Virus record (IMG/VR): IMGVR_UViG_3300032038_000007
Span: 32,001-96,000 of that record
Length of the DNA stretch: 64,000 nucleotides
Source: a virus
Lineage: Duplodnaviria > Caudoviricetes
Direction: 5' to 3' (one strand)
The notes below the pieces were generated by a model. That model searched no databases, had not been told where the DNA came from, and worked only from the letters and a program-made list of their open reading frames with translations. Shown here piece by piece: positions 1-64,000 of the stretch; positions within the stretch are counted from its first letter, which is position 1, and the number at the start of each line of letters is the position of its first letter. The translations under genes were made by a program, and so were the position numbers.

Positions 1-1
1 T

Positions 2-2677
2 GTTTCTGGCGGAAATAAGGTTAAAATTGATAAGGTGATTGGTGGGACGGTGGCGTGGAATTAGCTCGACTATCAGCGAGAAGGAGCAGCATTCACCGGA
101 CGGTACTCGCCTATGTGGCAGCTTACGGCATCAAACGCGCCGTACATCTATTCTGGGCATATCTATCTGTGCAGCTTCGTGCAACCTACTTGTGCTGTAT
201 ATCGGCAGAATGTTCCAGCTTTGCCAGCTGGTTATAAGGTATATCCCGCGCCGACAGTTGAGACAAGGCAAGAGTTTCTTGTTCAAGCAAGCGACAATCG
301 CGCACCCAGTGAGATAACTATATCTTTCGCTGGGATAATCAGCAAACACGCGACAACAGAAGAAAGCTACGCGCTCAAGGACAAGCAAATTTTCGACCTG
401 ACGCAGATGTTCGGCGCGACCGTTGCACAGCATTTCCTCGATCTGGAGACCGCAACCGCTGGCGCTGGCGTGGCTCTGTTTCGGCAGATGTTCCCGGAAA
501 GCTACTATCCGTACAATGTGGGAGAGCTTGTCAGCGTCCAGACGAGTTGCAGGAAGACGGTCGGGTTCAACCAGTGGGACGAGGTTTGGGAGTCAGGCAA
601 CATCAGTTCCAACACGGGCGTGAACATCGTAACCACCCTTCAGATTCGCTCGAAGAACTACCTCCGTGTCATGCCGAACACAACGTATTACTTCAAGAGC
701 GTTGCTAAATCTGGCGGCGGTTATGCCTATTACTACGATAAAAACAAGGCATTCGTTGTTGGCGGCATTAGCATTACTCGAAATAGTTCTTTTACAACCC
801 CCGCTGGCGTTTGCTATATGCGGTTTGTTGAAGGACAGTCATATGGTACGGCCTACAATCACGACATCTGCATCAACATCTCCGATCCCTCCCGTAACGG
901 CACATATGAACCGTACAGCGCTCACACTTATCCTCTGGGCAGCACTTTGACGCTTCGCGGTATCCCGGTTCTGACGGATGGCAAAGTGGCGTATGACGGT
1001 GACCAGTACGCGCCGGACGGGACTGTGACGAGGCGATATGGTATTGGTCAAATGACCTATGAATATATCAATGGATTAAATGAAGATTATATTGGTTATG
1101 ATAGTGCAAGAAATGCCGTATGGGTAAGGAATTGGAATTATACTGATTTAGCAGCAAGAAAGAAGGGCGGTATAAACGCAATTTGTAATATTTGTGAAAT
1201 TTCAGCTCATAACATTGATATATTCGCAAGTCAATATAGAATATATTTCCTTGGGTTTAATTCTGTTGAGGATTTTAAGGCAAAAATCCAAGCCCAGGAA
1301 ACATCGGGCAGCGGCCTTTATATCGTTTATGAGCTTGCTACATCCACGGCTGAAACCGCCGATCCATACGAATCCCTCCAAATCGCCGGTAGCACCGAAG
1401 AATTCATTGATGCCGGTGAGCGTGATGTTGCAGTACCTGTTGGCGTAACAGCAGGTTATTACAATGCTGCTACAATTGATTTGGATATTGATGTTGGGGT
1501 GTAGGATGTTTAGGTTAATGGGACTTCTGTAGTTTCTAATGGAATTGCGAATGTACCTCTCGCCGCCGACACTACACTTGGTGTTATTCAGGCGAACGGT
1601 AACTATGGTGTGTACGTTGATAGTAATGGTTATATGCGCACGTCAACCTGTTCATCTGCAGCCGTCAAGGGCGGAACAGAAAGCTACCGTACATTAAAAC
1701 CGAGCAATCAGCACGAATCTACTTTCTACGGTCTTGCTAAAGCCGCGGGCGCAGATATGAAAAATTCTGATAATGCAATAGGTACATATACCGCTGCAGC
1801 AAAAAGTGCTATCCAAAAAATGCTCGGCGTTACAGACCTTTTCGGTAATGAAGAGAATGGCATAACTGCTAGCCGCGCTTATGCTGCTGGTGAAGCATTT
1901 TTTGCCGATAGCAAGCTTTATCGGGCTACTGCCGCAATTGCATAGGATGGCGCGATTGTTACTGATAGTAGTGGGGCGAATTGTGAGGAAATTAGTATTA
2001 CAGAGGATTTTGTTAAGAAGACGGATTATGCAACTAGCTCTACTGCAGGTGTAGTTAAAACTAGTCAAAGCTATGGTACTACAATGTCCAATGGCGCGCT
2101 AGCCATTGCGCCCGCAAGTAACGATAATATAAAAGGCGGTACAAATGCTTATAAACCAATTGTGCCAGCGAAATAGGACTAGGCAGTATTCTATGGCCTA
2201 GCGAAAGTAGCGGGAGCAGATTTAGCTAGTGAGACTGTAACATTAGGAACGTATCCTGATGCTGCGAAAACCGCAATAAAATCTATGCTAGGAATAGCAG
2301 ACAGTTTTCCTGTTACATCCACATTAACCGACGATTTTTATTCTGTAAAAGTCACAAACGGGACTTCAACGCTAGTTAAAGAAACCTTTGATGCCCGTGC
2401 TTATGGTGCAGATGCTGGCGGAACTGGCGGCGCTATTAACGTTGAACTACAACGTAATCAGCGTCTGGTATATGGCGAAATGCTTGATATTCAAATTATG
2501 ACTGTGCCGTCTTATGGACTATGCGGTCTTACATTTATTAGTGGAAGTACGCCAACCGTTTTAACATTACCAGATACTGTAGTGATGCCAGAATGGTGGA
2601 TCGGCGCGGAAGCTAACCGCAGATATGATATAATGTTCTTGGATGGACATGGGGCGGTGATGTCATGGCCGCTATGA
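2..2677 (+). CDS. Tail/receptor-binding protein, 5' partial, TAG read as Gln
   Basis: ORFs 113-1504, 1610-1945 and 2285-2677 share one frame and are joined only by TAG. Readthrough gives GGTVAWNQL and VQDVQVNGTSVV. Two ~90-aa internal repeats (…FYGLAK.AGAD…GTY..AAK.AI..MLG). Ends at TGA, overlapping the next ATG. Confidence 0.8.
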
Positions 2678-3828
2678 TGCAAGAATGGTTTAATATGATT
2701 GCGGCCTAGCCGCATTTAGAAACTGTTGCTAGCGGTAATACAGGTTACTGCGATGCAATTGCACGATTTAAAACTAATTTAACTTTGCCGTTAAAAGAAG
2801 CAAACATCACACTGTCTCCCATTTAGGGAGGCAGTGGCGACCCTTCCCCGACAAATGTACGAGCTATTAGTGGTGTAGATAGTATTTAGGTGACTAAAGC
2901 GGGTGTTAATTTGTTGGAGTGTGATACTTTTAGTAATGGTACTGACTAGGGAATTACTTATACAAAAACTGTTAATGATTCTAATCAAATTGAATCTATT
3001 TAGGCGACTGGAACAACTTCAAGTGGTAATGTTTTTCGTAATTTAAATTATACACAAACTACCTTTAAACTTTTAGAAGGCACGTTTGATTTTTACGGCT
3101 ATTCTACATAGGTAGCTGTAATTCCAGTGCATACCAATACTCATTATAACGATATATCGGGCAAGTGGGCATCTAATTTTACAACAGTAGATTGGGATAA
3201 ATATAATATTACTAAACAAGCATCAGCTTGGGCAAGGCTTTAGGTAGTACCATATGCTTCAAATATAGAAGTTAATACAACAGTCTATCCAATGATATGT
3301 TTACCGCAAGATGAAGGATGCGATTATGAGCCGTTTAAGGGTATCAAATATAATATATCTTTTCCATCTACTATTTACAACGGCGCTCTTGACCTACTTA
3401 CTGGCGCTTTAACCGCAACACATGCTTGCATTACATTTGATGGCAGTTCTGATGAGCAATGGAATGTAGAAACTATATCTGCCGGAACTAATTTCTATAT
3501 TCAAGTTGCTGATGCAGATTATGAAGATGCCATAGGAGGAACTCAAATATGTAATATGGCTGTAAAAAGAGGTACAAATGAATATGCTTAGGGAAGATTT
3601 TTCATCTCTTCGTCTAAAAATTTTAACTTAGCAATTGGTGATTTAATCAATGTTACAACGCCTAGTGCATTTCGTGAGTGGCTAACAACTCATAATGTTC
3701 AATTATATTATAAATTAGCTACTCCATTAGTATATCAACTTACCCCGCAAGTAATTCGCACCTTCCGCGGTGTAAACAACATCTGGTCAGATAATGGAAT
3801 TATGAATATAAAATATTGGACTAATTAA
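2674..3828 (+). CDS. Tail-associated protein (TAG=Gln)
   Basis: ATG 2674 to TAA 3828 with about 8 in-frame TAGs. Contains PI(Q)GGSGDPSPTNVRAISG and C-terminal YQLTPQVIRTFRGVNNIWS, typical of Bacillota phage tail proteins. Confidence 0.75.
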
Positions 3829-3872
3829 TTTGCGGCATCCGCCGCGTATTTCTCATCAAGGAGGAATTTATT

Positions 3873-4184
3873 ATGAATCAATACTATATTATTGAAATAC
3901 AACAATATCTAAATGGCGAATATGGTCATATTGTACACTATGCGTATGACCAAGACCCAACTCGCGCTCGTTTATTAGCAGAATCTAAGTACCACGAAGT
4001 ATTAGCGGCTGCTGCTATAAGTGAACTACCAAGTCATAGCGCCACCTTACTAACAGCAGACGGACGCTCTTTAATGAATCAGTGCTACCGTCACGCTGTA
4101 CAGCAGACTGAGCCAGAAACTGAACCTGAGACTGAGCCAGAAACTGAGCCTGAGACCGAGCCTGAGACTAATGAGGAGACTTGA
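3873..4184 (+). CDS. Hypothetical protein with C-terminal (EPET)n acidic repeat
   Basis: RBS AAGGAGGA upstream; ORF track; ends in TGA. Confidence 0.75.
   Translation: MNQYYIIEIQQYLNGEYGHIVHYAYDQDPTRARLLAESKYHEVLAAAAISELPSHSATLLTADGRSLMNQCYRHAVQQTEPETEPETEPETEPETEPETNEET
4107..4170 (+). repeat. 12-bp tandem repeat encoding EPET (about 5 copies)
   Basis: actgagccagaa/actgaacctgag/actgagcctgag units with synonymous variation. Confidence 0.85.
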
Positions 4185-4653
4185 TTGGAATCGAGAAAGG
4201 TGGCGCACTCGTGATTTATTATTAGAATATGATACTGCGATTATGCCTCCTCATCCGCGGGCTGGTGGAATAGCAGTAGTTTATCCGTGGGGGTCATCCT
4301 ATTATGACAACGTAATAGATTATTCTGTTCCACATCTACCTCATACTACTAGCTTATCTATGATTTATCCATGGGAAAATACTTCATTAAATATACTCAA
4401 TCATTAGTTATATTTAATTGCCGTACAAAATGGTTTCGATGGCACAGAAGAAGACTTTAAAGATTTATTCAGGGGCTATGTAGGGCCACGTAGTATTCTA
4501 TTTGCTACTTACGAGAATTTTCCTGAAACTGGTATTCAAGATAAGTTATATTTTGACTTGGAAACTAAAATTTTATATTATTGGAATAATGAATACATTC
4601 CAGTTAATGCAATGCTAATTGCTGATACTGCACTTGATGGAGGCGGTGCCTAA
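4171..4653 (+). CDS. Hypothetical structural protein (TAG=Gln)
   Basis: Reads through TAG 4405 into LYLIAVQNGFDGTEEDF and ends LDGGGA-TAA, overlapping the next ATG. Confidence 0.7.
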
Positions 4654-5351
4654 TGGCTACAAATTCAGTAAAAGTTACATTATAGATTAGGCATGACATA
4701 GCCTCAAATTGGACAATAAGAGACCCCGTACTCGCCCAAGGCGAGTACGGCCTCGAGCAGGATACTTTTTTAATTAAAGTTGGTGATGGTGTACGCACTT
4801 GGTCTAATCTTCCATATTTAAATAAGTTAAATGCAACTTACTTCAAATTACTAGAAGACGGAACTATGACCTTTAGCGATGAATTCATGAACACCATTGC
4901 GGCACTTGAAGCCGCGGCTGGTCAAGCTATCACTAAATTAGAGGTCACTGATCCTCCAGTAAAAGATATAGATGTACCAAATAAAAAGTATGTTGACGAT
5001 GCCATTAGACAAGCGGGACATTTACATAGAGAAGTTGTAAACGCTCTACCAGACGCGGCTGAAGCTGATGAAAATACATTGTACATGTTATTGGCTACAG
5101 ACGGTAATCATTATGAAGAATATATGGTCATTAATGGCGTTTGGGATATGGTAGGAAGTACTGGGGATGGTACTGGAGTATATGAGTTACCAATCGCGAC
5201 TAACGCTCGTCTTGGTGGCGTTAAATCTTCAACAGCAGACGATTTTATTGCAGTAAATCAAGACGGATTTATGACTTTAAATAACGTTTCTACTACAAAA
5301 CTGTATGTTCCAACGGGGGATGTATTTATTATTTACGGCGGCAGCGCTTAA
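4653..5351 (+). CDS. Tail protein with Mtd-N/hyaluronidase-type N-terminal domain (TAG=Gln)
   Basis: TL(Q)IRHD..NW…PVLAQGEYGLEQDT..KVGDG..W..LPY motif; joins ORF 4866-5351. Confidence 0.8.
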
Positions 5352-5364
5352 GGGGGTGCAATAA

Positions 5365-7305
5365 ATGGCGGAACATATGATTGAAGCACGCATATTATTG
5401 CGCTATGATACCTATTCTAACTGGATGAATAGTACAACTATTTTAAAATAGGGCGAAGCAGCGCTCGCCGCCTTTCCCCTTGATACAAATATTGCTGGCA
5501 CTAATACAGCACCAGAGCATACACCGCCAGCTATTGGGATGAAAATTGGCGATGGCTATCATAGATTTTCAGAGCTCCCTTGGCTACAGGGCGTTGCCGC
5601 CGATGTATATAATTGGGCAAAACAGGTAAACAAGCCAACTTATAGTGCCGCCGAAATTACAGGATTAGAGCAATTAATTGAACAATATGTTAGAGAAATA
5701 AGCGGAGGCGATATTACAATTGAGCCAAAAGCTTATCGGCTATATCAAGGCACTGGCGATGATAGTGAAAAATATTTTTTATAGTCTCGCGGTTCTAATG
5801 ATGTAACTTGGGTAACAGATACTAATAACTATATTGATTTAACGAAATATTCCGATGCAATCAGTTGGTTAGGTACTGCATATGAAAATTATTGGACATT
5901 GGCTGGTTATATTACTAGCCGTCTTAACGATAAATTTAGTGCCTTAACGGTAGAAGATAATGCAGTACAAAATTAGTTTGTTACTTCTGTTAGTGAATCA
6001 AATGGCGTAATTACTGTCACACGTTCTTCAATAAATGCTTCAATGATTAACGGGGTTTTGAGCGTTGACCATGGCGGTACAGGCATATCAAACATTCCCT
6101 CTGGGCATGTTATTATCGGTAATGAGGCTGGCGCTGTAACTACCACAGAAGTAGTTAGTAGATTTGAGTATGGATTAGATTCTAATTTAGCAACTGTAGG
6201 GGCTATAACTCGTTACGTGGACAACGCAACTGCTGGTCTCACCGGCGCAATGCATTTTATAGGTGAAGCTACCGTTGTTATTACGCACAATTCTAATGTT
6301 GACCCCCGCATTAGTGGATATGATTTTCGTTAGGCATAGCCCGGCGATGTTATTTTAAGTCCTGATAAGGCTGAATATGTATGGACTGGCGCCAATTGGC
6401 GGCTACTTGGTGATGAGGGAAGTTATGCAGTTAAGGGCAGTATTACTAATGTTGATATTGCTGACAATGCAGAAATTGATTAGTCTAAAATAGCTAATTT
6501 AGACAGCTCTTTATTTTCTAAAGTCGATAAAGTTAGCGGAAAAGCTTTAAGTACAAATGACTATACCGACGAAGAACAAAATAAGTTAGCCAGTATTGAA
6601 GAGAATGCGCAACGAAATCTTATTGAACACATTTTCCTTAACGACGTTGAAGCGACTCCTACCGTGCGCGAAGGGAAGCCTAACTCTATTTCAATACGTT
6701 TAAGTTCGTTAACGCCCGATGAAGAAGAAAAATTGCGCGGTATTGAAAGTTATGCTCAAGTAAATACTATTGAGCATATATTTTTAAATGGCGTTGAGCT
6801 TGGAATAGGACGAGTTAATTAGATTGATAAGGCTGTTAATATTGAATTAATTGAATTTACCTAGCAAGAAAAAACCAAGTTAAACAATATTGAAGCAGGA
6901 GCTTAGGTAAATACTATTGATGGTATTACAGTGAATGGGTAGTACATAATACCCTCGCAAGACAAAATTGTAGACATCACTGTACCAGACCATGCCGACC
7001 ATATAAATAAAATTGAAGAAATATGGTTGAATGGCGTAAAATTAACGCCAAATGAGAGCAAATAGGTAAATATAGTAATTGATACAGCGGCTGTCAATTT
7101 TACTGTTATTGAAGGGGCTAGAGTTCCTCTCACAGATAACACTTACGAAAATGTAGATATAGTAGAAGATAATGGGCATAAAAAATTAGAGTTCTCAAGA
7201 ATTGCAAAGACTGGTAGTATATACGATATAAATAATACTCCAGCTTCAAATACAACGGATTATTTAATTTTAAATTGCGGCGATGCTTCTACATTTATTG
7301 ATTAA
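5365..7305 (+). CDS. Tail fibre-like protein with Mtd-N-type domain and AQVNTIE repeats (TAG=Gln)
   Basis: RILLRYD..NW…KIGDG..FSELPW motif. Fragments 5539-5784 and 6043-6333 are in one frame. Repeats AQRNLIEHIF, AQVNTIEHIF and A(TAG)VNTIDGI. Confidence 0.75.
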
Positions 7306-7338
7306 ACTTGGCTGGAATGATGCCGAGGAGGAGTTTTC

Positions 7339-7896
7339 ATGGCAACAAAAACCGTGAATACAAGAATTCAGTTGAAAAGTGACACTGAAGCAAATTGGCT
7401 AAAAGCAGGGCCTAAAGAAGGGTCTACAGGCTTCGTGCCACTTAAGGGTGAGCTCATCATCTATTCGGCTGATGGGGCTCACCCTTTTTCTCGTTTAAAG
7501 GTGGGGGATGGAGAACATAATGTTACTGCATTGCCGTTTATTGATGCGGGAACTGTTGGAGGACAGGTTCTTTCTTAGGTAATTCTTCAATATGACAATA
7601 TAAACTCATTCCCTTCTATAGGACAAGAAGATAAAATGTATATTGATTTAGCCACTAAAGCAATTTATTGTTATAAAGCTAGTACAGGATATGCACGTTT
7701 ATCTCATTTTACTTATACCGCCACGACAACAAATATTCCTATTATTTCTAGTTGGGATAAAGGTGTAATGACAACGGCATCAATAGATGGAACTGCTTTA
7801 GCTATTGAGAATGGCCGTGAGCCAGAACTAACATTCGTAGACGGCGGTTTAAATGTAGTTACAGGTATTAGCGAGGTGAATAATACAAATGGCTAA
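7339..7896 (+). CDS. Tail protein with Mtd-N-type domain (TAG=Gln)
   Basis: RIQLKSDTEANW…PLKGELIIY…RLKVGDG…LPF; one TAG at 7576 joins ORFs 7339 and 7636. Confidence 0.8.
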
Positions 7897-10243
7897 TGGA
7901 TATATAGGTTAGGTTCGTATAGGAACTAATGATTATAAAATAGGCTCTACATTATATGCAGTTTGTAGTGAAACAGGGCAAAATAGAACTGTTGTAATTG
8001 AGGGATTTGCTATAAGTACTGGCGTTACAGTACATATTAAATTTGAACATGGATATACTGATACCGCAAATGCTCCTACTTTAACAATTAAATCCAGCAG
8101 TAGTGACTCAGACGCGCTTCCTTTTGATATTATTAATGCTAATGGCCCCGAAACATGGAGCGATGGTAGTGTAATTTCTTTAACACTTACAGGAACTTCA
8201 ACAGATAATTATAAATGGGCTATAAATAGCAGTGCTATTGACGGCTCTTCTATTTAGAATCTTTCTTTAGGTTAGATAACTAGCGCCGGCAAAATTGCCG
8301 GAAAAGCTTCATAGGCTGTAGTAACAAATGCAAGCGCGGAAATTACTGCTATTAATTTAGCTGTTGCAGACCCGGATGCTGATGGTACTGGTTTAACTTT
8401 TATTGATACTATTTCTTAGAATTCTTAGGGTAAAATTACAGCCACTAAAAGAACAGTTTAGAGTGCTTCTCGTGAGCAGGCTGGCGTCATTCAGTTGCCT
8501 AGTGGTACTACTACAGAAAAATTTCTACGTGAAGATGGAACTTGGATAAAACCTTCATATATAGCAAATACAGATACTAAAATACGTGTTTATTTAGCTA
8601 CTAATTCCACTGGCGTAGAATTACCATTAGTTGGATTAAATAGCGGCAATGCCACCGCGGCTTATGCTACTCATACTTCTGGCACAAAAGATGTTTATGG
8701 TGCAATCCCTAATACTGTTGCTAATCGTGCGACAATCAATTCCAAAACTGGCGCCATTACTGTGCCAGGGGGTATTATTGGTAATGCTTCTACAGCAACT
8801 AATTTCTCAGCGGCAAAAAATATTGCCTTAACAGGCGATATTACCGGTAATGCAGATGGCGGAGCTTCTGGCGGATGGTCAATTTCTACTACAATTGGAG
8901 CAGGCAAAGTTACTAATGATATGCTAGCAGGCTCAATTGCCATTACTAAATTAACCGCTTCTACAATTGCTATTGGCACTTAGACTAAATCATTAGGGCA
9001 ATCTTTTGATACCGCAAAATTAGTAACAGATTTAGGCTTGTCATCAGCGATGAAATATAAAGGTGGAGTCGCTTCTTTGCCAACGGCTACTAGCAGCACT
9101 ACTTTTAGTACTTATAATGCGGGTGATGTAGTAACTATTACTGGAACTACTAATCAAGGAAAAGAATATGTATATAATAAAGGTGCAACAGCCGCGGCTT
9201 CAAGTTGGGTCGAATTAGGAGACGAAAGCTCATATAAGGTAAAGCAAGATGCAGTAACAAGTCCGTCAGTACCAGAGTCAGGCCCCAATTCTGAGACTGC
9301 TTTTATTGATACTATTACTTAGGACGTTAATGGCGTTATAACCGCGACAAAAAAGAATGTTAATTTCCCAGTGACTTCTGTTGCAGGAAAAACCGGCGCG
9401 GTGACACTAAGTAATACGGATGTCGGCTTAGGTAAGGTAACCAATCACGCATAGGTTACATCAATAACTTGGAGTAATAGCACTTTAAAGCAATCTATTA
9501 GTGGCGGAACTGCTACTGATATTGTTACGGCTAGTACATTAAAAAGCGCAATGTCCTTAAGTAATGTAACTAATGATGCACAAATTGCAAAATCTATTGG
9601 TACAACTAAAGGCGATATAATTTATTTTGATGGGGCTTCAAGCCCAAAGAGACTAGATATTGGGACAGCAGGACAAGTTTTAACTGTTTCTGATTCAGGA
9701 ATACCGGCTTGGGAAGCTAATGCTTCAACTGATGAAAAGGTTGAACAAATTCCATATAATGATGGCACAAATGATAAAACTTTTAATCTTTTATTTAAGC
9801 ATACAAATAATGATACAAAAGAAACTAATAATGTATATTATTCTACTGTATCTAGCAAGAAATTAACATTTAATCCTAAATCTGGTACTTTAAGTGCTAC
9901 AAAATTTAGTGGTAGCGGCGCTGGATTAACTACAAAGTCAGTTCCTTTAACTGCATTAGCTGATTATGATGGAACTGGGACTAAATTTTTACGACAAGAT
10001 GGATGGAAAACAGTTAGTGTATCGTTAACTGGTTCTACAAGTACAAGTAAGACTGTAGTTACTAATGTTACATTTAATCAAGGTAGTTTTCCAACTTTAG
10101 GTGAATCAGGCAAGGCCGCAAAATTTAACGTTAGCAACGGTGTGCTAGAAATTACAGCTGGTAGCGATGCCGCATTAAGCAGTGGCACATTGCCTTCTCT
10201 CGGAACAATTAGCAGAGCAACATTAGGAATTACAGGAAGTTAA
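7889..10243 (+). CDS. Tail fibre protein (TAG=Gln)
   Basis: ATG 7889; ORFs 8495, 9038 and 9551 are in frame; Thr/Ser/Gly-rich; motifs GNASTAT, VTSVAGKTGAVTL, KGDIIYF..RL.IGT.GQVL. Confidence 0.75.
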
Positions 10244-10256
10244 GGTGGTGAATTAA

Positions 10257-13200
10257 ATGGCAAGTAAAGTAGGCGGAATGGTCTAGAAAATAAGCTTTGA
10301 TGATGTAACGTACGGAATAGCTTCAACCGCATATGGAGAGTGTGAAACACCAGTTGATACGGCTGCAAAAACAGTTGCTATGACCGGCTTTACCTTGCTA
10401 GAAGGCACCACGGTGCATATTAAATTTATAAATGGCAACAGTGCTACAGAGCCAACTCTTAATATATAGAGCACAGGGGCAAAGCCTATTATAGGTACTT
10501 CTGATACTAATTGGAATGCAAATGAAGTAGTAGAATTTACCTATGATGGCGCGAATTGGGTTTGTAATACTGGTAGCTCATTAGGTATAGGTACTGGTCT
10601 TACTAAAGAGTCAAATAATATAGTTAAAAATTATCGTGGCATTGAATACATACGTGGTGAATGGACTGCGAACACAAATGTTTGGGTCGCAACAAGTACA
10701 GATAATGAATTATATGACGGCAAACAAATTCTATTATATATGCCTTATTCAGGCAATGGCTCTAATGTAACATTAAATTTAAATCTTGCGGACGGCACTA
10801 CTACAGGCGCGAAGAATGTTTACTATGAATCTACTACGCGCTTTACAACACACAAGAGCGCATATGCATAGTTACATTTAATCTATCATGAAAATCATTC
10901 TATTAACGGCACTAATTATACCGGATGGTGGTATGTGGCAAATAGGGATACTACTAATGTCGATGATTTACGAATGGCCTTCAGCTCTTTCAAAGCAAAA
11001 ACGGTAATTTATAGATACCAACTATTATTAACTTATGATGAGGAATATTTATTACCTATAAATACAGTAAATAATAGTACAGCAACTAATAAGACACTAA
11101 CAACAGAATCATTTAATCCTTTGGCGTCTGTATATTTTTATAATGCTACAAATACAGTGAATGCTGACGACGTAATCGGAGCGTACAGGATTTATGTTAA
11201 TTCTGGTCAGGCTAATTTAAGTTATTCATTTAATATTAGCCCAGGTTTAGTATCAAATAATTCTGTCTATTTGGTATGCGTACCGCAAGATGGAGGAAAG
11301 GCAAAATTACATCCATCCGCGCCGCTGGCTTAGATGTTGCCAAGCACTGAAGATGGTTATATATATAAATATTTAGGACAGGCTAGAAACACCAATACAA
11401 TATAGTTATAGCCTTATTAGCCATGTTATGTTTATCGTAATGGTTCAATTTAGCTGTATATACAAGATTCTCAAACTGTTAATGGTCATACTGTTGACGC
11501 TAATGTCCCTTCAAATGCAATCTTTACAGATACAAATAAATACCATAAATCAGGTTCATGGAGCGGCTTAACTTATACTGCAACAGCGGTTAATAGTGCT
11601 GATGAGTTAAAATTTACTATTCCTGATAATTATGGTGATACAAAGAATCCTTATGGGACAAAAGCAAAAAATCTTGTCCTTGCGGGGCCTTCTAGCGGAA
11701 GTAACGCGGCGCCAAGTTTTAGGGCGCTAGTTGCGGCTGATATCCCAAACTCTATTTTAAAATGGCAAACTACTACCGCAGAAAGTACGGCATTATATGA
11801 TTTTGGCGTATATGTTAATATGAATCATGCTAATGGTAGTGGCATGACTGGTAATAATTATTTTAGTATTTTAAATATACCCTATAGAAAAGCTTCTGGT
11901 AACACAAAGGCAGATTGGGGTTGGTAGTTGGGCAATATTACGGATAATGATGGACGATTATGGTACCGTACAGCAGGAGATAATGTATGGGGAGATTGGC
12001 AAACAATTGCTCATGCAACATAGAGTACAAATGATATTGGAAGTTCTTCACAGCCAGTTTATATGACTAAAACAGGTGTTATAACCGCAGTAACCGCCGT
12101 TGGAGCCGCGTATGGTGGAACTGGTAAAACAACATTAAAAGATAGTGCTAATACATTAATAAATGCTTTAGATACTGGCGCTTCTAATTTAACAGCGAAT
12201 GATTATGTAATTACGCAATACGTTGACGGCGGAACTACTACAACGACTTATCATAGACGACCAGCAAGTAAGGTGGTTAATGCTACTTTAGTAAAGGCGG
12301 CATTGGGCACAGTTTCTACAACCGCGAAGAAGTTCTTAAAAGATACCGGCGATTGGGTATAGGTTGCTTGGAGTGATTTAAGTGGCGTACCAAGTACATT
12401 TACACCTGCAGAACATACGCATTCAGAATACGTTACATTGGCTACAGATCAAACGATCTCGGGTACAAAAACATTTTCTTCTATTCTAAACTTTTCTAAA
12501 CCAACCTCCGCTGGCTAGTTAAGAGGATTTAAATTTAATGGTGTTACGGATAACGCGGCTTTATATTATTTAGAGCCTAATTTAAATGATGATGGTCGTT
12601 TACGTTTTATTATGTCAGATAACGATACTGACTCCATTGAAATGGCTTGGTCGCTCTATAGATCTTCGGGAAGGGAAATTCCAGGATAGCATGTTGTACA
12701 TTCATTTAATGCATAGGGGTATGTCATAACTCCCATAACAGAAGCAGATGGGACAGTTAATACTATTACTTTGAGACCAGGTATTACTAATAAAGGTAAT
12801 TTAGGTAGTACTTCATATTACTGGAATAATGCTTATATTACCAATATAAATGGCGTTACAGTTGGTTCTTCTCCAAAATTTACTGATACTACTACTTTTA
12901 CTATAACAGCAAATGCATCTGATGGTCTATGGGACTTAACTGGTACTAATGGGACAAATGCAGTTACCTATTCACTTGCGCCATATAGTGCTAAAGGTTC
13001 GACCGCAAGGTTTTATACAGCCGCAACTAATCCTACTTTAACGACTAGATTAAATTATGATGGTTATTTATATGCCACTAAATTATATAGTGATGGAAAA
13101 GAAGTATTAACATCTCACTAGAGTTTAGCAGATTATGCTACCCTCGCTTCTCCAGCTTTAACAGGTACTCCTACAGCACCAACCGCAGAAGATGGTACTA

Positions 13201-16200
13201 ACACTACTCAAATTGCTACTACTGAATTTGTAATGAGTTAGTTTAAGTATAATGATGCCATGATTTATAAAGGCGTGATTAATGCTAATTCAGATTTACC
13301 GGCTACACATTATCAAGGATGGACGTATAAAGTAGGCACGGCTGGAGAATATGCTGGCATTTAGTGTGAAGTTGGCGATATGATTATATGCAATGCCGAT
13401 GGCACAGCCGCAAATAATGCTCATTGGAATGTTATTTAGACTAATATTGATGGCGCGGTTATAAGTTCTTCTGCTAGTTCTACTGATAATGCAATCGCGC
13501 GATTTGATGGAACAACAGAAAGAATTATTCAAGATAGTAAAATTACAATTGATGACAATGGTAATTTACTTATTTCACATGCGGCTTCTGCTACAATGAC
13601 TGCAGCTTCTACTAATCCTAAAATTACTTTTGCTGAAAATGGCTCACAACCTGTACATTTAATTTATAGTGATTGGGATAGTTATCGTTCCCCAGCTGGT
13701 TTAAAAGTTGTTGGTGGAACAAGTGCATCGCCAGCGTGGTTTGAAGTTGAAGGAAATACTTGGTCAGCAGGATTTAAAATTACTGGCACAACCACTTCAT
13801 TAACAGATAACAGTTTAACCTTCTCGCAAGGCGGCGGCTGGTATATGAACGATGTTTCGTGGATTCGTACAGTAGGCGGTAAATCTGTTTATATGAATAC
13901 AGGTATTTTTAGAAATGATGGCACTACATAGTTAAGACTATTGCAGCATATTAATGCTAATAATACTACTGATGGTGCTTGGCAAACCGGTGCAACTGGT
14001 ACAGACAATAGCGGAGATGGTTATGCTACACAAGGCACGCTTGGCACATCAATATTATCCATCGGCAATGCTATTGCCAGACCGGCTGCTGGTACCGCAG
14101 GCGGTAAAAATAATTCTAAGGGTTATTTGCGTATTTATGGTGAAGGAACAGGTTATGGTGAACTATCATATGACGATTATAGGCTCGTCTCTAATAAATC
14201 TATCTATTTAACCAATACTACAAATGATGGCATTAGCAATGAAATTCGTGGTCTTACTGCCACTAATGATTATTGGCGCATTGCAGGTGGAGCAACAGCA
14301 TCTAATGCAGGATATATGGAAATTGCAACTGCAGATGATAGTAATGAGCCTATATATGTAAGACAGTATAGTGGTACTTTTTCTACTTTAAAACGAACAG
14401 CAACATTATTAGATGCAAGCGGTAATACAGAATTCCCTGTACAAGTTACAGCACCAAAATTTATTGGAGCATTATAGGGAAATGCTGATAGTGCAGATTA
14501 TTTAACCACTATAGATGTTACTAATTCAACAATGAATAGTACTGCCGGCTCTTTTGCCTTTAAAGGTGCTGGTGACCCATGGGCAGGTACCGACTGGGTA
14601 GGATTATAGATAGGTAGCGCTAATGATAAATGGTAGTTAGTAGCTGGCGGTTCTGGTAATAATAGTCTTTAGTTTAGACAAAATGATAACGGTGGTACTA
14701 ATACTACTTGGAAATCTTGGCAGAATATAGCACACGCGGCGACTGGTGCTGCTATTGGCGGTGAAAAGCAACCTGTTTATATGGCAGCGGATGGTACTAT
14801 TACTGCTGGTACAGCTCTAAAAAATTTAGCATATAAAGATTCTCTTACAGCAAATGATATACCAGATATTAGTGGTACTTATTTACTAAAATCTGGCGGA
14901 ACAATGACTGGCGCACTAAATTTTACTGATGGCGAGGATTTGAATATAACTGTAGATCCTAGTACTGGTACCATTTCGGCGTCTAATTATTTAGGTAATT
15001 GGAATGGATGGCTTAATACAGAAGTAGGAGATTGTTTTACATATAAGTACTCTATGACATATACTACCGAAACCGCTCCAATGGAAGACTGGTATTTAAA
15101 AGTTATATTTGAAACTAATTATCCATCTGTACGATCAGCAATAAGACTTAAAGCATTTTATGCTAATATTATCGGTACTGTATATATGTACTGGGATGGA
15201 TATACTACTGATAACTGGTATGCATATAAATCATTTTACAATGGCGGAAATGTTCTTGCATTAAAACATGGAAAAGCTAATAGTCGCCATGAATTATATA
15301 TAAAAATGAAAGCAACCAGAGAATATCCAACTGGTCAATTTGACCTAGGCAAACTTGAAGTTCTCAGCCCATATCGAATAATATCCATTGAACAATTAAG
15401 TACAGAGCCAGACGGCTTAGTGACTCTCAAAGATAACGGCTATACTTTTTATGGAGATAATATAGAATTTAAATCTGCGAATAGCTTCACGTATAGCGGC
15501 ATTGGAGCAGCAGGTGATAATTCCTCTAGGACAATATGGTTCAGTCATAGTAGTGCTAGAGGACGTCCAGTCTATGATGACGACTTTAAATACAACCCAT
15601 CTACTAATGTATTAACAATCGGTACAGGAACATTAAGCGACACCGAGTATAGCGGAAACGCGGCAACTGCTACAACTGCAACAAATGTAGCATGGAGCGG
15701 TATAACAAGCAATCCTATTACTTTTACAAGTGCTGCCTATGGAACAACAGGATGGAAGCAACTTGGAGGACGTTCAGCTAACAAATCTTCTATTGTTGTT
15801 TTTAAGCCAACCGGTACTACTGCTACTTGGGGTACTGCAGCCCATTCTGCAGTTATTGCATGGGGATGCGGTGATACTAAGGGAATGCTTGATGTAGCAT
15901 ATAGTAGTCCTTTAGTTAGTATTGCAGGCGGTAATAATGGTGGCTCAACTGATGGTGCACCTACATGGTATTTTAAACTATCTGCAACATCAGGTCAAAC
16001 TTATACATTCCCAACTACTAGTAAAACGCTTGCCGCGGCAGATGGTTCCAATGCAAGTGGTACTGAATGGGCTATTTCAATTACTGGTTCATCTGCTTCT
16101 TGTACTGGAAACGCAGCAACTGCTACATCATTTGCGGCAGCTCAAAAAGTTTATGTAACTCTTGGAACCGCTTCAACAACAACTACAATTCAAGGCGGTA

Positions 16201-16868
16201 GCGATACCGCTCAGACAATTGGCGTCAATGGCACATTAGCTATCTCCAATGGCGGCACTGGTTTAACTAGCGCTGACCCGCATAAAATTCTTATAGGCCC
16301 TGCTTCTGGTTCGGCCGCGGCTCCTACTTGGCGTGTACTTGCTGCGTCTGACTTACCTATTGCAACAAGTAGTGCGGTCGGTGCAGTATCAGTAAGCACT
16401 GGGCTATCCGTATCAACCGCCGGCGCTTTAACATTAAATATTGCTAAATATAATAGTCTTGGTGGATTAAAACCAGCATACACTAGTACCGGCGCGGCTA
16501 GCGGATTTACAGCGGCTTCAAATAGTAGTACACCTGCGTTGAACGCGCGCACAACAACCACTGGTCGATACTATGCGGTTGAAGCAGATAAAAATGGTGT
16601 ACCTTTTGTAAATGTTAACTGGACTGATACTAATACTTTAGTTAATTATACACTAGGCACTACCACTAAAGCATACTTAATGGCATGCCAATCTGCTCCT
16701 ACTTCTACTACAACCGCTCGCGCCGCACATGGAGACACTGGAGTTTATCTTACTTCAACAGCAGGCGAGCTAAGTTCTGAACGTTATTCATATAATGTAG
16801 GCGGCACGGAAAAAGTTTATACATATTATAATGCCACCGATAAGTCTATTGATTTTGTATTCATCTAA
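10257..16868 (+). CDS. Giant tail fibre protein, about 2,200 aa (TAG=Gln)
   Basis: ORFs 10935, 12063, 12771, 13596, 13941 and 14781 are all in frame with ATG 10257, and each internal one ends in TAG. Contains ASPALTGTPTAPTA…TTQIATTEFV and GNAATAT fibre motifs. The gaps were not checked codon by codon for TAA/TGA. Confidence 0.7.
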
Positions 16869-16880
16869 GGAGGGGTAATT

Positions 16881-19226
16881 ATGTTAAAACTATGGTTACC
16901 CCTTCTTGGGGATTTTAAACAGCAAGGATGCAGTGATATTATACCAGAAATTTTTGGTAATATAGTTTCTGATGATTACGGGAAACTTGGAAAATGTGTT
17001 TCATTTGATGGAACCACTGGTAATTATATTAGAATTCCACCAATGCTTACTGCAAATAGTGAATTTTCTATAGCATTTTGGTGTAAATTTTCTTCTCTCT
17101 CTCACAATCATTGTCTATATAGTCAAAGAACAAGAGTAACTGATACGGGATTTACTATATTTTTATCAACAAATAAAAATATTATGTTTGATGCAGGCGG
17201 ACGTTTAAATGCCGCAAGCGGTTTTGTAACAAATACTTGGTACCATGTATGCTGTTGTCGTGATAGTAATAAAACGTATATTTATATTAATGGCGTTTTA
17301 GCAGCTTCTAGAAATAATGCTACAATAGAATCAACTAATGTAAATGGAAATTATTCTCTAATCGGAGGAAGTGGTAGCAACGCAGCGGGAGCAGCACCAA
17401 GCGACAATTATTTAGAAGGATGCTTAAACGATTATCGTATTTATGATAATTGTTTATCCGCGGCTGAAGTCCATGAATTATCGCAAGGTCTGTTTTTGCA
17501 TTATAAATTAAATGGGCCATTTAATGGAATAGGTACTAATTTATTAGCCAATAGTAATAGGTCATGGACTTGTACAAAAGAAAATACTACAGCGCGTACA
17601 ACTACTTTTTACTTGGTTTCCGATTTTGATGTTTCTACATTAACTAATAAAACTATAACCGTATCATATCTACGCTATAGACCCGCTGGGGATTCTGTTA
17701 GCACAAGTAGCGGCGGCGTAAATAATAGATTCGGGGCTCATTTTAGTGTTACTTGGACGAATGATGAAGGAGAAGCATCTACTACTCGTTATCCAGCTCC
17801 ATTAATATTAAGTGCAGCCACAATTACAGACCCAATTTAGCGAGTGTCTGCTTCATGGACGGCTACCCCACCGGAAGGTTACACAAAATTAAGAAGCTTT
17901 TCAATCGCGTGGCAAATGACTGCTCGTCCTGCTGATAGCAATGATGACGTTTGGGTGATGGGTTATCCAAAGTTAGAAATTGGTAACTATGCAACTGCAT
18001 ATTAGCCAGCAGAGACAGAAGGCAATGTTATTGTTGATAACAGCGGTTATGGAAATCATGGAACTGTAAATGGTGATTTAATATATGCATCAGATAGTAA
18101 AAAATATTCTGCGTAGACTTATATTGGAAATGGCACTGCTCAATCAGTTACTGTTCCTAATATTCCATTTGAAAATTTCTCAGAAGGAACATTAAGTATT
18201 TGGATTAATAGAAAATCTACAAACTCTAATTGGCGGTTGTATACTATATTCTCTAATGGTTATAATTGGACTGGCAAAGGTAACGATTTTATAATCATTG
18301 GAAGTACAGGCGGCTTGGTGGTCACATTAGACTGTTGTAGTAATACGTATGGTTTTGTTCCTAACTTAAATGAATGGAATATGTATACTATTACATGGAA
18401 TTTAGTAACTCATGAAGCTAAAATGTATGTAAATGGAAAATTGAGGGCTACAAAAAATAGTGAACGTATAGATACAACTTATGCGTCTAAGCATAATTTG
18501 CATTATTTTGGTAACAGGAATTTAAGTAATTCTACATATACCGGAGACTATTTACTTTCAGATGCACGAATATATGCAACTGAATTATCTGAACAGGATG
18601 TTATGCAGCTTTATAACACCGCTATGAAAGTAGATAACGTCTACAATGCTCATATAGATGAAATTGTTGAATCTGAATCTCAGACAAAATTACTCTCTAC
18701 AGGCACATTAATGTCGCCCGGATTTGTAGAAAGTGGTATGACTTTTAATGAGACATCAGGTTGGTCATATAATCCAACTGGCGGGTATAATTCTACTACT
18801 GGAGGATAGTCTATTGTAGTAGATTTTTCTCCTTTAGTAGATTTACATGCGGATGTAACAGTCGAAATTGAATGCGATTTAACTTGGTCAAATTTTACTC
18901 CTGTTGAAGGTCAAACTCCAAAGGCTTTCTTCCAAGGAACTAATTAGTCATTAAATGATTCGTGGGTTTGGTCCGGAAATAACTATACACTTCCAGCCTC
19001 TAGCGTAGTTTCATTAATGACCGCCGACTCTTCCGGCACTGTTCATTATAAAGTATAGAAAACAATACCAGCAAGTTGGTTTGATACATATAAAGGTTCT
19101 CATGTATCGTTTAGAGTAGACTATGCCACTGGAACTATTACTTTAAGTAATTATAAAATAACTATCGCAAATTCGTTTAAAATACTCCAAGATTATATTG
19201 GAAGTAATGAATTTATTGAAATATAA
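16881..19226 (+). CDS. LamG/concanavalin-like domain tail protein, two LamG domains (TAG=Gln)
   Basis: FSIAFWCK…WYHVCC…IYINGVL…LNDYRIYDNCLS, and a second copy WNMYTITW..KMYVNG..SDARIYATELS; ends TAA 19224. Confidence 0.8.
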
Positions 19227-19239
19227 GGAGGCTCAACTT

Positions 19240-20985
19240 ATGGCTTTATTAAAAGATACTACAGTCTCCGGGAGCCTCCGGGCAACCGATTCTATTTTTA
19301 CTACTGAATTACAAACATAGATATTAAACGCACCACTAACTTCTAATGGTACAGAGTATGGCCCCGGTACAGACGGCCATATATTACGTTCAAATGGAGT
19401 ATCTTCATACTGGGGAACTGTAGCCGCATCCGAGGTCGGCGCTGTTCAAATAACCGGCGATACAATGACTGGTAATTTAGCCATTGATTCTCTAACCAAT
19501 ACGCCATCGTTAATATTATATCCTGTAACTAAAACTAAGATATATTAGGGACAGTTTGATACGGATGGATCAGAAGGCTCGGTATCTATTGGCGGTTGGA
19601 ATAATTCATCTGGTACGATTAGAAGAAAATTGTTAGTGCAAATGCCAGGCAATAGTATATATGGTGATTCATTAGATCAAGCTATCCGCCTTGGCGTTTC
19701 AGAGAATGGCGGCACGACATGGACAGGTTATCATGTATATCATTCTGGTATGAGTGGCATTGGCATTCAATCTGGTACACAACTTTTTGGTGGAATATTT
19801 TTTGGGACATGCTCAACCGCGGCGGCAACTACACAAAAAGATGTTGTATGCGCTAACTTTCCTAGTTATACTGAAGCGCCGCCTACTGGAATTATGATTA
19901 ATGTATTATTTGATAATGCTAATACGGGCGCCGTGGCCAACTTAACATTAAAAATTAATAATAATACTCCCACATTTCCAATAAAGCAAATTAACAATAG
20001 TAATAATACAGTTACTAATTTGTCTACTGCAAAACAATTAACCGCTGGCGGCATAGTAACATTTGTTTTTACTGGTGAAGTTTGGCAAGTAGTTGGTATA
20101 AATTATGACTCTAATAGCAATACATTATTGAGAACATACCATCTATCTACCGATGTTGAATTACCTCTTGCGGCAATTGGTGGAGTCTCTAATAATACTA
20201 CAGCTAGTGTTCAAACCGTTAACTCTAGTCATTATCACGAGGGTTATGGAATAACAGCAACTACTAACACGCCAACATTAAATCCATCTACTGGAAAAAT
20301 TACTGTTGCCTCACTTACTATAACTAGCAGTAATAACTCCGAATTGAGTTGTACTACAGCAGCGCCTATACATATTAGTTCTGGCCAAACTGCTGCATGG
20401 AATGGTATTATAGGAGCTAAAACAAAAAACGGTTATATAGGAATTTATACTGCCGCGCATAGTACAAACGGTAATGATTAGCTTAGATTTGCTTATTCTA
20501 ATGGCAGCGCTATACAGCATAGAATGACTTGGAACGGCGCGACTGGTGAATTAGTTGCTACAAAATTTACTACCAATAGCTCAAACGACTACGCCGAATA
20601 TAGAGCGCGAATTGACGCTAAACCTGGTACAGTAGTGGTAGATAAAGATAACGGCGAATTGGAAATTTCTTCCAAGCGGCTAATGGCAGGAGCGCAAGTA
20701 ATTTCTGACACATTTGGTTTTAGTATGGGCGGAGCTGATACAGATACTACTCCAGTTGCAGTAGCCGGAAGAGTATTAGCATATCCATACCAACCACGAG
20801 AAAATTATCACGCCGGTATGGCAGTATGTTCTGCGCCAAATGGTACTGTTGATATAATGACGCGTGAAGAAATACGCGATTATCCCGACTGTATTATAGG
20901 AATCGTTAGTGAAATTCCACAATATGAAGAGTGGGGAAATAATAAGATTAGTGTTAATGGTCGTATTTGGATTAAAATAAAATAA
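19240..20985 (+). CDS. Tail spike/fibre with C-terminal intramolecular-chaperone (peptidase G2-like) domain (TAG=Gln)
   Basis: RBS AAGGAGG; ORFs 19630 and 20524 are in frame; C-terminal NDYAEY…PGTVV…VISD…PVAVAGRV. Confidence 0.7.
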
Positions 20986-21053
20986 AAAGACATAAATACA
21001 CTTACATATCTATAGAACAAATGAGTTTAACTCATTTATGAGGAGGGATATAT

Positions 21054-21257
21054 ATGCCGCATGCAATGACACAAAGAGGAAATCAAGATAATATTGTTAC
21101 ATATACTCACTGGTGTGATACTAAGGCAGATATGGAAGATATAGAAGAAAGCACTATTACGTTAGGTACTGTCTGTGTAGTGTTAGAAGATGAAAGTTCC
21201 AATGGTGGCCTAGAATTTTACATAGCTAAATCAGATAAAACCTGGGTTAAAGCATAA
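21054..21257 (+). CDS. Small hypothetical structural protein
   Basis: RBS GAGGAGG; ORF track. Confidence 0.7.
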   Translation: MPHAMTQRGNQDNIVTYTHWCDTKADMEDIEESTITLGTVCVVLEDESSNGGLEFYIAKSDKTWVKA

Positions 21258-21271
21258 GGAGGGAAGATACT

Positions 21272-23320
21272 ATGGCAATAGATATAGTTGACATCCTTCT
21301 TGCTCGCGCAAAATCTTTTACTGGAGAAACAAAAACTCTAGTATAGCAAGCTCAGGCTGCAATGTCTGATGCTAACGATATAGTCGATAGGCTATCTGAA
21401 ATACAATAGGACACGCAAGAAGCTAACGAATCGGCTCAGAATGCGGCGGATCGCGCGCAAGAAGTTGCTAGTGACTTAGAACAAATGCGTAATGACGTTA
21501 CCGCCGCAGCTCAAGAATTAATAGATGACTCTATAACCGCAAGTTTAGTTGATGTAAATTCAGATATTACTGAATTGCAAAATAGTATTACTAATATTAA
21601 TAATACTGTTGTTCCAGAACTACAGGCTCAAATTGCGGCCGCGGCTCAAAGTGGCGGTGACAAGGTTACTATTAGTGATAACAACAGTAATGCCGCAAAA
21701 ATACGTAATGCAGTTATTAATGACTCAAATTCCTATGTAGTAGAAAAGAATTATACTTCTACTGGATTAAATGAAGACGGCTCCATGACACAAAAGGCTA
21801 TTACTAATGCCTTGACCGCAACCAAAAATGAAATTGAAGCGGCTATTGATGCAAAATTAGCTAATATTACTATCAGTGGCGGTGGTGGAACTATTAATCT
21901 TGGTATTGATAATGAAGGGCATTTAGTAGTTATTGGTGTAAACGGACAGCCGATTGCGGCGGCTGTAACAGAAACAGATGTAATTGAATCTCTAATTAAA
22001 TCTGGTTCTTATCATTTAGAAAATACTGTCGGCTTAGAAATGGATTATGAAAATAAGATTTTTACTTCAACTTAGGACAATATGTCTACAGAAGAAATCA
22101 ATAAATTACCAATGTTTGGCGGCAGAAAACGTTGTAATGTTGCAGATGATGGCACTATTACTGCTTTCTACGGCGAATCTAATTATCGCGAGGACGGATC
22201 AAATGGCCAAGTAATGGTATACCAGCCGAAATTCTATTATCGTAGGGTTATTACTAAATCAATTTAGGCAGCTAACGGGCAGGTTTCGAAAAAAGAAAGT
22301 CTAATTATTTCTCCAATAAAACTGACTTCTAGTTTTAAAATTCATCCATTATTTATTAATGAATTAGGGGAAGAAGTTGAATATGTATTGTTGTCTGCTT
22401 ATGAAGGTAGCATTTATAATACTTCGTCTAGTAGTTATGATTTAACTTCTGAAGCAGAAATTAATCTTGAAACAGATAAATTAAGCTCTATTGCAGGCGC
22501 TAAGCCAGTCACTGGTTATACTCATCCTAATTTTACAATGTTAAATGCAGAACATCTTGCAGTTAATAGAGGTACTGGATGGCATATAACTAATCTTGCT
22601 TTTGAAAGCGCTCAACAAATGCTCATGAGCATAGAGTATAGTACTTTAAATGGATAGGCAGCTTTAAAACAAGGAATTGTAAACCTTCCAAGCGCTTCTA
22701 ACGCTAATAATGCTTGCATCACAGGTTCTACATCTGCATTAGGCAATAGCAGTGGTGAAGCCGAGTCTTCAACTGGAAGTATAGACGGAGTACAATAGAC
22801 ATATACAGAAGAAGGTAAACTAGCAATTACTTATAGAGGATTAGAAAATCCATGGGGAAATACTTGGAGATATGTCGGTGGTTCTTTTGCATATGGTACT
22901 GGATTGAATACTGGCGGCAAGCTATATATCAATACTGATTTTAATTATAGTTTGAACGTATCAGCGGCGAATATTTATCATTTAAACTGCACTCTTCCTG
23001 GCGGTTATAACTGGGTTTCTTCTGTCTTTGCTTTTGAAGATTAGGATGACTGGATTTATCTACCTGCAGAATTTTCATCTGCAAATAGTGCCTTACCAAT
23101 TGGAGATGTACTGTGGACAACGCCATATTTAAATGGAACTAATTCATTGCTGGCCGGAGGAGACTGGGATAGTAAATTAGAAGCTGGACTTTACTCTTAC
23201 GCTTGTGATAGAAAGGCTGATACAGTATCTAGTAGTATTAACGCTCGTTTAATGTATATTCCAGTAAAGAACGCTTCATATACTGCAAATATAACAAAAT
23301 GGTAGGCGCTGGGGGTGTAA
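21272..23320 (+). CDS. Tail-associated protein with coiled-coil N-terminus (TAG=Gln)
   Basis: ORFs 21485, 22082 and 22388 are in frame. Motifs DGSNGQVMVYQPKFYY, HPLF, SAYEG and YRGLENPWGNTW. Ends TAA 23318. Confidence 0.75.
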
Positions 23321-23323
23321 TAT

Positions 23324-23581
23324 ATGAAAAATTATGGACTTGTTTATAGCTTTTCTCGCCCGACAGAAGTTGAATTAACCGATACAAAAGTATATGTTGC
23401 TACAAATATTGAAGAATGTATAATTGAAAAAAGCGGGCAGGAACTGAATGGCTTTAAGTATAATTATTATGGCTATACAAAAGACGAATACATTCAGAAA
23501 ATAACTGAAGATAATGCCAACACTGTATCTCAATTAGAAGAAGAATTAAATGCTACTAAGATACTACTGGGGGTGGAGTAA
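23324..23581 (+). CDS. Hypothetical protein, possibly tail-assembly associated
   Basis: ORF track; lies in the tail operon. Confidence 0.65.
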   Translation: MKNYGLVYSFSRPTEVELTDTKVYVATNIEECIIEKSGQELNGFKYNYYGYTKDEYIQKITEDNANTVSQLEEELNATKILLGVE

Positions 23582-23582
23582 A

Positions 23583-23993
23583 ATGACATTAACCGAATTA
23601 GCTCGTAAACTCCGCCCACTGATTGAAAAAGCCGCGCTTTCGTTAGATGATACAGACGCGCTTGAAGCAGTAGAATTATATCCACGTTGGTCAGGAAAAG
23701 GCGTTGATTATATTAAAGATCGACGGGTATCATTTAACAATGTTTTATATAGAGTATTGCAATCGCATACTTCACAAGAAACTTGGATGCCAGATGTAAC
23801 GCCAAGCCTATTTGCAAAGGTATTAATTCCAGATCCAGATGTTATTCCAGATTGGGAATAGCCAGATAGCACCAATCCATATATGAAAGGTGATAAAGTA
23901 AGATTCGATAATAAGATTTATGAATCTGCAATTGATAATAATATTTGGTCACCTACTGCATATCCGGCAGGCTGGATCGAAATACCAGAGTAA
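23583..23993 (+). CDS. Carbohydrate-binding (CBM5/12-like) protein (TAG=Gln)
   Basis: YPRW…LYRVLQSHTSQ..W.P..TPSLF…WE(Q)PDSTNPY.KGDKV…YESAIDNNIWSP..YPAGW; readthrough at 23859. Confidence 0.8.
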
Positions 23994-23998
23994 AATAT

Positions 23999-24027
23999 TT
24001 GACTTTTTTAAAAAATTCTTATATAAT
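23999..24027 (+). promoter_or_regulatory. sigmaA/sigma70-type promoter, first of about 19 copies
   Basis: TTGACT-17 nt-TATAAT. Similar sites at 25315, 25929, 27242, 29992, 30704, 33765, 36026, 38940, 45918, 48049, 48523, 51133, 52680, 53645, 55755, 58549, 58636 and 61168. Confidence 0.85.
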
Positions 24028-24091
24028 ATATATAGTGATGAGGGAAAGGAACCTGAATCACTAAAATAAAAAAATAAGGAGAGGACCTTAT

Positions 24092-24439
24092 ATGAAGTAC
24101 TATAGTGAAAAGACACAGAAGATCTATGACAACATTGAAGATTGTGAAAAGGCAGAGCATGAAGCCTTGGCGAAGGAAGCTGCCGAAAAGGCCAAGCGAG
24201 AAGTAGCCCTGGCGGAACAGAAGGCAAAGCAAGAAAAGCTTGCAGCTGAACGCAAGGAAAAGGCGGCTCACATTGATGAGCTACGTAAAAACATGGTGAA
24301 AGCGCAGCGCGAATACAGCGAAGCCATCACAGATTTTGTGAAGACTTATGGTACCTATCATGCCAGCTTTACGAACAAGGAACCAATTCCTACTCTATTC
24401 GACATCTTTGACGTCCCTAGACTACTGGATTTGCTGTAA
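24092..24439 (+). CDS. Hypothetical coiled-coil protein
   Basis: RBS AAGGAGAGG; no TAG; ends TAA. Confidence 0.8.
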   Translation: MKYYSEKTQKIYDNIEDCEKAEHEALAKEAAEKAKREVALAEQKAKQEKLAAERKEKAAHIDELRKNMVKAQREYSEAITDFVKTYGTYHASFTNKEPIPTLFDIFDVPRLLDLL

Positions 24440-24469
24440 TACATGGGTATCGCTACGGCGATACCTTAC

Positions 24470-24543
24470 GGCCTGATAGCTCAGGTGGATAGAGCAACAG
24501 CCTTCTAAGCTGTAGGTCAAGGGTTCAAATCCCTTTCGGGTCT
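24470..24543 (+). tRNA. tRNA-Arg(UCU)
   Basis: Acceptor GGCCTGA/TCGGGTC; anticodon arm ACAGC-CTTCTAA-GCTGT; T-loop TTCAAAT. Confidence 0.9.
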
Positions 24544-24804
24544 CTTAGCGGTCGTCTGTGACAGCCGTCTGCAGAAAAAGCCACAGACGTATAGTGAGTC
24601 AACGTGAATGACTACCGGTAGTTCTACTATAACGTAGTTAGTCCGGAATAACATAGTAGGCAGTTTCCATATTTGCTGAACAAATATGGAAGTGCGCGGC
24701 AGCTTTTGAGAATGAGCCGTCTGGTTATGCGAAATAACTCGATTTGAGGAGCGTCGAATAGCTTCTTAGCCATGCTATACGAGGGTTATGGCATGGCTTT
24801 ACAT

Positions 24805-24894
24805 TGGGGCGTAGTTCAATGGCAGAACACCGGTCTCTAAAACCGTTATATCCCTCTGAAGGAGGTGGTCTGGGTTCGAGTCCCAGCGCCCTAG
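24805..24894 (+). tRNA. Amber suppressor tRNA(CUA), tRNA-Trp-like body with long variable arm, likely charged with Gln
   Basis: TGGGGCG TA GTTC-AATGGCA-GAAC A CCGGT-CTCTAAA-ACCGT, 23-nt variable region, CTGGG-TTCGAGT-CCCAG CGCCCTA G; anticodon CTA at 24837-24839. Confidence 0.88.
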
Positions 24895-24943
24895 CTTACT
24901 CTATTAAAATAAAAATAATATGGAGCGTTTATCGCTCCACTAC

Positions 24944-25016
24944 GCTCCTGTAGCTCAGTTGGTAGAGCATTTGACTTTTAATCAAAGCGTCGGCGGTTCG
25001 ATTCCGCCCAGGGGCA
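24944..25016 (+). tRNA. tRNA-Lys(UUU)
   Basis: Anticodon arm TTTGA-CTTTTAA-TCAAA; canonical D and T arms. Confidence 0.92.
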
Positions 25017-25060
25017 CTTTTTATATCTCTTACAATTAATTAGAATAGGAGGTATGATAA

Positions 25061-25318
25061 ATGCGCCCGTTAGCAGAGAAACGACACAACGACTTCAAGA
25101 AAGCAATTCGGAAGAGGAACATTGACCGCGAAGTAAGACAATTTACAGACAAAGATTGGTATGATAATCTGCACCAATATAGTAAAAACAAAATTCATTG
25201 TTCTTGTCCACTATGTTGCGCTAAAACCGACCGTAATGCCAAGGAAGGAAATCCGATTCCTGACCGCCGCAAGATAGATGCAATGGATGAACAGGAAAAA
25301 GAACTTGAAGAAATTTGA
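25061..25318 (+). CDS. Hypothetical protein (KNKIHCSCPLC motif)
   Basis: RBS AGGAGG; ORF track. Confidence 0.75.
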   Translation: MRPLAEKRHNDFKKAIRKRNIDREVRQFTDKDWYDNLHQYSKNKIHCSCPLCCAKTDRNAKEGNPIPDRRKIDAMDEQEKELEEI

Positions 25319-25369
25319 CTTAAATCAATTTTCTTGCTATAATATACTTGTAAGAAAGGGGAGAGGAAA

Positions 25370-25732
25370 ATGCTTCACGAATACAGCATGAAATCCCAGA
25401 AGCGCCGCAAGCATCAGAGGTGGCTCAATAGGCTTTGCCGCAGAGTAAACCGAGTAATTGAAAATGATAGTCTGTGGCAGGGACGTTTCGTGGTTGGACA
25501 GGTCTCAACACAGATGGAATGGTTTGAAGATGGCGGCGGTCTGATGTATTGCAAGCTTGTCTTTGTCGATAAAAAGACTGGTCGCCGCAGTTACTGGGAC
25601 ACGAGTTGCCTTGATGCTGAATTTCATATGTGGGAACGTATGAACGACTTTATTGTAAAAGATTGCGCCGTTTGGGAGAATGAGCATCCTCTTCAGGAAA
25701 GGAAGGATTATAGAAATGTTAGTGCATTTTAA
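25370..25732 (+). CDS. Hypothetical protein
   Basis: Downstream of promoter 25315; RBS present. Confidence 0.7.
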   Translation: MLHEYSMKSQKRRKHQRWLNRLCRRVNRVIENDSLWQGRFVVGQVSTQMEWFEDGGGLMYCKLVFVDKKTGRRSYWDTSCLDAEFHMWERMNDFIVKDCAVWENEHPLQERKDYRNVSAF

Positions 25733-25925
25733 GGTAGATTTTTTTGACACTATTGACAATAAGATGGCCAAGGATAGTGGTATTCTTGCTGGCGCGGATT
25801 GGAACGAAGTTATGGACATGATTGAAACTTACTATGGTAAGGATGATGTGTCTGGTGTGTACGTCTGCCCGCTCGAGGATGTTCTTACTGCCGATGACAT
25901 TCGTGAAATGTTTAAGGAAGATTAA
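25716..25925 (+). CDS. Hypothetical acidic protein
   Basis: Likely start MLVHFKV after AAGGA; ends TAA. Confidence 0.65.
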   Translation: MLVHFKVDFFDTIDNKMAKDSGILAGADWNEVMDMIETYYGKDDVSGVYVCPLEDVLTADDIREMFKED

Positions 25926-25989
25926 AATTTGACTTTTAATAAAAAACCAGCTATAATATATACAGAACGAAAGGAAAGGAGCTAATAGG

Positions 25990-26232
25990 ATGGATGAGTT
26001 AGAATATATGACACCCGATGTGATTGCTTCTTGCTGCCCGCTTGAAAAACGTTCTGCCATCTATGATTGCTGGGAAGATTCAGATGGGGTGTGGGTAATG
26101 CTTGAGGAGGATTGGTTTACTGCCGATGGCACCCACACCATTTCTCTTGATGGCGCCGACCAAGGTTGTTCTATCGTGACGCGTATTGGGATGCTTAATC
26201 AAGAATTTGCCGCAATGACGAAAGGAAAGTAA
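25990..26232 (+). CDS. Hypothetical protein
   Basis: Downstream of promoter 25929; RBS AAGGAG. Confidence 0.7.
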   Translation: MDELEYMTPDVIASCCPLEKRSAIYDCWEDSDGVWVMLEEDWFTADGTHTISLDGADQGCSIVTRIGMLNQEFAAMTKGK

Positions 26233-26233
26233 T

Positions 26234-26527
26234 ATGAAGATTGAAATTATGAACCATCTTGACCAGTTTGTCGAATATGAGGTTGGCGATCTACGAGATA
26301 TTCGCTGTATTGAACTGCATATCAATGGCGGCGACGAAGTACTTTATGTGTATTATCACTCTGGTGAAACTGCGAGTTTCGATAGCGGCAACCCGGCTGA
26401 TATGGAAAGTTGCTATGAGGGCGAATATATTATTTATAAGCCCGCGGTTGGAATCAATCTGCTGAATGATACAAAGTGGCTGTCTCGTGTAGACCCCTAT
26501 GATTATCTGTATGAAGAGGTGGAATAA
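26234..26527 (+). CDS. Hypothetical acidic protein
   Basis: Tightly coupled ORF. Confidence 0.7.
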   Translation: MKIEIMNHLDQFVEYEVGDLRDIRCIELHINGGDEVLYVYYHSGETASFDSGNPADMESCYEGEYIIYKPAVGINLLNDTKWLSRVDPYDYLYEEVE

Positions 26528-26528
26528 A

Positions 26529-26705
26529 ATGATGAAGCGTTCGTTTGGTTTTTGTCTACTGTCTATTTGCTGGCTAGGTCTGGGTATTGCTAGTATTATG
26601 GGTATGCCCGCTAATTATCAGGTGTTGTTTGCGGTAGCTAGTCTTGCACTAACAGTTGGATGCGGCGTTCGTGCGGCTGAACTTTGGCATTCTGCCAATA
26701 AGTGA
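26529..26705 (+). CDS. Small two-TM membrane protein
   Basis: Two hydrophobic stretches; start MMKRSF after GAGGTGG. Confidence 0.6.
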   Translation: MMKRSFGFCLLSICWLGLGIASIMGMPANYQVLFAVASLALTVGCGVRAAELWHSANK

Positions 26706-26717
26706 AAGGAGAATAAG

Positions 26718-26921
26718 ATGCCTACTTCTAATGAATCGGTAAAAAATACTTTTAATTTTGAGTTTTATCCTGACTCTGAGCACGAACATTGTGTGCGGCT
26801 AAGTTTTGATATGGAACCAGACCTACATATCTCTGAAGTTCATCGTATGTGCCGAGCTTTTGCGGTTGCACTTGGCTATTCAATTAAATCGGTGGATGAA
26901 TATTTTGGCGAGGAAAAATAA
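26718..26921 (+). CDS. Hypothetical protein
   Basis: RBS AAGGAG. Confidence 0.7.
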   Translation: MPTSNESVKNTFNFEFYPDSEHEHCVRLSFDMEPDLHISEVHRMCRAFAVALGYSIKSVDEYFGEEK

Positions 26922-27245
26922 ATGTTTGAAGGAAAAGAAAACCAAATTACAGCTGAACACCTGAAAAACGGTGAGGTCTGTAAAATTATTGGATATGGCT
27001 AGTCAATGACGCCTATCCTTAAATCAAGACAGCCTGTAATTGCCGCGCCAATAACGCCAGACACAATGTTAGAAAAAAATGACATTGTCTTCTGCAAGGT
27101 TAATGGGCATTATTATTTGCATAAAATTTCCGCGATAAAGAAGGATTCATATCAAATCTCAAATAATCACGGGCACGTAAATGGAACTATCTCTCGCAAC
27201 CAAATTTTTGGTAAAGTGATAGAAATCCTACAAGAAAAAATTTGA
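26922..27245 (+). CDS. S24/S26 peptidase-like protein (TAG=Gln)
   Basis: Readthrough gives G(Q)SMTP (Ser nucleophile motif), followed by DIVFCK…YLHKI. Confidence 0.65.
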
Positions 27246-27299
27246 CTTTAATTAAAATTTCTAGTATAATATACTTACAAACGGTGAAGAGCCGTGCTT

Positions 27300-27370
27300 G
27301 CGCGATTAGTGTAATGGTAACACTAGACCCTTCCAAGGTTTCATTGACGGTTCGAGTCCGTTATCGCGCT
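27300..27370 (+). tRNA. tRNA-Gly(UCC)
   Basis: Acceptor GCGCGAT/ATCGCGC; loop CTTCCAA; U73. Confidence 0.88.
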
Positions 27371-27375
27371 CTTAT

Positions 27376-27446
27376 GGGGATTTCGCTAATCGGAATAGCT
27401 CGCGGCTGTTAACCGCGCCAGAAAGGTTCAACTCCTTTAATCCCCG
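27376..27446 (+). tRNA. tRNA-Asn(GUU)
   Basis: Anticodon arm CGCGG-CTGTTAA-CCGCG; acceptor GGGGATT/AATCCCC. Confidence 0.85.
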
Positions 27447-27450
27447 CTAT

Positions 27451-27527
27451 GGCGTATTAGCTCAGAAGAGTAGAGCACCAGCCTGTCACGCTGGGGGTCA
27501 CGAGTTCAAGTCTCGTATACGTCGCCA
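27451..27527 (+). tRNA. tRNA-Asp(GUC)
   Basis: Anticodon arm CCAGC-CTGTCAC-GCTGG; encoded CCA. Confidence 0.92.
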
Positions 27528-27732
27528 CTATCCAAGACAGTGAGGATGTAAAACTACGCTGCGGCTTCTCGCCCGAAGACAGTGGAAGGGCGTGCGCTAC
27601 ACTTCGGAAATGGGAAGTGGGGATAAGTAAAGACCAGACCTGATGCTTTATGGCGGCTGCCACGTAGGATATTGGATGCCTACATTAAGTGGAATAAGGT
27701 AAGTCCGTTCATGGGGCTATATGGAACAATGA

Positions 27733-27807
27733 TGCGGTGAGGACAAACGGTAAGTCATCTGGCTCATACCCAGAGAATAGTGGGTTCAACTCCCGCCGCC
27801 GCAACCA
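27733..27807 (+). tRNA. tRNA-Met(CAU)
   Basis: Anticodon arm TCTGG-CTCATAC-CCAGA; encoded ACCA. Initiator versus elongator identity not resolved. Confidence 0.85.
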
Positions 27808-28156
27808 ATCGCGCAAACTGTATGGTTTCGAGTGCATATACCAGATTGCTCGGCGCGTTATAAAAGAAGAGCAAAGTAAGCACACGGGATGGAAGGAAAC
27901 GAGTCACGTCCTTACCGGCCCTGAGTAGTTACAACGAAACGGGCGGGAGAAGCAGAAATAGTAACTGCACCCACATTACTTGGATTGTGGCTGAGCGCTA
28001 TATAGCTCGCCTAGTATGGGATGGAGGTTGGGGATGTTCCCCACCTCGGAACATAAAAGTAATGCTGTTCCAGTATGCAGTATTACTTAAAGTTCATAAG
28101 GGTTGCGTGTGAACCTCAAACTGGATAGGCCAAAAGCCGAAAGAAAACACGCATAT

Positions 28157-28232
28157 GGGAGCATAGCTCAGTTGGGAGAGCACTTGCCTTACAAGCAAGG
28201 GGTCATAGGTTCGAGCCCTGTTGTTCCCACCA
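28157..28232 (+). tRNA. tRNA-Val(UAC)
   Basis: Anticodon arm CTTGC-CTTACAA-GCAAG; encoded ACCA. Confidence 0.93.
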
Positions 28233-28533
28233 TTCAACCGCATAAAGCCTGAATTGACAGGATATGACCGGCTGGTTGAGGTCCAGCGGCGGGAGGTTCC
28301 TCGCGTCTCGTGAGCGACGACGGCAGCGGTGAGGTTAGTCTGTACCGACAAGCGTTGTAAAAACAGACAAGTGTGCGGAAAAGATGGATTCTCACTAAAC
28401 TACCACCGGCGCGAAAGCCGCAGCAGAGATAACTCTGCAATATGAGTATTCTTAGGCGGCTCAGTAGCGATATGTGGCTTTGTCATTTAGCAGCACACTA
28501 TAATAAAAAGACAACGAAAGTAAGTGAAAATAC

Positions 28534-28880
28534 GCGGGTATGGTGGAATAGGCAGACACCACAGACTTTTGTAAAACAAAGAGCACTAGAATAGGAAACT
28601 TTCTGAGTGAATGCTGGCTAATTCGGTGAAAGTCCTTATGGGATAACGCCGAGCTAAATAATTGGTTTGCTAGACAGATAAATGTAAGCAATTAAATGAG
28701 TGTACAAGAGTCTCCTCAGCCAATTTAAATGTGTAGAGACTATATACCAGCCACCTAAGTCGTAAGATAAGGTGAAGACATAGTCCAGACTACAACGCGA
28801 AAGCGGCCATAGTAATATGGAGTAGTAAGAAAATCTGTTGCTCTCTGAGCGTGCCGGTTCAAGTCCGGCTACCCGCACCA
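28534..28880 (+). tRNA. tRNA-Leu(UAA), intron-split (exons 28534-28568 and 28830-28880)
   Basis: Joined exons give ACAGA-CTTAAAA-TCTGT, a long variable arm, GCCGG-TTCAAGT-CCGGC and TACCCGC-ACCA. Confidence 0.9.
28569..28829 (+). ncRNA. Group I self-splicing intron in the tRNA-Leu(UAA) anticodon
   Basis: Inserted after U34 and ends in G. P1 CTT/GAG with a U.G pair at the splice site. P/Q/R/S-like elements AATTCGGTGAAA, AACGCCGAGC, GTGTAGAGACTATA and AAGACATAGTCC (P7 GACTAT/ATAGTC). Confidence 0.88.
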
Positions 28881-29158
28881 TTTAAAGTAATAGGAGTCTT
28901 GAGACGGCTATTAGACTTAATACTCGGTCGTACTACGCGCGCTAGTAAAAACAAATCCTATTGCCATCACGCATCTGCAAATGCGTGTGAGTCTGTTGCA
29001 GCGGACAAAAGCGAAGCGACGAATGAACTGGTACTCTCCCAGTCCCAAGGGAATATGTCGCCGGACACCTCGCCCGTTGAGGAGGGAAATGTGAGGAACG
29101 TCACTAAACTCACTACCAGAACGTAAGGGCATACGGAATGGTAAATGTGACTTTATAA

Positions 29159-29235
29159 GCCTCTCTATCCCAATTGGCAGAGGAGATTGACTCAAAATCA
29201 ATACAGTCTCGGTTCAAATCCGAGGAGAGGTACCA
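29159..29235 (+). tRNA. tRNA-Leu(CAA), short variable arm
   Basis: Anticodon arm ATTGA-CTCAAAA-TCAAT; encoded ACCA. Confidence 0.85.
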
Positions 29236-29311
29236 ATGGCATTTAGAACAAAAGAGGTTAGCCGTGCACAAAACCCATATGTCGTAGCGCTGACGTTAAG
29301 GCGCACCATAT

Positions 29312-29399
29312 GCAGATGTGGCTGAGTGGTCGAAAGCAGCGGTTTGCTAAACCGTCGTACTTAATAGTACCGAAGGTTCAAATCCTTCCGTCTGCGCCA
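29312..29399 (+). tRNA. tRNA-Ser(GCU)
   Basis: Anticodon arm GCGGT-TTGCTAA-ACCGT; long variable arm; ends GCCA. Confidence 0.9.
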
Positions 29400-29434
29400 A
29401 CAACTCTTGCCGTGTATATAATCTATAAGAAAAG

Positions 29435-29986
29435 GTGAAAATAAATATGAATGAACCAAGACTAAAGATTCTTCCCCCGTGGACTATTCTAGTAAGAAAG
29501 CTAGAAGCGCTATTTGATGGCGACCCTCAGATTGCTTTTAATGTTGACTTTAGTGGTGAGCATCCTGCTGTTGTTCTTGCTTGTAACAATGGAGATAAGA
29601 TTGCGGCCCTAAGCCAGATTCTACCAGATGAAGTGAACTTTGGAAATGTAACACTAAAGATTCTGATTGATGGCGAACCAAGCAACCGTGCCTTTACTAG
29701 TAAGGTTGAACTATTTGATACTGCTTTTGCTAAGAATCCTGCTTATGCTTATTCTGTTTGCCCCGCAGAAGAGGGATACCAGTGGATTGGTACTACTTAT
29801 GTTGTCTTTAATAATTGCGTAGTGCAGTTCGCGGCTGATAATCTAAATGATTGCCACGGTGTTATTAGTACCCTATATGAGACCATTGCTGATGAGCTTC
29901 TAACTGGCCCCGCTACTGAGGGTGTATTCTTTAACACTAATGTTGAGCGCGCGAACCTTGGTCATCCTCTAGGCGAGTGGCCGTAA
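29435..29986 (+). CDS. Hypothetical protein within the tRNA array
   Basis: 183-aa ORF; no TAG; Leu codons are CTA-rich. The true start may be a few codons downstream. Confidence 0.8.
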   Translation: MKINMNEPRLKILPPWTILVRKLEALFDGDPQIAFNVDFSGEHPAVVLACNNGDKIAALSQILPDEVNFGNVTLKILIDGEPSNRAFTSKVELFDTAFAKNPAYAYSVCPAEEGYQWIGTTYVVFNNCVVQFAADNLNDCHGVISTLYETIADELLTGPATEGVFFNTNVERANLGHPLGEWP

Positions 29987-30051
29987 TAAATTTGACTTAT
30001 AACAAAAATTTTGTTATAATATAACTACAGAGCGGAAAACCGCTCTCTTGA

Positions 30052-30125
30052 TGTCTCGTAGCTCAATTGGTGAGAGCAATCGCCTTATAAGCGATAGGTT
30101 CTGGGTTCAAGTCCCAGCGGGACAA
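30052..30125 (+). tRNA. tRNA-Ile(UAU)
   Basis: Anticodon arm ATCGC-CTTATAA-GCGAT; acceptor TGTCTCG/CGGGACA; A73. Confidence 0.88.
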
Positions 30126-30313
30126 CTGTGCCACGCACGCTTAGACTCACCCGTGTACGCGGACCAAGCGTGGACTTACAAAAACGGAAAATCGTCGCCG
30201 TTTACAAGGACGCGACGGTCGAAGTGATTATCGACTCGATACGACCTGACTTTCGTAGGGCCAAACGGGATGCCGAAAAGAAAGCCTAATCAGCGAGTAT
30301 TTTCGGCTATTGA

Positions 30314-30386
30314 TGGGGTATAGCCAAGTTGGCAAGGCAACGGACTTTGACTCCGTCATTCGCAGGTTCAAGTCCTGCTGCCCCAG
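30314..30386 (+). tRNA. tRNA-Gln(UUG)
   Basis: Acceptor TGGGGTA/TGCCCCA; anticodon arm ACGGA-CTTTGAC-TCCGT. Confidence 0.92.
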
Positions 30387-30395
30387 CATTTATAT

Positions 30396-30469
30396 GGTGG
30401 GTATAGCTCAATTGGTAGAGCGTCAGATTGTGGCTCTGAATGTCGTGGGTTCGACTCCCGCTACTCACC
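30396..30469 (+). tRNA. tRNA-His(GUG)
   Basis: G-1 present; anticodon arm TCAGA-TTGTGGC-TCTGA; C73. Confidence 0.92.
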
Positions 30470-30472
30470 CAC

Positions 30473-30537
30473 GCCGGGTCTGGGAGAGCCGCGGTTTTAT
30501 AAACCGCAGGTTGTCGGTTCAAATCTGACACCCGGTT
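30473..30537 (+). tRNA. D-armless tRNA-like gene with anticodon UAU
   Basis: Acceptor GCCGGGT/ACCCGGT; anticodon arm GCGGT-TTTATAA-ACCGC; T arm GTCGG-TTCAAAT-CTGAC; only 11 nt in place of the D arm. Confidence 0.65.
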
Positions 30538-30558
30538 CTTAATAAAGGAGGAATGACT

Positions 30559-30699
30559 ATGTATCCTGAAAATACTCCCCGTTATGACAATTACGAATAT
30601 TATGATGATGAAGGACGCCCTGTTCACATTAAATACACTCCTCGCTATGATGACTACGACCGCGATGAGCGAGATGACGAGGATGATGACAACGATTAA
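30559..30699 (+). CDS. 46-aa highly acidic peptide
   Basis: RBS AAAGGAGG; MYPENTPRYDNYEYYDDEGRPVHIKYTPRYDDYDRDERDDEDDDND. Confidence 0.7.
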   Translation: MYPENTPRYDNYEYYDDEGRPVHIKYTPRYDDYDRDERDDEDDDND

Positions 30700-30758
30700 A
30701 AACTTGACTTAAATTAAAAAATCATTTATAATTATAAATGAAAGAGAGGGAAAAGAAA

Positions 30759-31037
30759 ATGGATTGGATGCACGGTATTGAGATTAGTGATTGGCAGCGT
30801 TTCATTGCTCTGCGCAAGGCGTTTTCTCTGACACACAAGGACATCACTCCTTGTAGTGGCGATATGCTCATTGACCTATACATCCCGCACGACGATTCTG
30901 AAGCCCCTAGTTGGGGTATTCGTGCCTGTATGGATGACAGTATCACTGATTTCCGTGTTTATGGTAAAACGTTTCACGAAGCACTGCGTAAAGCGGAGGA
31001 AGGCATTTATGAGTGGATTGCTGAACATCAAGAATAA
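30759..31037 (+). CDS. Hypothetical protein
   Basis: Downstream of promoter 30704; likely start MDWMHG. Confidence 0.65.
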   Translation: MDWMHGIEISDWQRFIALRKAFSLTHKDITPCSGDMLIDLYIPHDDSEAPSWGIRACMDDSITDFRVYGKTFHEALRKAEEGIYEWIAEHQE

Positions 31038-31215
31038 GTTGGCGCCCTGCTTTCGTTGCGGCGAACCCTATCCAGAAATTTTCAAAATTGGTCATCGTTG
31101 GCAAATTCGTTGTCTTTGTTGCGGCACACGTACTGTAGAGTCGTTATTTCTACGACGGGCGGCCGCAATCTGGAATCGTAATACTGATTTAAGCGGTAAT
31201 GAAATGATTATGTAA

Positions 31216-31288
31216 CTGGGTGTAGCGCAGTTGGTAGCGCGGGTGCCTTGGGAGCATCAGGTCGTGCGTTCAAGTCGCACCACTCAGA
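31216..31288 (+). tRNA. tRNA-Pro(UGG)
   Basis: Acceptor CTGGGTG/CACTCAG; anticodon arm GGTGC-CTTGGGA-GCATC. Confidence 0.9.
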
Positions 31289-31304
31289 CGAAAGGAGAAT
31301 GAAA

Positions 31305-32819
31305 ATGGACAATACCTTCACTAGTGCGGCTCGTCGTACCGCAACTTATACTACAACTGAAAATGGTCATCTTGCGGCTAGCACCACTGGTGAAGCGATT
31401 CTTGACCTATATGGCGTTGTTGGTGCTCTGCGTGATGCCGATGAGCAGCGTATTACATCGTTGTTTGAAGCCGCGGTTGCTGACAATAAGCTTCTAACGG
31501 CAAAAACTATGTTCTATGCGCGTGATATTCGCGGCGGAGTTGGCGAACGTGATTTGTTCCGTACTATGCTTCACTACGCCGCAATCCATCATCCCGAAAT
31601 GGTTAAGCCCAATCTTAAACTAATTCCTGAGTTTGGCCGCTGGGATGATATGTACGCGCTAGTTGGCACCACACTGGAAAAACCGGCGTTTAATATTATG
31701 TACGAGCAGTTTGTAACAGATTTTAAGGATATGCGTAATAATAAGCCTATTAGCCTGCTAGCAAAGTGGCTAAAAAGTGTAAACGCATCTTCTACTGAAA
31801 CTCGCTATCTTGGCCGCCGGACAGCACTGCTTTTTGGACTTACTGAGCCTCTTTATCGTAAGAAGCTAAGTGAAATGCGCGCTTACCTCAAAGTGCTAGA
31901 AACACAGATGTCTAGCAATCAGTGGTCTAACGTTGAGTATGATAAGGTGCCTAGTCGCGCTGGTCTTATGTACAGAGAAGCTTTCCTGCGTCACGATGAG
32001 AAGCGCTATCAAAACTTCATCAACTCTGTAATTCAAGAGTCGGCTAAAATCAATACTGCGGTCAATACGCCGCAGGATTTGGTTCACCTGTATATGCCGA
32101 GGTTCCTTACAGGTGGCATCGTTGATGAAGACCCCACGGTTGAAGCTATGTGGAAGAACCTACCCGATTTCGTCGATGATGATGAGAATATTCTCTGCCT
32201 TGTGGACGTTAGCGGCTCTATGTACGGTCGTCCTATTGAAGTTTCTACTGGTCTTGGTATCTACTTTGCTCAGAAGAATCGCGGTGCTTTCCACAACCTA
32301 ATGCTAACGTTTACTTCAACGCCTAATTTCGTCGCTCTGAAAGATGGTATGTCGTTGCGCGAGATGCTACGCACCACTCTAAATATGGATTGGGGCGGTT
32401 CAACCAACCTAAACCTCGCTTGCGAAGAGATTCTAAAATTTGCTAAGCGTAATCACGTTCCTAATAGCGATATGCCTCGGCGCCTGCTCATTATCTCCGA
32501 TATGGAGATTGATGAAGCCGCAGGATACTACTATACTAGCAGGATAAATCGCACTGAACTCCTTCACGCGGATGAACTTCAGGCGATGTATAAAGCCGCT
32601 GGCTATATGATGCCGCAAGTCATTTATTGGAATGTGAATTCTCACGATAATCGGTTCCAGACGCGCTCTGATGTCCCGGGAACTATGCTTGCATCTGGTA
32701 GTTCTCCCGCTATCTTTAAGGCTATTATGGAGCTTAAAGACCTCGAGATTACGCCGATGGATGCAATGAAGAGTGTTCTAAACGGTGACCGCTATAAGGC
32801 GATCACTGTAGAAGAATAA
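31305..32819 (+). CDS. DUF2828-family protein (TROVE/Ro60-like helical domain plus vWA domain)
   Basis: Motifs TTTENG, FYARDIRGGVGER, IPEFGRWDDM, LLAKWL, YDKVPSRA, MIDAS DVSGSM, WGGSTN, ISDME and IYWNV. RBS AAGGAG after tRNA-Pro; the ORF-track start lies inside the tRNA. Confidence 0.8.
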   Translation: MDNTFTSAARRTATYTTTENGHLAASTTGEAILDLYGVVGALRDADEQRITSLFEAAVADNKLLTAKTMFYARDIRGGVGERDLFRTMLHYAAIHHPEMVKPNLKLIPEFGRWDDMYALVGTTLEKPAFNIMYEQFVTDFKDMRNNKPISLLAKWLKSVNASSTETRYLGRRTALLFGLTEPLYRKKLSEMRAYLKVLETQMSSNQWSNVEYDKVPSRAGLMYREAFLRHDEKRYQNFINSVIQESAKINTAVNTPQDLVHLYMPRFLTGGIVDEDPTVEAMWKNLPDFVDDDENILCLVDVSGSMYGRPIEVSTGLGIYFAQKNRGAFHNLMLTFTSTPNFVALKDGMSLREMLRTTLNMDWGGSTNLNLACEEILKFAKRNHVPNSDMPRRLLIISDMEIDEAAGYYYTSRINRTELLHADELQAMYKAAGYMMPQVIYWNVNSHDNRFQTRSDVPGTMLASGSSPAIFKAIMELKDLEITPMDAMKSVLNGDRYKAITVEE

Positions 32820-32822
32820 CGT

Positions 32823-41709: not shown

Positions 41710-42309
41710 ATGCCAGAAATTACAATTAATCTTAATGACGATTTACATTATGACCCTGTAACCTATCAGTATTTCAATCAGCTATTCAATCATCGCACTA
41801 TTGTCTTCAATGACGAGATTGATAACAGTATTGTAGAAAGTATCTATATTCCACTACGAGATTTTGAAAATGACAATAGCGATGAACCAGTTACGCTGAT
41901 TCTAAATTCAGAGGGTGGCTCCGTCACAGATGGTTTCTTCTTGGCGCATTATCTAACCACTTACAAGAAGAGACTTAATGTTATTGTGACAGGTTATGCC
42001 GCCTCTATGGCTACAGTGTTACTCGCCGCAGGCGGGAAAAATGATAATATCCATCGCATTTGTTATCCCAGTACGTTTGCACTAATTCACGATGGATACG
42101 TTGGTCTGCCGACTGGAGAAAGTAAAACCGTCGAAGATATTATGAATTTTAATCATCGTCTAGATTTGGATATTCGTCAATTTATTATTGACAACACTAA
42201 TATTACCGCAGAGCAATACGACGCTAAGACGCGCCATCAATGGTATTTACACGCTGATGAAATGAAGGAATTAAATCTAGTTGATGAAATTATTGGATGT
42301 GAAGAATAA
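41710..42309 (+). CDS. clpP: ClpP-like protease
   Basis: LILNSEGGSV.DG, GYAASMA, LIH and LVDEI. Confidence 0.8.
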   Translation: MPEITINLNDDLHYDPVTYQYFNQLFNHRTIVFNDEIDNSIVESIYIPLRDFENDNSDEPVTLILNSEGGSVTDGFFLAHYLTTYKKRLNVIVTGYAASMATVLLAAGGKNDNIHRICYPSTFALIHDGYVGLPTGESKTVEDIMNFNHRLDLDIRQFIIDNTNITAEQYDAKTRHQWYLHADEMKELNLVDEIIGCEE

Positions 42310-43553
42310 TGACTTTACACGTATTAGATACCTCGGCAATTTTAAATGGCGCTTTAGAAGAATATTCTTCTGTTTTTATTTCGCCTTTAGTTTTAACCGA
42401 ACTAGAATCTATTAAAAATTCTGCTCATAAAGATTAGGATATTAAGTTTAAGGCTCGCACCGCGGTGCGGGCTATTATTAATGGGAGATATGATATAAAT
42501 TATTTAACTCCCAGGCAGAAGGATTTAAATAAAATTATACATAAACACAGCTTCTTAAGTGAAATCAACGATCACTATATTCTTGCCGCCGCATATCAAT
42601 TGGCGCGGCGTAGTTGTGATAAAGTAGAATTTATTACAAGTGATGCAGCCCTTTATGCCTTTGCGCAACAACTTCCATACATTTATCCTGTTTATTATAT
42701 TGAAAGTAAACAACAGCAAGATGAATATTGCGGCTACGGTAAATATTACCCAACCCCTGACGTTTGGCTTTCTCTCAGTGAAGACCCAAAAATTAATGTT
42801 CTTGGATGCAAGACAAATGAGTTTGCAGAAGTATATGAGGGCGCCGATTTAAAGATGATTTTATTTTGGGACGGCAATGAATATAGGCCGCTAAAATATA
42901 AAGATATAAAAAACGTTTATACTGGAGAAACTATTCGTCCTCGCAATCTAGAACAGAAGCTTGCCTTTGATATGCTACAAAATCCAAATATTAAAGTTAA
43001 ATTACTTACTAGCGCGTGGGGCAGTGGTAAAACGATGCTGGCGCTAAACTATGCATTGGATCAGGTCGCGCGCGGTACTTATGCGAAACTTGTATTTATT
43101 CGCAATAACATTATTGTAGCAGATACAAAAGATATTGGTTATCTGCCTGGCGATCAGCAGTCTAAAATGTCTATTTGGGGAGGCCCTATAGCTGACCATC
43201 TAGGCGGGCAGGAAATGCTTGATAGTCTTATAAGCGAGGGGCTAGTAGAAATTTATCCTTTGTCTCATATTCGCGGCCGCAGTATAAAGAACTCTATTGT
43301 ACTGTGTGATGAATGTGAAAATATGACTGATAAATTAGTTACGTTATTGCTTAGCCGCATTGAGGAAACAAGTGAAATTATCTTCTGTGGTGATGTGGCA
43401 CAAATTGATAATCCGAAATTTGAGGCCAACAATGGCATCAGGTCCATGATTGAAAATTTGGCGGGAGAACCTCTATTTGGTATGGTTAAACTTATTAAGT
43501 CAGAACGCGGCGCTGTAGCGCGGATGTGTGATTTGATGAGGCCGCCGGTGTGA
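42309..43553 (+). CDS. phoH: PhoH-family ATPase with N-terminal PIN domain (TAG=Gln)
   Basis: VLDTSA PIN motif after readthrough; GSGKT, GYLPG, IRGRS, DECEN and GDVAQID. Confidence 0.88.
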
Positions 43554-43554
43554 G

Positions 43555-45891
43555 GTGAAACATATGGGACTCAGCCTTACTCGCAACCCTCCAGAAGCAT
43601 ATGTTTATTTTCAAACATTAATTAGTGATGCTAGTTATGACGATATATATCAAAAGGCCCTTGATGATGCACGTAGATTAGTGTCAGAAGCGCACACAAT
43701 GCTTACAGGTTATAATGGGGGAAATGATGCTGATCAAAAGTTAAAAGAAAAAATTGGGACGTACAGGAGCTTTGTTTATGACGCTTACACTAGAGCGTCT
43801 GCGAGCGAACAATATTTTATTGAACATATGCATAAAAAATTAAAAGATACTCAAAAATATGATAAATTTCCGAAAAAAGTCAGAGACGCAATAGAAAATA
43901 TGATTAATAAAATAAAAAATAATCAATCAATTGATTATCCTCAATTAATAATTGCCATTAATGCTTTTATGGAGGAGTATGACGCAACACGTCAAAAAAT
44001 AGCTGCAGAACAAGATAGAATAATGAAACATAACACCGAAGCAATAGAAACCATAAGAGCCTCTGCAAATGACCCTGAAAAAAGAAGGAATCCAGACAGG
44101 CGCCAAATATAGGCTATTGATGCAGCTTGGAGTTCTTATGCTAAAGATGATGGTAAATCATTACGTAGTGAATTGGGAAAAGCATTAAATCAAAGAATAA
44201 AAAATAAAAAGACTAAAGAAGTAACACCAAGATTTGATTTTATACAAACTTAGAAAACTTTAGTCGTAACAAGAATGCGTAATATTCTGACACAATTAAA
44301 GAGTAATCCAGATGCAATAATAAAGTTTCTTGGAACGAATAGTACATTAACACAAGAGGACTATCGTAAATTTGCTGAAGCAGTTTTAGTGTGGCTATGT
44401 AAAAAAACTGCAGAAGAATTAAGAGATAAAAATATTATAAAAACTTTTCTAGATGTGCTAGAAAGCGGATAGTTATAGCCAGTTACTGCTGATGCTGATT
44501 AGTACTTACAAAAAGTCTTTGTTTAGACAAAACGAAATATAGGACTTCAATAGATAAGAACGATAGAAGAGATTGCTTTAAAAGCATCTCCAGCAAAATT
44601 ATTTGAAGCATATTTAAAGCTTGATAAACAAGCAAGAACTTAGGTATATAATGTTACTGATGAAGAATTGGAAACTCTTAAAGTAATGGCTACGGCCAAA
44701 AAGAAAGAAGCAGATTTTTATAAATTTGTTTAGTCATTAAGAAAGAAAATTTTAGGTGATGTATTAAATATTAATGCCGCTGATGCGCAAAAAAGAACAA
44801 TTACTTCCTTAAGACAGTCAATTGGAAATAATTTAAAACAAGTATACTCTTTTTCTAAGCAGCAAGCTGCATTACGAAGCGCGGCTACAGTACGTGTAGA
44901 AGGCCATGGATAGCTCGCTGAAGCTGATGCAGCAATGGCGATAAGAGAAGAAATCACTAAAAAAGGAAAACTTAGTGTTGCCGGCTCATCAATTACTCTT
45001 AAGGGTGACTTACTTTTAAGTTTTTTTCTAGATGATGAAGCTATAGCAATTTATGACAAATTAGATTCAGATTTACAAGATACAATAACTTCATTTACTA
45101 GTAATTTTTTAGAAGCATATAGAAAAGAAACTGGTGGCACAGGAGAAGTGGATGTAGAGGTGGCATACGAATAGTTCGCCAATTTACTTCGGTCCGTAAA
45201 CGAATAGTTACAAAAAGAAGTTGATAACGGTACAATTACCAGTGAAGAAATGCGAATGTTAATAGAAAATTTAATTAGTTCTGAAATTTAGGTAAAGGAC
45301 TATAATTTAGCCGCGGATTAGTTTGGATTTGACGGAGGTAGCCTCGGAGCAAATCTTACTAAGACATTAAATAATATGAGCTTTTTATATACAGGCGGAG
45401 CGTTATCAGCAGATGACTTACGATTATTAATATTTGCCATTCATAATTGCAGTCGTACCGCGTTGGGCGAAACTTTAAAAGCACCTGTTCAATCTTATTT
45501 AATTGGCGCTGCAGCATTATTATTATTTGATACTGGATTTATAGATTCTAAAACATTGTTAAATAATTTAACAACAAAAATGATTGTACCACAAGTATTA
45601 AATCTATTTCGTGTAGACAGTAGATACTACCCCGCATCTTATGTTTATTATTAGGTATATAAAAAACTAGACAAGGTATATAATAACCTAAACATTGACA
45701 TTGATAGCATCTTTAGCGATTTACATATCAAGGCGCCTGGTTTACATTCAATTAAAAAAACTTTAGATAAGCCTCAAGACCGATGGGATGATATAAAAAA
45801 TCAGGCGGAAAAAATGCAAATAAAATTTACTTTTTTATCAAAAATAATGAAAATAATAACTCAAATAGGGGAAGCATTCGAGGTTCCATAA
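43555..45891 (+). CDS. Large hypothetical helical protein, about 778 aa (TAG=Gln)
   Basis: ORFs 43555, 44275, 44935 and 45376 are in one frame, each ending in TAG; final TAA 45889; terminator-like hairpin follows. Confidence 0.7.
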
Positions 45892-45919
45892 TGGGCGCGT
45901 TGCGCCCAGTTATTTTTTT
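45892..45919 (+). terminator. Rho-independent terminator
   Basis: TGGGCGC/GCGCCCA hairpin followed by a T-run. Confidence 0.6.
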
Positions 45920-45971
45920 GACTTTTTTTAGAATATATGATATAATAATAATGAAAAAGAGGTGAATAATA

Positions 45972-46826
45972 ATGTATAAATCTCCATTAAATTATGTTGG
46001 GAATAAATATAAATTACTTCCATAGCTATTAAGACTATTCCCTAAAGATATTAATAACTTTATTGATTTATTTTCTGGCGGTTGTGATGTAACTATTAAC
46101 ACTCCAGCAGAAAATAAATATGCAAATGATATTAATTTTCCAGTAATTGAAATTTTACTTGCTTTTCAATAGACCTCAATTGAAAAAACTTTAGAATTTA
46201 TTGATAATCGGATTGCTGAATTCAATCTAAGTAAAACTAATGAAGAGGGGTACTTACAATATAGAGAAAAATATAATAATGGAACATATAATTCTCCATT
46301 AGATTTATTTACGTTAAGTAGATTTAGTTATAATCAATTATTTAGATTTAATAAACATGGTGAATTTAATAATGCGTTCGGGAAAAACAGAAGTAGTTTT
46401 AATGACAATATGAGAAATAATTTAATTTTAACTTATCCAAGTATACAAGATATTCACCTTTCTACATAGGATTTTAGAAAATTTAAATTAGACAATATAC
46501 AAGAAAATGACTTCTTTTATATTGACCCGCCGTATTTAATTGCCAGAGCTGATTATAATACAGGCAAAACCGCGGGGCTATCTTGGACAGAAAAAGATGA
46601 ATTGGATTTATATAATTTTTTAGATAATTTAACCAAGTTCGGTATTAAATGGGGCTTTTCAAATTTTCTTAAACATAAAAATAAAACCAATACTATGTTA
46701 TATTAGTGGTTGGAACTACACGAATACCATATGTATAATATATAGGCAGATTATTCTAAATTAACCAATAAAGTATAGCGTAAAGAATAGTCTACTTTAG
46801 AGATATTAATTACAAATTATGATTAA
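45972..46826 (+). CDS. Dam-like DNA adenine methyltransferase 1 (TAG=Gln), missed by the ORF track
   Basis: KSPLNYVGNKYKLLP(Q)L, FIDLFSGG, YIDPPY and EILITNY. Confidence 0.85.
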
Positions 46827-46847
46827 TAGAATATTTTTAAATTAGGA

Positions 46848-47132
46848 GTGATAAAAGTGGAGACTAAAAAATTTAATGAATTAACTAGAGAGTTTTTAGA
46901 AGAATTTATTCCTAAGCTCCCTAAAGAAGATAAAAAACAGCTAAAAGAATACATAGAAAACCACCCACGCGACTCTTCTTCTAGTCTATTTGCAATGATA
47001 AAAAGTTATATATATAATAATTATTTTAGAGCTAAGCCTAATCAAGAGAATCATAAATCGGGCGGCACTTTTGCCGACATAATCGACGATTTATTAAGGG
47101 ATGATGACAGCGATGACTAGCCCGAAAACTAA
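46848..47132 (+). CDS. Hypothetical protein
   Basis: ORF 46848-47120 extended through TAG to TAA 47130. Confidence 0.6.
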
Positions 47133-48027
47133 AAATAAAACAATCTCAATAAAAAGCCCTATGAATTATGTTGGCGGAAAATATAAATTATTATCATAGT
47201 TACATACATTTTTCCCCAATAAAATAAATAATTTTATTGACCTTTTTGCGGGAGGGCTGGATGTATCAATTAATACACCAGCTCTTAATAAATATGCAAA
47301 TGATGTTAATAATAATATTATTAATATTTATACTGAATTTTAGAAAAAAACTATTGATGAAATAATGGATTTTATTCAGCATCGTATTAAAGAATTTAAT
47401 TTAACTCGATTTAATATAGAGGGATATTTACAATACAGAGATCTATATAATACTAATCTTAACTATCATACTCCATTAGATTTATTTACATTATCAAGAT
47501 ACTCATTTGATAACTAGATAACCTTTAATAATAACAATGAATATAATACAGGCTTTGGTTTTAACAGATCTGATTTTAATTTAACATAGCGGGCAAATAC
47601 CAGAGCAATGCATAACGCTATACAAAATATTCATTTTTCTTCCTTAGATTTTAGAAATTTTAATATAAATAATTTTACAAATTCAAATGATTTTTTATAC
47701 GTTGATCCACCGTATCTAATTTCTTATGCCAAATATATTAAAGGATCAAGAATAACTAATAATAGATGGGAACAATAGGATGATATAGATTTATATAATT
47801 TTTTAGATCAAGCAAATGACTTGGGGCTCAAATGGGCTCTATCAAATGTATTATCGCATAAAGGAGTAGAAAATGTAACTTTAATTGAGTGGGCTGAAAA
47901 ATATAATATCTACGATATTTTTTCTAATTATTCACATTCGACATATTCTAAAACTAAATCAACAGAGCCTACTATTGAAGTATTAATCACTAATTATGAT
48001 AAAGACAAAATTAATACTATCAAATAA
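47113..48027 (+). CDS. Dam-like DNA adenine methyltransferase 2 (TAG=Gln)
   Basis: KSPMNYVGGKYKLLS(Q)L, FIDLFAGG, YVDPPY, WALSNV and EVLITNY. Confidence 0.85.
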
Positions 48028-48098
48028 ACAGGGCATCACCCTGTTTTTTTGACTTTTTTTAAAAATCATGCTATAATAAAAGAAAAAGGAGTGTAACA

Positions 48099-48353
48099 AT
48101 GATATTAACTCAACCAGATCTAAGAGCGATTAGCATGACATGTTTTACACTACAAGACAGAGATAAAAAACCAATTATCTACATGTCCGAACAAAATCTA
48201 TACGCAATTATGACGCGCTGTTCCCCTTCAAAAAATTTTTCTCCCATTACAACAGGATATGCAGGAAAACTATTCGGAGTACCAGTATACGTAACTGATG
48301 AAGTTTTAGATTTAATCGTTATTGTGCCACAACTCCAGGAGGAATCACTATGA
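48099..48353 (+). CDS. Hypothetical protein
   Basis: Promoter 48049; RBS AAGGAG. Confidence 0.65.
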   Translation: MILTQPDLRAISMTCFTLQDRDKKPIIYMSEQNLYAIMTRCSPSKNFSPITTGYAGKLFGVPVYVTDEVLDLIVIVPQLQEESL

Positions 48354-48571
48354 AAAATATATATGACGAAATGATAGATGAATACTTTAATCGTCATCCA
48401 GATGCAGGACTAGCTTGGTGGATGCTCCCGGTAGAACAGCAACCAGAAGGTTTTAAGCTAGAAATGTATAATATTCTTTGGGATCTGACGCATAAGGAGA
48501 ATAAATAATAATAGTCTAATATTTGACTTTTAATTACCTCATATGTTATAATATAGTTAGAGGTGATGGAA

Positions 48572-49291
48572 ATGTCTTGCGGAATTTACATAATAAAAAA
48601 TTTATTAAATCAAAAAGTATATATAGGATAGTCTGTTGATATAGAAGAAAGGTGGATAAAGCACTGTGCAGGATACGGAATCGCACATAATTCTGCAATT
48701 GATAGTGCTATTAAAAAATATGGGCAAAATAATTTTTCATTAGAAATTTTAGAATTATGCCCGCGTGAGGAATTAAATAATAAGGAAGCATATTATGCTA
48801 ATTTATATAACTCATATGTACCTAATGGATATAATATTAATAAATGCGGTGAAGCATTTCACAATTCACAGTATGATAAAGAAATTTCATGCTATAATTT
48901 ATTAACAGGCGAACTTATTAACACTTTTTCTTGTACTCATGAGGCTGATAGACAAGGATATTTACGACAAAGTATTGTAGCTGCTGCCGATTAGAAAGGC
49001 CGCAGTAAAACAGCTTACGATATGCTATGGCAGTGGGGTCATGAAAAACAAATTCCTGTAATTAAACCAAAAGCAGGAAAACATGGCGGAAAACGAGTAT
49101 ATCGGTATGATAAAGACACAGGCGATTTTATAGATAGTTTTAAATCATTAACTGATGCGGAGCGTTATTTAAATAAACCGGGAGGAAATAAAAATATTTC
49201 TGCTGTATGTAATGGTAAGCGTCAATATGCTTATAATTATAGATGGTCATATAATTTATATAATAATATTTTGGAGGAATAGAATAAATGA
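48572..49291 (+). CDS. Free-standing GIY-YIG homing endonuclease with NUMOD1-type repeats (TAG=Gln)
   Basis: GIYIIKN..NQKVYIG(Q)S, GYN, F.S..DA.R…ISAVC.GKR..AY.Y.W. With readthrough it ends in TGA overlapping the next ATG (ATGA at 49288). Confidence 0.88.
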
Positions 49292-49833
49292 AAATTTACT
49301 TAGCAGGTAGTATATTTTATTATGGAGATGTATTAAGAAATACTGAATGGGCCAAAAAGATTAGACAAGCTATCCCCAATGTAGATTTATACTCTCCTAT
49401 TGAAAATACTGATATTAATGGAACAGAAGGAAAAAAGAAATTTGCTGGTTCACAAGAAATTGCGACTGCAGATAATAAACGTTTAAATGAAACTGATATC
49501 TTAATTGCTTGTTTAGACAATGATATTATTCCTGCTGGTACTTGTGCAGAAATTGGCAAATTCCACGAAAAAATTGAGCGTGGTGAACACAAATATATTG
49601 TTGGTATCTGTACAGATAACAGGCAAATGCACCTGACTCATAGCGCCGAAAAGGATGCTGGTGGCGCTGCTTCACTTGGAGAACAGCAATATAGCTATCA
49701 GAATCTATATGTAACTGGCTTAATTAAGCAGGGCGGCGTTCTTGTTAGCAATATTGATGATGCAATTGCATTTATTAAAGAGCACGAACAAGAATTTAAT
49801 CAAGAAACAGAAACAATTTCAGATTGGAGATAA
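49288..49833 (+). CDS. Nucleoside 2-deoxyribosyltransferase family protein
   Basis: KIYLAG, YSP, D..LIACLD…GTCAEIG and NLYVTG. Confidence 0.8.
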   Translation: MKIYLAGSIFYYGDVLRNTEWAKKIRQAIPNVDLYSPIENTDINGTEGKKKFAGSQEIATADNKRLNETDILIACLDNDIIPAGTCAEIGKFHEKIERGEHKYIVGICTDNRQMHLTHSAEKDAGGAASLGEQQYSYQNLYVTGLIKQGGVLVSNIDDAIAFIKEHEQEFNQETETISDWR

Positions 49834-49847
49834 AGGAGTGAATTATT

Positions 49848-51119
49848 TTGCTTTATGGAATTAACGATAAACTTCCTGTAAAACGTTTACTTGTTGCCGC
49901 ATTACAGCAGGTAATTGCTTGTTTTGTTGCAACAATTCTTATCCCGCAGATCTGCGGCTTACCCATCGCACCGGCAATGTTAGGTGCGTGTGTTGGTACT
50001 TTAATTTATCAGCTATGCACCCGCGGTCAAAGCCCGATGTTTATCAGCTCGTCTGGCGCGTTTGTCGCCGCTGTAATCGGCGGACTTGCATTAGGCGCAG
50101 CGCCTAACTATACCGCGGTTGCAATTGGATGCGCAGTTGTATGTGTCATTTATTGTGTAATCGGTCTTATTATTAATAAATGCGGCACAGCGTGGATTAA
50201 CAAAGTGCTGCCGCCAGTTGTAATTGGCCCAATTGTAGCTGTCATTGGTTTAAACCTTGCTACTTTTATTCCAACCTATTTCCAGCTAGACGGACACTAT
50301 AGCCTACTTGGTGTTGGACTTGGAATGCTAACACTATTGATTACCGCTCTAATTTCTCACTATGGAAAAGGCTTTATTCGTAATCTGCCATTCCTATTTG
50401 CAATTCTAATTGTATACGGATTCTCTGCAATTTTAACAGTTTGCGGCGTACCAGTAATTGACTTTTCCGTATTTAATAATGTGCGGTTAATTCAGATTCC
50501 TGACTTTACATTCCTGCACCTAACCGCTCCCGATTGGACTTTAATGCCGCAAATTCTTATGCTATTCCTACCTCTTGCGCTAGTAACTTGCGCTGAGCAT
50601 ATGTCAGACCATAAGGCACTAAGCGCCGTTATTGGAACTGACTTAACGCAAAAACCTGGTCTTGGACGCACTCTAATCGGTGACGGTATTGCTACCGCGT
50701 TTGGTGGCCTTATCGCAGGACTAGCCAACACCAGCTATGGGGAGAGTGTCGGCACCACAGGCTTTAGCCGCATTTGCTCCAAGTATGTAATTACACTGGC
50801 TGCAGTTATTATGGGCATTGCCGCATTCTTTGGCCCACTACAGGCTTTCTTAGTCTCAATTCCATCTAGTATTTTTGGTGGATGCGCCGCAGTGCTCTAT
50901 GGATATATCACTTTAAGTGGTATCCGTACTATTAAAGATAGCAATATTGACCTTACTAATAATAAGAATGTAACTATTATCGCGGCTGTACTTACTCTTG
51001 GCGTTAGTGGCGCTGTATGTGACTTTGGAGTTGTTAGTATTGGCACTACTGCACTCGCAATGCTTGTTGGTATTATTCTAAATTTTGTCCTAAGAGAATC
51101 TCATAAGGAGGCTGAGTAA
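49848..51119 (+). CDS. Uracil/xanthine permease (NCS2, UraA/PyrP-like)
   Basis: Multi-TM protein; SSSGAF, LPPVVIGP..IGLNLA, EH..D, RTLIGDG, NTSYGE and FGGC..LYG.I. Confidence 0.9.
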   Translation: MLYGINDKLPVKRLLVAALQQVIACFVATILIPQICGLPIAPAMLGACVGTLIYQLCTRGQSPMFISSSGAFVAAVIGGLALGAAPNYTAVAIGCAVVCVIYCVIGLIINKCGTAWINKVLPPVVIGPIVAVIGLNLATFIPTYFQLDGHYSLLGVGLGMLTLLITALISHYGKGFIRNLPFLFAILIVYGFSAILTVCGVPVIDFSVFNNVRLIQIPDFTFLHLTAPDWTLMPQILMLFLPLALVTCAEHMSDHKALSAVIGTDLTQKPGLGRTLIGDGIATAFGGLIAGLANTSYGESVGTTGFSRICSKYVITLAAVIMGIAAFFGPLQAFLVSIPSSIFGGCAAVLYGYITLSGIRTIKDSNIDLTNNKNVTIIAAVLTLGVSGAVCDFGVVSIGTTALAMLVGIILNFVLRESHKEAE

Positions 51120-51178
51120 TCAGCCTCCCTATTTGACTTTCAATAAAAAATAGGCTATAATATAAAAGAAAGGAGATA

Positions 51179-51715
51179 ATGATGAATCACCCAGTAAAAA
51201 TAGAAGAGTCATATGAATCCAAATATATTCACTTCTATGATATAAAAAATTGCCCGCCAGAAGAAACGCGGCAGCTTTATGTTGTAGAAGAATATTTTGA
51301 GTGGCCTGGCCACGATCCCAAAATTAAATTATCGCTTATATCACGAGCCCCACGACCATATGGCAGAAATAAAAAAGTAATGTTCACGTGGAATAGGACT
51401 GGATTCTATATGGCTCCACTAATGTATGTAGAGCAAAATGGCGAAGAATTTTTAATTACTAGCGGCGATTGTCAATGTATTTCAATTTACAATATTACAA
51501 AGGATGAATTTAAGGATTATGTCGTTGGCGGTGAAAGTGCCTATAGTAAAGGAGATGGCTTTTGCCCTATAGTTTATTCTATTAAAAATAATAATTTAAT
51601 TATAGAAGGCTGTTTCCATGATGAAATGCCACAACGACTCATTGTTAAAAATCCTGATTATAATAATTTAAAATTTGATGATATTGAATGGGAAAATACA
51701 GTAAGTGAATATTAA
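51179..51715 (+). CDS. Hypothetical protein
   Basis: Promoter 51133; RBS AAGGAG. Confidence 0.7.
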   Translation: MMNHPVKIEESYESKYIHFYDIKNCPPEETRQLYVVEEYFEWPGHDPKIKLSLISRAPRPYGRNKKVMFTWNRTGFYMAPLMYVEQNGEEFLITSGDCQCISIYNITKDEFKDYVVGGESAYSKGDGFCPIVYSIKNNNLIIEGCFHDEMPQRLIVKNPDYNNLKFDDIEWENTVSEY

Positions 51716-51759
51716 GAAAGTTACCTATCTATGATAGGTTAATTTTTTATATTGGAGGT

Positions 51760-51957
51760 GTGGGAATATTGATTGAGAAAATAATTAAACATTATCGTGA
51801 ATTTATGGAGCGACATTATAAAAGTCAAGGTGAAGCCGCGGAAGAACTTAATATCAGTCGTTCTCATTTGAATAAAATTATTAATCGACGCGATAATCCA
51901 TCTGTAAGCCTTATGCTTCGTATGGAAGAAGTCATGGCAAAATATCGGGAGGAATAA
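51760..51957 (+). CDS. XRE-family HTH protein
   Basis: SQGEAAEELNISRSHLNKIIN..NPS. Confidence 0.8.
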   Translation: MGILIEKIIKHYREFMERHYKSQGEAAEELNISRSHLNKIINRRDNPSVSLMLRMEEVMAKYREE

Positions 51958-51958
51958 A

Positions 51959-52141
51959 ATGGAAACCAGACTCTATATTATTTACATGCCTCGAGTCGCC
52001 GCGGCATTACGGGAACTTGGATTTAAAATAATAAAAGTTACTCCAAATATTAAGAAACCTCAATACGATGTTTATTGGTTTGAAGATACACCAGCCTTAC
52101 ATGAAGCACTTCCTTTAGCCACTCAAATGGCTAAACGTTAA
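51959..52141 (+). CDS. Small protein, DUF5659-like
   Basis: IY..RVAAAL..LGF…PN..KP..DVYWFEDT. Confidence 0.55.
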   Translation: METRLYIIYMPRVAAALRELGFKIIKVTPNIKKPQYDVYWFEDTPALHEALPLATQMAKR

Positions 52142-52161
52142 ATTCAGGGGGCATTCAGGTT

Positions 52162-52491
52162 ATGTCAGATAAAAGAGCAATCGCTTTATTAAGTGATATA
52201 GATAAAAAATTATATAATGAAGGCGGATATTATCAAATTTCACCAAAAATGTTTCAAAAGGTTAATGAAAAAATTAGCGGCAAATGTGGTAATCAACGAA
52301 CTTTATTATTGTATCTTATTTTTCAGCAGCAGAACGGTGATTTTCATCCAGCAGAATCAACTATTCTATCTGCTTGCCAAATGGATCATGCACAATACTC
52401 GCGGGCGCGAAGGGCTCTTGTTGAATTGCAACTTATTGAATATGAAGAAACTAAATATATAAAAATCCTTTATAAAAATTTAATGCAATAA
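52162..52491 (+). CDS. Winged-helix protein, putative replication initiator
   Basis: LLLYLI…FHPAESTI…YSRARRALVELQLI pattern; lies directly upstream of the repeat cluster. Confidence 0.55.
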   Translation: MSDKRAIALLSDIDKKLYNEGGYYQISPKMFQKVNEKISGKCGNQRTLLLYLIFQQQNGDFHPAESTILSACQMDHAQYSRARRALVELQLIEYEETKYIKILYKNLMQ

Positions 52492-52660
52492 GATGTGTGC
52501 TCAGCACACATCTGTGTGTTCATCATACATCTCAGGTGTATGATGAAGTTAAAAATTCGATGATTAGAATGTGTGCTCATCATACACATAACATAATAAT
52601 AAATAATATAATAAAATATAAAAACGGCGCTGGTTCCCCGCTAAAGCGGGGAAGCGCCGG
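52491..52660. repeat. Iteron-like direct and inverted repeats, AT-rich tract and GC hairpin (candidate origin)
   Basis: AGATGTGTGCT-C-AGCACACATCT; TGTGTG(C/T)TCA(G/T)CA(C/T)ACA three times; TTCATCATACATCT/AGGTGTATGATGAA; A/T tract 52589-52624; hairpin 52625-52659. Confidence 0.65.
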
Positions 52661-52731
52661 TGAATTTAAAATTATAAAATTGACTTTTTCTAAATAATCT
52701 TATATAATATAATCAAAGGAGAGTGATAGAA

Positions 52732-53127
52732 ATGTCTGACAAATACGATTATTATAAGGAAATGGCTAGAGATATATTCTTATACATTAAGGATAATACA
52801 CTGTTTCCAGAAGACGGCGAAACAATGTGGGCATATGAAGACCGTTTATTTGATGAATTATGGTGCGAAGATTGCATTACTGGCAACGGCGGCATGTTCT
52901 ATGCAACGGAGTCGGATTGTCTGGACTATGTGGCGCACAATCTTGATTTATATTTTCAAGCCGCAAATGAATGGGATTCTTTTCCTAAAGCAAGTGACGA
53001 ATGGATTTACAACAATCCTGGGCAGTATATGGACTGCACAATTCGCTGCTACCTTCTGGGACAATGCATTGCGCAAGTAGTTGATGAAAACTGGGAGGAC
53101 TGGTCGCGTGATAATGAGGATAGTTAA
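52732..53127 (+). CDS. Hypothetical acidic protein (D.ITGN motif)
   Basis: Promoter 52680; RBS AAGGAG. The annotated TAG at 53121 is out of frame and the ORF ends in TAA. Confidence 0.7.
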   Translation: MSDKYDYYKEMARDIFLYIKDNTLFPEDGETMWAYEDRLFDELWCEDCITGNGGMFYATESDCLDYVAHNLDLYFQAANEWDSFPKASDEWIYNNPGQYMDCTIRCYLLGQCIAQVVDENWEDWSRDNEDS

Positions 53128-53500
53128 TAGAATAAGAAATCTCTTTGTCCGCCTATTTAATAGAAATAAATATAGGATTTCTACTAAGGGCGAATGTCTA
53201 ATACAATATGCAATAGATAAATATATTAACAGCACTCGTTTTAATGACAAAGATTATTACATTTCAGAGTATGAAAACATGATTAGTCGTTATGAATGTA
53301 GAGTGGAAGATATATTTGATCTTCCTTCTGGTTTAAATGAGCAAGATTATCAAGAAGTAAAACATTCTTTAGCCAGTTTTATTGCTGTGGGTTTATTACT
53401 TGCTTTGGCGCCTCGTGACCAACGCGATTATTATATAGATAAAATTGAAGATGAAGCACATAGAAATGCTATATTAAATATGAGGAAGATGATTATATAA
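53114..53500 (+). CDS. Hypothetical protein
   Basis: Likely start MRIVNRI. Confidence 0.6.
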   Translation: MRIVNRIRNLFVRLFNRNKYRISTKGECLIQYAIDKYINSTRFNDKDYYISEYENMISRYECRVEDIFDLPSGLNEQDYQEVKHSLASFIAVGLLLALAPRDQRDYYIDKIEDEAHRNAILNMRKMII

Positions 53501-53628
53501 TGGAAATTAATGAAGTAATCAATGAGTATATTTAGCGAGTTATAGCAGCAAAAAGAATTTACAAAAGTATATGTATAGTAATTACAAGATATTTAAATCA
53601 AAACTTCTAATTATAAATATAGATAATA

Positions 53629-53656
53629 AAAGTCAACCGAAAGGTTGACTTTTTTT
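53629..53656. terminator. Terminator hairpin overlapping the -35 box of the topoisomerase promoter
   Basis: AAAGTCAACC-GAAA-GGTTGACTTT followed by a T-run. Confidence 0.7.
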
Positions 53657-53697
53657 AAATTTTCGGCTATAATATAAATGAAAAAGGAGGCGAAAGA

Positions 53698-55563
53698 ATG
53701 GGATACGATGCTAATTCAATTCAAGTAAGAGATTTTAGAACCGCGGCGCGTACAACCCCAGGTATGTATATTGGCGCGGATGGGCAGGACGCAGTATTCA
53801 ATTGTTTTCTTGAAATTCTAAACAACTCTTGCGATGAAGCAATTATGGGGCGCGGTAACCGCATTGAAGTAACTGTAAATGATAATGACATTACAATTAC
53901 TGACTATGGTGCGGGTGTTCCTCACGGCCCTAATAAAGACTGTGATGAAGTGCTAATTGAATTATATACTACTGCACACTCATCAGGTAAATTCGATAGT
54001 GCAAACTATTCACGAGTCCGTGGTATGCACGGTGTTGGCGCCTCGACCGTGTGCGTTTGTTCTGAAGTATTTCTAGTTCATACAAGGCGAGATGGCGGCG
54101 AATGGGTAATGCGGTTTGAAGATGGCATTCCAACGACAAAAACCGCCACTAAAATTAAAGCAACAAAGGCCACCGGTACATCTATTTATTTTAAGCCAGA
54201 TAAATCTATTTTTCACATTGATGCAGATACTCCTGCATTCAATATTTCAAAGATTAGAGACGAGCTAGAACTAACTAGTTACTTTATTCCCGGTGTTGAA
54301 TTTGTTTTAAACACGGGTGAAAACAGTGCAATTTTTAAATCAAAAAATGGATTAAAGGATTTTGCCGCGGCAAAAATTACAAATCCTCTCCATAAAAATT
54401 ATATATATGGTACAAAACATTTTGATGACGATGTAGACATTGAAGTCTTTGCGCAATGGACTAGTGGTCGTGAAAAGTGCTATGTATTTTCCAATGGTGC
54501 ATTAAACAGCGGCGGTGGCACCCCTGTAACTGGTATGAAAGCCGCGTTTACACGCACTATTAATGACCAGGCTAAAGATAATTTTGATGGTGATATGATT
54601 CGCCGCGGCTTGGTTACCATCATTAACATTAAGCACCCTCATCCTATATACCAGAATCAGGTTAAGGATAAGATTCAAAATCAAGAGTTACGTGGTTATA
54701 CTCAAACAGTATTTACCGAAGCAATTAAAGATTGGGCGATTAAAAATCGAGAAGACCTTGACCGTATTATTGCTTTACTTGTAAAAGAGCGCAAGGCGGA
54801 TGAAGCGAGTGAACGTGCCCGCAATGCAGTCCTTAATATGGAGAAGAAAGAAAACGAGCATAAAAAACAAAAAATTACTTCTTCTGATAAATTTAAAGAT
54901 TGCGAAAAACACGGGCAAGATTCTATGCTAATTATTTGCGAAGGCAACTCGGCTCTTGGTGGCTTGATGCCAGCACGTAATGTAGCAACTGAAGCTCTTT
55001 ATGCAGTGCGCGGAAAAGTAAAAAATCTTTTAAAGCATCCGCTTGATGAATGCCTTGAAAATCAGGAAGTTTCTGATATTATTATGGCTCTTGGATGCGG
55101 CATTCAAGAAAAATACAATAATAAAAAATTAAATTATGGTAAAGTAGCGATCGCGGTTGACGCTGACGTTGATGGCTATAACATCATGTGTCTAATTACC
55201 ACTCTCTTCTATGTATTAATGCCTAAGTTTATTGAAGAAGGTAGACTGGGATGGCTGCGAGCGCCACTATATCGTTTAAGCAAAGGAAAACAGACCTTGT
55301 ATGCTTATGATGATGAAGATTTAATTCAAATTAAAAAAGGACATGAAACTTGGGAACAAAGTAGGTTTAAAGGGCTCGGTGAGTGTACATCTGAAGATAT
55401 GGAAAATTCTATGTTGCATCCTACTAATAGACGATTTGAAATCCTTACTATTAATGATGCTGGAATCGCGGCAGATAATATTATGATGCTTATGGGGCCT
55501 GAAGTTGAAGGCCGAAGAGATTTCTTATTTGAGAATGTTGATTTTAGTATTTTGAATAGGTGA
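53698..55563 (+). CDS. gyrB: Type IIA topoisomerase subunit B (GyrB/ParE-like)
   Basis: R..PGMYIG, EILNNSCDE, H..GKF, GMHGVG, EGNSA, RGK, DADVDG and RFKGLGE. Confidence 0.92.
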   Translation: MGYDANSIQVRDFRTAARTTPGMYIGADGQDAVFNCFLEILNNSCDEAIMGRGNRIEVTVNDNDITITDYGAGVPHGPNKDCDEVLIELYTTAHSSGKFDSANYSRVRGMHGVGASTVCVCSEVFLVHTRRDGGEWVMRFEDGIPTTKTATKIKATKATGTSIYFKPDKSIFHIDADTPAFNISKIRDELELTSYFIPGVEFVLNTGENSAIFKSKNGLKDFAAAKITNPLHKNYIYGTKHFDDDVDIEVFAQWTSGREKCYVFSNGALNSGGGTPVTGMKAAFTRTINDQAKDNFDGDMIRRGLVTIINIKHPHPIYQNQVKDKIQNQELRGYTQTVFTEAIKDWAIKNREDLDRIIALLVKERKADEASERARNAVLNMEKKENEHKKQKITSSDKFKDCEKHGQDSMLIICEGNSALGGLMPARNVATEALYAVRGKVKNLLKHPLDECLENQEVSDIIMALGCGIQEKYNNKKLNYGKVAIAVDADVDGYNIMCLITTLFYVLMPKFIEEGRLGWLRAPLYRLSKGKQTLYAYDDEDLIQIKKGHETWEQSRFKGLGECTSEDMENSMLHPTNRRFEILTINDAGIAADNIMMLMGPEVEGRRDFLFENVDFSILNR

Positions 55564-55567
55564 TAAT

Positions 55568-55768
55568 ATGAGACAAACAAAAAATATTCAAATAAAAATA
55601 TGTTTGCCAATGGATTTTCCCTTAGATTGGACGATTTCTGATATTGAATTTTATTTAAATAAAAGCTCATACTGCTGCGATAATTTAATTCAATTATTGC
55701 AAGATTATTCTAAAAAATACGGGTGTATTTGTAGCATTACAGAATGTAAATTAATTGACAATAATTAA
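55568..55768 (+). CDS. Small Cys-rich hypothetical protein
   Basis: ORF between the two topoisomerase subunits. Confidence 0.5.
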   Translation: MRQTKNIQIKICLPMDFPLDWTISDIEFYLNKSSYCCDNLIQLLQDYSKKYGCICSITECKLIDNN

Positions 55769-55803
55769 AATTAATGTTATAATAAAAGAAAGGAGATGAG
55801 AAG

Positions 55804-58176
55804 ATGATAAAAAATGTTGATTTTCAAGAAACTCTAGAATCAGCCTTTCTCAAATATGCTGCCTCAGTTGCACAGGAACGCGCAATACCAGATGTACGTG
55901 ATATGCTGAAGATTGGCCTGCGGCAGGGCTTATATGCGCAATTCACCAATAAGCTTACTCATAGTGATAAGTTTCAGAAGGCACAGAAAAGTGTCGCAGC
56001 GGCAATGGCGCAGAGTTATGTTCACGGCGATGTCGCTATGTACGATGCTTTGATTCGTTCTGCGCGTCCATGGTCTACATATTATCCACTGGAAGATGTA
56101 CAGGGCAGTTACGGGAATCCTTCATCTCCTGATAGTCATGCGGCAGCGCGATATGTTGAAATGCGAGCGAGCGAACTTGCTGACTATCTATTCAATGGTT
56201 TAAAGAAAAATGCAATTAAAGAATGGTACTGGAATTACGATGATTCAGAACAAATCCCTTCTGTATTCCCGTCTATTGGTTATTGGAATATTGTAAATGG
56301 CTGTTCTGGTATTGCGGTTGCATTAGCCACGTCTGTGCCTCAGTTTAATCTGCGTGAAGTTAATGAGGCTCTTATTAAAATCATTCGCGATCCTAATATT
56401 AGTTTCGATGAAATTTATTGCGCACCTGATTTTGCAACCGGTGGAACAATTACTAATGCAGAGCAGGTTAAAGAAAGCCTAAAAAATGGTAGGGGCGAAT
56501 CAATAAGATTACAAGCTAAGCTAGAATATATTCCTGATCAACATATGATTCGGGCTACACAGCTTCCGTATGGTGTATTTACAAATACTATAATTGATCA
56601 ACTTTCTGAACTAACAACAAATAATGAAAGCTACGGTATTGATAAAGTAATTGATCATACTAAAAAAGAAGCAGATATTCGCATTTATCTTACCAAGGGC
56701 GCCAATCCAAAAAAGATGATAGCAAAATTGTATAAAGATACAGCGCTAGAAAACTGGTACTCTATTAATATGATTTTGCTAGATCATGGACGATTCCCTA
56801 AAATTTTTGGATGGCGAGAAGCATGTGATGCTTATATTGCACATATTCGAGAATGTAAGCGAAACATGATTCAGTTTGACCTTGATAAAGCGCTAGCTCG
56901 TAAAAATATTGTTGATGGTCTAATTAAAGCCTGTTCCATTATTGATGAAGTCGTCGCGCTTATTCGTGCTTCTTCGAATCCTAGTGAAGCGGCGGAAAAA
57001 CTAATTAATGTTTATGACTTCAACCAAGAGCAGGTTAAAGCTATTCTAGCGATGAAGCTTTCTTCTCTTACAAAACTAGATATTGTAAAATTAAATACTG
57101 AAAGAGAAGAACTTATCAAAAATATAGAGCGGTTCCATTACTTATTAAATACCCCTTCAGCTCTTGACGAAGAATTAATTACTGTATTAAAAGAAGTAGC
57201 TACTAAATTTGGTACAAATCGAAGGACGATTATTCAAAATTCAATTGCTGCCGAAGAGCCAATCGAACTGCCAGTAGAAGAAGAAATTGGTATTATGCTA
57301 TTTGATAATAATACAATTAGAATTCTTTATAAAGATGATTTACATGGCAGCAAGCGTGGTAAAAAGGGAGTGAATATTAAACCGCCAACTGGAGCGTCTT
57401 TAATTAACACACTTTATTCTACTACTAATGGTTCAATTGCTTTAATTACTTCTACTGGTAAGATATATAATATTTCTCTCAATGAATTAGAAGTTAATGT
57501 TGATTATTCTCTATATTCATTGATTAATCTTTCAGATAAAGAACGTATTATATTATTACTTGACTCTACTTCTTTTACGGCATATAATTCCTTGATTACA
57601 ATAAGTAAAAAAGGATATATTAAAAAGACTAATATTAAAGAATATAATATTCGTAGCAGTAAAGGTGTTATAGCTACTAAACTAGAAGATGATGATATTT
57701 TAGTCGCGGCGTACCTATCAATGAGTGATGAAGATAAAGTTATGATAGTTAGTAATAATGGTAACTATAACTATTATTCTTTATCAGAAATTAATTTTAC
57801 TGGTCGTGCAACACGCGGCGTAAAAGCGATTAAATTAAATTCAAATGAATATGTTCAAACAGCTACTATTGTACGTAGCAATGTTGATTACATTGGAATC
57901 CTAACCATTAGCAAGAGTGGGAAAGGTAAGATTACTCCTGTATCTGAATTCACAGAAACCAGTAGAGGACTTAAAGGTTCTCCAATTATGATTTTAAAAG
58001 AAGAAGAAAGCTCGTTAGTTTATGCGGTTCCAGAATCGCAATCGACTATATATTTAACCACTGCGAATAAAGCAGTCATGTTAAATACAGCAAATATTCC
58101 TGTACAAGGAAGAATGACTTCTGGCGTCCTAATTATTGATGCTAGAACTTCAAAGATGCCAATTCAAGTTATGTGA
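55804..58176 (+). CDS. gyrA: Type IIA topoisomerase subunit A (GyrA/ParC-like) with beta-pinwheel C-terminal domain
   Basis: ERAIPDVRD, YVHGD, AAARY (catalytic Tyr), NG..GIAV and PDF.TGG; C-terminal blades GRATRGV and GRMTSGV. Confidence 0.92.
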   Translation: MIKNVDFQETLESAFLKYAASVAQERAIPDVRDMLKIGLRQGLYAQFTNKLTHSDKFQKAQKSVAAAMAQSYVHGDVAMYDALIRSARPWSTYYPLEDVQGSYGNPSSPDSHAAARYVEMRASELADYLFNGLKKNAIKEWYWNYDDSEQIPSVFPSIGYWNIVNGCSGIAVALATSVPQFNLREVNEALIKIIRDPNISFDEIYCAPDFATGGTITNAEQVKESLKNGRGESIRLQAKLEYIPDQHMIRATQLPYGVFTNTIIDQLSELTTNNESYGIDKVIDHTKKEADIRIYLTKGANPKKMIAKLYKDTALENWYSINMILLDHGRFPKIFGWREACDAYIAHIRECKRNMIQFDLDKALARKNIVDGLIKACSIIDEVVALIRASSNPSEAAEKLINVYDFNQEQVKAILAMKLSSLTKLDIVKLNTEREELIKNIERFHYLLNTPSALDEELITVLKEVATKFGTNRRTIIQNSIAAEEPIELPVEEEIGIMLFDNNTIRILYKDDLHGSKRGKKGVNIKPPTGASLINTLYSTTNGSIALITSTGKIYNISLNELEVNVDYSLYSLINLSDKERIILLLDSTSFTAYNSLITISKKGYIKKTNIKEYNIRSSKGVIATKLEDDDILVAAYLSMSDEDKVMIVSNNGNYNYYSLSEINFTGRATRGVKAIKLNSNEYVQTATIVRSNVDYIGILTISKSGKGKITPVSEFTETSRGLKGSPIMILKEEESSLVYAVPESQSTIYLTTANKAVMLNTANIPVQGRMTSGVLIIDARTSKMPIQVM

Positions 58177-58186
58177 GGGATAAATT

Positions 58187-58543
58187 ATGCACGAAAAATA
58201 TCTATAGCTATTTAAAGAAATTTGTAAGTCCATAACTTCTTTAACTGAGCTCTTACAAAAAAATAACAAATCAGTAAATGAAGCGACTTCTGTAGCTGAG
58301 CAATTTAACAAACTGATTAATAAATTAGAAAACAATCAGCCATTAACTAAGGCTGACTATGCTGTATTATATATCGGTACGACTATGGTCATGAATGTTT
58401 TAAATGATAGAGCAAAAGCTATCAACAGTGCAATAACATCGTACTAGAACGAAATTATTCCAAGGCTTCAAAAAGTATTAGAAGCAAACGAAGATAATTT
58501 TAATGATGTTATAAATAGTGAATTTCAATTAAAAGAAGAATAA
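58187..58543 (+). CDS. Hypothetical protein (TAG=Gln)
   Basis: ATG 58187 to TAA 58541 with two internal TAGs. Confidence 0.6.
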
Positions 58544-58748
58544 AATATTTGACTTTTATAGAAAAATGCACTATAATATAAATGTAAGGTGGAAATGAGC
58601 CTTGCTGCATCAAGAAAAAATTCTCAATGGAAAAATTGACAATTATAAAAAATTGATGTATAATTAGATTATAAAGTGGGGCGGACTTAAAATAACGCGC
58701 ACTACTTTAAAAATAAAACAAATACAATACAAAAGGAGATTGATTATT

Positions 58749-59096
58749 ATGACAGTAAACTCTGAACTAGTCCTAAACGCCCTAAAGAAGAATTATGGTA
58801 AGGAATTTAGCAAGCAGCAGCTCGCAGAAATGCTAGGCATTTCTCTTCCAGCCGTCACCGCAACCGTTAATGCCCTAACTAAGAAGGGTTATGTAGTTAT
58901 TACTCGTGAAGAGACTCTAGAACTTGAGCCTGCCACTGAGACTCGCAAGGCCAAGGTTAAGGTAGTAAAGTATCATACTCTAACTGAGAGTGGTCTAACC
59001 TATGATCCCGCCGCTGAAGAAGCCGAGAAGGCCGCTGCTAAGGAAGCCGCGAAGGCTGCTCGTGCTGCTGCAAAGGCTGCTGCCGCCGCTGAGTGA
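58749..59096 (+). CDS. Winged-helix DNA-binding protein with Ala/Lys-rich tail
   Basis: SKQQLAEMLGISLPAVTATVNALTKKGYV…LTESG; two upstream promoters; terminator at 59103-59135. Confidence 0.75.
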   Translation: MTVNSELVLNALKKNYGKEFSKQQLAEMLGISLPAVTATVNALTKKGYVVITREETLELEPATETRKAKVKVVKYHTLTESGLTYDPAAEEAEKAAAKEAAKAARAAAKAAAAAE

Positions 59097-59203
59097 AATA
59101 TTGATGGCGGCTCTCAAATGAGCCGCCATCCTTTTATAAAGTAAGTTTTAAATGAATAAATGAAATAAGTAAAAAATATAATAAAGATAAAGAGGTAAAA
59201 GAA

Positions 59204-60100
59204 ATGAGTAAAAATATTACAGAGCAGGCGCAGAATCGTATTAATATTGTTGGTAAGCTACTTGATGTAACTTTCCGTGAAGGTAAGCTAAGTGATGGTA
59301 GACCGTATGAAAGCGCGAATCTGACAGTTCGTGTTACTCAAACATATGGCGGCCGCACGGAGACTAGTGAAATTCCGGTAAGCATGTTTGCCAGCCGTTA
59401 TACTCTAGCTAATAAGCCGAATCCCGGTTATGAGCAGATCCAGAGCCTAAAGACATTTAAGACAGCTCAGAATGTTGGTATTGACGCGGCTGATGTTGTT
59501 CGGATTAGCGGCGCTAACCTTCGTGAAAATAACTTTGTATCACGTAGCGGTCAGACGATTAATACTTGGCAGCTAAATACTTCATTCATCGGTACTGGTA
59601 ACGGTCAGGACGTTGCATCGTTTAATATTGATATTTTTATCATGGATATGCACCCTGAAGAAGATCGTGAGGGTGAGCCTACAGGTCGTCTAATTATCAA
59701 GGGCGGAATTGTACAGTATAATGGTAATCTGGATGTAGTTGAATTTATCGTAGAGCAGCCAGAATCTGTTGATTTCATTGAAAGAAATTGGAATATCAAT
59801 GATACTCTAAATGTACGCGGTCGTATTCGTATGACTGTTACTGAAGAGAAGATGGCTGGTAATACTAGTGCATGGGGCGAAGACATTCCTGAGACTACTA
59901 CGAGAACCACTCGTGAGCTAATTATCACTAAGGGTGATGATTGCGGTAGGGATGAAGAGTTCGCGTATGATCCCGTGGACATTAAGAAAGCTTTTAATGC
60001 ACGTAAGGCCCGAATTGAGCAGATGCAGGTAAACGCAACTAAGAAAGCTAATGCACCTTCTCAGAATACTTCTTCCGCAACGAAGTATGATTGGGAGTAA
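59204..60100 (+). CDS. SSB-like OB-fold protein
   Basis: NRINIVGKL N-terminus; two beta-rich halves; acidic/aromatic C-terminus (KYDWE); lies before Sak4 and DnaB. Confidence 0.55.
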   Translation: MSKNITEQAQNRINIVGKLLDVTFREGKLSDGRPYESANLTVRVTQTYGGRTETSEIPVSMFASRYTLANKPNPGYEQIQSLKTFKTAQNVGIDAADVVRISGANLRENNFVSRSGQTINTWQLNTSFIGTGNGQDVASFNIDIFIMDMHPEEDREGEPTGRLIIKGGIVQYNGNLDVVEFIVEQPESVDFIERNWNINDTLNVRGRIRMTVTEEKMAGNTSAWGEDIPETTTRTTRELIITKGDDCGRDEEFAYDPVDIKKAFNARKARIEQMQVNATKKANAPSQNTSSATKYDWE

Positions 60101-60141
60101 GGCGCAAGCCTTACTTCCTTTTTCATTGGAGGGTGATTTAA

Positions 60142-61140
60142 ATGGCAGATATTGATATTTTTAGTTTGGAACCGAGTAAGATTTCAAGAGATCTGAAAGG
60201 TAAATACCTGTTAATTTATGGTCAACCAAAAACTGGCAAGTCAACGTTTGGTAGTCAATTACCTCGCGGTCTATTCCTCAATTTTGAACAAGGCACAAAT
60301 GCTCTTGCTGGTATTCGTAGTGTTCCTATGCTGCGATGGTCAGACTTTAAGAAGGTACTGACCCAGCTACGTAAACCGCAAGCGCGTGAAATGTATGATA
60401 CTGTAATTGTTGATACCGTATCTATTGCTTGGCAGCTATGTGAAAAATATGTATGTCAGCGTGAGGGCGTCGAGAGTATTAGAGATATTCCTTGGGGCCA
60501 AGGCTGGGGTATGCTGCGTAATGAATTCGCAGAATGCTGGCGTGAAATTACATTATTAGGATTTGGTATTCTATTTATCGCTCATAGCAAGGAAAAGCCG
60601 ACTGAAATGCGTGATGAAGAAGGAAACACCATTTCTGCGGTCGCGCCCGATCTTCCGACACAATGCTATACTATTGTTAATAGTATCGTAGATATTATTG
60701 GCTATCTACAAGTACAGATGAATTCTGACGGCACATCAGAGCGATTCCTATACACTCGTTCGACGCCAACAGTGTTCGCTGGCAGCCGTTATCAGTATCT
60801 TGCGCCTAAGATTAAGTTTGGATATAACGAATTGGTCAATGCTATCGGAGATGCAATTGATCAGGCAGTCAAGCTAGACGGCGCGGAAGTTACAGATTCA
60901 ACTGTAATGGCGCAGATTAAAGATAGGCCATTCCAAGAAGTAATGGCAGAAGCCAAAGAAATTTGGGTTGGCTACTTGAATAGTGCCGCGACAGATGAAG
61001 AAAAAGAACATAGGTTACTTATTCTTAAGGATATTGTCAAAAAGGTTTTTGGCTCTGAAGAATTTAAACTTAGTTCCGCTCTGCCTTCTCAGGTTGACTT
61101 ACTAGAGCTATTTATTGATGAAGCTAAACAGATTATTTAA
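60142..61140 (+). CDS. Sak4-like/AAA_24 ATPase (recombinase)
   Basis: LLIYGQPKTGKST, FEQG, VIVDT, IPWGQGW, FIAH and VDIIGY. Confidence 0.8.
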   Translation: MADIDIFSLEPSKISRDLKGKYLLIYGQPKTGKSTFGSQLPRGLFLNFEQGTNALAGIRSVPMLRWSDFKKVLTQLRKPQAREMYDTVIVDTVSIAWQLCEKYVCQREGVESIRDIPWGQGWGMLRNEFAECWREITLLGFGILFIAHSKEKPTEMRDEEGNTISAVAPDLPTQCYTIVNSIVDIIGYLQVQMNSDGTSERFLYTRSTPTVFAGSRYQYLAPKIKFGYNELVNAIGDAIDQAVKLDGAEVTDSTVMAQIKDRPFQEVMAEAKEIWVGYLNSAATDEEKEHRLLILKDIVKKVFGSEEFKLSSALPSQVDLLELFIDEAKQII

Positions 61141-61218
61141 TAAGAAGAGCCTACGGGCTCTTTTTATTTGACTTCTTTCTAAATTTATGTTATAATAATA
61201 AGTAGAAGGAGTGATAGT

Positions 61219-61704
61219 ATGAAGCTGACAAAACAATGTTATGGATGTAAAGAAAGTTTTAGGAAAACTGAATTAGTAGATTATGCATCTCCGCGCTCTA
61301 ATACAATGCAAAGTTATTGTCCAAAATGTCTTGCCGAAAAACAAGCAAGGGATCGTTTTTCTGATAAGGTATGTGAATTATTTGGAATAAAATCTCCAGG
61401 GCCGCGGCTTTGGACAGAACGTAAGCGTTTACAAGAAAAATATGGATATACAGATGATACAATTGTATCTTGTTTAGATTTTTTATATAATGTTGAACAT
61501 ATGAAAAAGTTAAGTGAAAGCTTAGCGTTAGTTACTCCAACTAATATTGATAGGATGCTAAAGTGGAAGCGCAGACAACAATATGAAGCGGCAAAACTAG
61601 CTACTAGTATGTCTTCTACAGTACAAGTAGAAAACCATTATGTTGAATTAAAAGATACAAAGACAAAGAAGAAAGAATTAAATCCAGATGACTGGATTGA
61701 TTAA
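61219..61704 (+). CDS. Zn-ribbon protein, possible helicase loader partner
   Basis: CYGC…YCPKC; lies directly upstream of DnaB. Confidence 0.6.
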   Translation: MKLTKQCYGCKESFRKTELVDYASPRSNTMQSYCPKCLAEKQARDRFSDKVCELFGIKSPGPRLWTERKRLQEKYGYTDDTIVSCLDFLYNVEHMKKLSESLALVTPTNIDRMLKWKRRQQYEAAKLATSMSSTVQVENHYVELKDTKTKKKELNPDDWID

Positions 61705-61717
61705 GGAGTGATAGCCA

Positions 61718-63319
61718 TTGGTTCTTTCAGATAAAATGGCCTATCGGCAAATCATTGGCAGTCTTATGATAAATCCACTACTTTTACTAGAGTATCCGGA
61801 TATAGAGCCTACTGATTTTGATATAAATGTAGTTAGAGTATGCTTTATAATTATTAAAAAGTTATATGAACAAGGAGCGACAACTCTAACTCCGATAGAA
61901 GTAGATCAAGAAATTGAGAAATATGAGCGTAGCTCTGAAATTTATAAACAAAATAATGGAATTGATTTTTTAACTACTTCGTATGAATTAGCTGAAGTGA
62001 ATAATTTTAAAATGTATTATGACAGATTAAAAAAATATTCACTTCTCCGGCGGCTAAAAAAAGAAAAATATGATATTAGTGAATATTATATTGATGACAA
62101 AGAGCTTGATAATCCTCTTCAGGCAGTACAAATTCAAGAACATTTTGATGAGTCTTCAGTTGAAGATATTCTGAATAGTATTGAAAGCAAATATAATGTC
62201 ATCAGAAATGATTTCATGCGCGGCGGCAGGTTAAGAGGAGAACCGGCGGAAGGAATTTATAATCTAATTGAAGAACTTAGAACTGCCCCGAACATTGGTC
62301 CGGAACTAGAAGGAGAAATTTTTAGTAGTATTTGCCGCGGGGCAAGAGAAGGATGCTTTTATTTAAAATCAAGCTCTAGTGGTTCTGGTAAAACCCGTAC
62401 CTCTGTTTTTGACGCATGTCATTTAGCATATCCTGTAAGGTGGTCGTCAGATCACAATTGTTTCATACAAGAAATAAATACAAACGGCGAACCGCGGCAA
62501 CCAAGAAAAGTTCTTTTCATTGTTACGGAAATGGATAAGGAAGAGCTACAAACTATTATGCTAGCTTATTTATCCGGAGTAAATGAAGATCATATATTAA
62601 CAGGTAATTACGATTTAGGAGAATTGTCTCGTGTTATGTATGCAGCCACGATAATGGATACATTTAGAGGATATTTTATTGTAGAAGAGATAAGCGATCC
62701 AAATTTAACAAATGTATCAGCGACTATTAAAAAGTATGCTACGGTTGACGAAATTAAGTATATCTTTTTTGATTATATTCATACAACCGCAAGTATGATG
62801 AATGAATTTTCTAAAAGCGGTTTGCGTGAAGATGTTGTATTAATGCTTATGTCCAATCAATTGAAACAATTAGCTAAAGATTATAACTTATTTATTTTTT
62901 CGGCAACTCAAGTAAATGCAACTGCAATGGGCGGCGACGACGAGTTAGCATTTAAGGATGAAAAAAGTATTCGAGGTGCTAAGGCCATTGTCGATAAGGC
63001 AGACATTGGTTATGTAATGACACGTATTAGTGAGAAGGGATGGAATTCTTTGGTGCCAGGATTAAGAGCAGCTATTAATAGCGGTTTAATCGCGCCTGAT
63101 ATTTTAGACCTCAGAAAGCCAACTCATGTACTTGATATTTATAAAATGCGTCGTGGCCGATATAAAAATGTTCGTATTTGGGTAAAATTAAATCTTGGAA
63201 CTGGAGAAAGAAAAGATTTATTTATTACTAGTGCAGATAATCAACCTATTACTGGAGTACTTGATATTTTTTCTTCAGTAAAAGAAAAACTAATTACAGA
63301 TTGGAAGGATTCTGTATGA
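61718..63319 (+). CDS. dnaB: Replicative DnaB-like helicase
   Basis: GSGKTR, LFIVTEM, IFFDYIH, LKQLAK…SATQVN, KAD and KMRRG. Confidence 0.85.
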   Translation: MVLSDKMAYRQIIGSLMINPLLLLEYPDIEPTDFDINVVRVCFIIIKKLYEQGATTLTPIEVDQEIEKYERSSEIYKQNNGIDFLTTSYELAEVNNFKMYYDRLKKYSLLRRLKKEKYDISEYYIDDKELDNPLQAVQIQEHFDESSVEDILNSIESKYNVIRNDFMRGGRLRGEPAEGIYNLIEELRTAPNIGPELEGEIFSSICRGAREGCFYLKSSSSGSGKTRTSVFDACHLAYPVRWSSDHNCFIQEINTNGEPRQPRKVLFIVTEMDKEELQTIMLAYLSGVNEDHILTGNYDLGELSRVMYAATIMDTFRGYFIVEEISDPNLTNVSATIKKYATVDEIKYIFFDYIHTTASMMNEFSKSGLREDVVLMLMSNQLKQLAKDYNLFIFSATQVNATAMGGDDELAFKDEKSIRGAKAIVDKADIGYVMTRISEKGWNSLVPGLRAAINSGLIAPDILDLRKPTHVLDIYKMRRGRYKNVRIWVKLNLGTGERKDLFITSADNQPITGVLDIFSSVKEKLITDWKDSV

Positions 63320-64000
63320 TTGAGACTCTAGCTTATCAAGATATGGAATTAAATGCTTTAAATGTTAGTTATGCTGATATTATTAATTCCATTACCATAT
63401 CGGATGTAAAAGTTTTTTTGGAATCATTAGGAGTAACTAACTTACAAGTAAACGAGAGTAAGGGATATATAGTTTGTCCAACGATTTGCCATAACCCGCT
63501 GCATGAAGAAGCTTCAATGAAATTATATTGGTATCAAGATCATAAAATTTTTAGATGTTATACTGAGTGTAATGAAGCTTTTTCTATTTTTACTTTATAT
63601 CAAAAAGTAATAGAGATAAATGAAGGACGAAAGCCAACACTCGTTGAAGCGGAAACGTATGTAAAAAATTGTTTAAAGTATATTCATGTTGATTCTCAGA
63701 AAAATAAATACTCATCGTTATCTATTGATTTAAATAAGTATAAGTATAATAAAATAATTCCAGAATTACCGGAATATCCCAAAGAAATACTGACTTATTT
63801 TACAGAATACTATCATCCGTTGTGGCTAAAAGATGGAATTACTATTGATGCAATGCAAAAATTTAACATTAGTTTTTCTATAGCGCAAAATAAAATCATC
63901 ATTCCGCATAAAGATATACATGGACGATTGATTGGAATTCGTGCAAGAAGTCTAGACCCTAAAGAAGTAGAAGAATTTGGAAAATATAGACCATTACAAA
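63316..64000 (+). CDS. DNA primase, 3' partial
   Basis: ATGA overlap with the helicase; Zn-binding CPTICHN…FRCYTEC; IIIPH..GRLIGIRAR. Confidence 0.75.
   Translation, partial: MIETLAYQDMELNALNVSYADIINSITISDVKVFLESLGVTNLQVNESKGYIVCPTICHNPLHEEASMKLYWYQDHKIFRCYTECNEAFSIFTLYQKVIEINEGRKPTLVEAETYVKNCLKYIHVDSQKNKYSSLSIDLNKYKYNKIIPELPEYPKEILTYFTEYYHPLWLKDGITIDAMQKFNISFSIAQNKIIIPHKDIHGRLIGIRARSLDPKEVEEFGKYRPLQ

Follow-up and report, generated by a model that had tools for sequence, protein, structure and literature searches.

Is TAG still a stop codon in the tail genes of this phage, and if it is read as sense, which residue does it insert, which tRNA reads it and which genes are affected? The window (the whole stretch of 64,000 nt that was analysed) is part of a tailed phage genome of 166.6 kb with a CheckV completeness of 95%. 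Judged from its genes this should be a siphovirus-like phage of Gram-positive-type hosts with relatives infecting Bacillota, and its TerL is 30-36% identical to TerLs of Bacillota phages. We are very confident of an overall picture in which TAG stands for glutamine in the tail and late genes and is decoded by a phage tRNA(CUA), which the host would load, with the recoding possibly acting as a gate on the late genes.

Reading frames and coding density

Positions 2-23993 carry 14 ORFs lying head-to-tail on the plus strand and spanning 23,588 of the 23,992 bases (Table 1). Their 7,895 codons contain 79 in-frame TAGs and not a single TAA or TGA, whereas TAA and TGA together occur 352 and 771 times when these ORFs are read in their two other frames. 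As originally predicted, the real gene ends are TAA (12) or TGA (2), several of them overlapping the next start; TAA and TGA are kept as stops in this phage. The accompanying claim of ORF ends that are nearly always TAG is true of the internal breaks (79/79) but not of the code-11 ORFs of at least 80 aa on the plus strand of positions 1-24000, where the 30 ends are TAG in 18 cases, TAA in 9 and TGA in 3; some of the TAA and TGA ends may be those of the 14 genes.

The proposed comparison of coding density under codes 11 and 15 gave a gain specific to TAG. Greedy ORF density in 2-23993 rose from 0.662 under code 11 (36 ORFs, median 102 aa) to 0.990 with TAG as sense (15 ORFs, all on the plus strand, median 388 aa), and the controls with TGA or TAA as sense reached 0.686 and 0.813. 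For the whole genome the density went from 0.687 (code 11) to 0.925 with TAG as sense and to 0.720 with TGA as sense, and two whole-genome relatives showed the same gain with TAG as sense (0.71 to 0.90 and 0.67 to 0.91). The TAG sites are scattered along the ORFs (36-66 per decile of length) with no excess at the ends: 11 ORFs have a TAG in the last five codons against about 9 expected, by our own estimate from an in-frame TAG frequency of 1.1%. In the TAG-rich genes CAG is scarce (0.66% vs 1.43%) and TAG makes up 1.64% of codons.

Table 1. Coordinates of the features discussed, in positions of the window
Feature	Position	Strand	TAG codons	Remarks
1,426-aa ORF, C-terminal 891 codons	2..2677	+	6	starts before window; ends TGA
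387-aa ORF	2665..3828	+	8	ends TAA; ATG overlaps preceding gene end
103-aa ORF	3873..4184	+	none
160-aa ORF	4171..4653	+	1	CAA there in both whole-genome relatives
232-aa tail-fibre-like protein	4653..5351	+	1	Mtd_N, PHROG tail fibre families; CAA in a relative
646-aa tail-fibre-like protein	5365..7305	+	11	internal repeats AQVNTI and A-TAG-VNTI
185-aa ORF	7339..7896	+	1
784-aa ORF	7889..10243	+	10
2,203-aa ORF	10257..16868	+	23	partly paralogous to 7889..10243 ORF
781-aa virion protein	16881..19226	+	6	Laminin_G_3 domain, 4.4e-39
595-aa ORF	19198..20985	+	3
682-aa tail protein	21272..23320	+	8	phrog_5302, 1.2e-55; relatives CAA, CAG at position 462
85-aa ORF	23324..23581	+	none
147-aa CBM_5_12 protein	23550..23993	+	1	WE-TAG-P; relatives CAA, TAG there
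Promoter-like site TTGACT-17-TATAAT	23999..24027	+		consensus match only (11/12); after tail module, upstream of tRNA array
Suppressor tRNA	24805..24895	+		91 nt; anticodon CTA at 24837-24839; Rfam tRNA 56 bits
Extra hairpin, variable region of suppressor tRNA	24851..24863	+		stem TCC/GGA, 7-nt loop CTCTGAA; Gln anticodon CTG at 24856-24858
778-aa ORF, no assigned function	43555..45891	+	15	opens second TAG-rich block
D12 (T4 Dam-like) adenine methyltransferase 1 (MT1)	45972..46826	+	7
D12 adenine methyltransferase 2 (MT2)	47101..48027	+	5
GIY-YIG/NUMOD1 homing-endonuclease-like gene	48563..49291	+	3
TAG-poor block	49288..63999	+	4	14 listed ORFs, 4,362 aa

Distribution of TAG and a proposed late-gene timing

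TAG is used by tail-fibre, head-packaging, tape-measure, methyltransferase and homing-endonuclease genes. In the replication block at 49288-63999, which encodes a nucleoside deoxyribosyltransferase, a permease, GyrB, GyrA, an AAA_24 protein and a DnaB-like helicase, it is about 10-20 times rarer (4 in 4,362 codons) than in the tail module (79 in 7,895) and the methyltransferase block at 43555-49291 (31 in 1,706). The replication genes are nearly free of TAG and therefore readable by an unmodified host, while full-length TAG-rich proteins would appear only after the suppressor tRNA accumulates. As the TAG-rich genes would thus need a built-up suppressor and the replication genes would not, we propose that the recoding serves as a late-gene gate, a timing that we infer from gene content alone.

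It may also be that TAG means Gln without being any timing device, the suppressor being there from the start and the TAG load reflecting gene history or expression level. The near-consensus promoter-like site upstream of the tRNA array could mean early expression, and the split has exceptions: a 181-aa ORF at 38190-38735 carries 5 TAGs within the TAG-poor, early block, and a helicase-like gene outside the window carries 19. We consider this the less likely course in view of the block counts given above and of the Borges preprint (bioRxiv 10.1101/2021.08.26.457843), which reports the same early/late split in other recoded phage clades.

The residue encoded by TAG

A check of homologous residues, named in the original prediction as a possible refutation, placed Gln at TAG by four kinds of comparison. 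Two whole relatives and 26 IMG/VR loci, all recoded, gave 1,305 aligned codons at 302 TAG sites. The codons opposite were CAA (274), TAG (252), GAA (136), CAG (89) and AAA (84), so that Gln accounts for 36% of the sense codons, Glu for 17% and Lys for 11%. By plurality residue, 73 of 264 sites were Gln, followed by Glu (30), Lys (25), Ser (14), Leu (8) and Trp (1). Among the 48 sites with at least five aligned sense codons, 19 were at least 80% conserved, and these were 16 Gln, 2 Glu and 1 Ala. In a BLOSUM log-likelihood comparison Gln was the best meaning (-674), with Glu 55 units lower (-729). In the reverse test the TAGs of relatives had Gln opposite them in the phage 221 times out of 643 (12.2-fold enriched); Ser and Leu were unenriched (0.9- and 0.5-fold).

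Gln also came out on top opposite TAG in six standard-code phages whose alignments are free of stops (20/110, 5.1-fold enriched), with Gln in every aligned sequence at TerL position 74 (6/6) and portal position 154 (5/5). The same was found in 150 diverse representatives of Dam-type methyltransferases, aligned to the TAG sites of the phage enzymes (25.7%, 11.3-fold enriched), where Gln occupies KYKLLP-x-L in 111 of 147 and MT2 position 139 in 105 of 150; a few of these may be code-15 translations, because the entries carry no source or code.

The places first quoted as local evidence for Gln are all as stated: the repeat pair GCT CAA GTA AAT ACT ATT (AQVNTI, 6754-6771) and GCT TAG GTA AAT ACT ATT (6901-6918), V-TAG-D-V-TAG-VNG (TAGs at 1502 and 1511), WE-TAG-P in the CBM protein (23859), and KYKLLP-TAG-L (46023) and KYKLLS-TAG-L (47197) in the methyltransferases, both of which have CAA in relatives. 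The YIG-TAG-S of the homing endonuclease is likewise present (TAG at 48629), but the "conserved YIGQS" that it was said to match is unsupported, as the sole aligned relative has TTA (Leu) there.

Some comparisons were less informative. The tail genes are poorly conserved, and 2-23993 alone gave 36 aligned sense codons, Gln leading with 9. When the CBM protein and both methyltransferases were scored against Pfam with each of Q, E, K, S, W, L and Y in place of TAG, Gln did not stand out: MT1 scored 133.7 with W, 133.5 with E and 132.3 with Q, MT2 103.3 with K, 102.6 with L and 102.3 with Q, and the scores of the CBM protein were flat. Four of the five MT2 sites (all but position 81) are E, M, K and E in T4 Dam (PDB 1yfj), and the within-genome paralogue alignments, few in number, had Gln opposite TAG in 1 of 32 cases.

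Two other meanings have to be weighed, and both seem to us very improbable. TAG would encode Glu if the host lacked GlnRS, a non-discriminating GluRS loaded Glu and the amidotransferase failed to convert it. GlnRS is indeed absent from many Bacillota (PMC9976931), Glu is the second residue in the codon comparisons, and MT1 scores 1.2 bits higher with E than with Q. On the other hand, the most common partner codon, CAA, is two changes away from TAG, and Gln leads in likelihood, at the conserved sites (16 to 2) and at the TerL and portal positions of the standard-code phages; the tRNA(CUA) also carries U1-A72, which according to PMC9976931 is what the amidotransferase reads. The look of the tRNA might instead suggest Trp (bases 2-41 match annotated tRNA-Trp genes at 90% identity), Ser or Leu (91 nt with an extra arm) or pyrrolysine, and Lys is the third residue opposite TAG. 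However, Trp, Ser and Leu are the plurality at few sites, Ser and Leu are unenriched in the reverse test, the D arm is an ordinary short one, the extra stem has 3 bp only, and "Pyl" is simply the ARAGORN name for any CTA anticodon. A reading without recoding, in which TAG stays a stop and the region is an assembly artefact or a row of broken genes, has next to no probability and is refuted: code 11 does split the region into short ORFs, but every break is a TAG after which the frame continues, two whole-genome relatives share the pattern and the density gain, CAA and CAG interchange with the TAGs of these relatives, and a matching tRNA is present.

On these sequence comparisons the meaning of TAG in this phage is Gln, and the predicted code 15 is thus confirmed by the TAG-specific density gain together with Gln in the homologues.

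The suppressor tRNA and its extra hairpin

The predicted CUA tRNA is present (Table 1). The bacterial Gln identity set, as given for E. coli in PMC9976931, consists of G73, U1-A72, G2-C71, G3-C70, G10, U34, U35, G36, A37 and U38; the suppressor shares G73, U1-A72, G3-C70, G10, U35 and A37 and differs in G2-U71, C34, A36 and A38. Its anticodon arm is Trp-like. E. coli tRNA-Trp is charged by GlnRS when given the anticodon CUA (PMC2965240). Neither a Glu/GlnRS catalytic domain nor an RF-1 domain is encoded in the 95% complete phage genome. We suggest that this single tRNA, with its Trp-like anticodon arm and the acceptor-end marks of tRNA-Gln, decodes TAG. A host enzyme would charge it with Gln, either by GlnRS or by a non-discriminating GluRS followed by the amidotransferase, and the charged tRNA would then rival host release factor 1 at UAG.

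The variable region folds into an extra hairpin with a Gln anticodon in its loop. All 27 distinct long tRNA(CUA) genes of phage contigs, including that of the present phage, have a 7-nt loop of the form N-Y-(CUG or UUG)-N-N, displaying CUG in 20 and UUG in 7. The loop is closed by three pairs in 23 and by two of three in 4, and the stems co-vary (UCC/GGA, CUC/GAG, UGC/GCA, CAC/GUG, GCC/GGC); shuffled controls gave the design in a mean of 0.81 and at most 4 of 27. It is nearly missing in bacteria and archaea: across 185,579 species, each represented by one genome, two MAG contigs carry it. Literature searches found no published description of the hairpin, and the published phAss-1 genome contains it without comment in the parts of PMC10607447 that we cite. 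In one relative the suppressor tRNA is interrupted by a group I intron. Further, we speculate that the extra arm is a second, miniature anticodon arm with a true Gln anticodon that aids Gln loading by the host, through GlnRS or through the non-discriminating GluRS and amidotransferase; we put this forward tentatively and hold it to be slightly less probable than its contrary. The hairpin structure itself is established, and its part in tRNA loading is a conjecture.

Significance and relation to known systems

For annotation, the standard code leaves about a quarter of the genome seemingly non-coding or broken, and reading TAG as Gln reveals the 14-gene tail-fibre module, a 5,990-aa tape measure, two Dam-type methyltransferases and homing endonucleases. 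The original prediction rightly described the phenomenon as established: TAG-to-Gln recoding in gut phages is already in print (Borges preprint; Peters 2022, PMC9523058; phAss-1, PMC10607447), and what is less ordinary here is the extra arm of the suppressor. The known code-15 phages gain another lineage, a large phage with Bacillota-type hosts and the same early/late split. We regard the suppressor tRNA as the most useful lead, being a natural and widespread stop-reading design that carries a spare Gln anticodon loop. According to the Borges preprint, TAG suppressor tRNAs were detected in only about 40% of TAG-recoded phages, which the extra hairpin, and the intron in one relative, could partly explain.

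The code-15 gut phages (crAss-like, Lak and "gemstone" clades) share with the present phage in-frame TAGs within structural and lysis genes, early genes with few TAGs (Borges preprint; PMC9523058), a phage tRNA(CUA), dependence on host synthetases and standard-code hosts. The present phage differs in apparently belonging to another lineage, siphovirus-like, of about 167 kb and with a Bacillota-type TerL, and it has no release factor gene, whereas some Lak and Agate phages are reported to encode one.

Another likeness is to phAss-1 (OQ749652.1; "Caudoviricetes code 15 clade" at NCBI), which according to PMC10607447 likewise has a large siphovirus-type genome with many tRNAs, a tape measure of great length, DNA polymerase III alpha and a class III ribonucleotide reductase, and uses TAG for Gln in its TerL, portal and tape-measure genes. 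Over bases 14-82 its long tRNA-Sup-CTA matches the present one at 90% identity, and the extra hairpin is there too. Unlike the present phage, which has the long suppressor only, phAss-1 carries a short and a long one side by side; its genome of 136 kb and its tape measure of 3,149 aa compare with 167 kb and 5,990 aa in the present phage, and its TerL is only 33% identical. The TerL-portal region had no nucleotide match in the phage collection, and the present phage is at most a distant relative of the phAss-1 group (Phassvirus and relatives), outside the genus.

The laboratory offers a parallel in E. coli su+7: this tRNA-Trp bears the anticodon CUA and is loaded with Gln (Yaniv et al. 1974, cited in PMC2965240). 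It shares the Trp-type loop CU-CUA-AA, G73, a weak 1-72 pair and the reading of UAG as Gln (PMC2965240). While su+7 is a point mutant of a host tRNA, the present suppressor is a phage gene with U1-A72, an added hairpin and putative loading by GlnRS.

TAG as a sense codon

The original prediction, that TAG is read as glutamine in this genome, quoted a number of sites, and a check of the sequence found all of them to be present as described. With TAG as sense, 14 ORFs cover 23,588 of the 23,992 bases of the tail module. None contains an internal TAA or TGA; 12 terminate in TAA and two in TGA, as had been proposed for the true gene ends. The other two frames of these ORFs hold 352 and 771 TAA+TGA, hence frames of this length are not chance read-on past a true stop. 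The expected gain in coding density under code 15 was found in the tail module as well as in the whole genome. The 475 TAGs in ORFs of at least 150 codons are scattered along the ORF length. The density also rises in two whole-genome relatives, G001 and G002 (0.71 to 0.90 and 0.67 to 0.91), which are likewise recoded.

Coding density by greedy, non-overlapping ORF calling
Reading	Tail module	ORFs in tail module	Whole genome
Code 11	0.662	36, median 102 aa	0.687
TAG as sense	0.990	15, median 388 aa, all + strand	0.925
TGA as sense	0.686	37	0.720
TAA as sense	0.813	42, mixed strands	0.815

The residue at TAG

We compared this genome codon by codon, using tblastn, with the DNA of 28 IMG/VR loci around TerL and with G001 (166,678 bp) and G002 (179,585 bp); two loci (L012 and L036) were excluded because they are contained in these genomes. 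This gave 302 own TAG sites and 1,305 aligned codons, a total that still includes two antisense ORFs miscalled by the greedy caller and left out of the conserved-site count. The most frequent partner codons were CAA (274), TAG (252), GAA (136), CAG (89) and AAA (84). As predicted, Gln leads among the sense codons (36%, followed by Glu with 17% and Lys with 11%) and as the plurality residue per site (Gln 73, Glu 30 and Lys 25 of 264). It also leads at conserved sites: 19 of the 48 sites with at least five aligned sense codons were at least 80% conserved, for Gln at 16, Glu at two and Ala at one. CAA is two bases away from TAG, so the CAA/TAG exchange reflects synonymy and not mutational nearness. 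Glu falls behind Gln by 55 units of BLOSUM62 likelihood. Conversely, of 643 own residues opposite a TAG of the relatives, 221 were Gln, which is enriched 12.2-fold; Ser (0.9-fold) and Leu (0.5-fold) are not.

TAA stood opposite an own TAG in nine aligned codons, seven of them in the two antisense ORFs and two at a single site in an 81-aa ORF outside the window. The tail module alone gave 36 aligned sense codons, with Gln the highest (n=9). The related-locus search found no IMG/VR relatives for the 778-aa protein or the 784-aa tail protein, so that G001 and G002 are the basis of the comparison within the window. One example did not hold: YIG-TAG-S in the GIY-YIG endonuclease had been read as YIGQS, but the one aligned relative has TTA at that site.

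Sequences from beyond the recoded clade also favour Gln. Six standard-code phages, whose alignments contained no stops, gave Gln in 20 of 110 cases (5.1-fold), including TerL position 74 in all six and portal position 154 in five of five. Among 150 representatives of the Dam-type methyltransferases, with mutual identity below 50%, Gln accounts for 25.7% overall (11.3-fold). It occupies the KYKLL site, put forward earlier as an example, in 111 of 147 and position 139 of the second methyltransferase (MT2) in 105 of 150. T4 Dam, aligned from the PDB, has E, M, K and E at four MT2 TAG sites, hence single structures do not show the Gln of the family. Within the TAG-rich genes CAG is halved (0.66% vs 1.43%) and TAG makes up 1.64% of codons.

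Some tests did not name the residue. Reading TAG as each of seven residues in turn and scoring the result against Pfam (bit scores) did not set Gln apart, and alignments of paralogues and internal repeats in the genome (X 6, K 5, T 4, E 4 and Q 1 of 32) gave too few sites. The 120 close TerL proteins of a protein collection have Gln at three invariant TAG columns; these may themselves be code-15 translations, so we relied on the DNA of relatives instead. We conclude that the reading of TAG as Gln in this genome is correct.

The suppressor tRNA and its extra hairpin

The predicted CUA tRNA is present and is the sole UAG-reading tRNA. Its anticodon arm is of the tRNA-Trp type, bases 2-41 being 90% identical to annotated tRNA-Trp genes. 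It carries U1-A72, G3-C70, G10, U35, A37 and G73, which are listed within the bacterial Gln identity set (PMC9976931), where U1-A72 doubles as an amidotransferase mark, and E. coli tRNA-Trp with a CUA anticodon is described as charged by GlnRS (PMC2965240, citing Yaniv 1974). On account of the residue counts and of a D arm of ordinary type, we rejected a class II identity (Ser or Leu). As the phage genome encodes neither an RF-1 domain nor a Glu/GlnRS catalytic domain, a host enzyme would load the tRNA, which would then compete with host RF1.

The exact 16-base anticodon stem-loop was found in 74 IMG/VR contigs; ARAGORN called a CTA tRNA in 61 of these, 44 of them 86-95 nt long. We examined the variable region in 27 distinct long tRNAs, including our own and that of G001; it should be noted that this set is biased, as it was gathered by an exact match to a Trp-type anticodon arm, and that four long tRNAs of Ser, Leu or other type were excluded. 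In each of the 27 this region forms a 7-nt loop N-Y-[YUG]-N-N (CUG 20, UUG 7), closed by three pairs in 23 and by two of three in four, and the stems co-vary. After shuffling of the variable regions, 0.81 of 27 matched on average and at most 4. The extra arm thus displays a Gln anticodon in every long tRNA of the set. RNAalifold proposed five pairs and a 3-nt loop, but the MAFFT alignment was off by one base for the shorter arms, and the search sequence by sequence favours the 3-bp stem with the 7-nt loop.

Phages whose TerL is only distantly related (36% and 33% identity; 8 and 2 in-frame TAGs) share the design, which is nearly absent from 185,579 prokaryote species, one genome each, with matches on two MAG contigs only. 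We conjecture that the hairpin might aid Gln loading. Against this, the 3-bp stem lies at the tRNA elbow, far from the usual synthetase contact with the anticodon, and hairpin-free suppressors exist.

In G002 a group I intron of about 293 nt (46 bits, slightly below the Rfam cut-off of 50) interrupts the matching tRNA(CUA) between U35 and A36. The exons would join to the same anticodon loop and plain ARAGORN does not detect the gene; intron-split suppressors may be one reason why recoded phages seem to lack a suppressor.

Gene content and distribution of TAG

The window spans positions 32001-96000 in a single 166,616-bp virus contig with 38% G+C and a completeness rating of 95%. This genome has genes for a portal (phrog_2739, 3.4e-61), a tape measure, DNA polymerase III alpha, gyrase and an endolysin whose domains are SpoIID, NlpC/P60 and PG_binding_1, together with 17 tRNAs. 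Its TerL shares 30-36% identity with the terminases of large phages that infect Geobacillus, Alicyclobacillus, Bacillus, Enterococcus and Lactococcus. Judged from sequence, this gene set points to a siphovirus-like phage with a probable host of Bacillota type. PHROGs and Pfam assign the tail module to tail and virion genes (tail fibre, tail protein, Laminin_G_3, CBM_5_12). The permease, a membrane transporter, is unusual for a phage. The second tRNA-Ile(UAU) may be a degenerate copy.

The distribution of TAG by block appears to fit a model already in print, with recoding as a gate on late genes (Borges preprint, bioRxiv 10.1101/2021.08.26.457843). Exceptions are the 181-aa ORF, in an otherwise TAG-poor block, and a helicase-like gene with 19 TAGs outside the window. 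In the head module a 361-aa protein and its 191-aa neighbour are free of TAG, and all surrounding genes contain it.

Features discussed in the text (window positions unless marked)
Feature	Position	Strand	Remarks
Tail module	2-23993	+	79 TAG in 7,895 codons
784-aa tail ORF	7889-10243		
Promoter-like site	23999-24027		near-consensus, upstream of tRNA array
Suppressor tRNA(CUA)	24805-24895	+	91 nt, Rfam 56 bits
Extra hairpin	24851-24863		CTG at 24856-24858
Drum RNA RF02958	28049-28155	+	75.8 bits, immediately upstream of tRNA-Val (28157-28232)
tRNA-Leu(UAA)	28534-28880	+	ARAGORN, introns allowed; anticodon loop split by 261-nt group I intron (~28559-28809; Rfam Intron_gpI, 62.8 bits)
Antisense ORFs	29378-29965, 48110-48493	-	miscalled
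Second tRNA-Ile(UAU)	30473-30538	+	66 nt, 29.9 bits, at Rfam threshold
181-aa ORF	38190-38735	+	5 TAG, no family match
Block	43555-49291		31 TAG in 1,706 codons; 778-aa protein without assigned function (43555-45891), two methyltransferases, GIY-YIG endonuclease
Block	49288-63999		4 TAG in 4,362 codons; gyrase, helicase, other replication genes
Xan_ur_permease (xanthine/uracil-type)	49848-51119	+	4.9e-64, TAG-free, adjoins nucleoside 2-deoxyribosyltransferase
Tape measure	genome 119211-137183 (L005:211-18183)	-	5,990 aa, 152 TAG; PhageMin_Tail, 5.1e-29
361-aa head-module protein	genome 142941-144026 (L006:5941-7026)	-	phrog_4088, 1.9e-43
81-aa ORF	genome 149610-149855		
Split tRNA(CUA) of G002	G002 101722-102109 (L038:1171-1557)		
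Tandem suppressors of phAss-1	OQ749652.1 (L138:310-381, 388-475)		

Comparison with known TAG-to-Gln phages

Phages that read TAG as Gln are well documented, as described in the Borges preprint, Peters 2022 (PMC9523058) and the phAss-1 paper (PMC10607447), and NCBI lists a 'Caudoviricetes code 15 clade'. The recoding itself was thus already known, as the prediction had acknowledged; reading TAG as Gln is important for the annotation of this genome. A nucleotide search of GenBank phages gave no match to the TerL-portal region. With a TerL identity of 33%, this genome is, on sequence grounds, a distant relative of phAss-1 outside its genus. Its tape measure is nearly double the 3,149 aa of phAss-1, a size that would imply a very long tail. 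Some recoded phages, phAss-1 and that of locus L043 among them, have tandem suppressors, one of 72-75 nt without the hairpin and one of 88-91 nt with it; the main text of the phAss-1 paper makes no mention of the extra hairpin. Whereas phAss-1 carries the short and the long tRNA-Sup-CTA side by side, this genome has the long one only.

Follow-up and report, generated by a model that had tools for sequence, protein, structure and literature searches.

A phage amber suppressor tRNA of the su+7 type with a putative spare glutamine anticodon arm

Phage suppressor tRNAs and the recoding of TAG to glutamine are already well known (10.1101/2021.08.26.457843; PMC10607447; PMC9523058), whereby the way such suppressors get charged is an open question (Borges et al., 10.1101/2021.08.26.457843). 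A close described tRNA is E. coli su+7 (supU), an amber tRNA-Trp that is charged with Gln, with U35 as a main determinant for GlnRS (PMC9976931). The Gln identity elements comprise U35, G36, the 1-72 and 3-70 pairs, the discriminator base and the 10-25 pair; GlnRS depends on both U35 and G36, and changes in the determinants cost up to 10^5-fold (PMC9976931). The same job in the same setting is found in the TAG-to-Gln ('code 15') phages, such as phAss-1 (OQ749652; PMC10607447), the crAss-like phages and the Lak phages: a tRNA cluster, TAG-rich late genes and no synthetase. For its tRNA-Sup-CTA, the phAss-1 paper gives only a Gln isotype call (PMC10607447), and the published accounts consulted on the suppressors of code 15 phages are likewise confined to the anticodon and the tRNAscan isotype, with an extra arm or a Gln loop unmentioned. 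Variable regions longer than 10 nt which form a hairpin are a feature of class II tRNAs (Ser, Leu, bacterial Tyr, Sec) and of the allo-tRNAs (PMC5389517). Moreover, synthetases bind anticodon-like hairpins outside tRNA, the thrS operator being an example; such mimics are known from the E. coli thrS mRNA operator and the yeast AspRS mRNA (PMC9976931).

The window, i.e., the whole stretch of 64,000 nucleotides analysed here, belongs to a single virus contig of 166,616 bp which CheckV rates as 95% complete. Under the standard code its long frames were broken, and taking TAG as a sense codon gave ORFs of 5,990, 3,143, 2,203 and 2,049 amino acids. In-frame TAG codons number in the hundreds in the late genes, including those for portal, tail and virion proteins (PHROGs matches), and are absent from a block of replication-type genes. 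The amino acid placed at TAG was judged at the codon level, with the relatives taken as DNA, so that translated databases could introduce no bias. When the portal gene was compared with 21 relatives, the columns opposite TAG consisted, for example, of 16 CAA and 1 CAG, 19 CAA and 1 CAG, or 20 CAA and 1 CAG, and some of these relatives had no TAG altogether. Within the window, the same question was put to the tail protein gene (phrog_5302; 21272-23320, plus strand), which contains 8 in-frame TAG. Against 31 relatives, all five of its conserved columns (at least 70%) opposite TAG were Gln, three of them with 29-31 Q each, at a background Gln frequency of 3.4% in the tail protein set. In the portal and tail codon comparisons Trp was never found opposite TAG, and Tyr, Ser and Leu were minor there and never conserved. 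By these comparisons TAG is read as Gln in the phage, as the first-pass annotation of this DNA had supposed.

The tRNA gene in question (24805-24894, plus strand, as are its parts described below) measures 90 nt up to the discriminator G73 at 24894, with CCA not encoded. ARAGORN reports it as a 91-nt tRNA with the anticodon CTA at 24805-24895, and its cloverleaf scores 56 bits with the Rfam tRNA model RF00005 at 24805-24894, the gathering score being 29. Among the 17 tRNAs of the genome, it is the sole one with CUA, which it carries in the canonical loop; together with the in-frame TAG in essential genes and their reading as Gln, this identifies the gene as the one encoding the amber suppressor tRNA of the phage. 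It lies in a cluster between tRNA-Arg (24470-24544) and tRNA-Lys (24944-25017), both called by ARAGORN, as was the phage's own tRNA-Gln(UUG) at 30314-30387. A consensus scan located a sigma-70-type promoter-like site, TTGACT-17-TATAAT (11/12; 23999-24027, plus strand), upstream of the run formed by tRNA-Arg, a 255-nt spacer, the suppressor and tRNA-Lys. Such a near-consensus site would be compatible with early expression.

The 5' strand of the acceptor stem, UGGGGCG (24805-24811), pairs with CGCCCUA (24887-24893), and the pairs read from the sequence are U1-A72, a G2-U71 wobble and then five G-C or C-G. The D arm (24814-24828) is type I and Trp-like, with a 4-bp stem GUUC/GAAC and a 7-nt loop, and aligns with the D arm of E. 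coli tRNA-Trp. One nucleotide past the D stem, which is the canonical position, begins arm 1, the decoding anticodon arm (24830-24846), with the stem CGGU/ACCG, a mismatched top pair C27-U43 and the loop CUCUAAA holding the anticodon CUA at 24837-24839. The 4-nt linker UAUA (24847-24850), whose equivalents across related tRNAs vary from 0 to 6 nt with modes at 1 and 4, joins it to arm 2 (24851-24863), the candidate spare Gln anticodon arm. In the register supported by covariation (see below), its stem UCC/GGA (24851-24853 with 24861-24863) closes the 7-nt loop CUCUGAA (24854-24860), and CUG at 24856-24858 takes the loop positions 34-36. The following GGUGGU (24864-24869) corresponds in the alignment to G43 and the variable loop (GUGUU) of E. 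coli tRNA-Trp; the stretch from arm 2 to the T stem measures 5-7 nt in related amber tRNAs, with a mode of 6. The T arm CUGGG-UUCGAGU-CCCAG (24870-24886) has 98.7% of its cells paired in the family alignment, with compensatory changes. The acceptor/T configuration is 7/5, and the variable region, taken from the anticodon stem to the T stem, has 23 nt. Hence U1-A72, G73, the anticodon CUA and the 23-nt variable region, which the first-pass annotation had listed, can all be read in the sequence.

G73 is also the discriminator of E. coli tRNA-Ser. A variable region of 23 nt might be taken as a mark of a class II (Ser/Leu/Tyr-type) suppressor, and the label tRNA-Pyl given by ARAGORN as a mark of a Pyl-type one, with UAG read as a residue other than Gln. 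The chance of this is close to negligible, considering the invariant Gln columns opposite TAG, where Ser, Leu, Tyr and Trp are nearly lacking. In contrast to class II tRNAs and allo-tRNAs, the window tRNA combines a 4-bp D stem with an extra arm that has an anticodon-like loop of 7 nt and is flanked by unpaired linkers of 4 and 6 nt, and the TAG positions bear no Ser/Leu/Tyr signal; the loop motif is rare in Ser/Leu/Tyr tRNAs (5 of 134). The allo-tRNA configurations, 8/4 or 9/3, do not agree with an acceptor stem of 7 bp and a T stem of 5 bp. The label tRNA-Pyl was attached by ARAGORN to every CUA tRNA found, and the normal D arm and the 23-nt variable region do not agree with the compact architecture of a tRNA-Pyl, with its short variable loop and small D loop.

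The body of the suppressor resembles tRNA-Trp. When 5,426 complete E. coli genomes were searched with blastn, 5,432 places were matched in 5,425 of them, one place in nearly all and two in a few, and all eight matches listed were tRNA-Trp, 90.2% identical over positions 2-41. This bears out the earlier statement that the 5' half resembles bacterial tRNA-Trp and is much less like the phage's own tRNA-Gln, which indeed aligns poorly with the suppressor. In the phage collection, the closest database relative was one of the phAss-1 tRNA-Sup-CTA genes, and the next-best matches were tRNA-Trp genes. The 88-nt phAss-1 tRNA shares the anticodon arm and the extra arm with the window tRNA (89.9% over positions 14-82) but has a different acceptor stem and D arm. 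When the suppressor was compared with about 640 phage tRNAs labelled by anticodon, Trp came first among 20 isotypes by both maximum and median identity, with Gln below it. The anticodon loop CUCUAAA differs from the CUCCAAA of tRNA-Trp by one change, C35 to U, and the rest of arm 1 is the same in both. In the alignment with E. coli tRNA-Trp, the suppressor carries 18 additional nt between positions 42 and 43; the other changes are A1-U72 to U1-A72, C71 to U, a different T stem and a few scattered bases. After removal of the anticodon arm, the identity to E. coli tRNA-Trp over the acceptor, D and T arms was 78%.

In the tree, the nearest rows, with or without the anticodon arm, were a sibling suppressor (L044), E. 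coli tRNA-Trp and Trp-type opal suppressors. Past the sibling, no branch had strong support, nor did any that would join the suppressor to Trp, the weakness being due to such short sequences (about 70 nt). A tRNA-Gln would have YUG in the anticodon arm and a Gln-like body; in the window tRNA this arm carries CUA, and CUG is confined to the extra arm. From the acceptor-end set of E. coli tRNA-Gln, U1-A72, G3-C70, G73 and G10 are present and 2:71 is G-U, but since G2, G3 and G73 are common to tRNA-Trp, this set does not tell Gln from Trp. The tRNA-Trp-like character of the acceptor stem, D arm and anticodon arm is supported by these sequence comparisons. An origin from tRNA-Trp by the su+7 route, as first proposed, is supported, as far as such short sequences permit, by the best matches and the tree neighbourhood: the Trp matches, the one-base loop change and the Trp-type neighbours stand behind it, and the phylogeny places the tRNA near Trp, albeit not on a strongly supported branch.

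Compared with su+7, the likeness thus lies in the Trp-type acceptor stem, D arm and anticodon arm, with C35 to U as the only change in the loop, and in the reading of UAG with insertion of Gln, which is established for su+7 (PMC9976931) and for the window tRNA is deduced from the codon comparisons. As opposed to su+7, which is a laboratory mutant with A1-U72 and a 5-nt variable loop, the window tRNA is a natural phage gene with U1-A72, G2-U71 and the 18-nt insert forming a second hairpin with a Gln loop.

For the insert, the minimum-energy fold of the single sequence was an 8-bp hairpin with a GAA loop (-31.0 kcal/mol), close to the CCTC/GAGG hairpin proposed at first, in which C34 and U35 of the spare loop would be paired; the register with the 7-nt loop came to -25.6 kcal/mol, i.e., 5.4 less stable. 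The relatives decided otherwise. Viral contigs were scanned with the 15-mer of the anticodon arm, which gave 116 loci and 107 CUA tRNAs, about 45 of them 84-95 nt long; the pattern fixes a Trp-type anticodon arm, and the amber family so gathered reaches as far as that arm. Its members share ancestry, so the counts that follow cannot be taken as separate events. The collected tRNAs were highly diverse in their acceptor stems and D arms. A hairpin with YUG at the loop centre was present in 32 of the 39 distinct long CUA tRNAs, with its three inner pairs formed in 31, 31 and 24 of the 32, respectively.

In a MAFFT alignment of 31 related tRNAs, the loop-closing pair was CG in 24, the pair 55:65 was CG in 13, GC in 11 and UA in 2, and the pair 54:66 was UA in 14, CG in 6 and GC in 4; across two pairs of the 7-nt-loop register, both sides were changed in 24 cells. 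In the rival register, the pair 59:65 was unpaired in 11 of the 31 and another pair had 14 unpaired cells. Despite its best single-sequence energy, the CCTC/GAGG hairpin is therefore ruled out as the conserved structure by the family pair counts, and that part of the first-pass annotation falls. What compensatory changes keep is the 7-nt loop, and they support a 3-bp stem UCC/GGA with the loop CUCUGAA as the conserved structure. Three base pairs is what the window tRNA has; across the amber family the spare stem varies from 2 to 5 bp and is followed by 5-7 nt to the T stem. As regards the rest of the molecule, the acceptor pairs 2-7 were formed in essentially all 31 relatives, with compensatory changes, and the pair 1:72 was mismatched in 13 and A-U or U-A in 15, which makes it weak or mismatched in 28 of 31. 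This weakness would fit the importance of 1-72 for Gln identity. In comparison, G2-U71 in the window tRNA and C3-G70 in many relatives deviate from the identity set of E. coli GlnRS.

The spare loop, C32 U33 C34 U35 G36 A37 A38, is that of a tRNA-Gln anticodon loop (CUG) and differs from the decoding loop CUCUAAA only at position 36. The loops CTCTGAA, CTTTGAA and TTTTGAT, which are borne by spare arms of the amber family, also occur in the same phage data as true tRNA-Gln anticodon loops. The only common variation at loop position 34 was C or U, both of which give Gln anticodons. A scan for opal suppressors was made with the same arm pattern in its UCA version, and the occurrences were counted over distinct sequences. 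Among 46 long CUA tRNAs, U-YUG-R occurred in the extra arm of 29 and U-CCA in that of 2; among 35 long UCA tRNAs, the respective numbers were 0 and 26; and among 134 ordinary Ser/Leu/Tyr tRNAs, 5 and 0. In the UCA tRNAs, the loop of the extra arm reads CTCCAAA or GTCCAAA, as the anticodon loop of tRNA-Trp does, and most of the remaining long UCA tRNAs looked like the Sec type. The opal extra arm, whose stem of 5 bp is separated from the T stem by about 4 nt (3-5), hence forms a full second anticodon arm, canonical with respect to the T arm. In terms of sequence, then, the arm displays the anticodon of the amino acid given to the recoded stop in two separate systems. In the window tRNA, it is the hairpin between the anticodon and T arms, with CUCUGAA at 24854-24860, that shows the anticodon of the inserted amino acid.

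Neither chance nor a decaying duplication easily accounts for such a parallel, Gln with amber and Trp with opal. It can be argued that the extra arm is a neutral relic of a tandem duplication, or a hairpin of general stabilising use, with U35, G73 and the weak 1:72 sufficing for Gln. The opal extra arm, with its 5-bp stem and 4-nt region, does look like the anticodon arm copied straight, which is what a duplication would produce, E. coli su+7 works without any extra arm (PMC9976931), and there is none in many phage CUA tRNAs whose anticodon arm is the same. Since the latter make up about 60 of the 107, the arm is not needed for suppression in general. A neutral relic should decay, yet the loop U33-Y34-U35-G36-A37 is kept while the stem covaries, position 34 commonly varies only between the two bases which preserve a Gln anticodon, and the pairing of Gln with amber and Trp with opal is nearly exclusive (29 and 2 versus 0 and 26). 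We consider such a neutral or merely stabilising arm rather unlikely.

Our main reading, to which we assign a probability of roughly 0.55, is that the tRNA would be an su7-type suppressor whose spare Gln anticodon arm recruits the Gln-charging enzymes of the host; we infer the role of this arm from two things, its conservation and the Gln/Trp parallel. A tRNA-Trp ancestor would have taken the su+7 route, whereby U35 would move the identity from TrpRS to the Gln system, and the pair 1:72 would have switched from A-U to U-A. The anticodon CUA is without G36, which GlnRS would need for binding and catalysis, and because of this lack the tRNA would display a second, cognate anticodon arm with CUG. 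The host GlnRS, or a non-discriminating GluRS where GatCAB is used, would read the spare arm as the Gln identity mark, and arm 1 with CUA would be the arm used on the ribosome. For this, the anticodon-binding domain of the enzyme would have to reach a hairpin that branches off at the top of the anticodon stem. Occasional decoding through the spare arm would still not lead to mistranslation, its anticodon being that of the amino acid loaded. Early synthesis of the tRNA from a promoter of the host type is probable and would open the translation of the TAG-rich late genes. The nearest precedents, the hairpins of the E. coli thrS operator and the yeast AspRS mRNA, are similar in being anticodon-like and outside a tRNA anticodon arm; by analogy, the difference would be that they sit in mRNAs and repress translation, whereas the mimic proposed here sits inside a decoding tRNA and would promote its charging.

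The enzymes for this would have to come from the host. A search of the 95%-complete genome with the synthetase, amidotransferase and release-factor profiles PF00749, PF00579, PF02934 and PF00472 found no class Ib/Ic synthetase core (GluRS/GlnRS, TrpRS/TyrRS), no GatB and no RF-1 domain, and without a Gln-charging enzyme of the phage's own, the host enzymes must charge the suppressor. The look at the rest of the genome for synthetase and release-factor genes recommended by the first-pass annotation thus told against its own suggestion, according to which the long arm may block TrpRS or recruit a dedicated synthetase, here taken as one encoded by the phage. A synthetase gene is indeed present in some recoded phages, such as the TrpRS of the Jade phages (10.1101/2021.08.26.457843), and with a Trp-like body the rejection of TrpRS is a real need. 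The Trp-inserting opal suppressors, on the other hand, bear an equivalent arm, for which reason the arm cannot be a general anti-TrpRS device. Besides, the change of C35 to U by itself takes away a major determinant for TrpRS. Either version of this suggestion is regarded as highly unlikely.

The spare arm may also act after charging or apart from it, either as a switch with two stackings that reads UAG and CAG, or as a decoy or shield, against host anticodon nucleases or for a tRNA-modifying enzyme. Phage tRNAs are often discussed as counter-measures to the cleavage of host tRNA. The geometry might allow a switch, as arm 1 is canonical with respect to the D stem and arm 2 is followed by a stretch with the length of a variable loop (5-7 nt in amber, 3-5 nt in opal tRNAs), and G 24864 could pair with C27 to form a three-way junction. 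The calculated stability of the three-way-junction fold was lower, at -20.7 kcal/mol, and the phage already encodes a tRNA-Gln(UUG). A decoy, moreover, would leave unexplained why the anticodon of the arm exactly matches the inserted amino acid in two independent systems. Action of the arm outside charging is therefore given a small, though appreciable, chance. Recruitment of the charging enzymes by the spare arm remains the preferred reading.

On this basis, the finding is classed as a putative su+7-type suppressor of natural phage origin that bears a spare cognate anticodon arm. The full-text literature searched, in which subscription journals are incompletely covered, yielded no account of suppressor tRNAs with an anticodon-like extra arm. 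We tentatively extend the proposal, at somewhat short of even odds, to phage suppressors with two anticodon arms at large: one would decode the stop (CUA or UCA), and the other would present the host synthetase with the cognate sense anticodon, which is CUG/UUG for Gln and CCA for Trp. If true, this would be a general and previously undescribed uncoupling of the codon read from the identity seen by the synthetase, and the assignment of identity and decoding to different arms would be new as a principle of tRNA identity. That recoding is almost always of TAG to Gln and of TGA to Trp would be explained too, because both synthetases depend strongly on the anticodon. For the question of charging left by the main survey of recoded phages (10.1101/2021.08.26.457843), it offers a concrete hypothesis. 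In practical terms, the second arm would, if so, aid in finding and classifying suppressor tRNAs in viromes and could be a natural template for engineering efficient suppressor tRNAs which unmodified synthetases still recognise.

Some clues to the host were obtained as well. Shine-Dalgarno motifs precede 32 of 52 gene starts, which argues against a Bacteroidota host. The same tRNA design was found on a few contigs of bacterial MAGs, all of them Bacillota (Acutalibacteraceae, Lachnospiraceae and one unclassified), binning being a weak link. The Gln pathways differ among these MAGs: a true GlnRS without GatB is encoded in two, and the reverse, GatB without GlnRS, in one.

The reading of TAG as glutamine is unevenly distributed among the relatives of this phage. 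In-frame TAG codons were absent from the portal genes of the comparison loci L130, L131, L134, L135, L138 and L141 and from the tail genes of L390, L394, L397 and L408-L421. These TAG-free relatives have a portal identity of 60-68%, and they stand beside other relatives carrying 2-9 in-frame TAG in the same genes, so the recoding is patchy even among the close relatives of the phage. Within the genome itself, a minus-strand frame of 467 amino acids located outside the window (positions 8718-10121 of the whole phage contig, G000:C1) contains 19 in-frame TAG codons, a density far above that of the structural genes.

The long CUA tRNAs with a spare arm, i.e., a second hairpin between the anticodon and T arms with an anticodon-like 7-nt loop (centred on CUG, a glutamine anticodon, in the suppressor at 24805-24894), occur in several variants. 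Phage phAss-1 has two adjoining CUA tRNAs, one of 72 nt without the extra arm (L001:2910-2981) and one of 88 nt possessing it (L001:2988-3075), which makes them a natural pair for testing the contribution of the arm. Larger forms were found in two other loci: a 99-nt tRNA (L028:3481-3579), wrongly labelled by ARAGORN as having a four-base anticodon, with a 6-bp spare stem and the loop GUCUGCU, and a 97-nt tRNA (L376:854-950) with a 5-bp spare stem and the loop CUCUGAA. The 86-nt CUA tRNA starting at L065:2834 has a Ser/Leu-like body and an extra hairpin with the loop CGCCAUG, in which CCA is central. It is an exception to the rule of a glutamine-type loop, which may have arisen either by chance or from a different identity of this tRNA. 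In the MAFFT alignment of 31 spare-arm CUA tRNAs, the acceptor pair 1:72 (columns 2 and 97) was mismatched in 13 sequences, for example, as U-U or A-C; a mismatch at this position is unusual in elongator tRNAs.

The 255-nt stretch between tRNA-Arg and the suppressor (24545-24800) yielded neither a tRNA with ARAGORN nor an Rfam match, and presumably shares one transcript with the suppressor. Further downstream, the tRNA cluster includes a Group I intron (RF00028, 28559-28809; 62.8 bits against the Rfam threshold of 50), at whose site ARAGORN called no tRNA. A full-length match to the 'drum' RNA (RF02958, 28049-28155; 75.8 bits against the Rfam threshold of 43) adjoins tRNA-Val (28157-28232) on its upstream side, also within the cluster. 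Directly after tRNA-His lies a 66-nt tRNA-like call for Ile (UAU) at 30473-30538, barely passing the Rfam threshold (29.9 against 29). It is additional to a good tRNA-Ile(UAU) at 30052-30126 and is possibly a degenerate copy.
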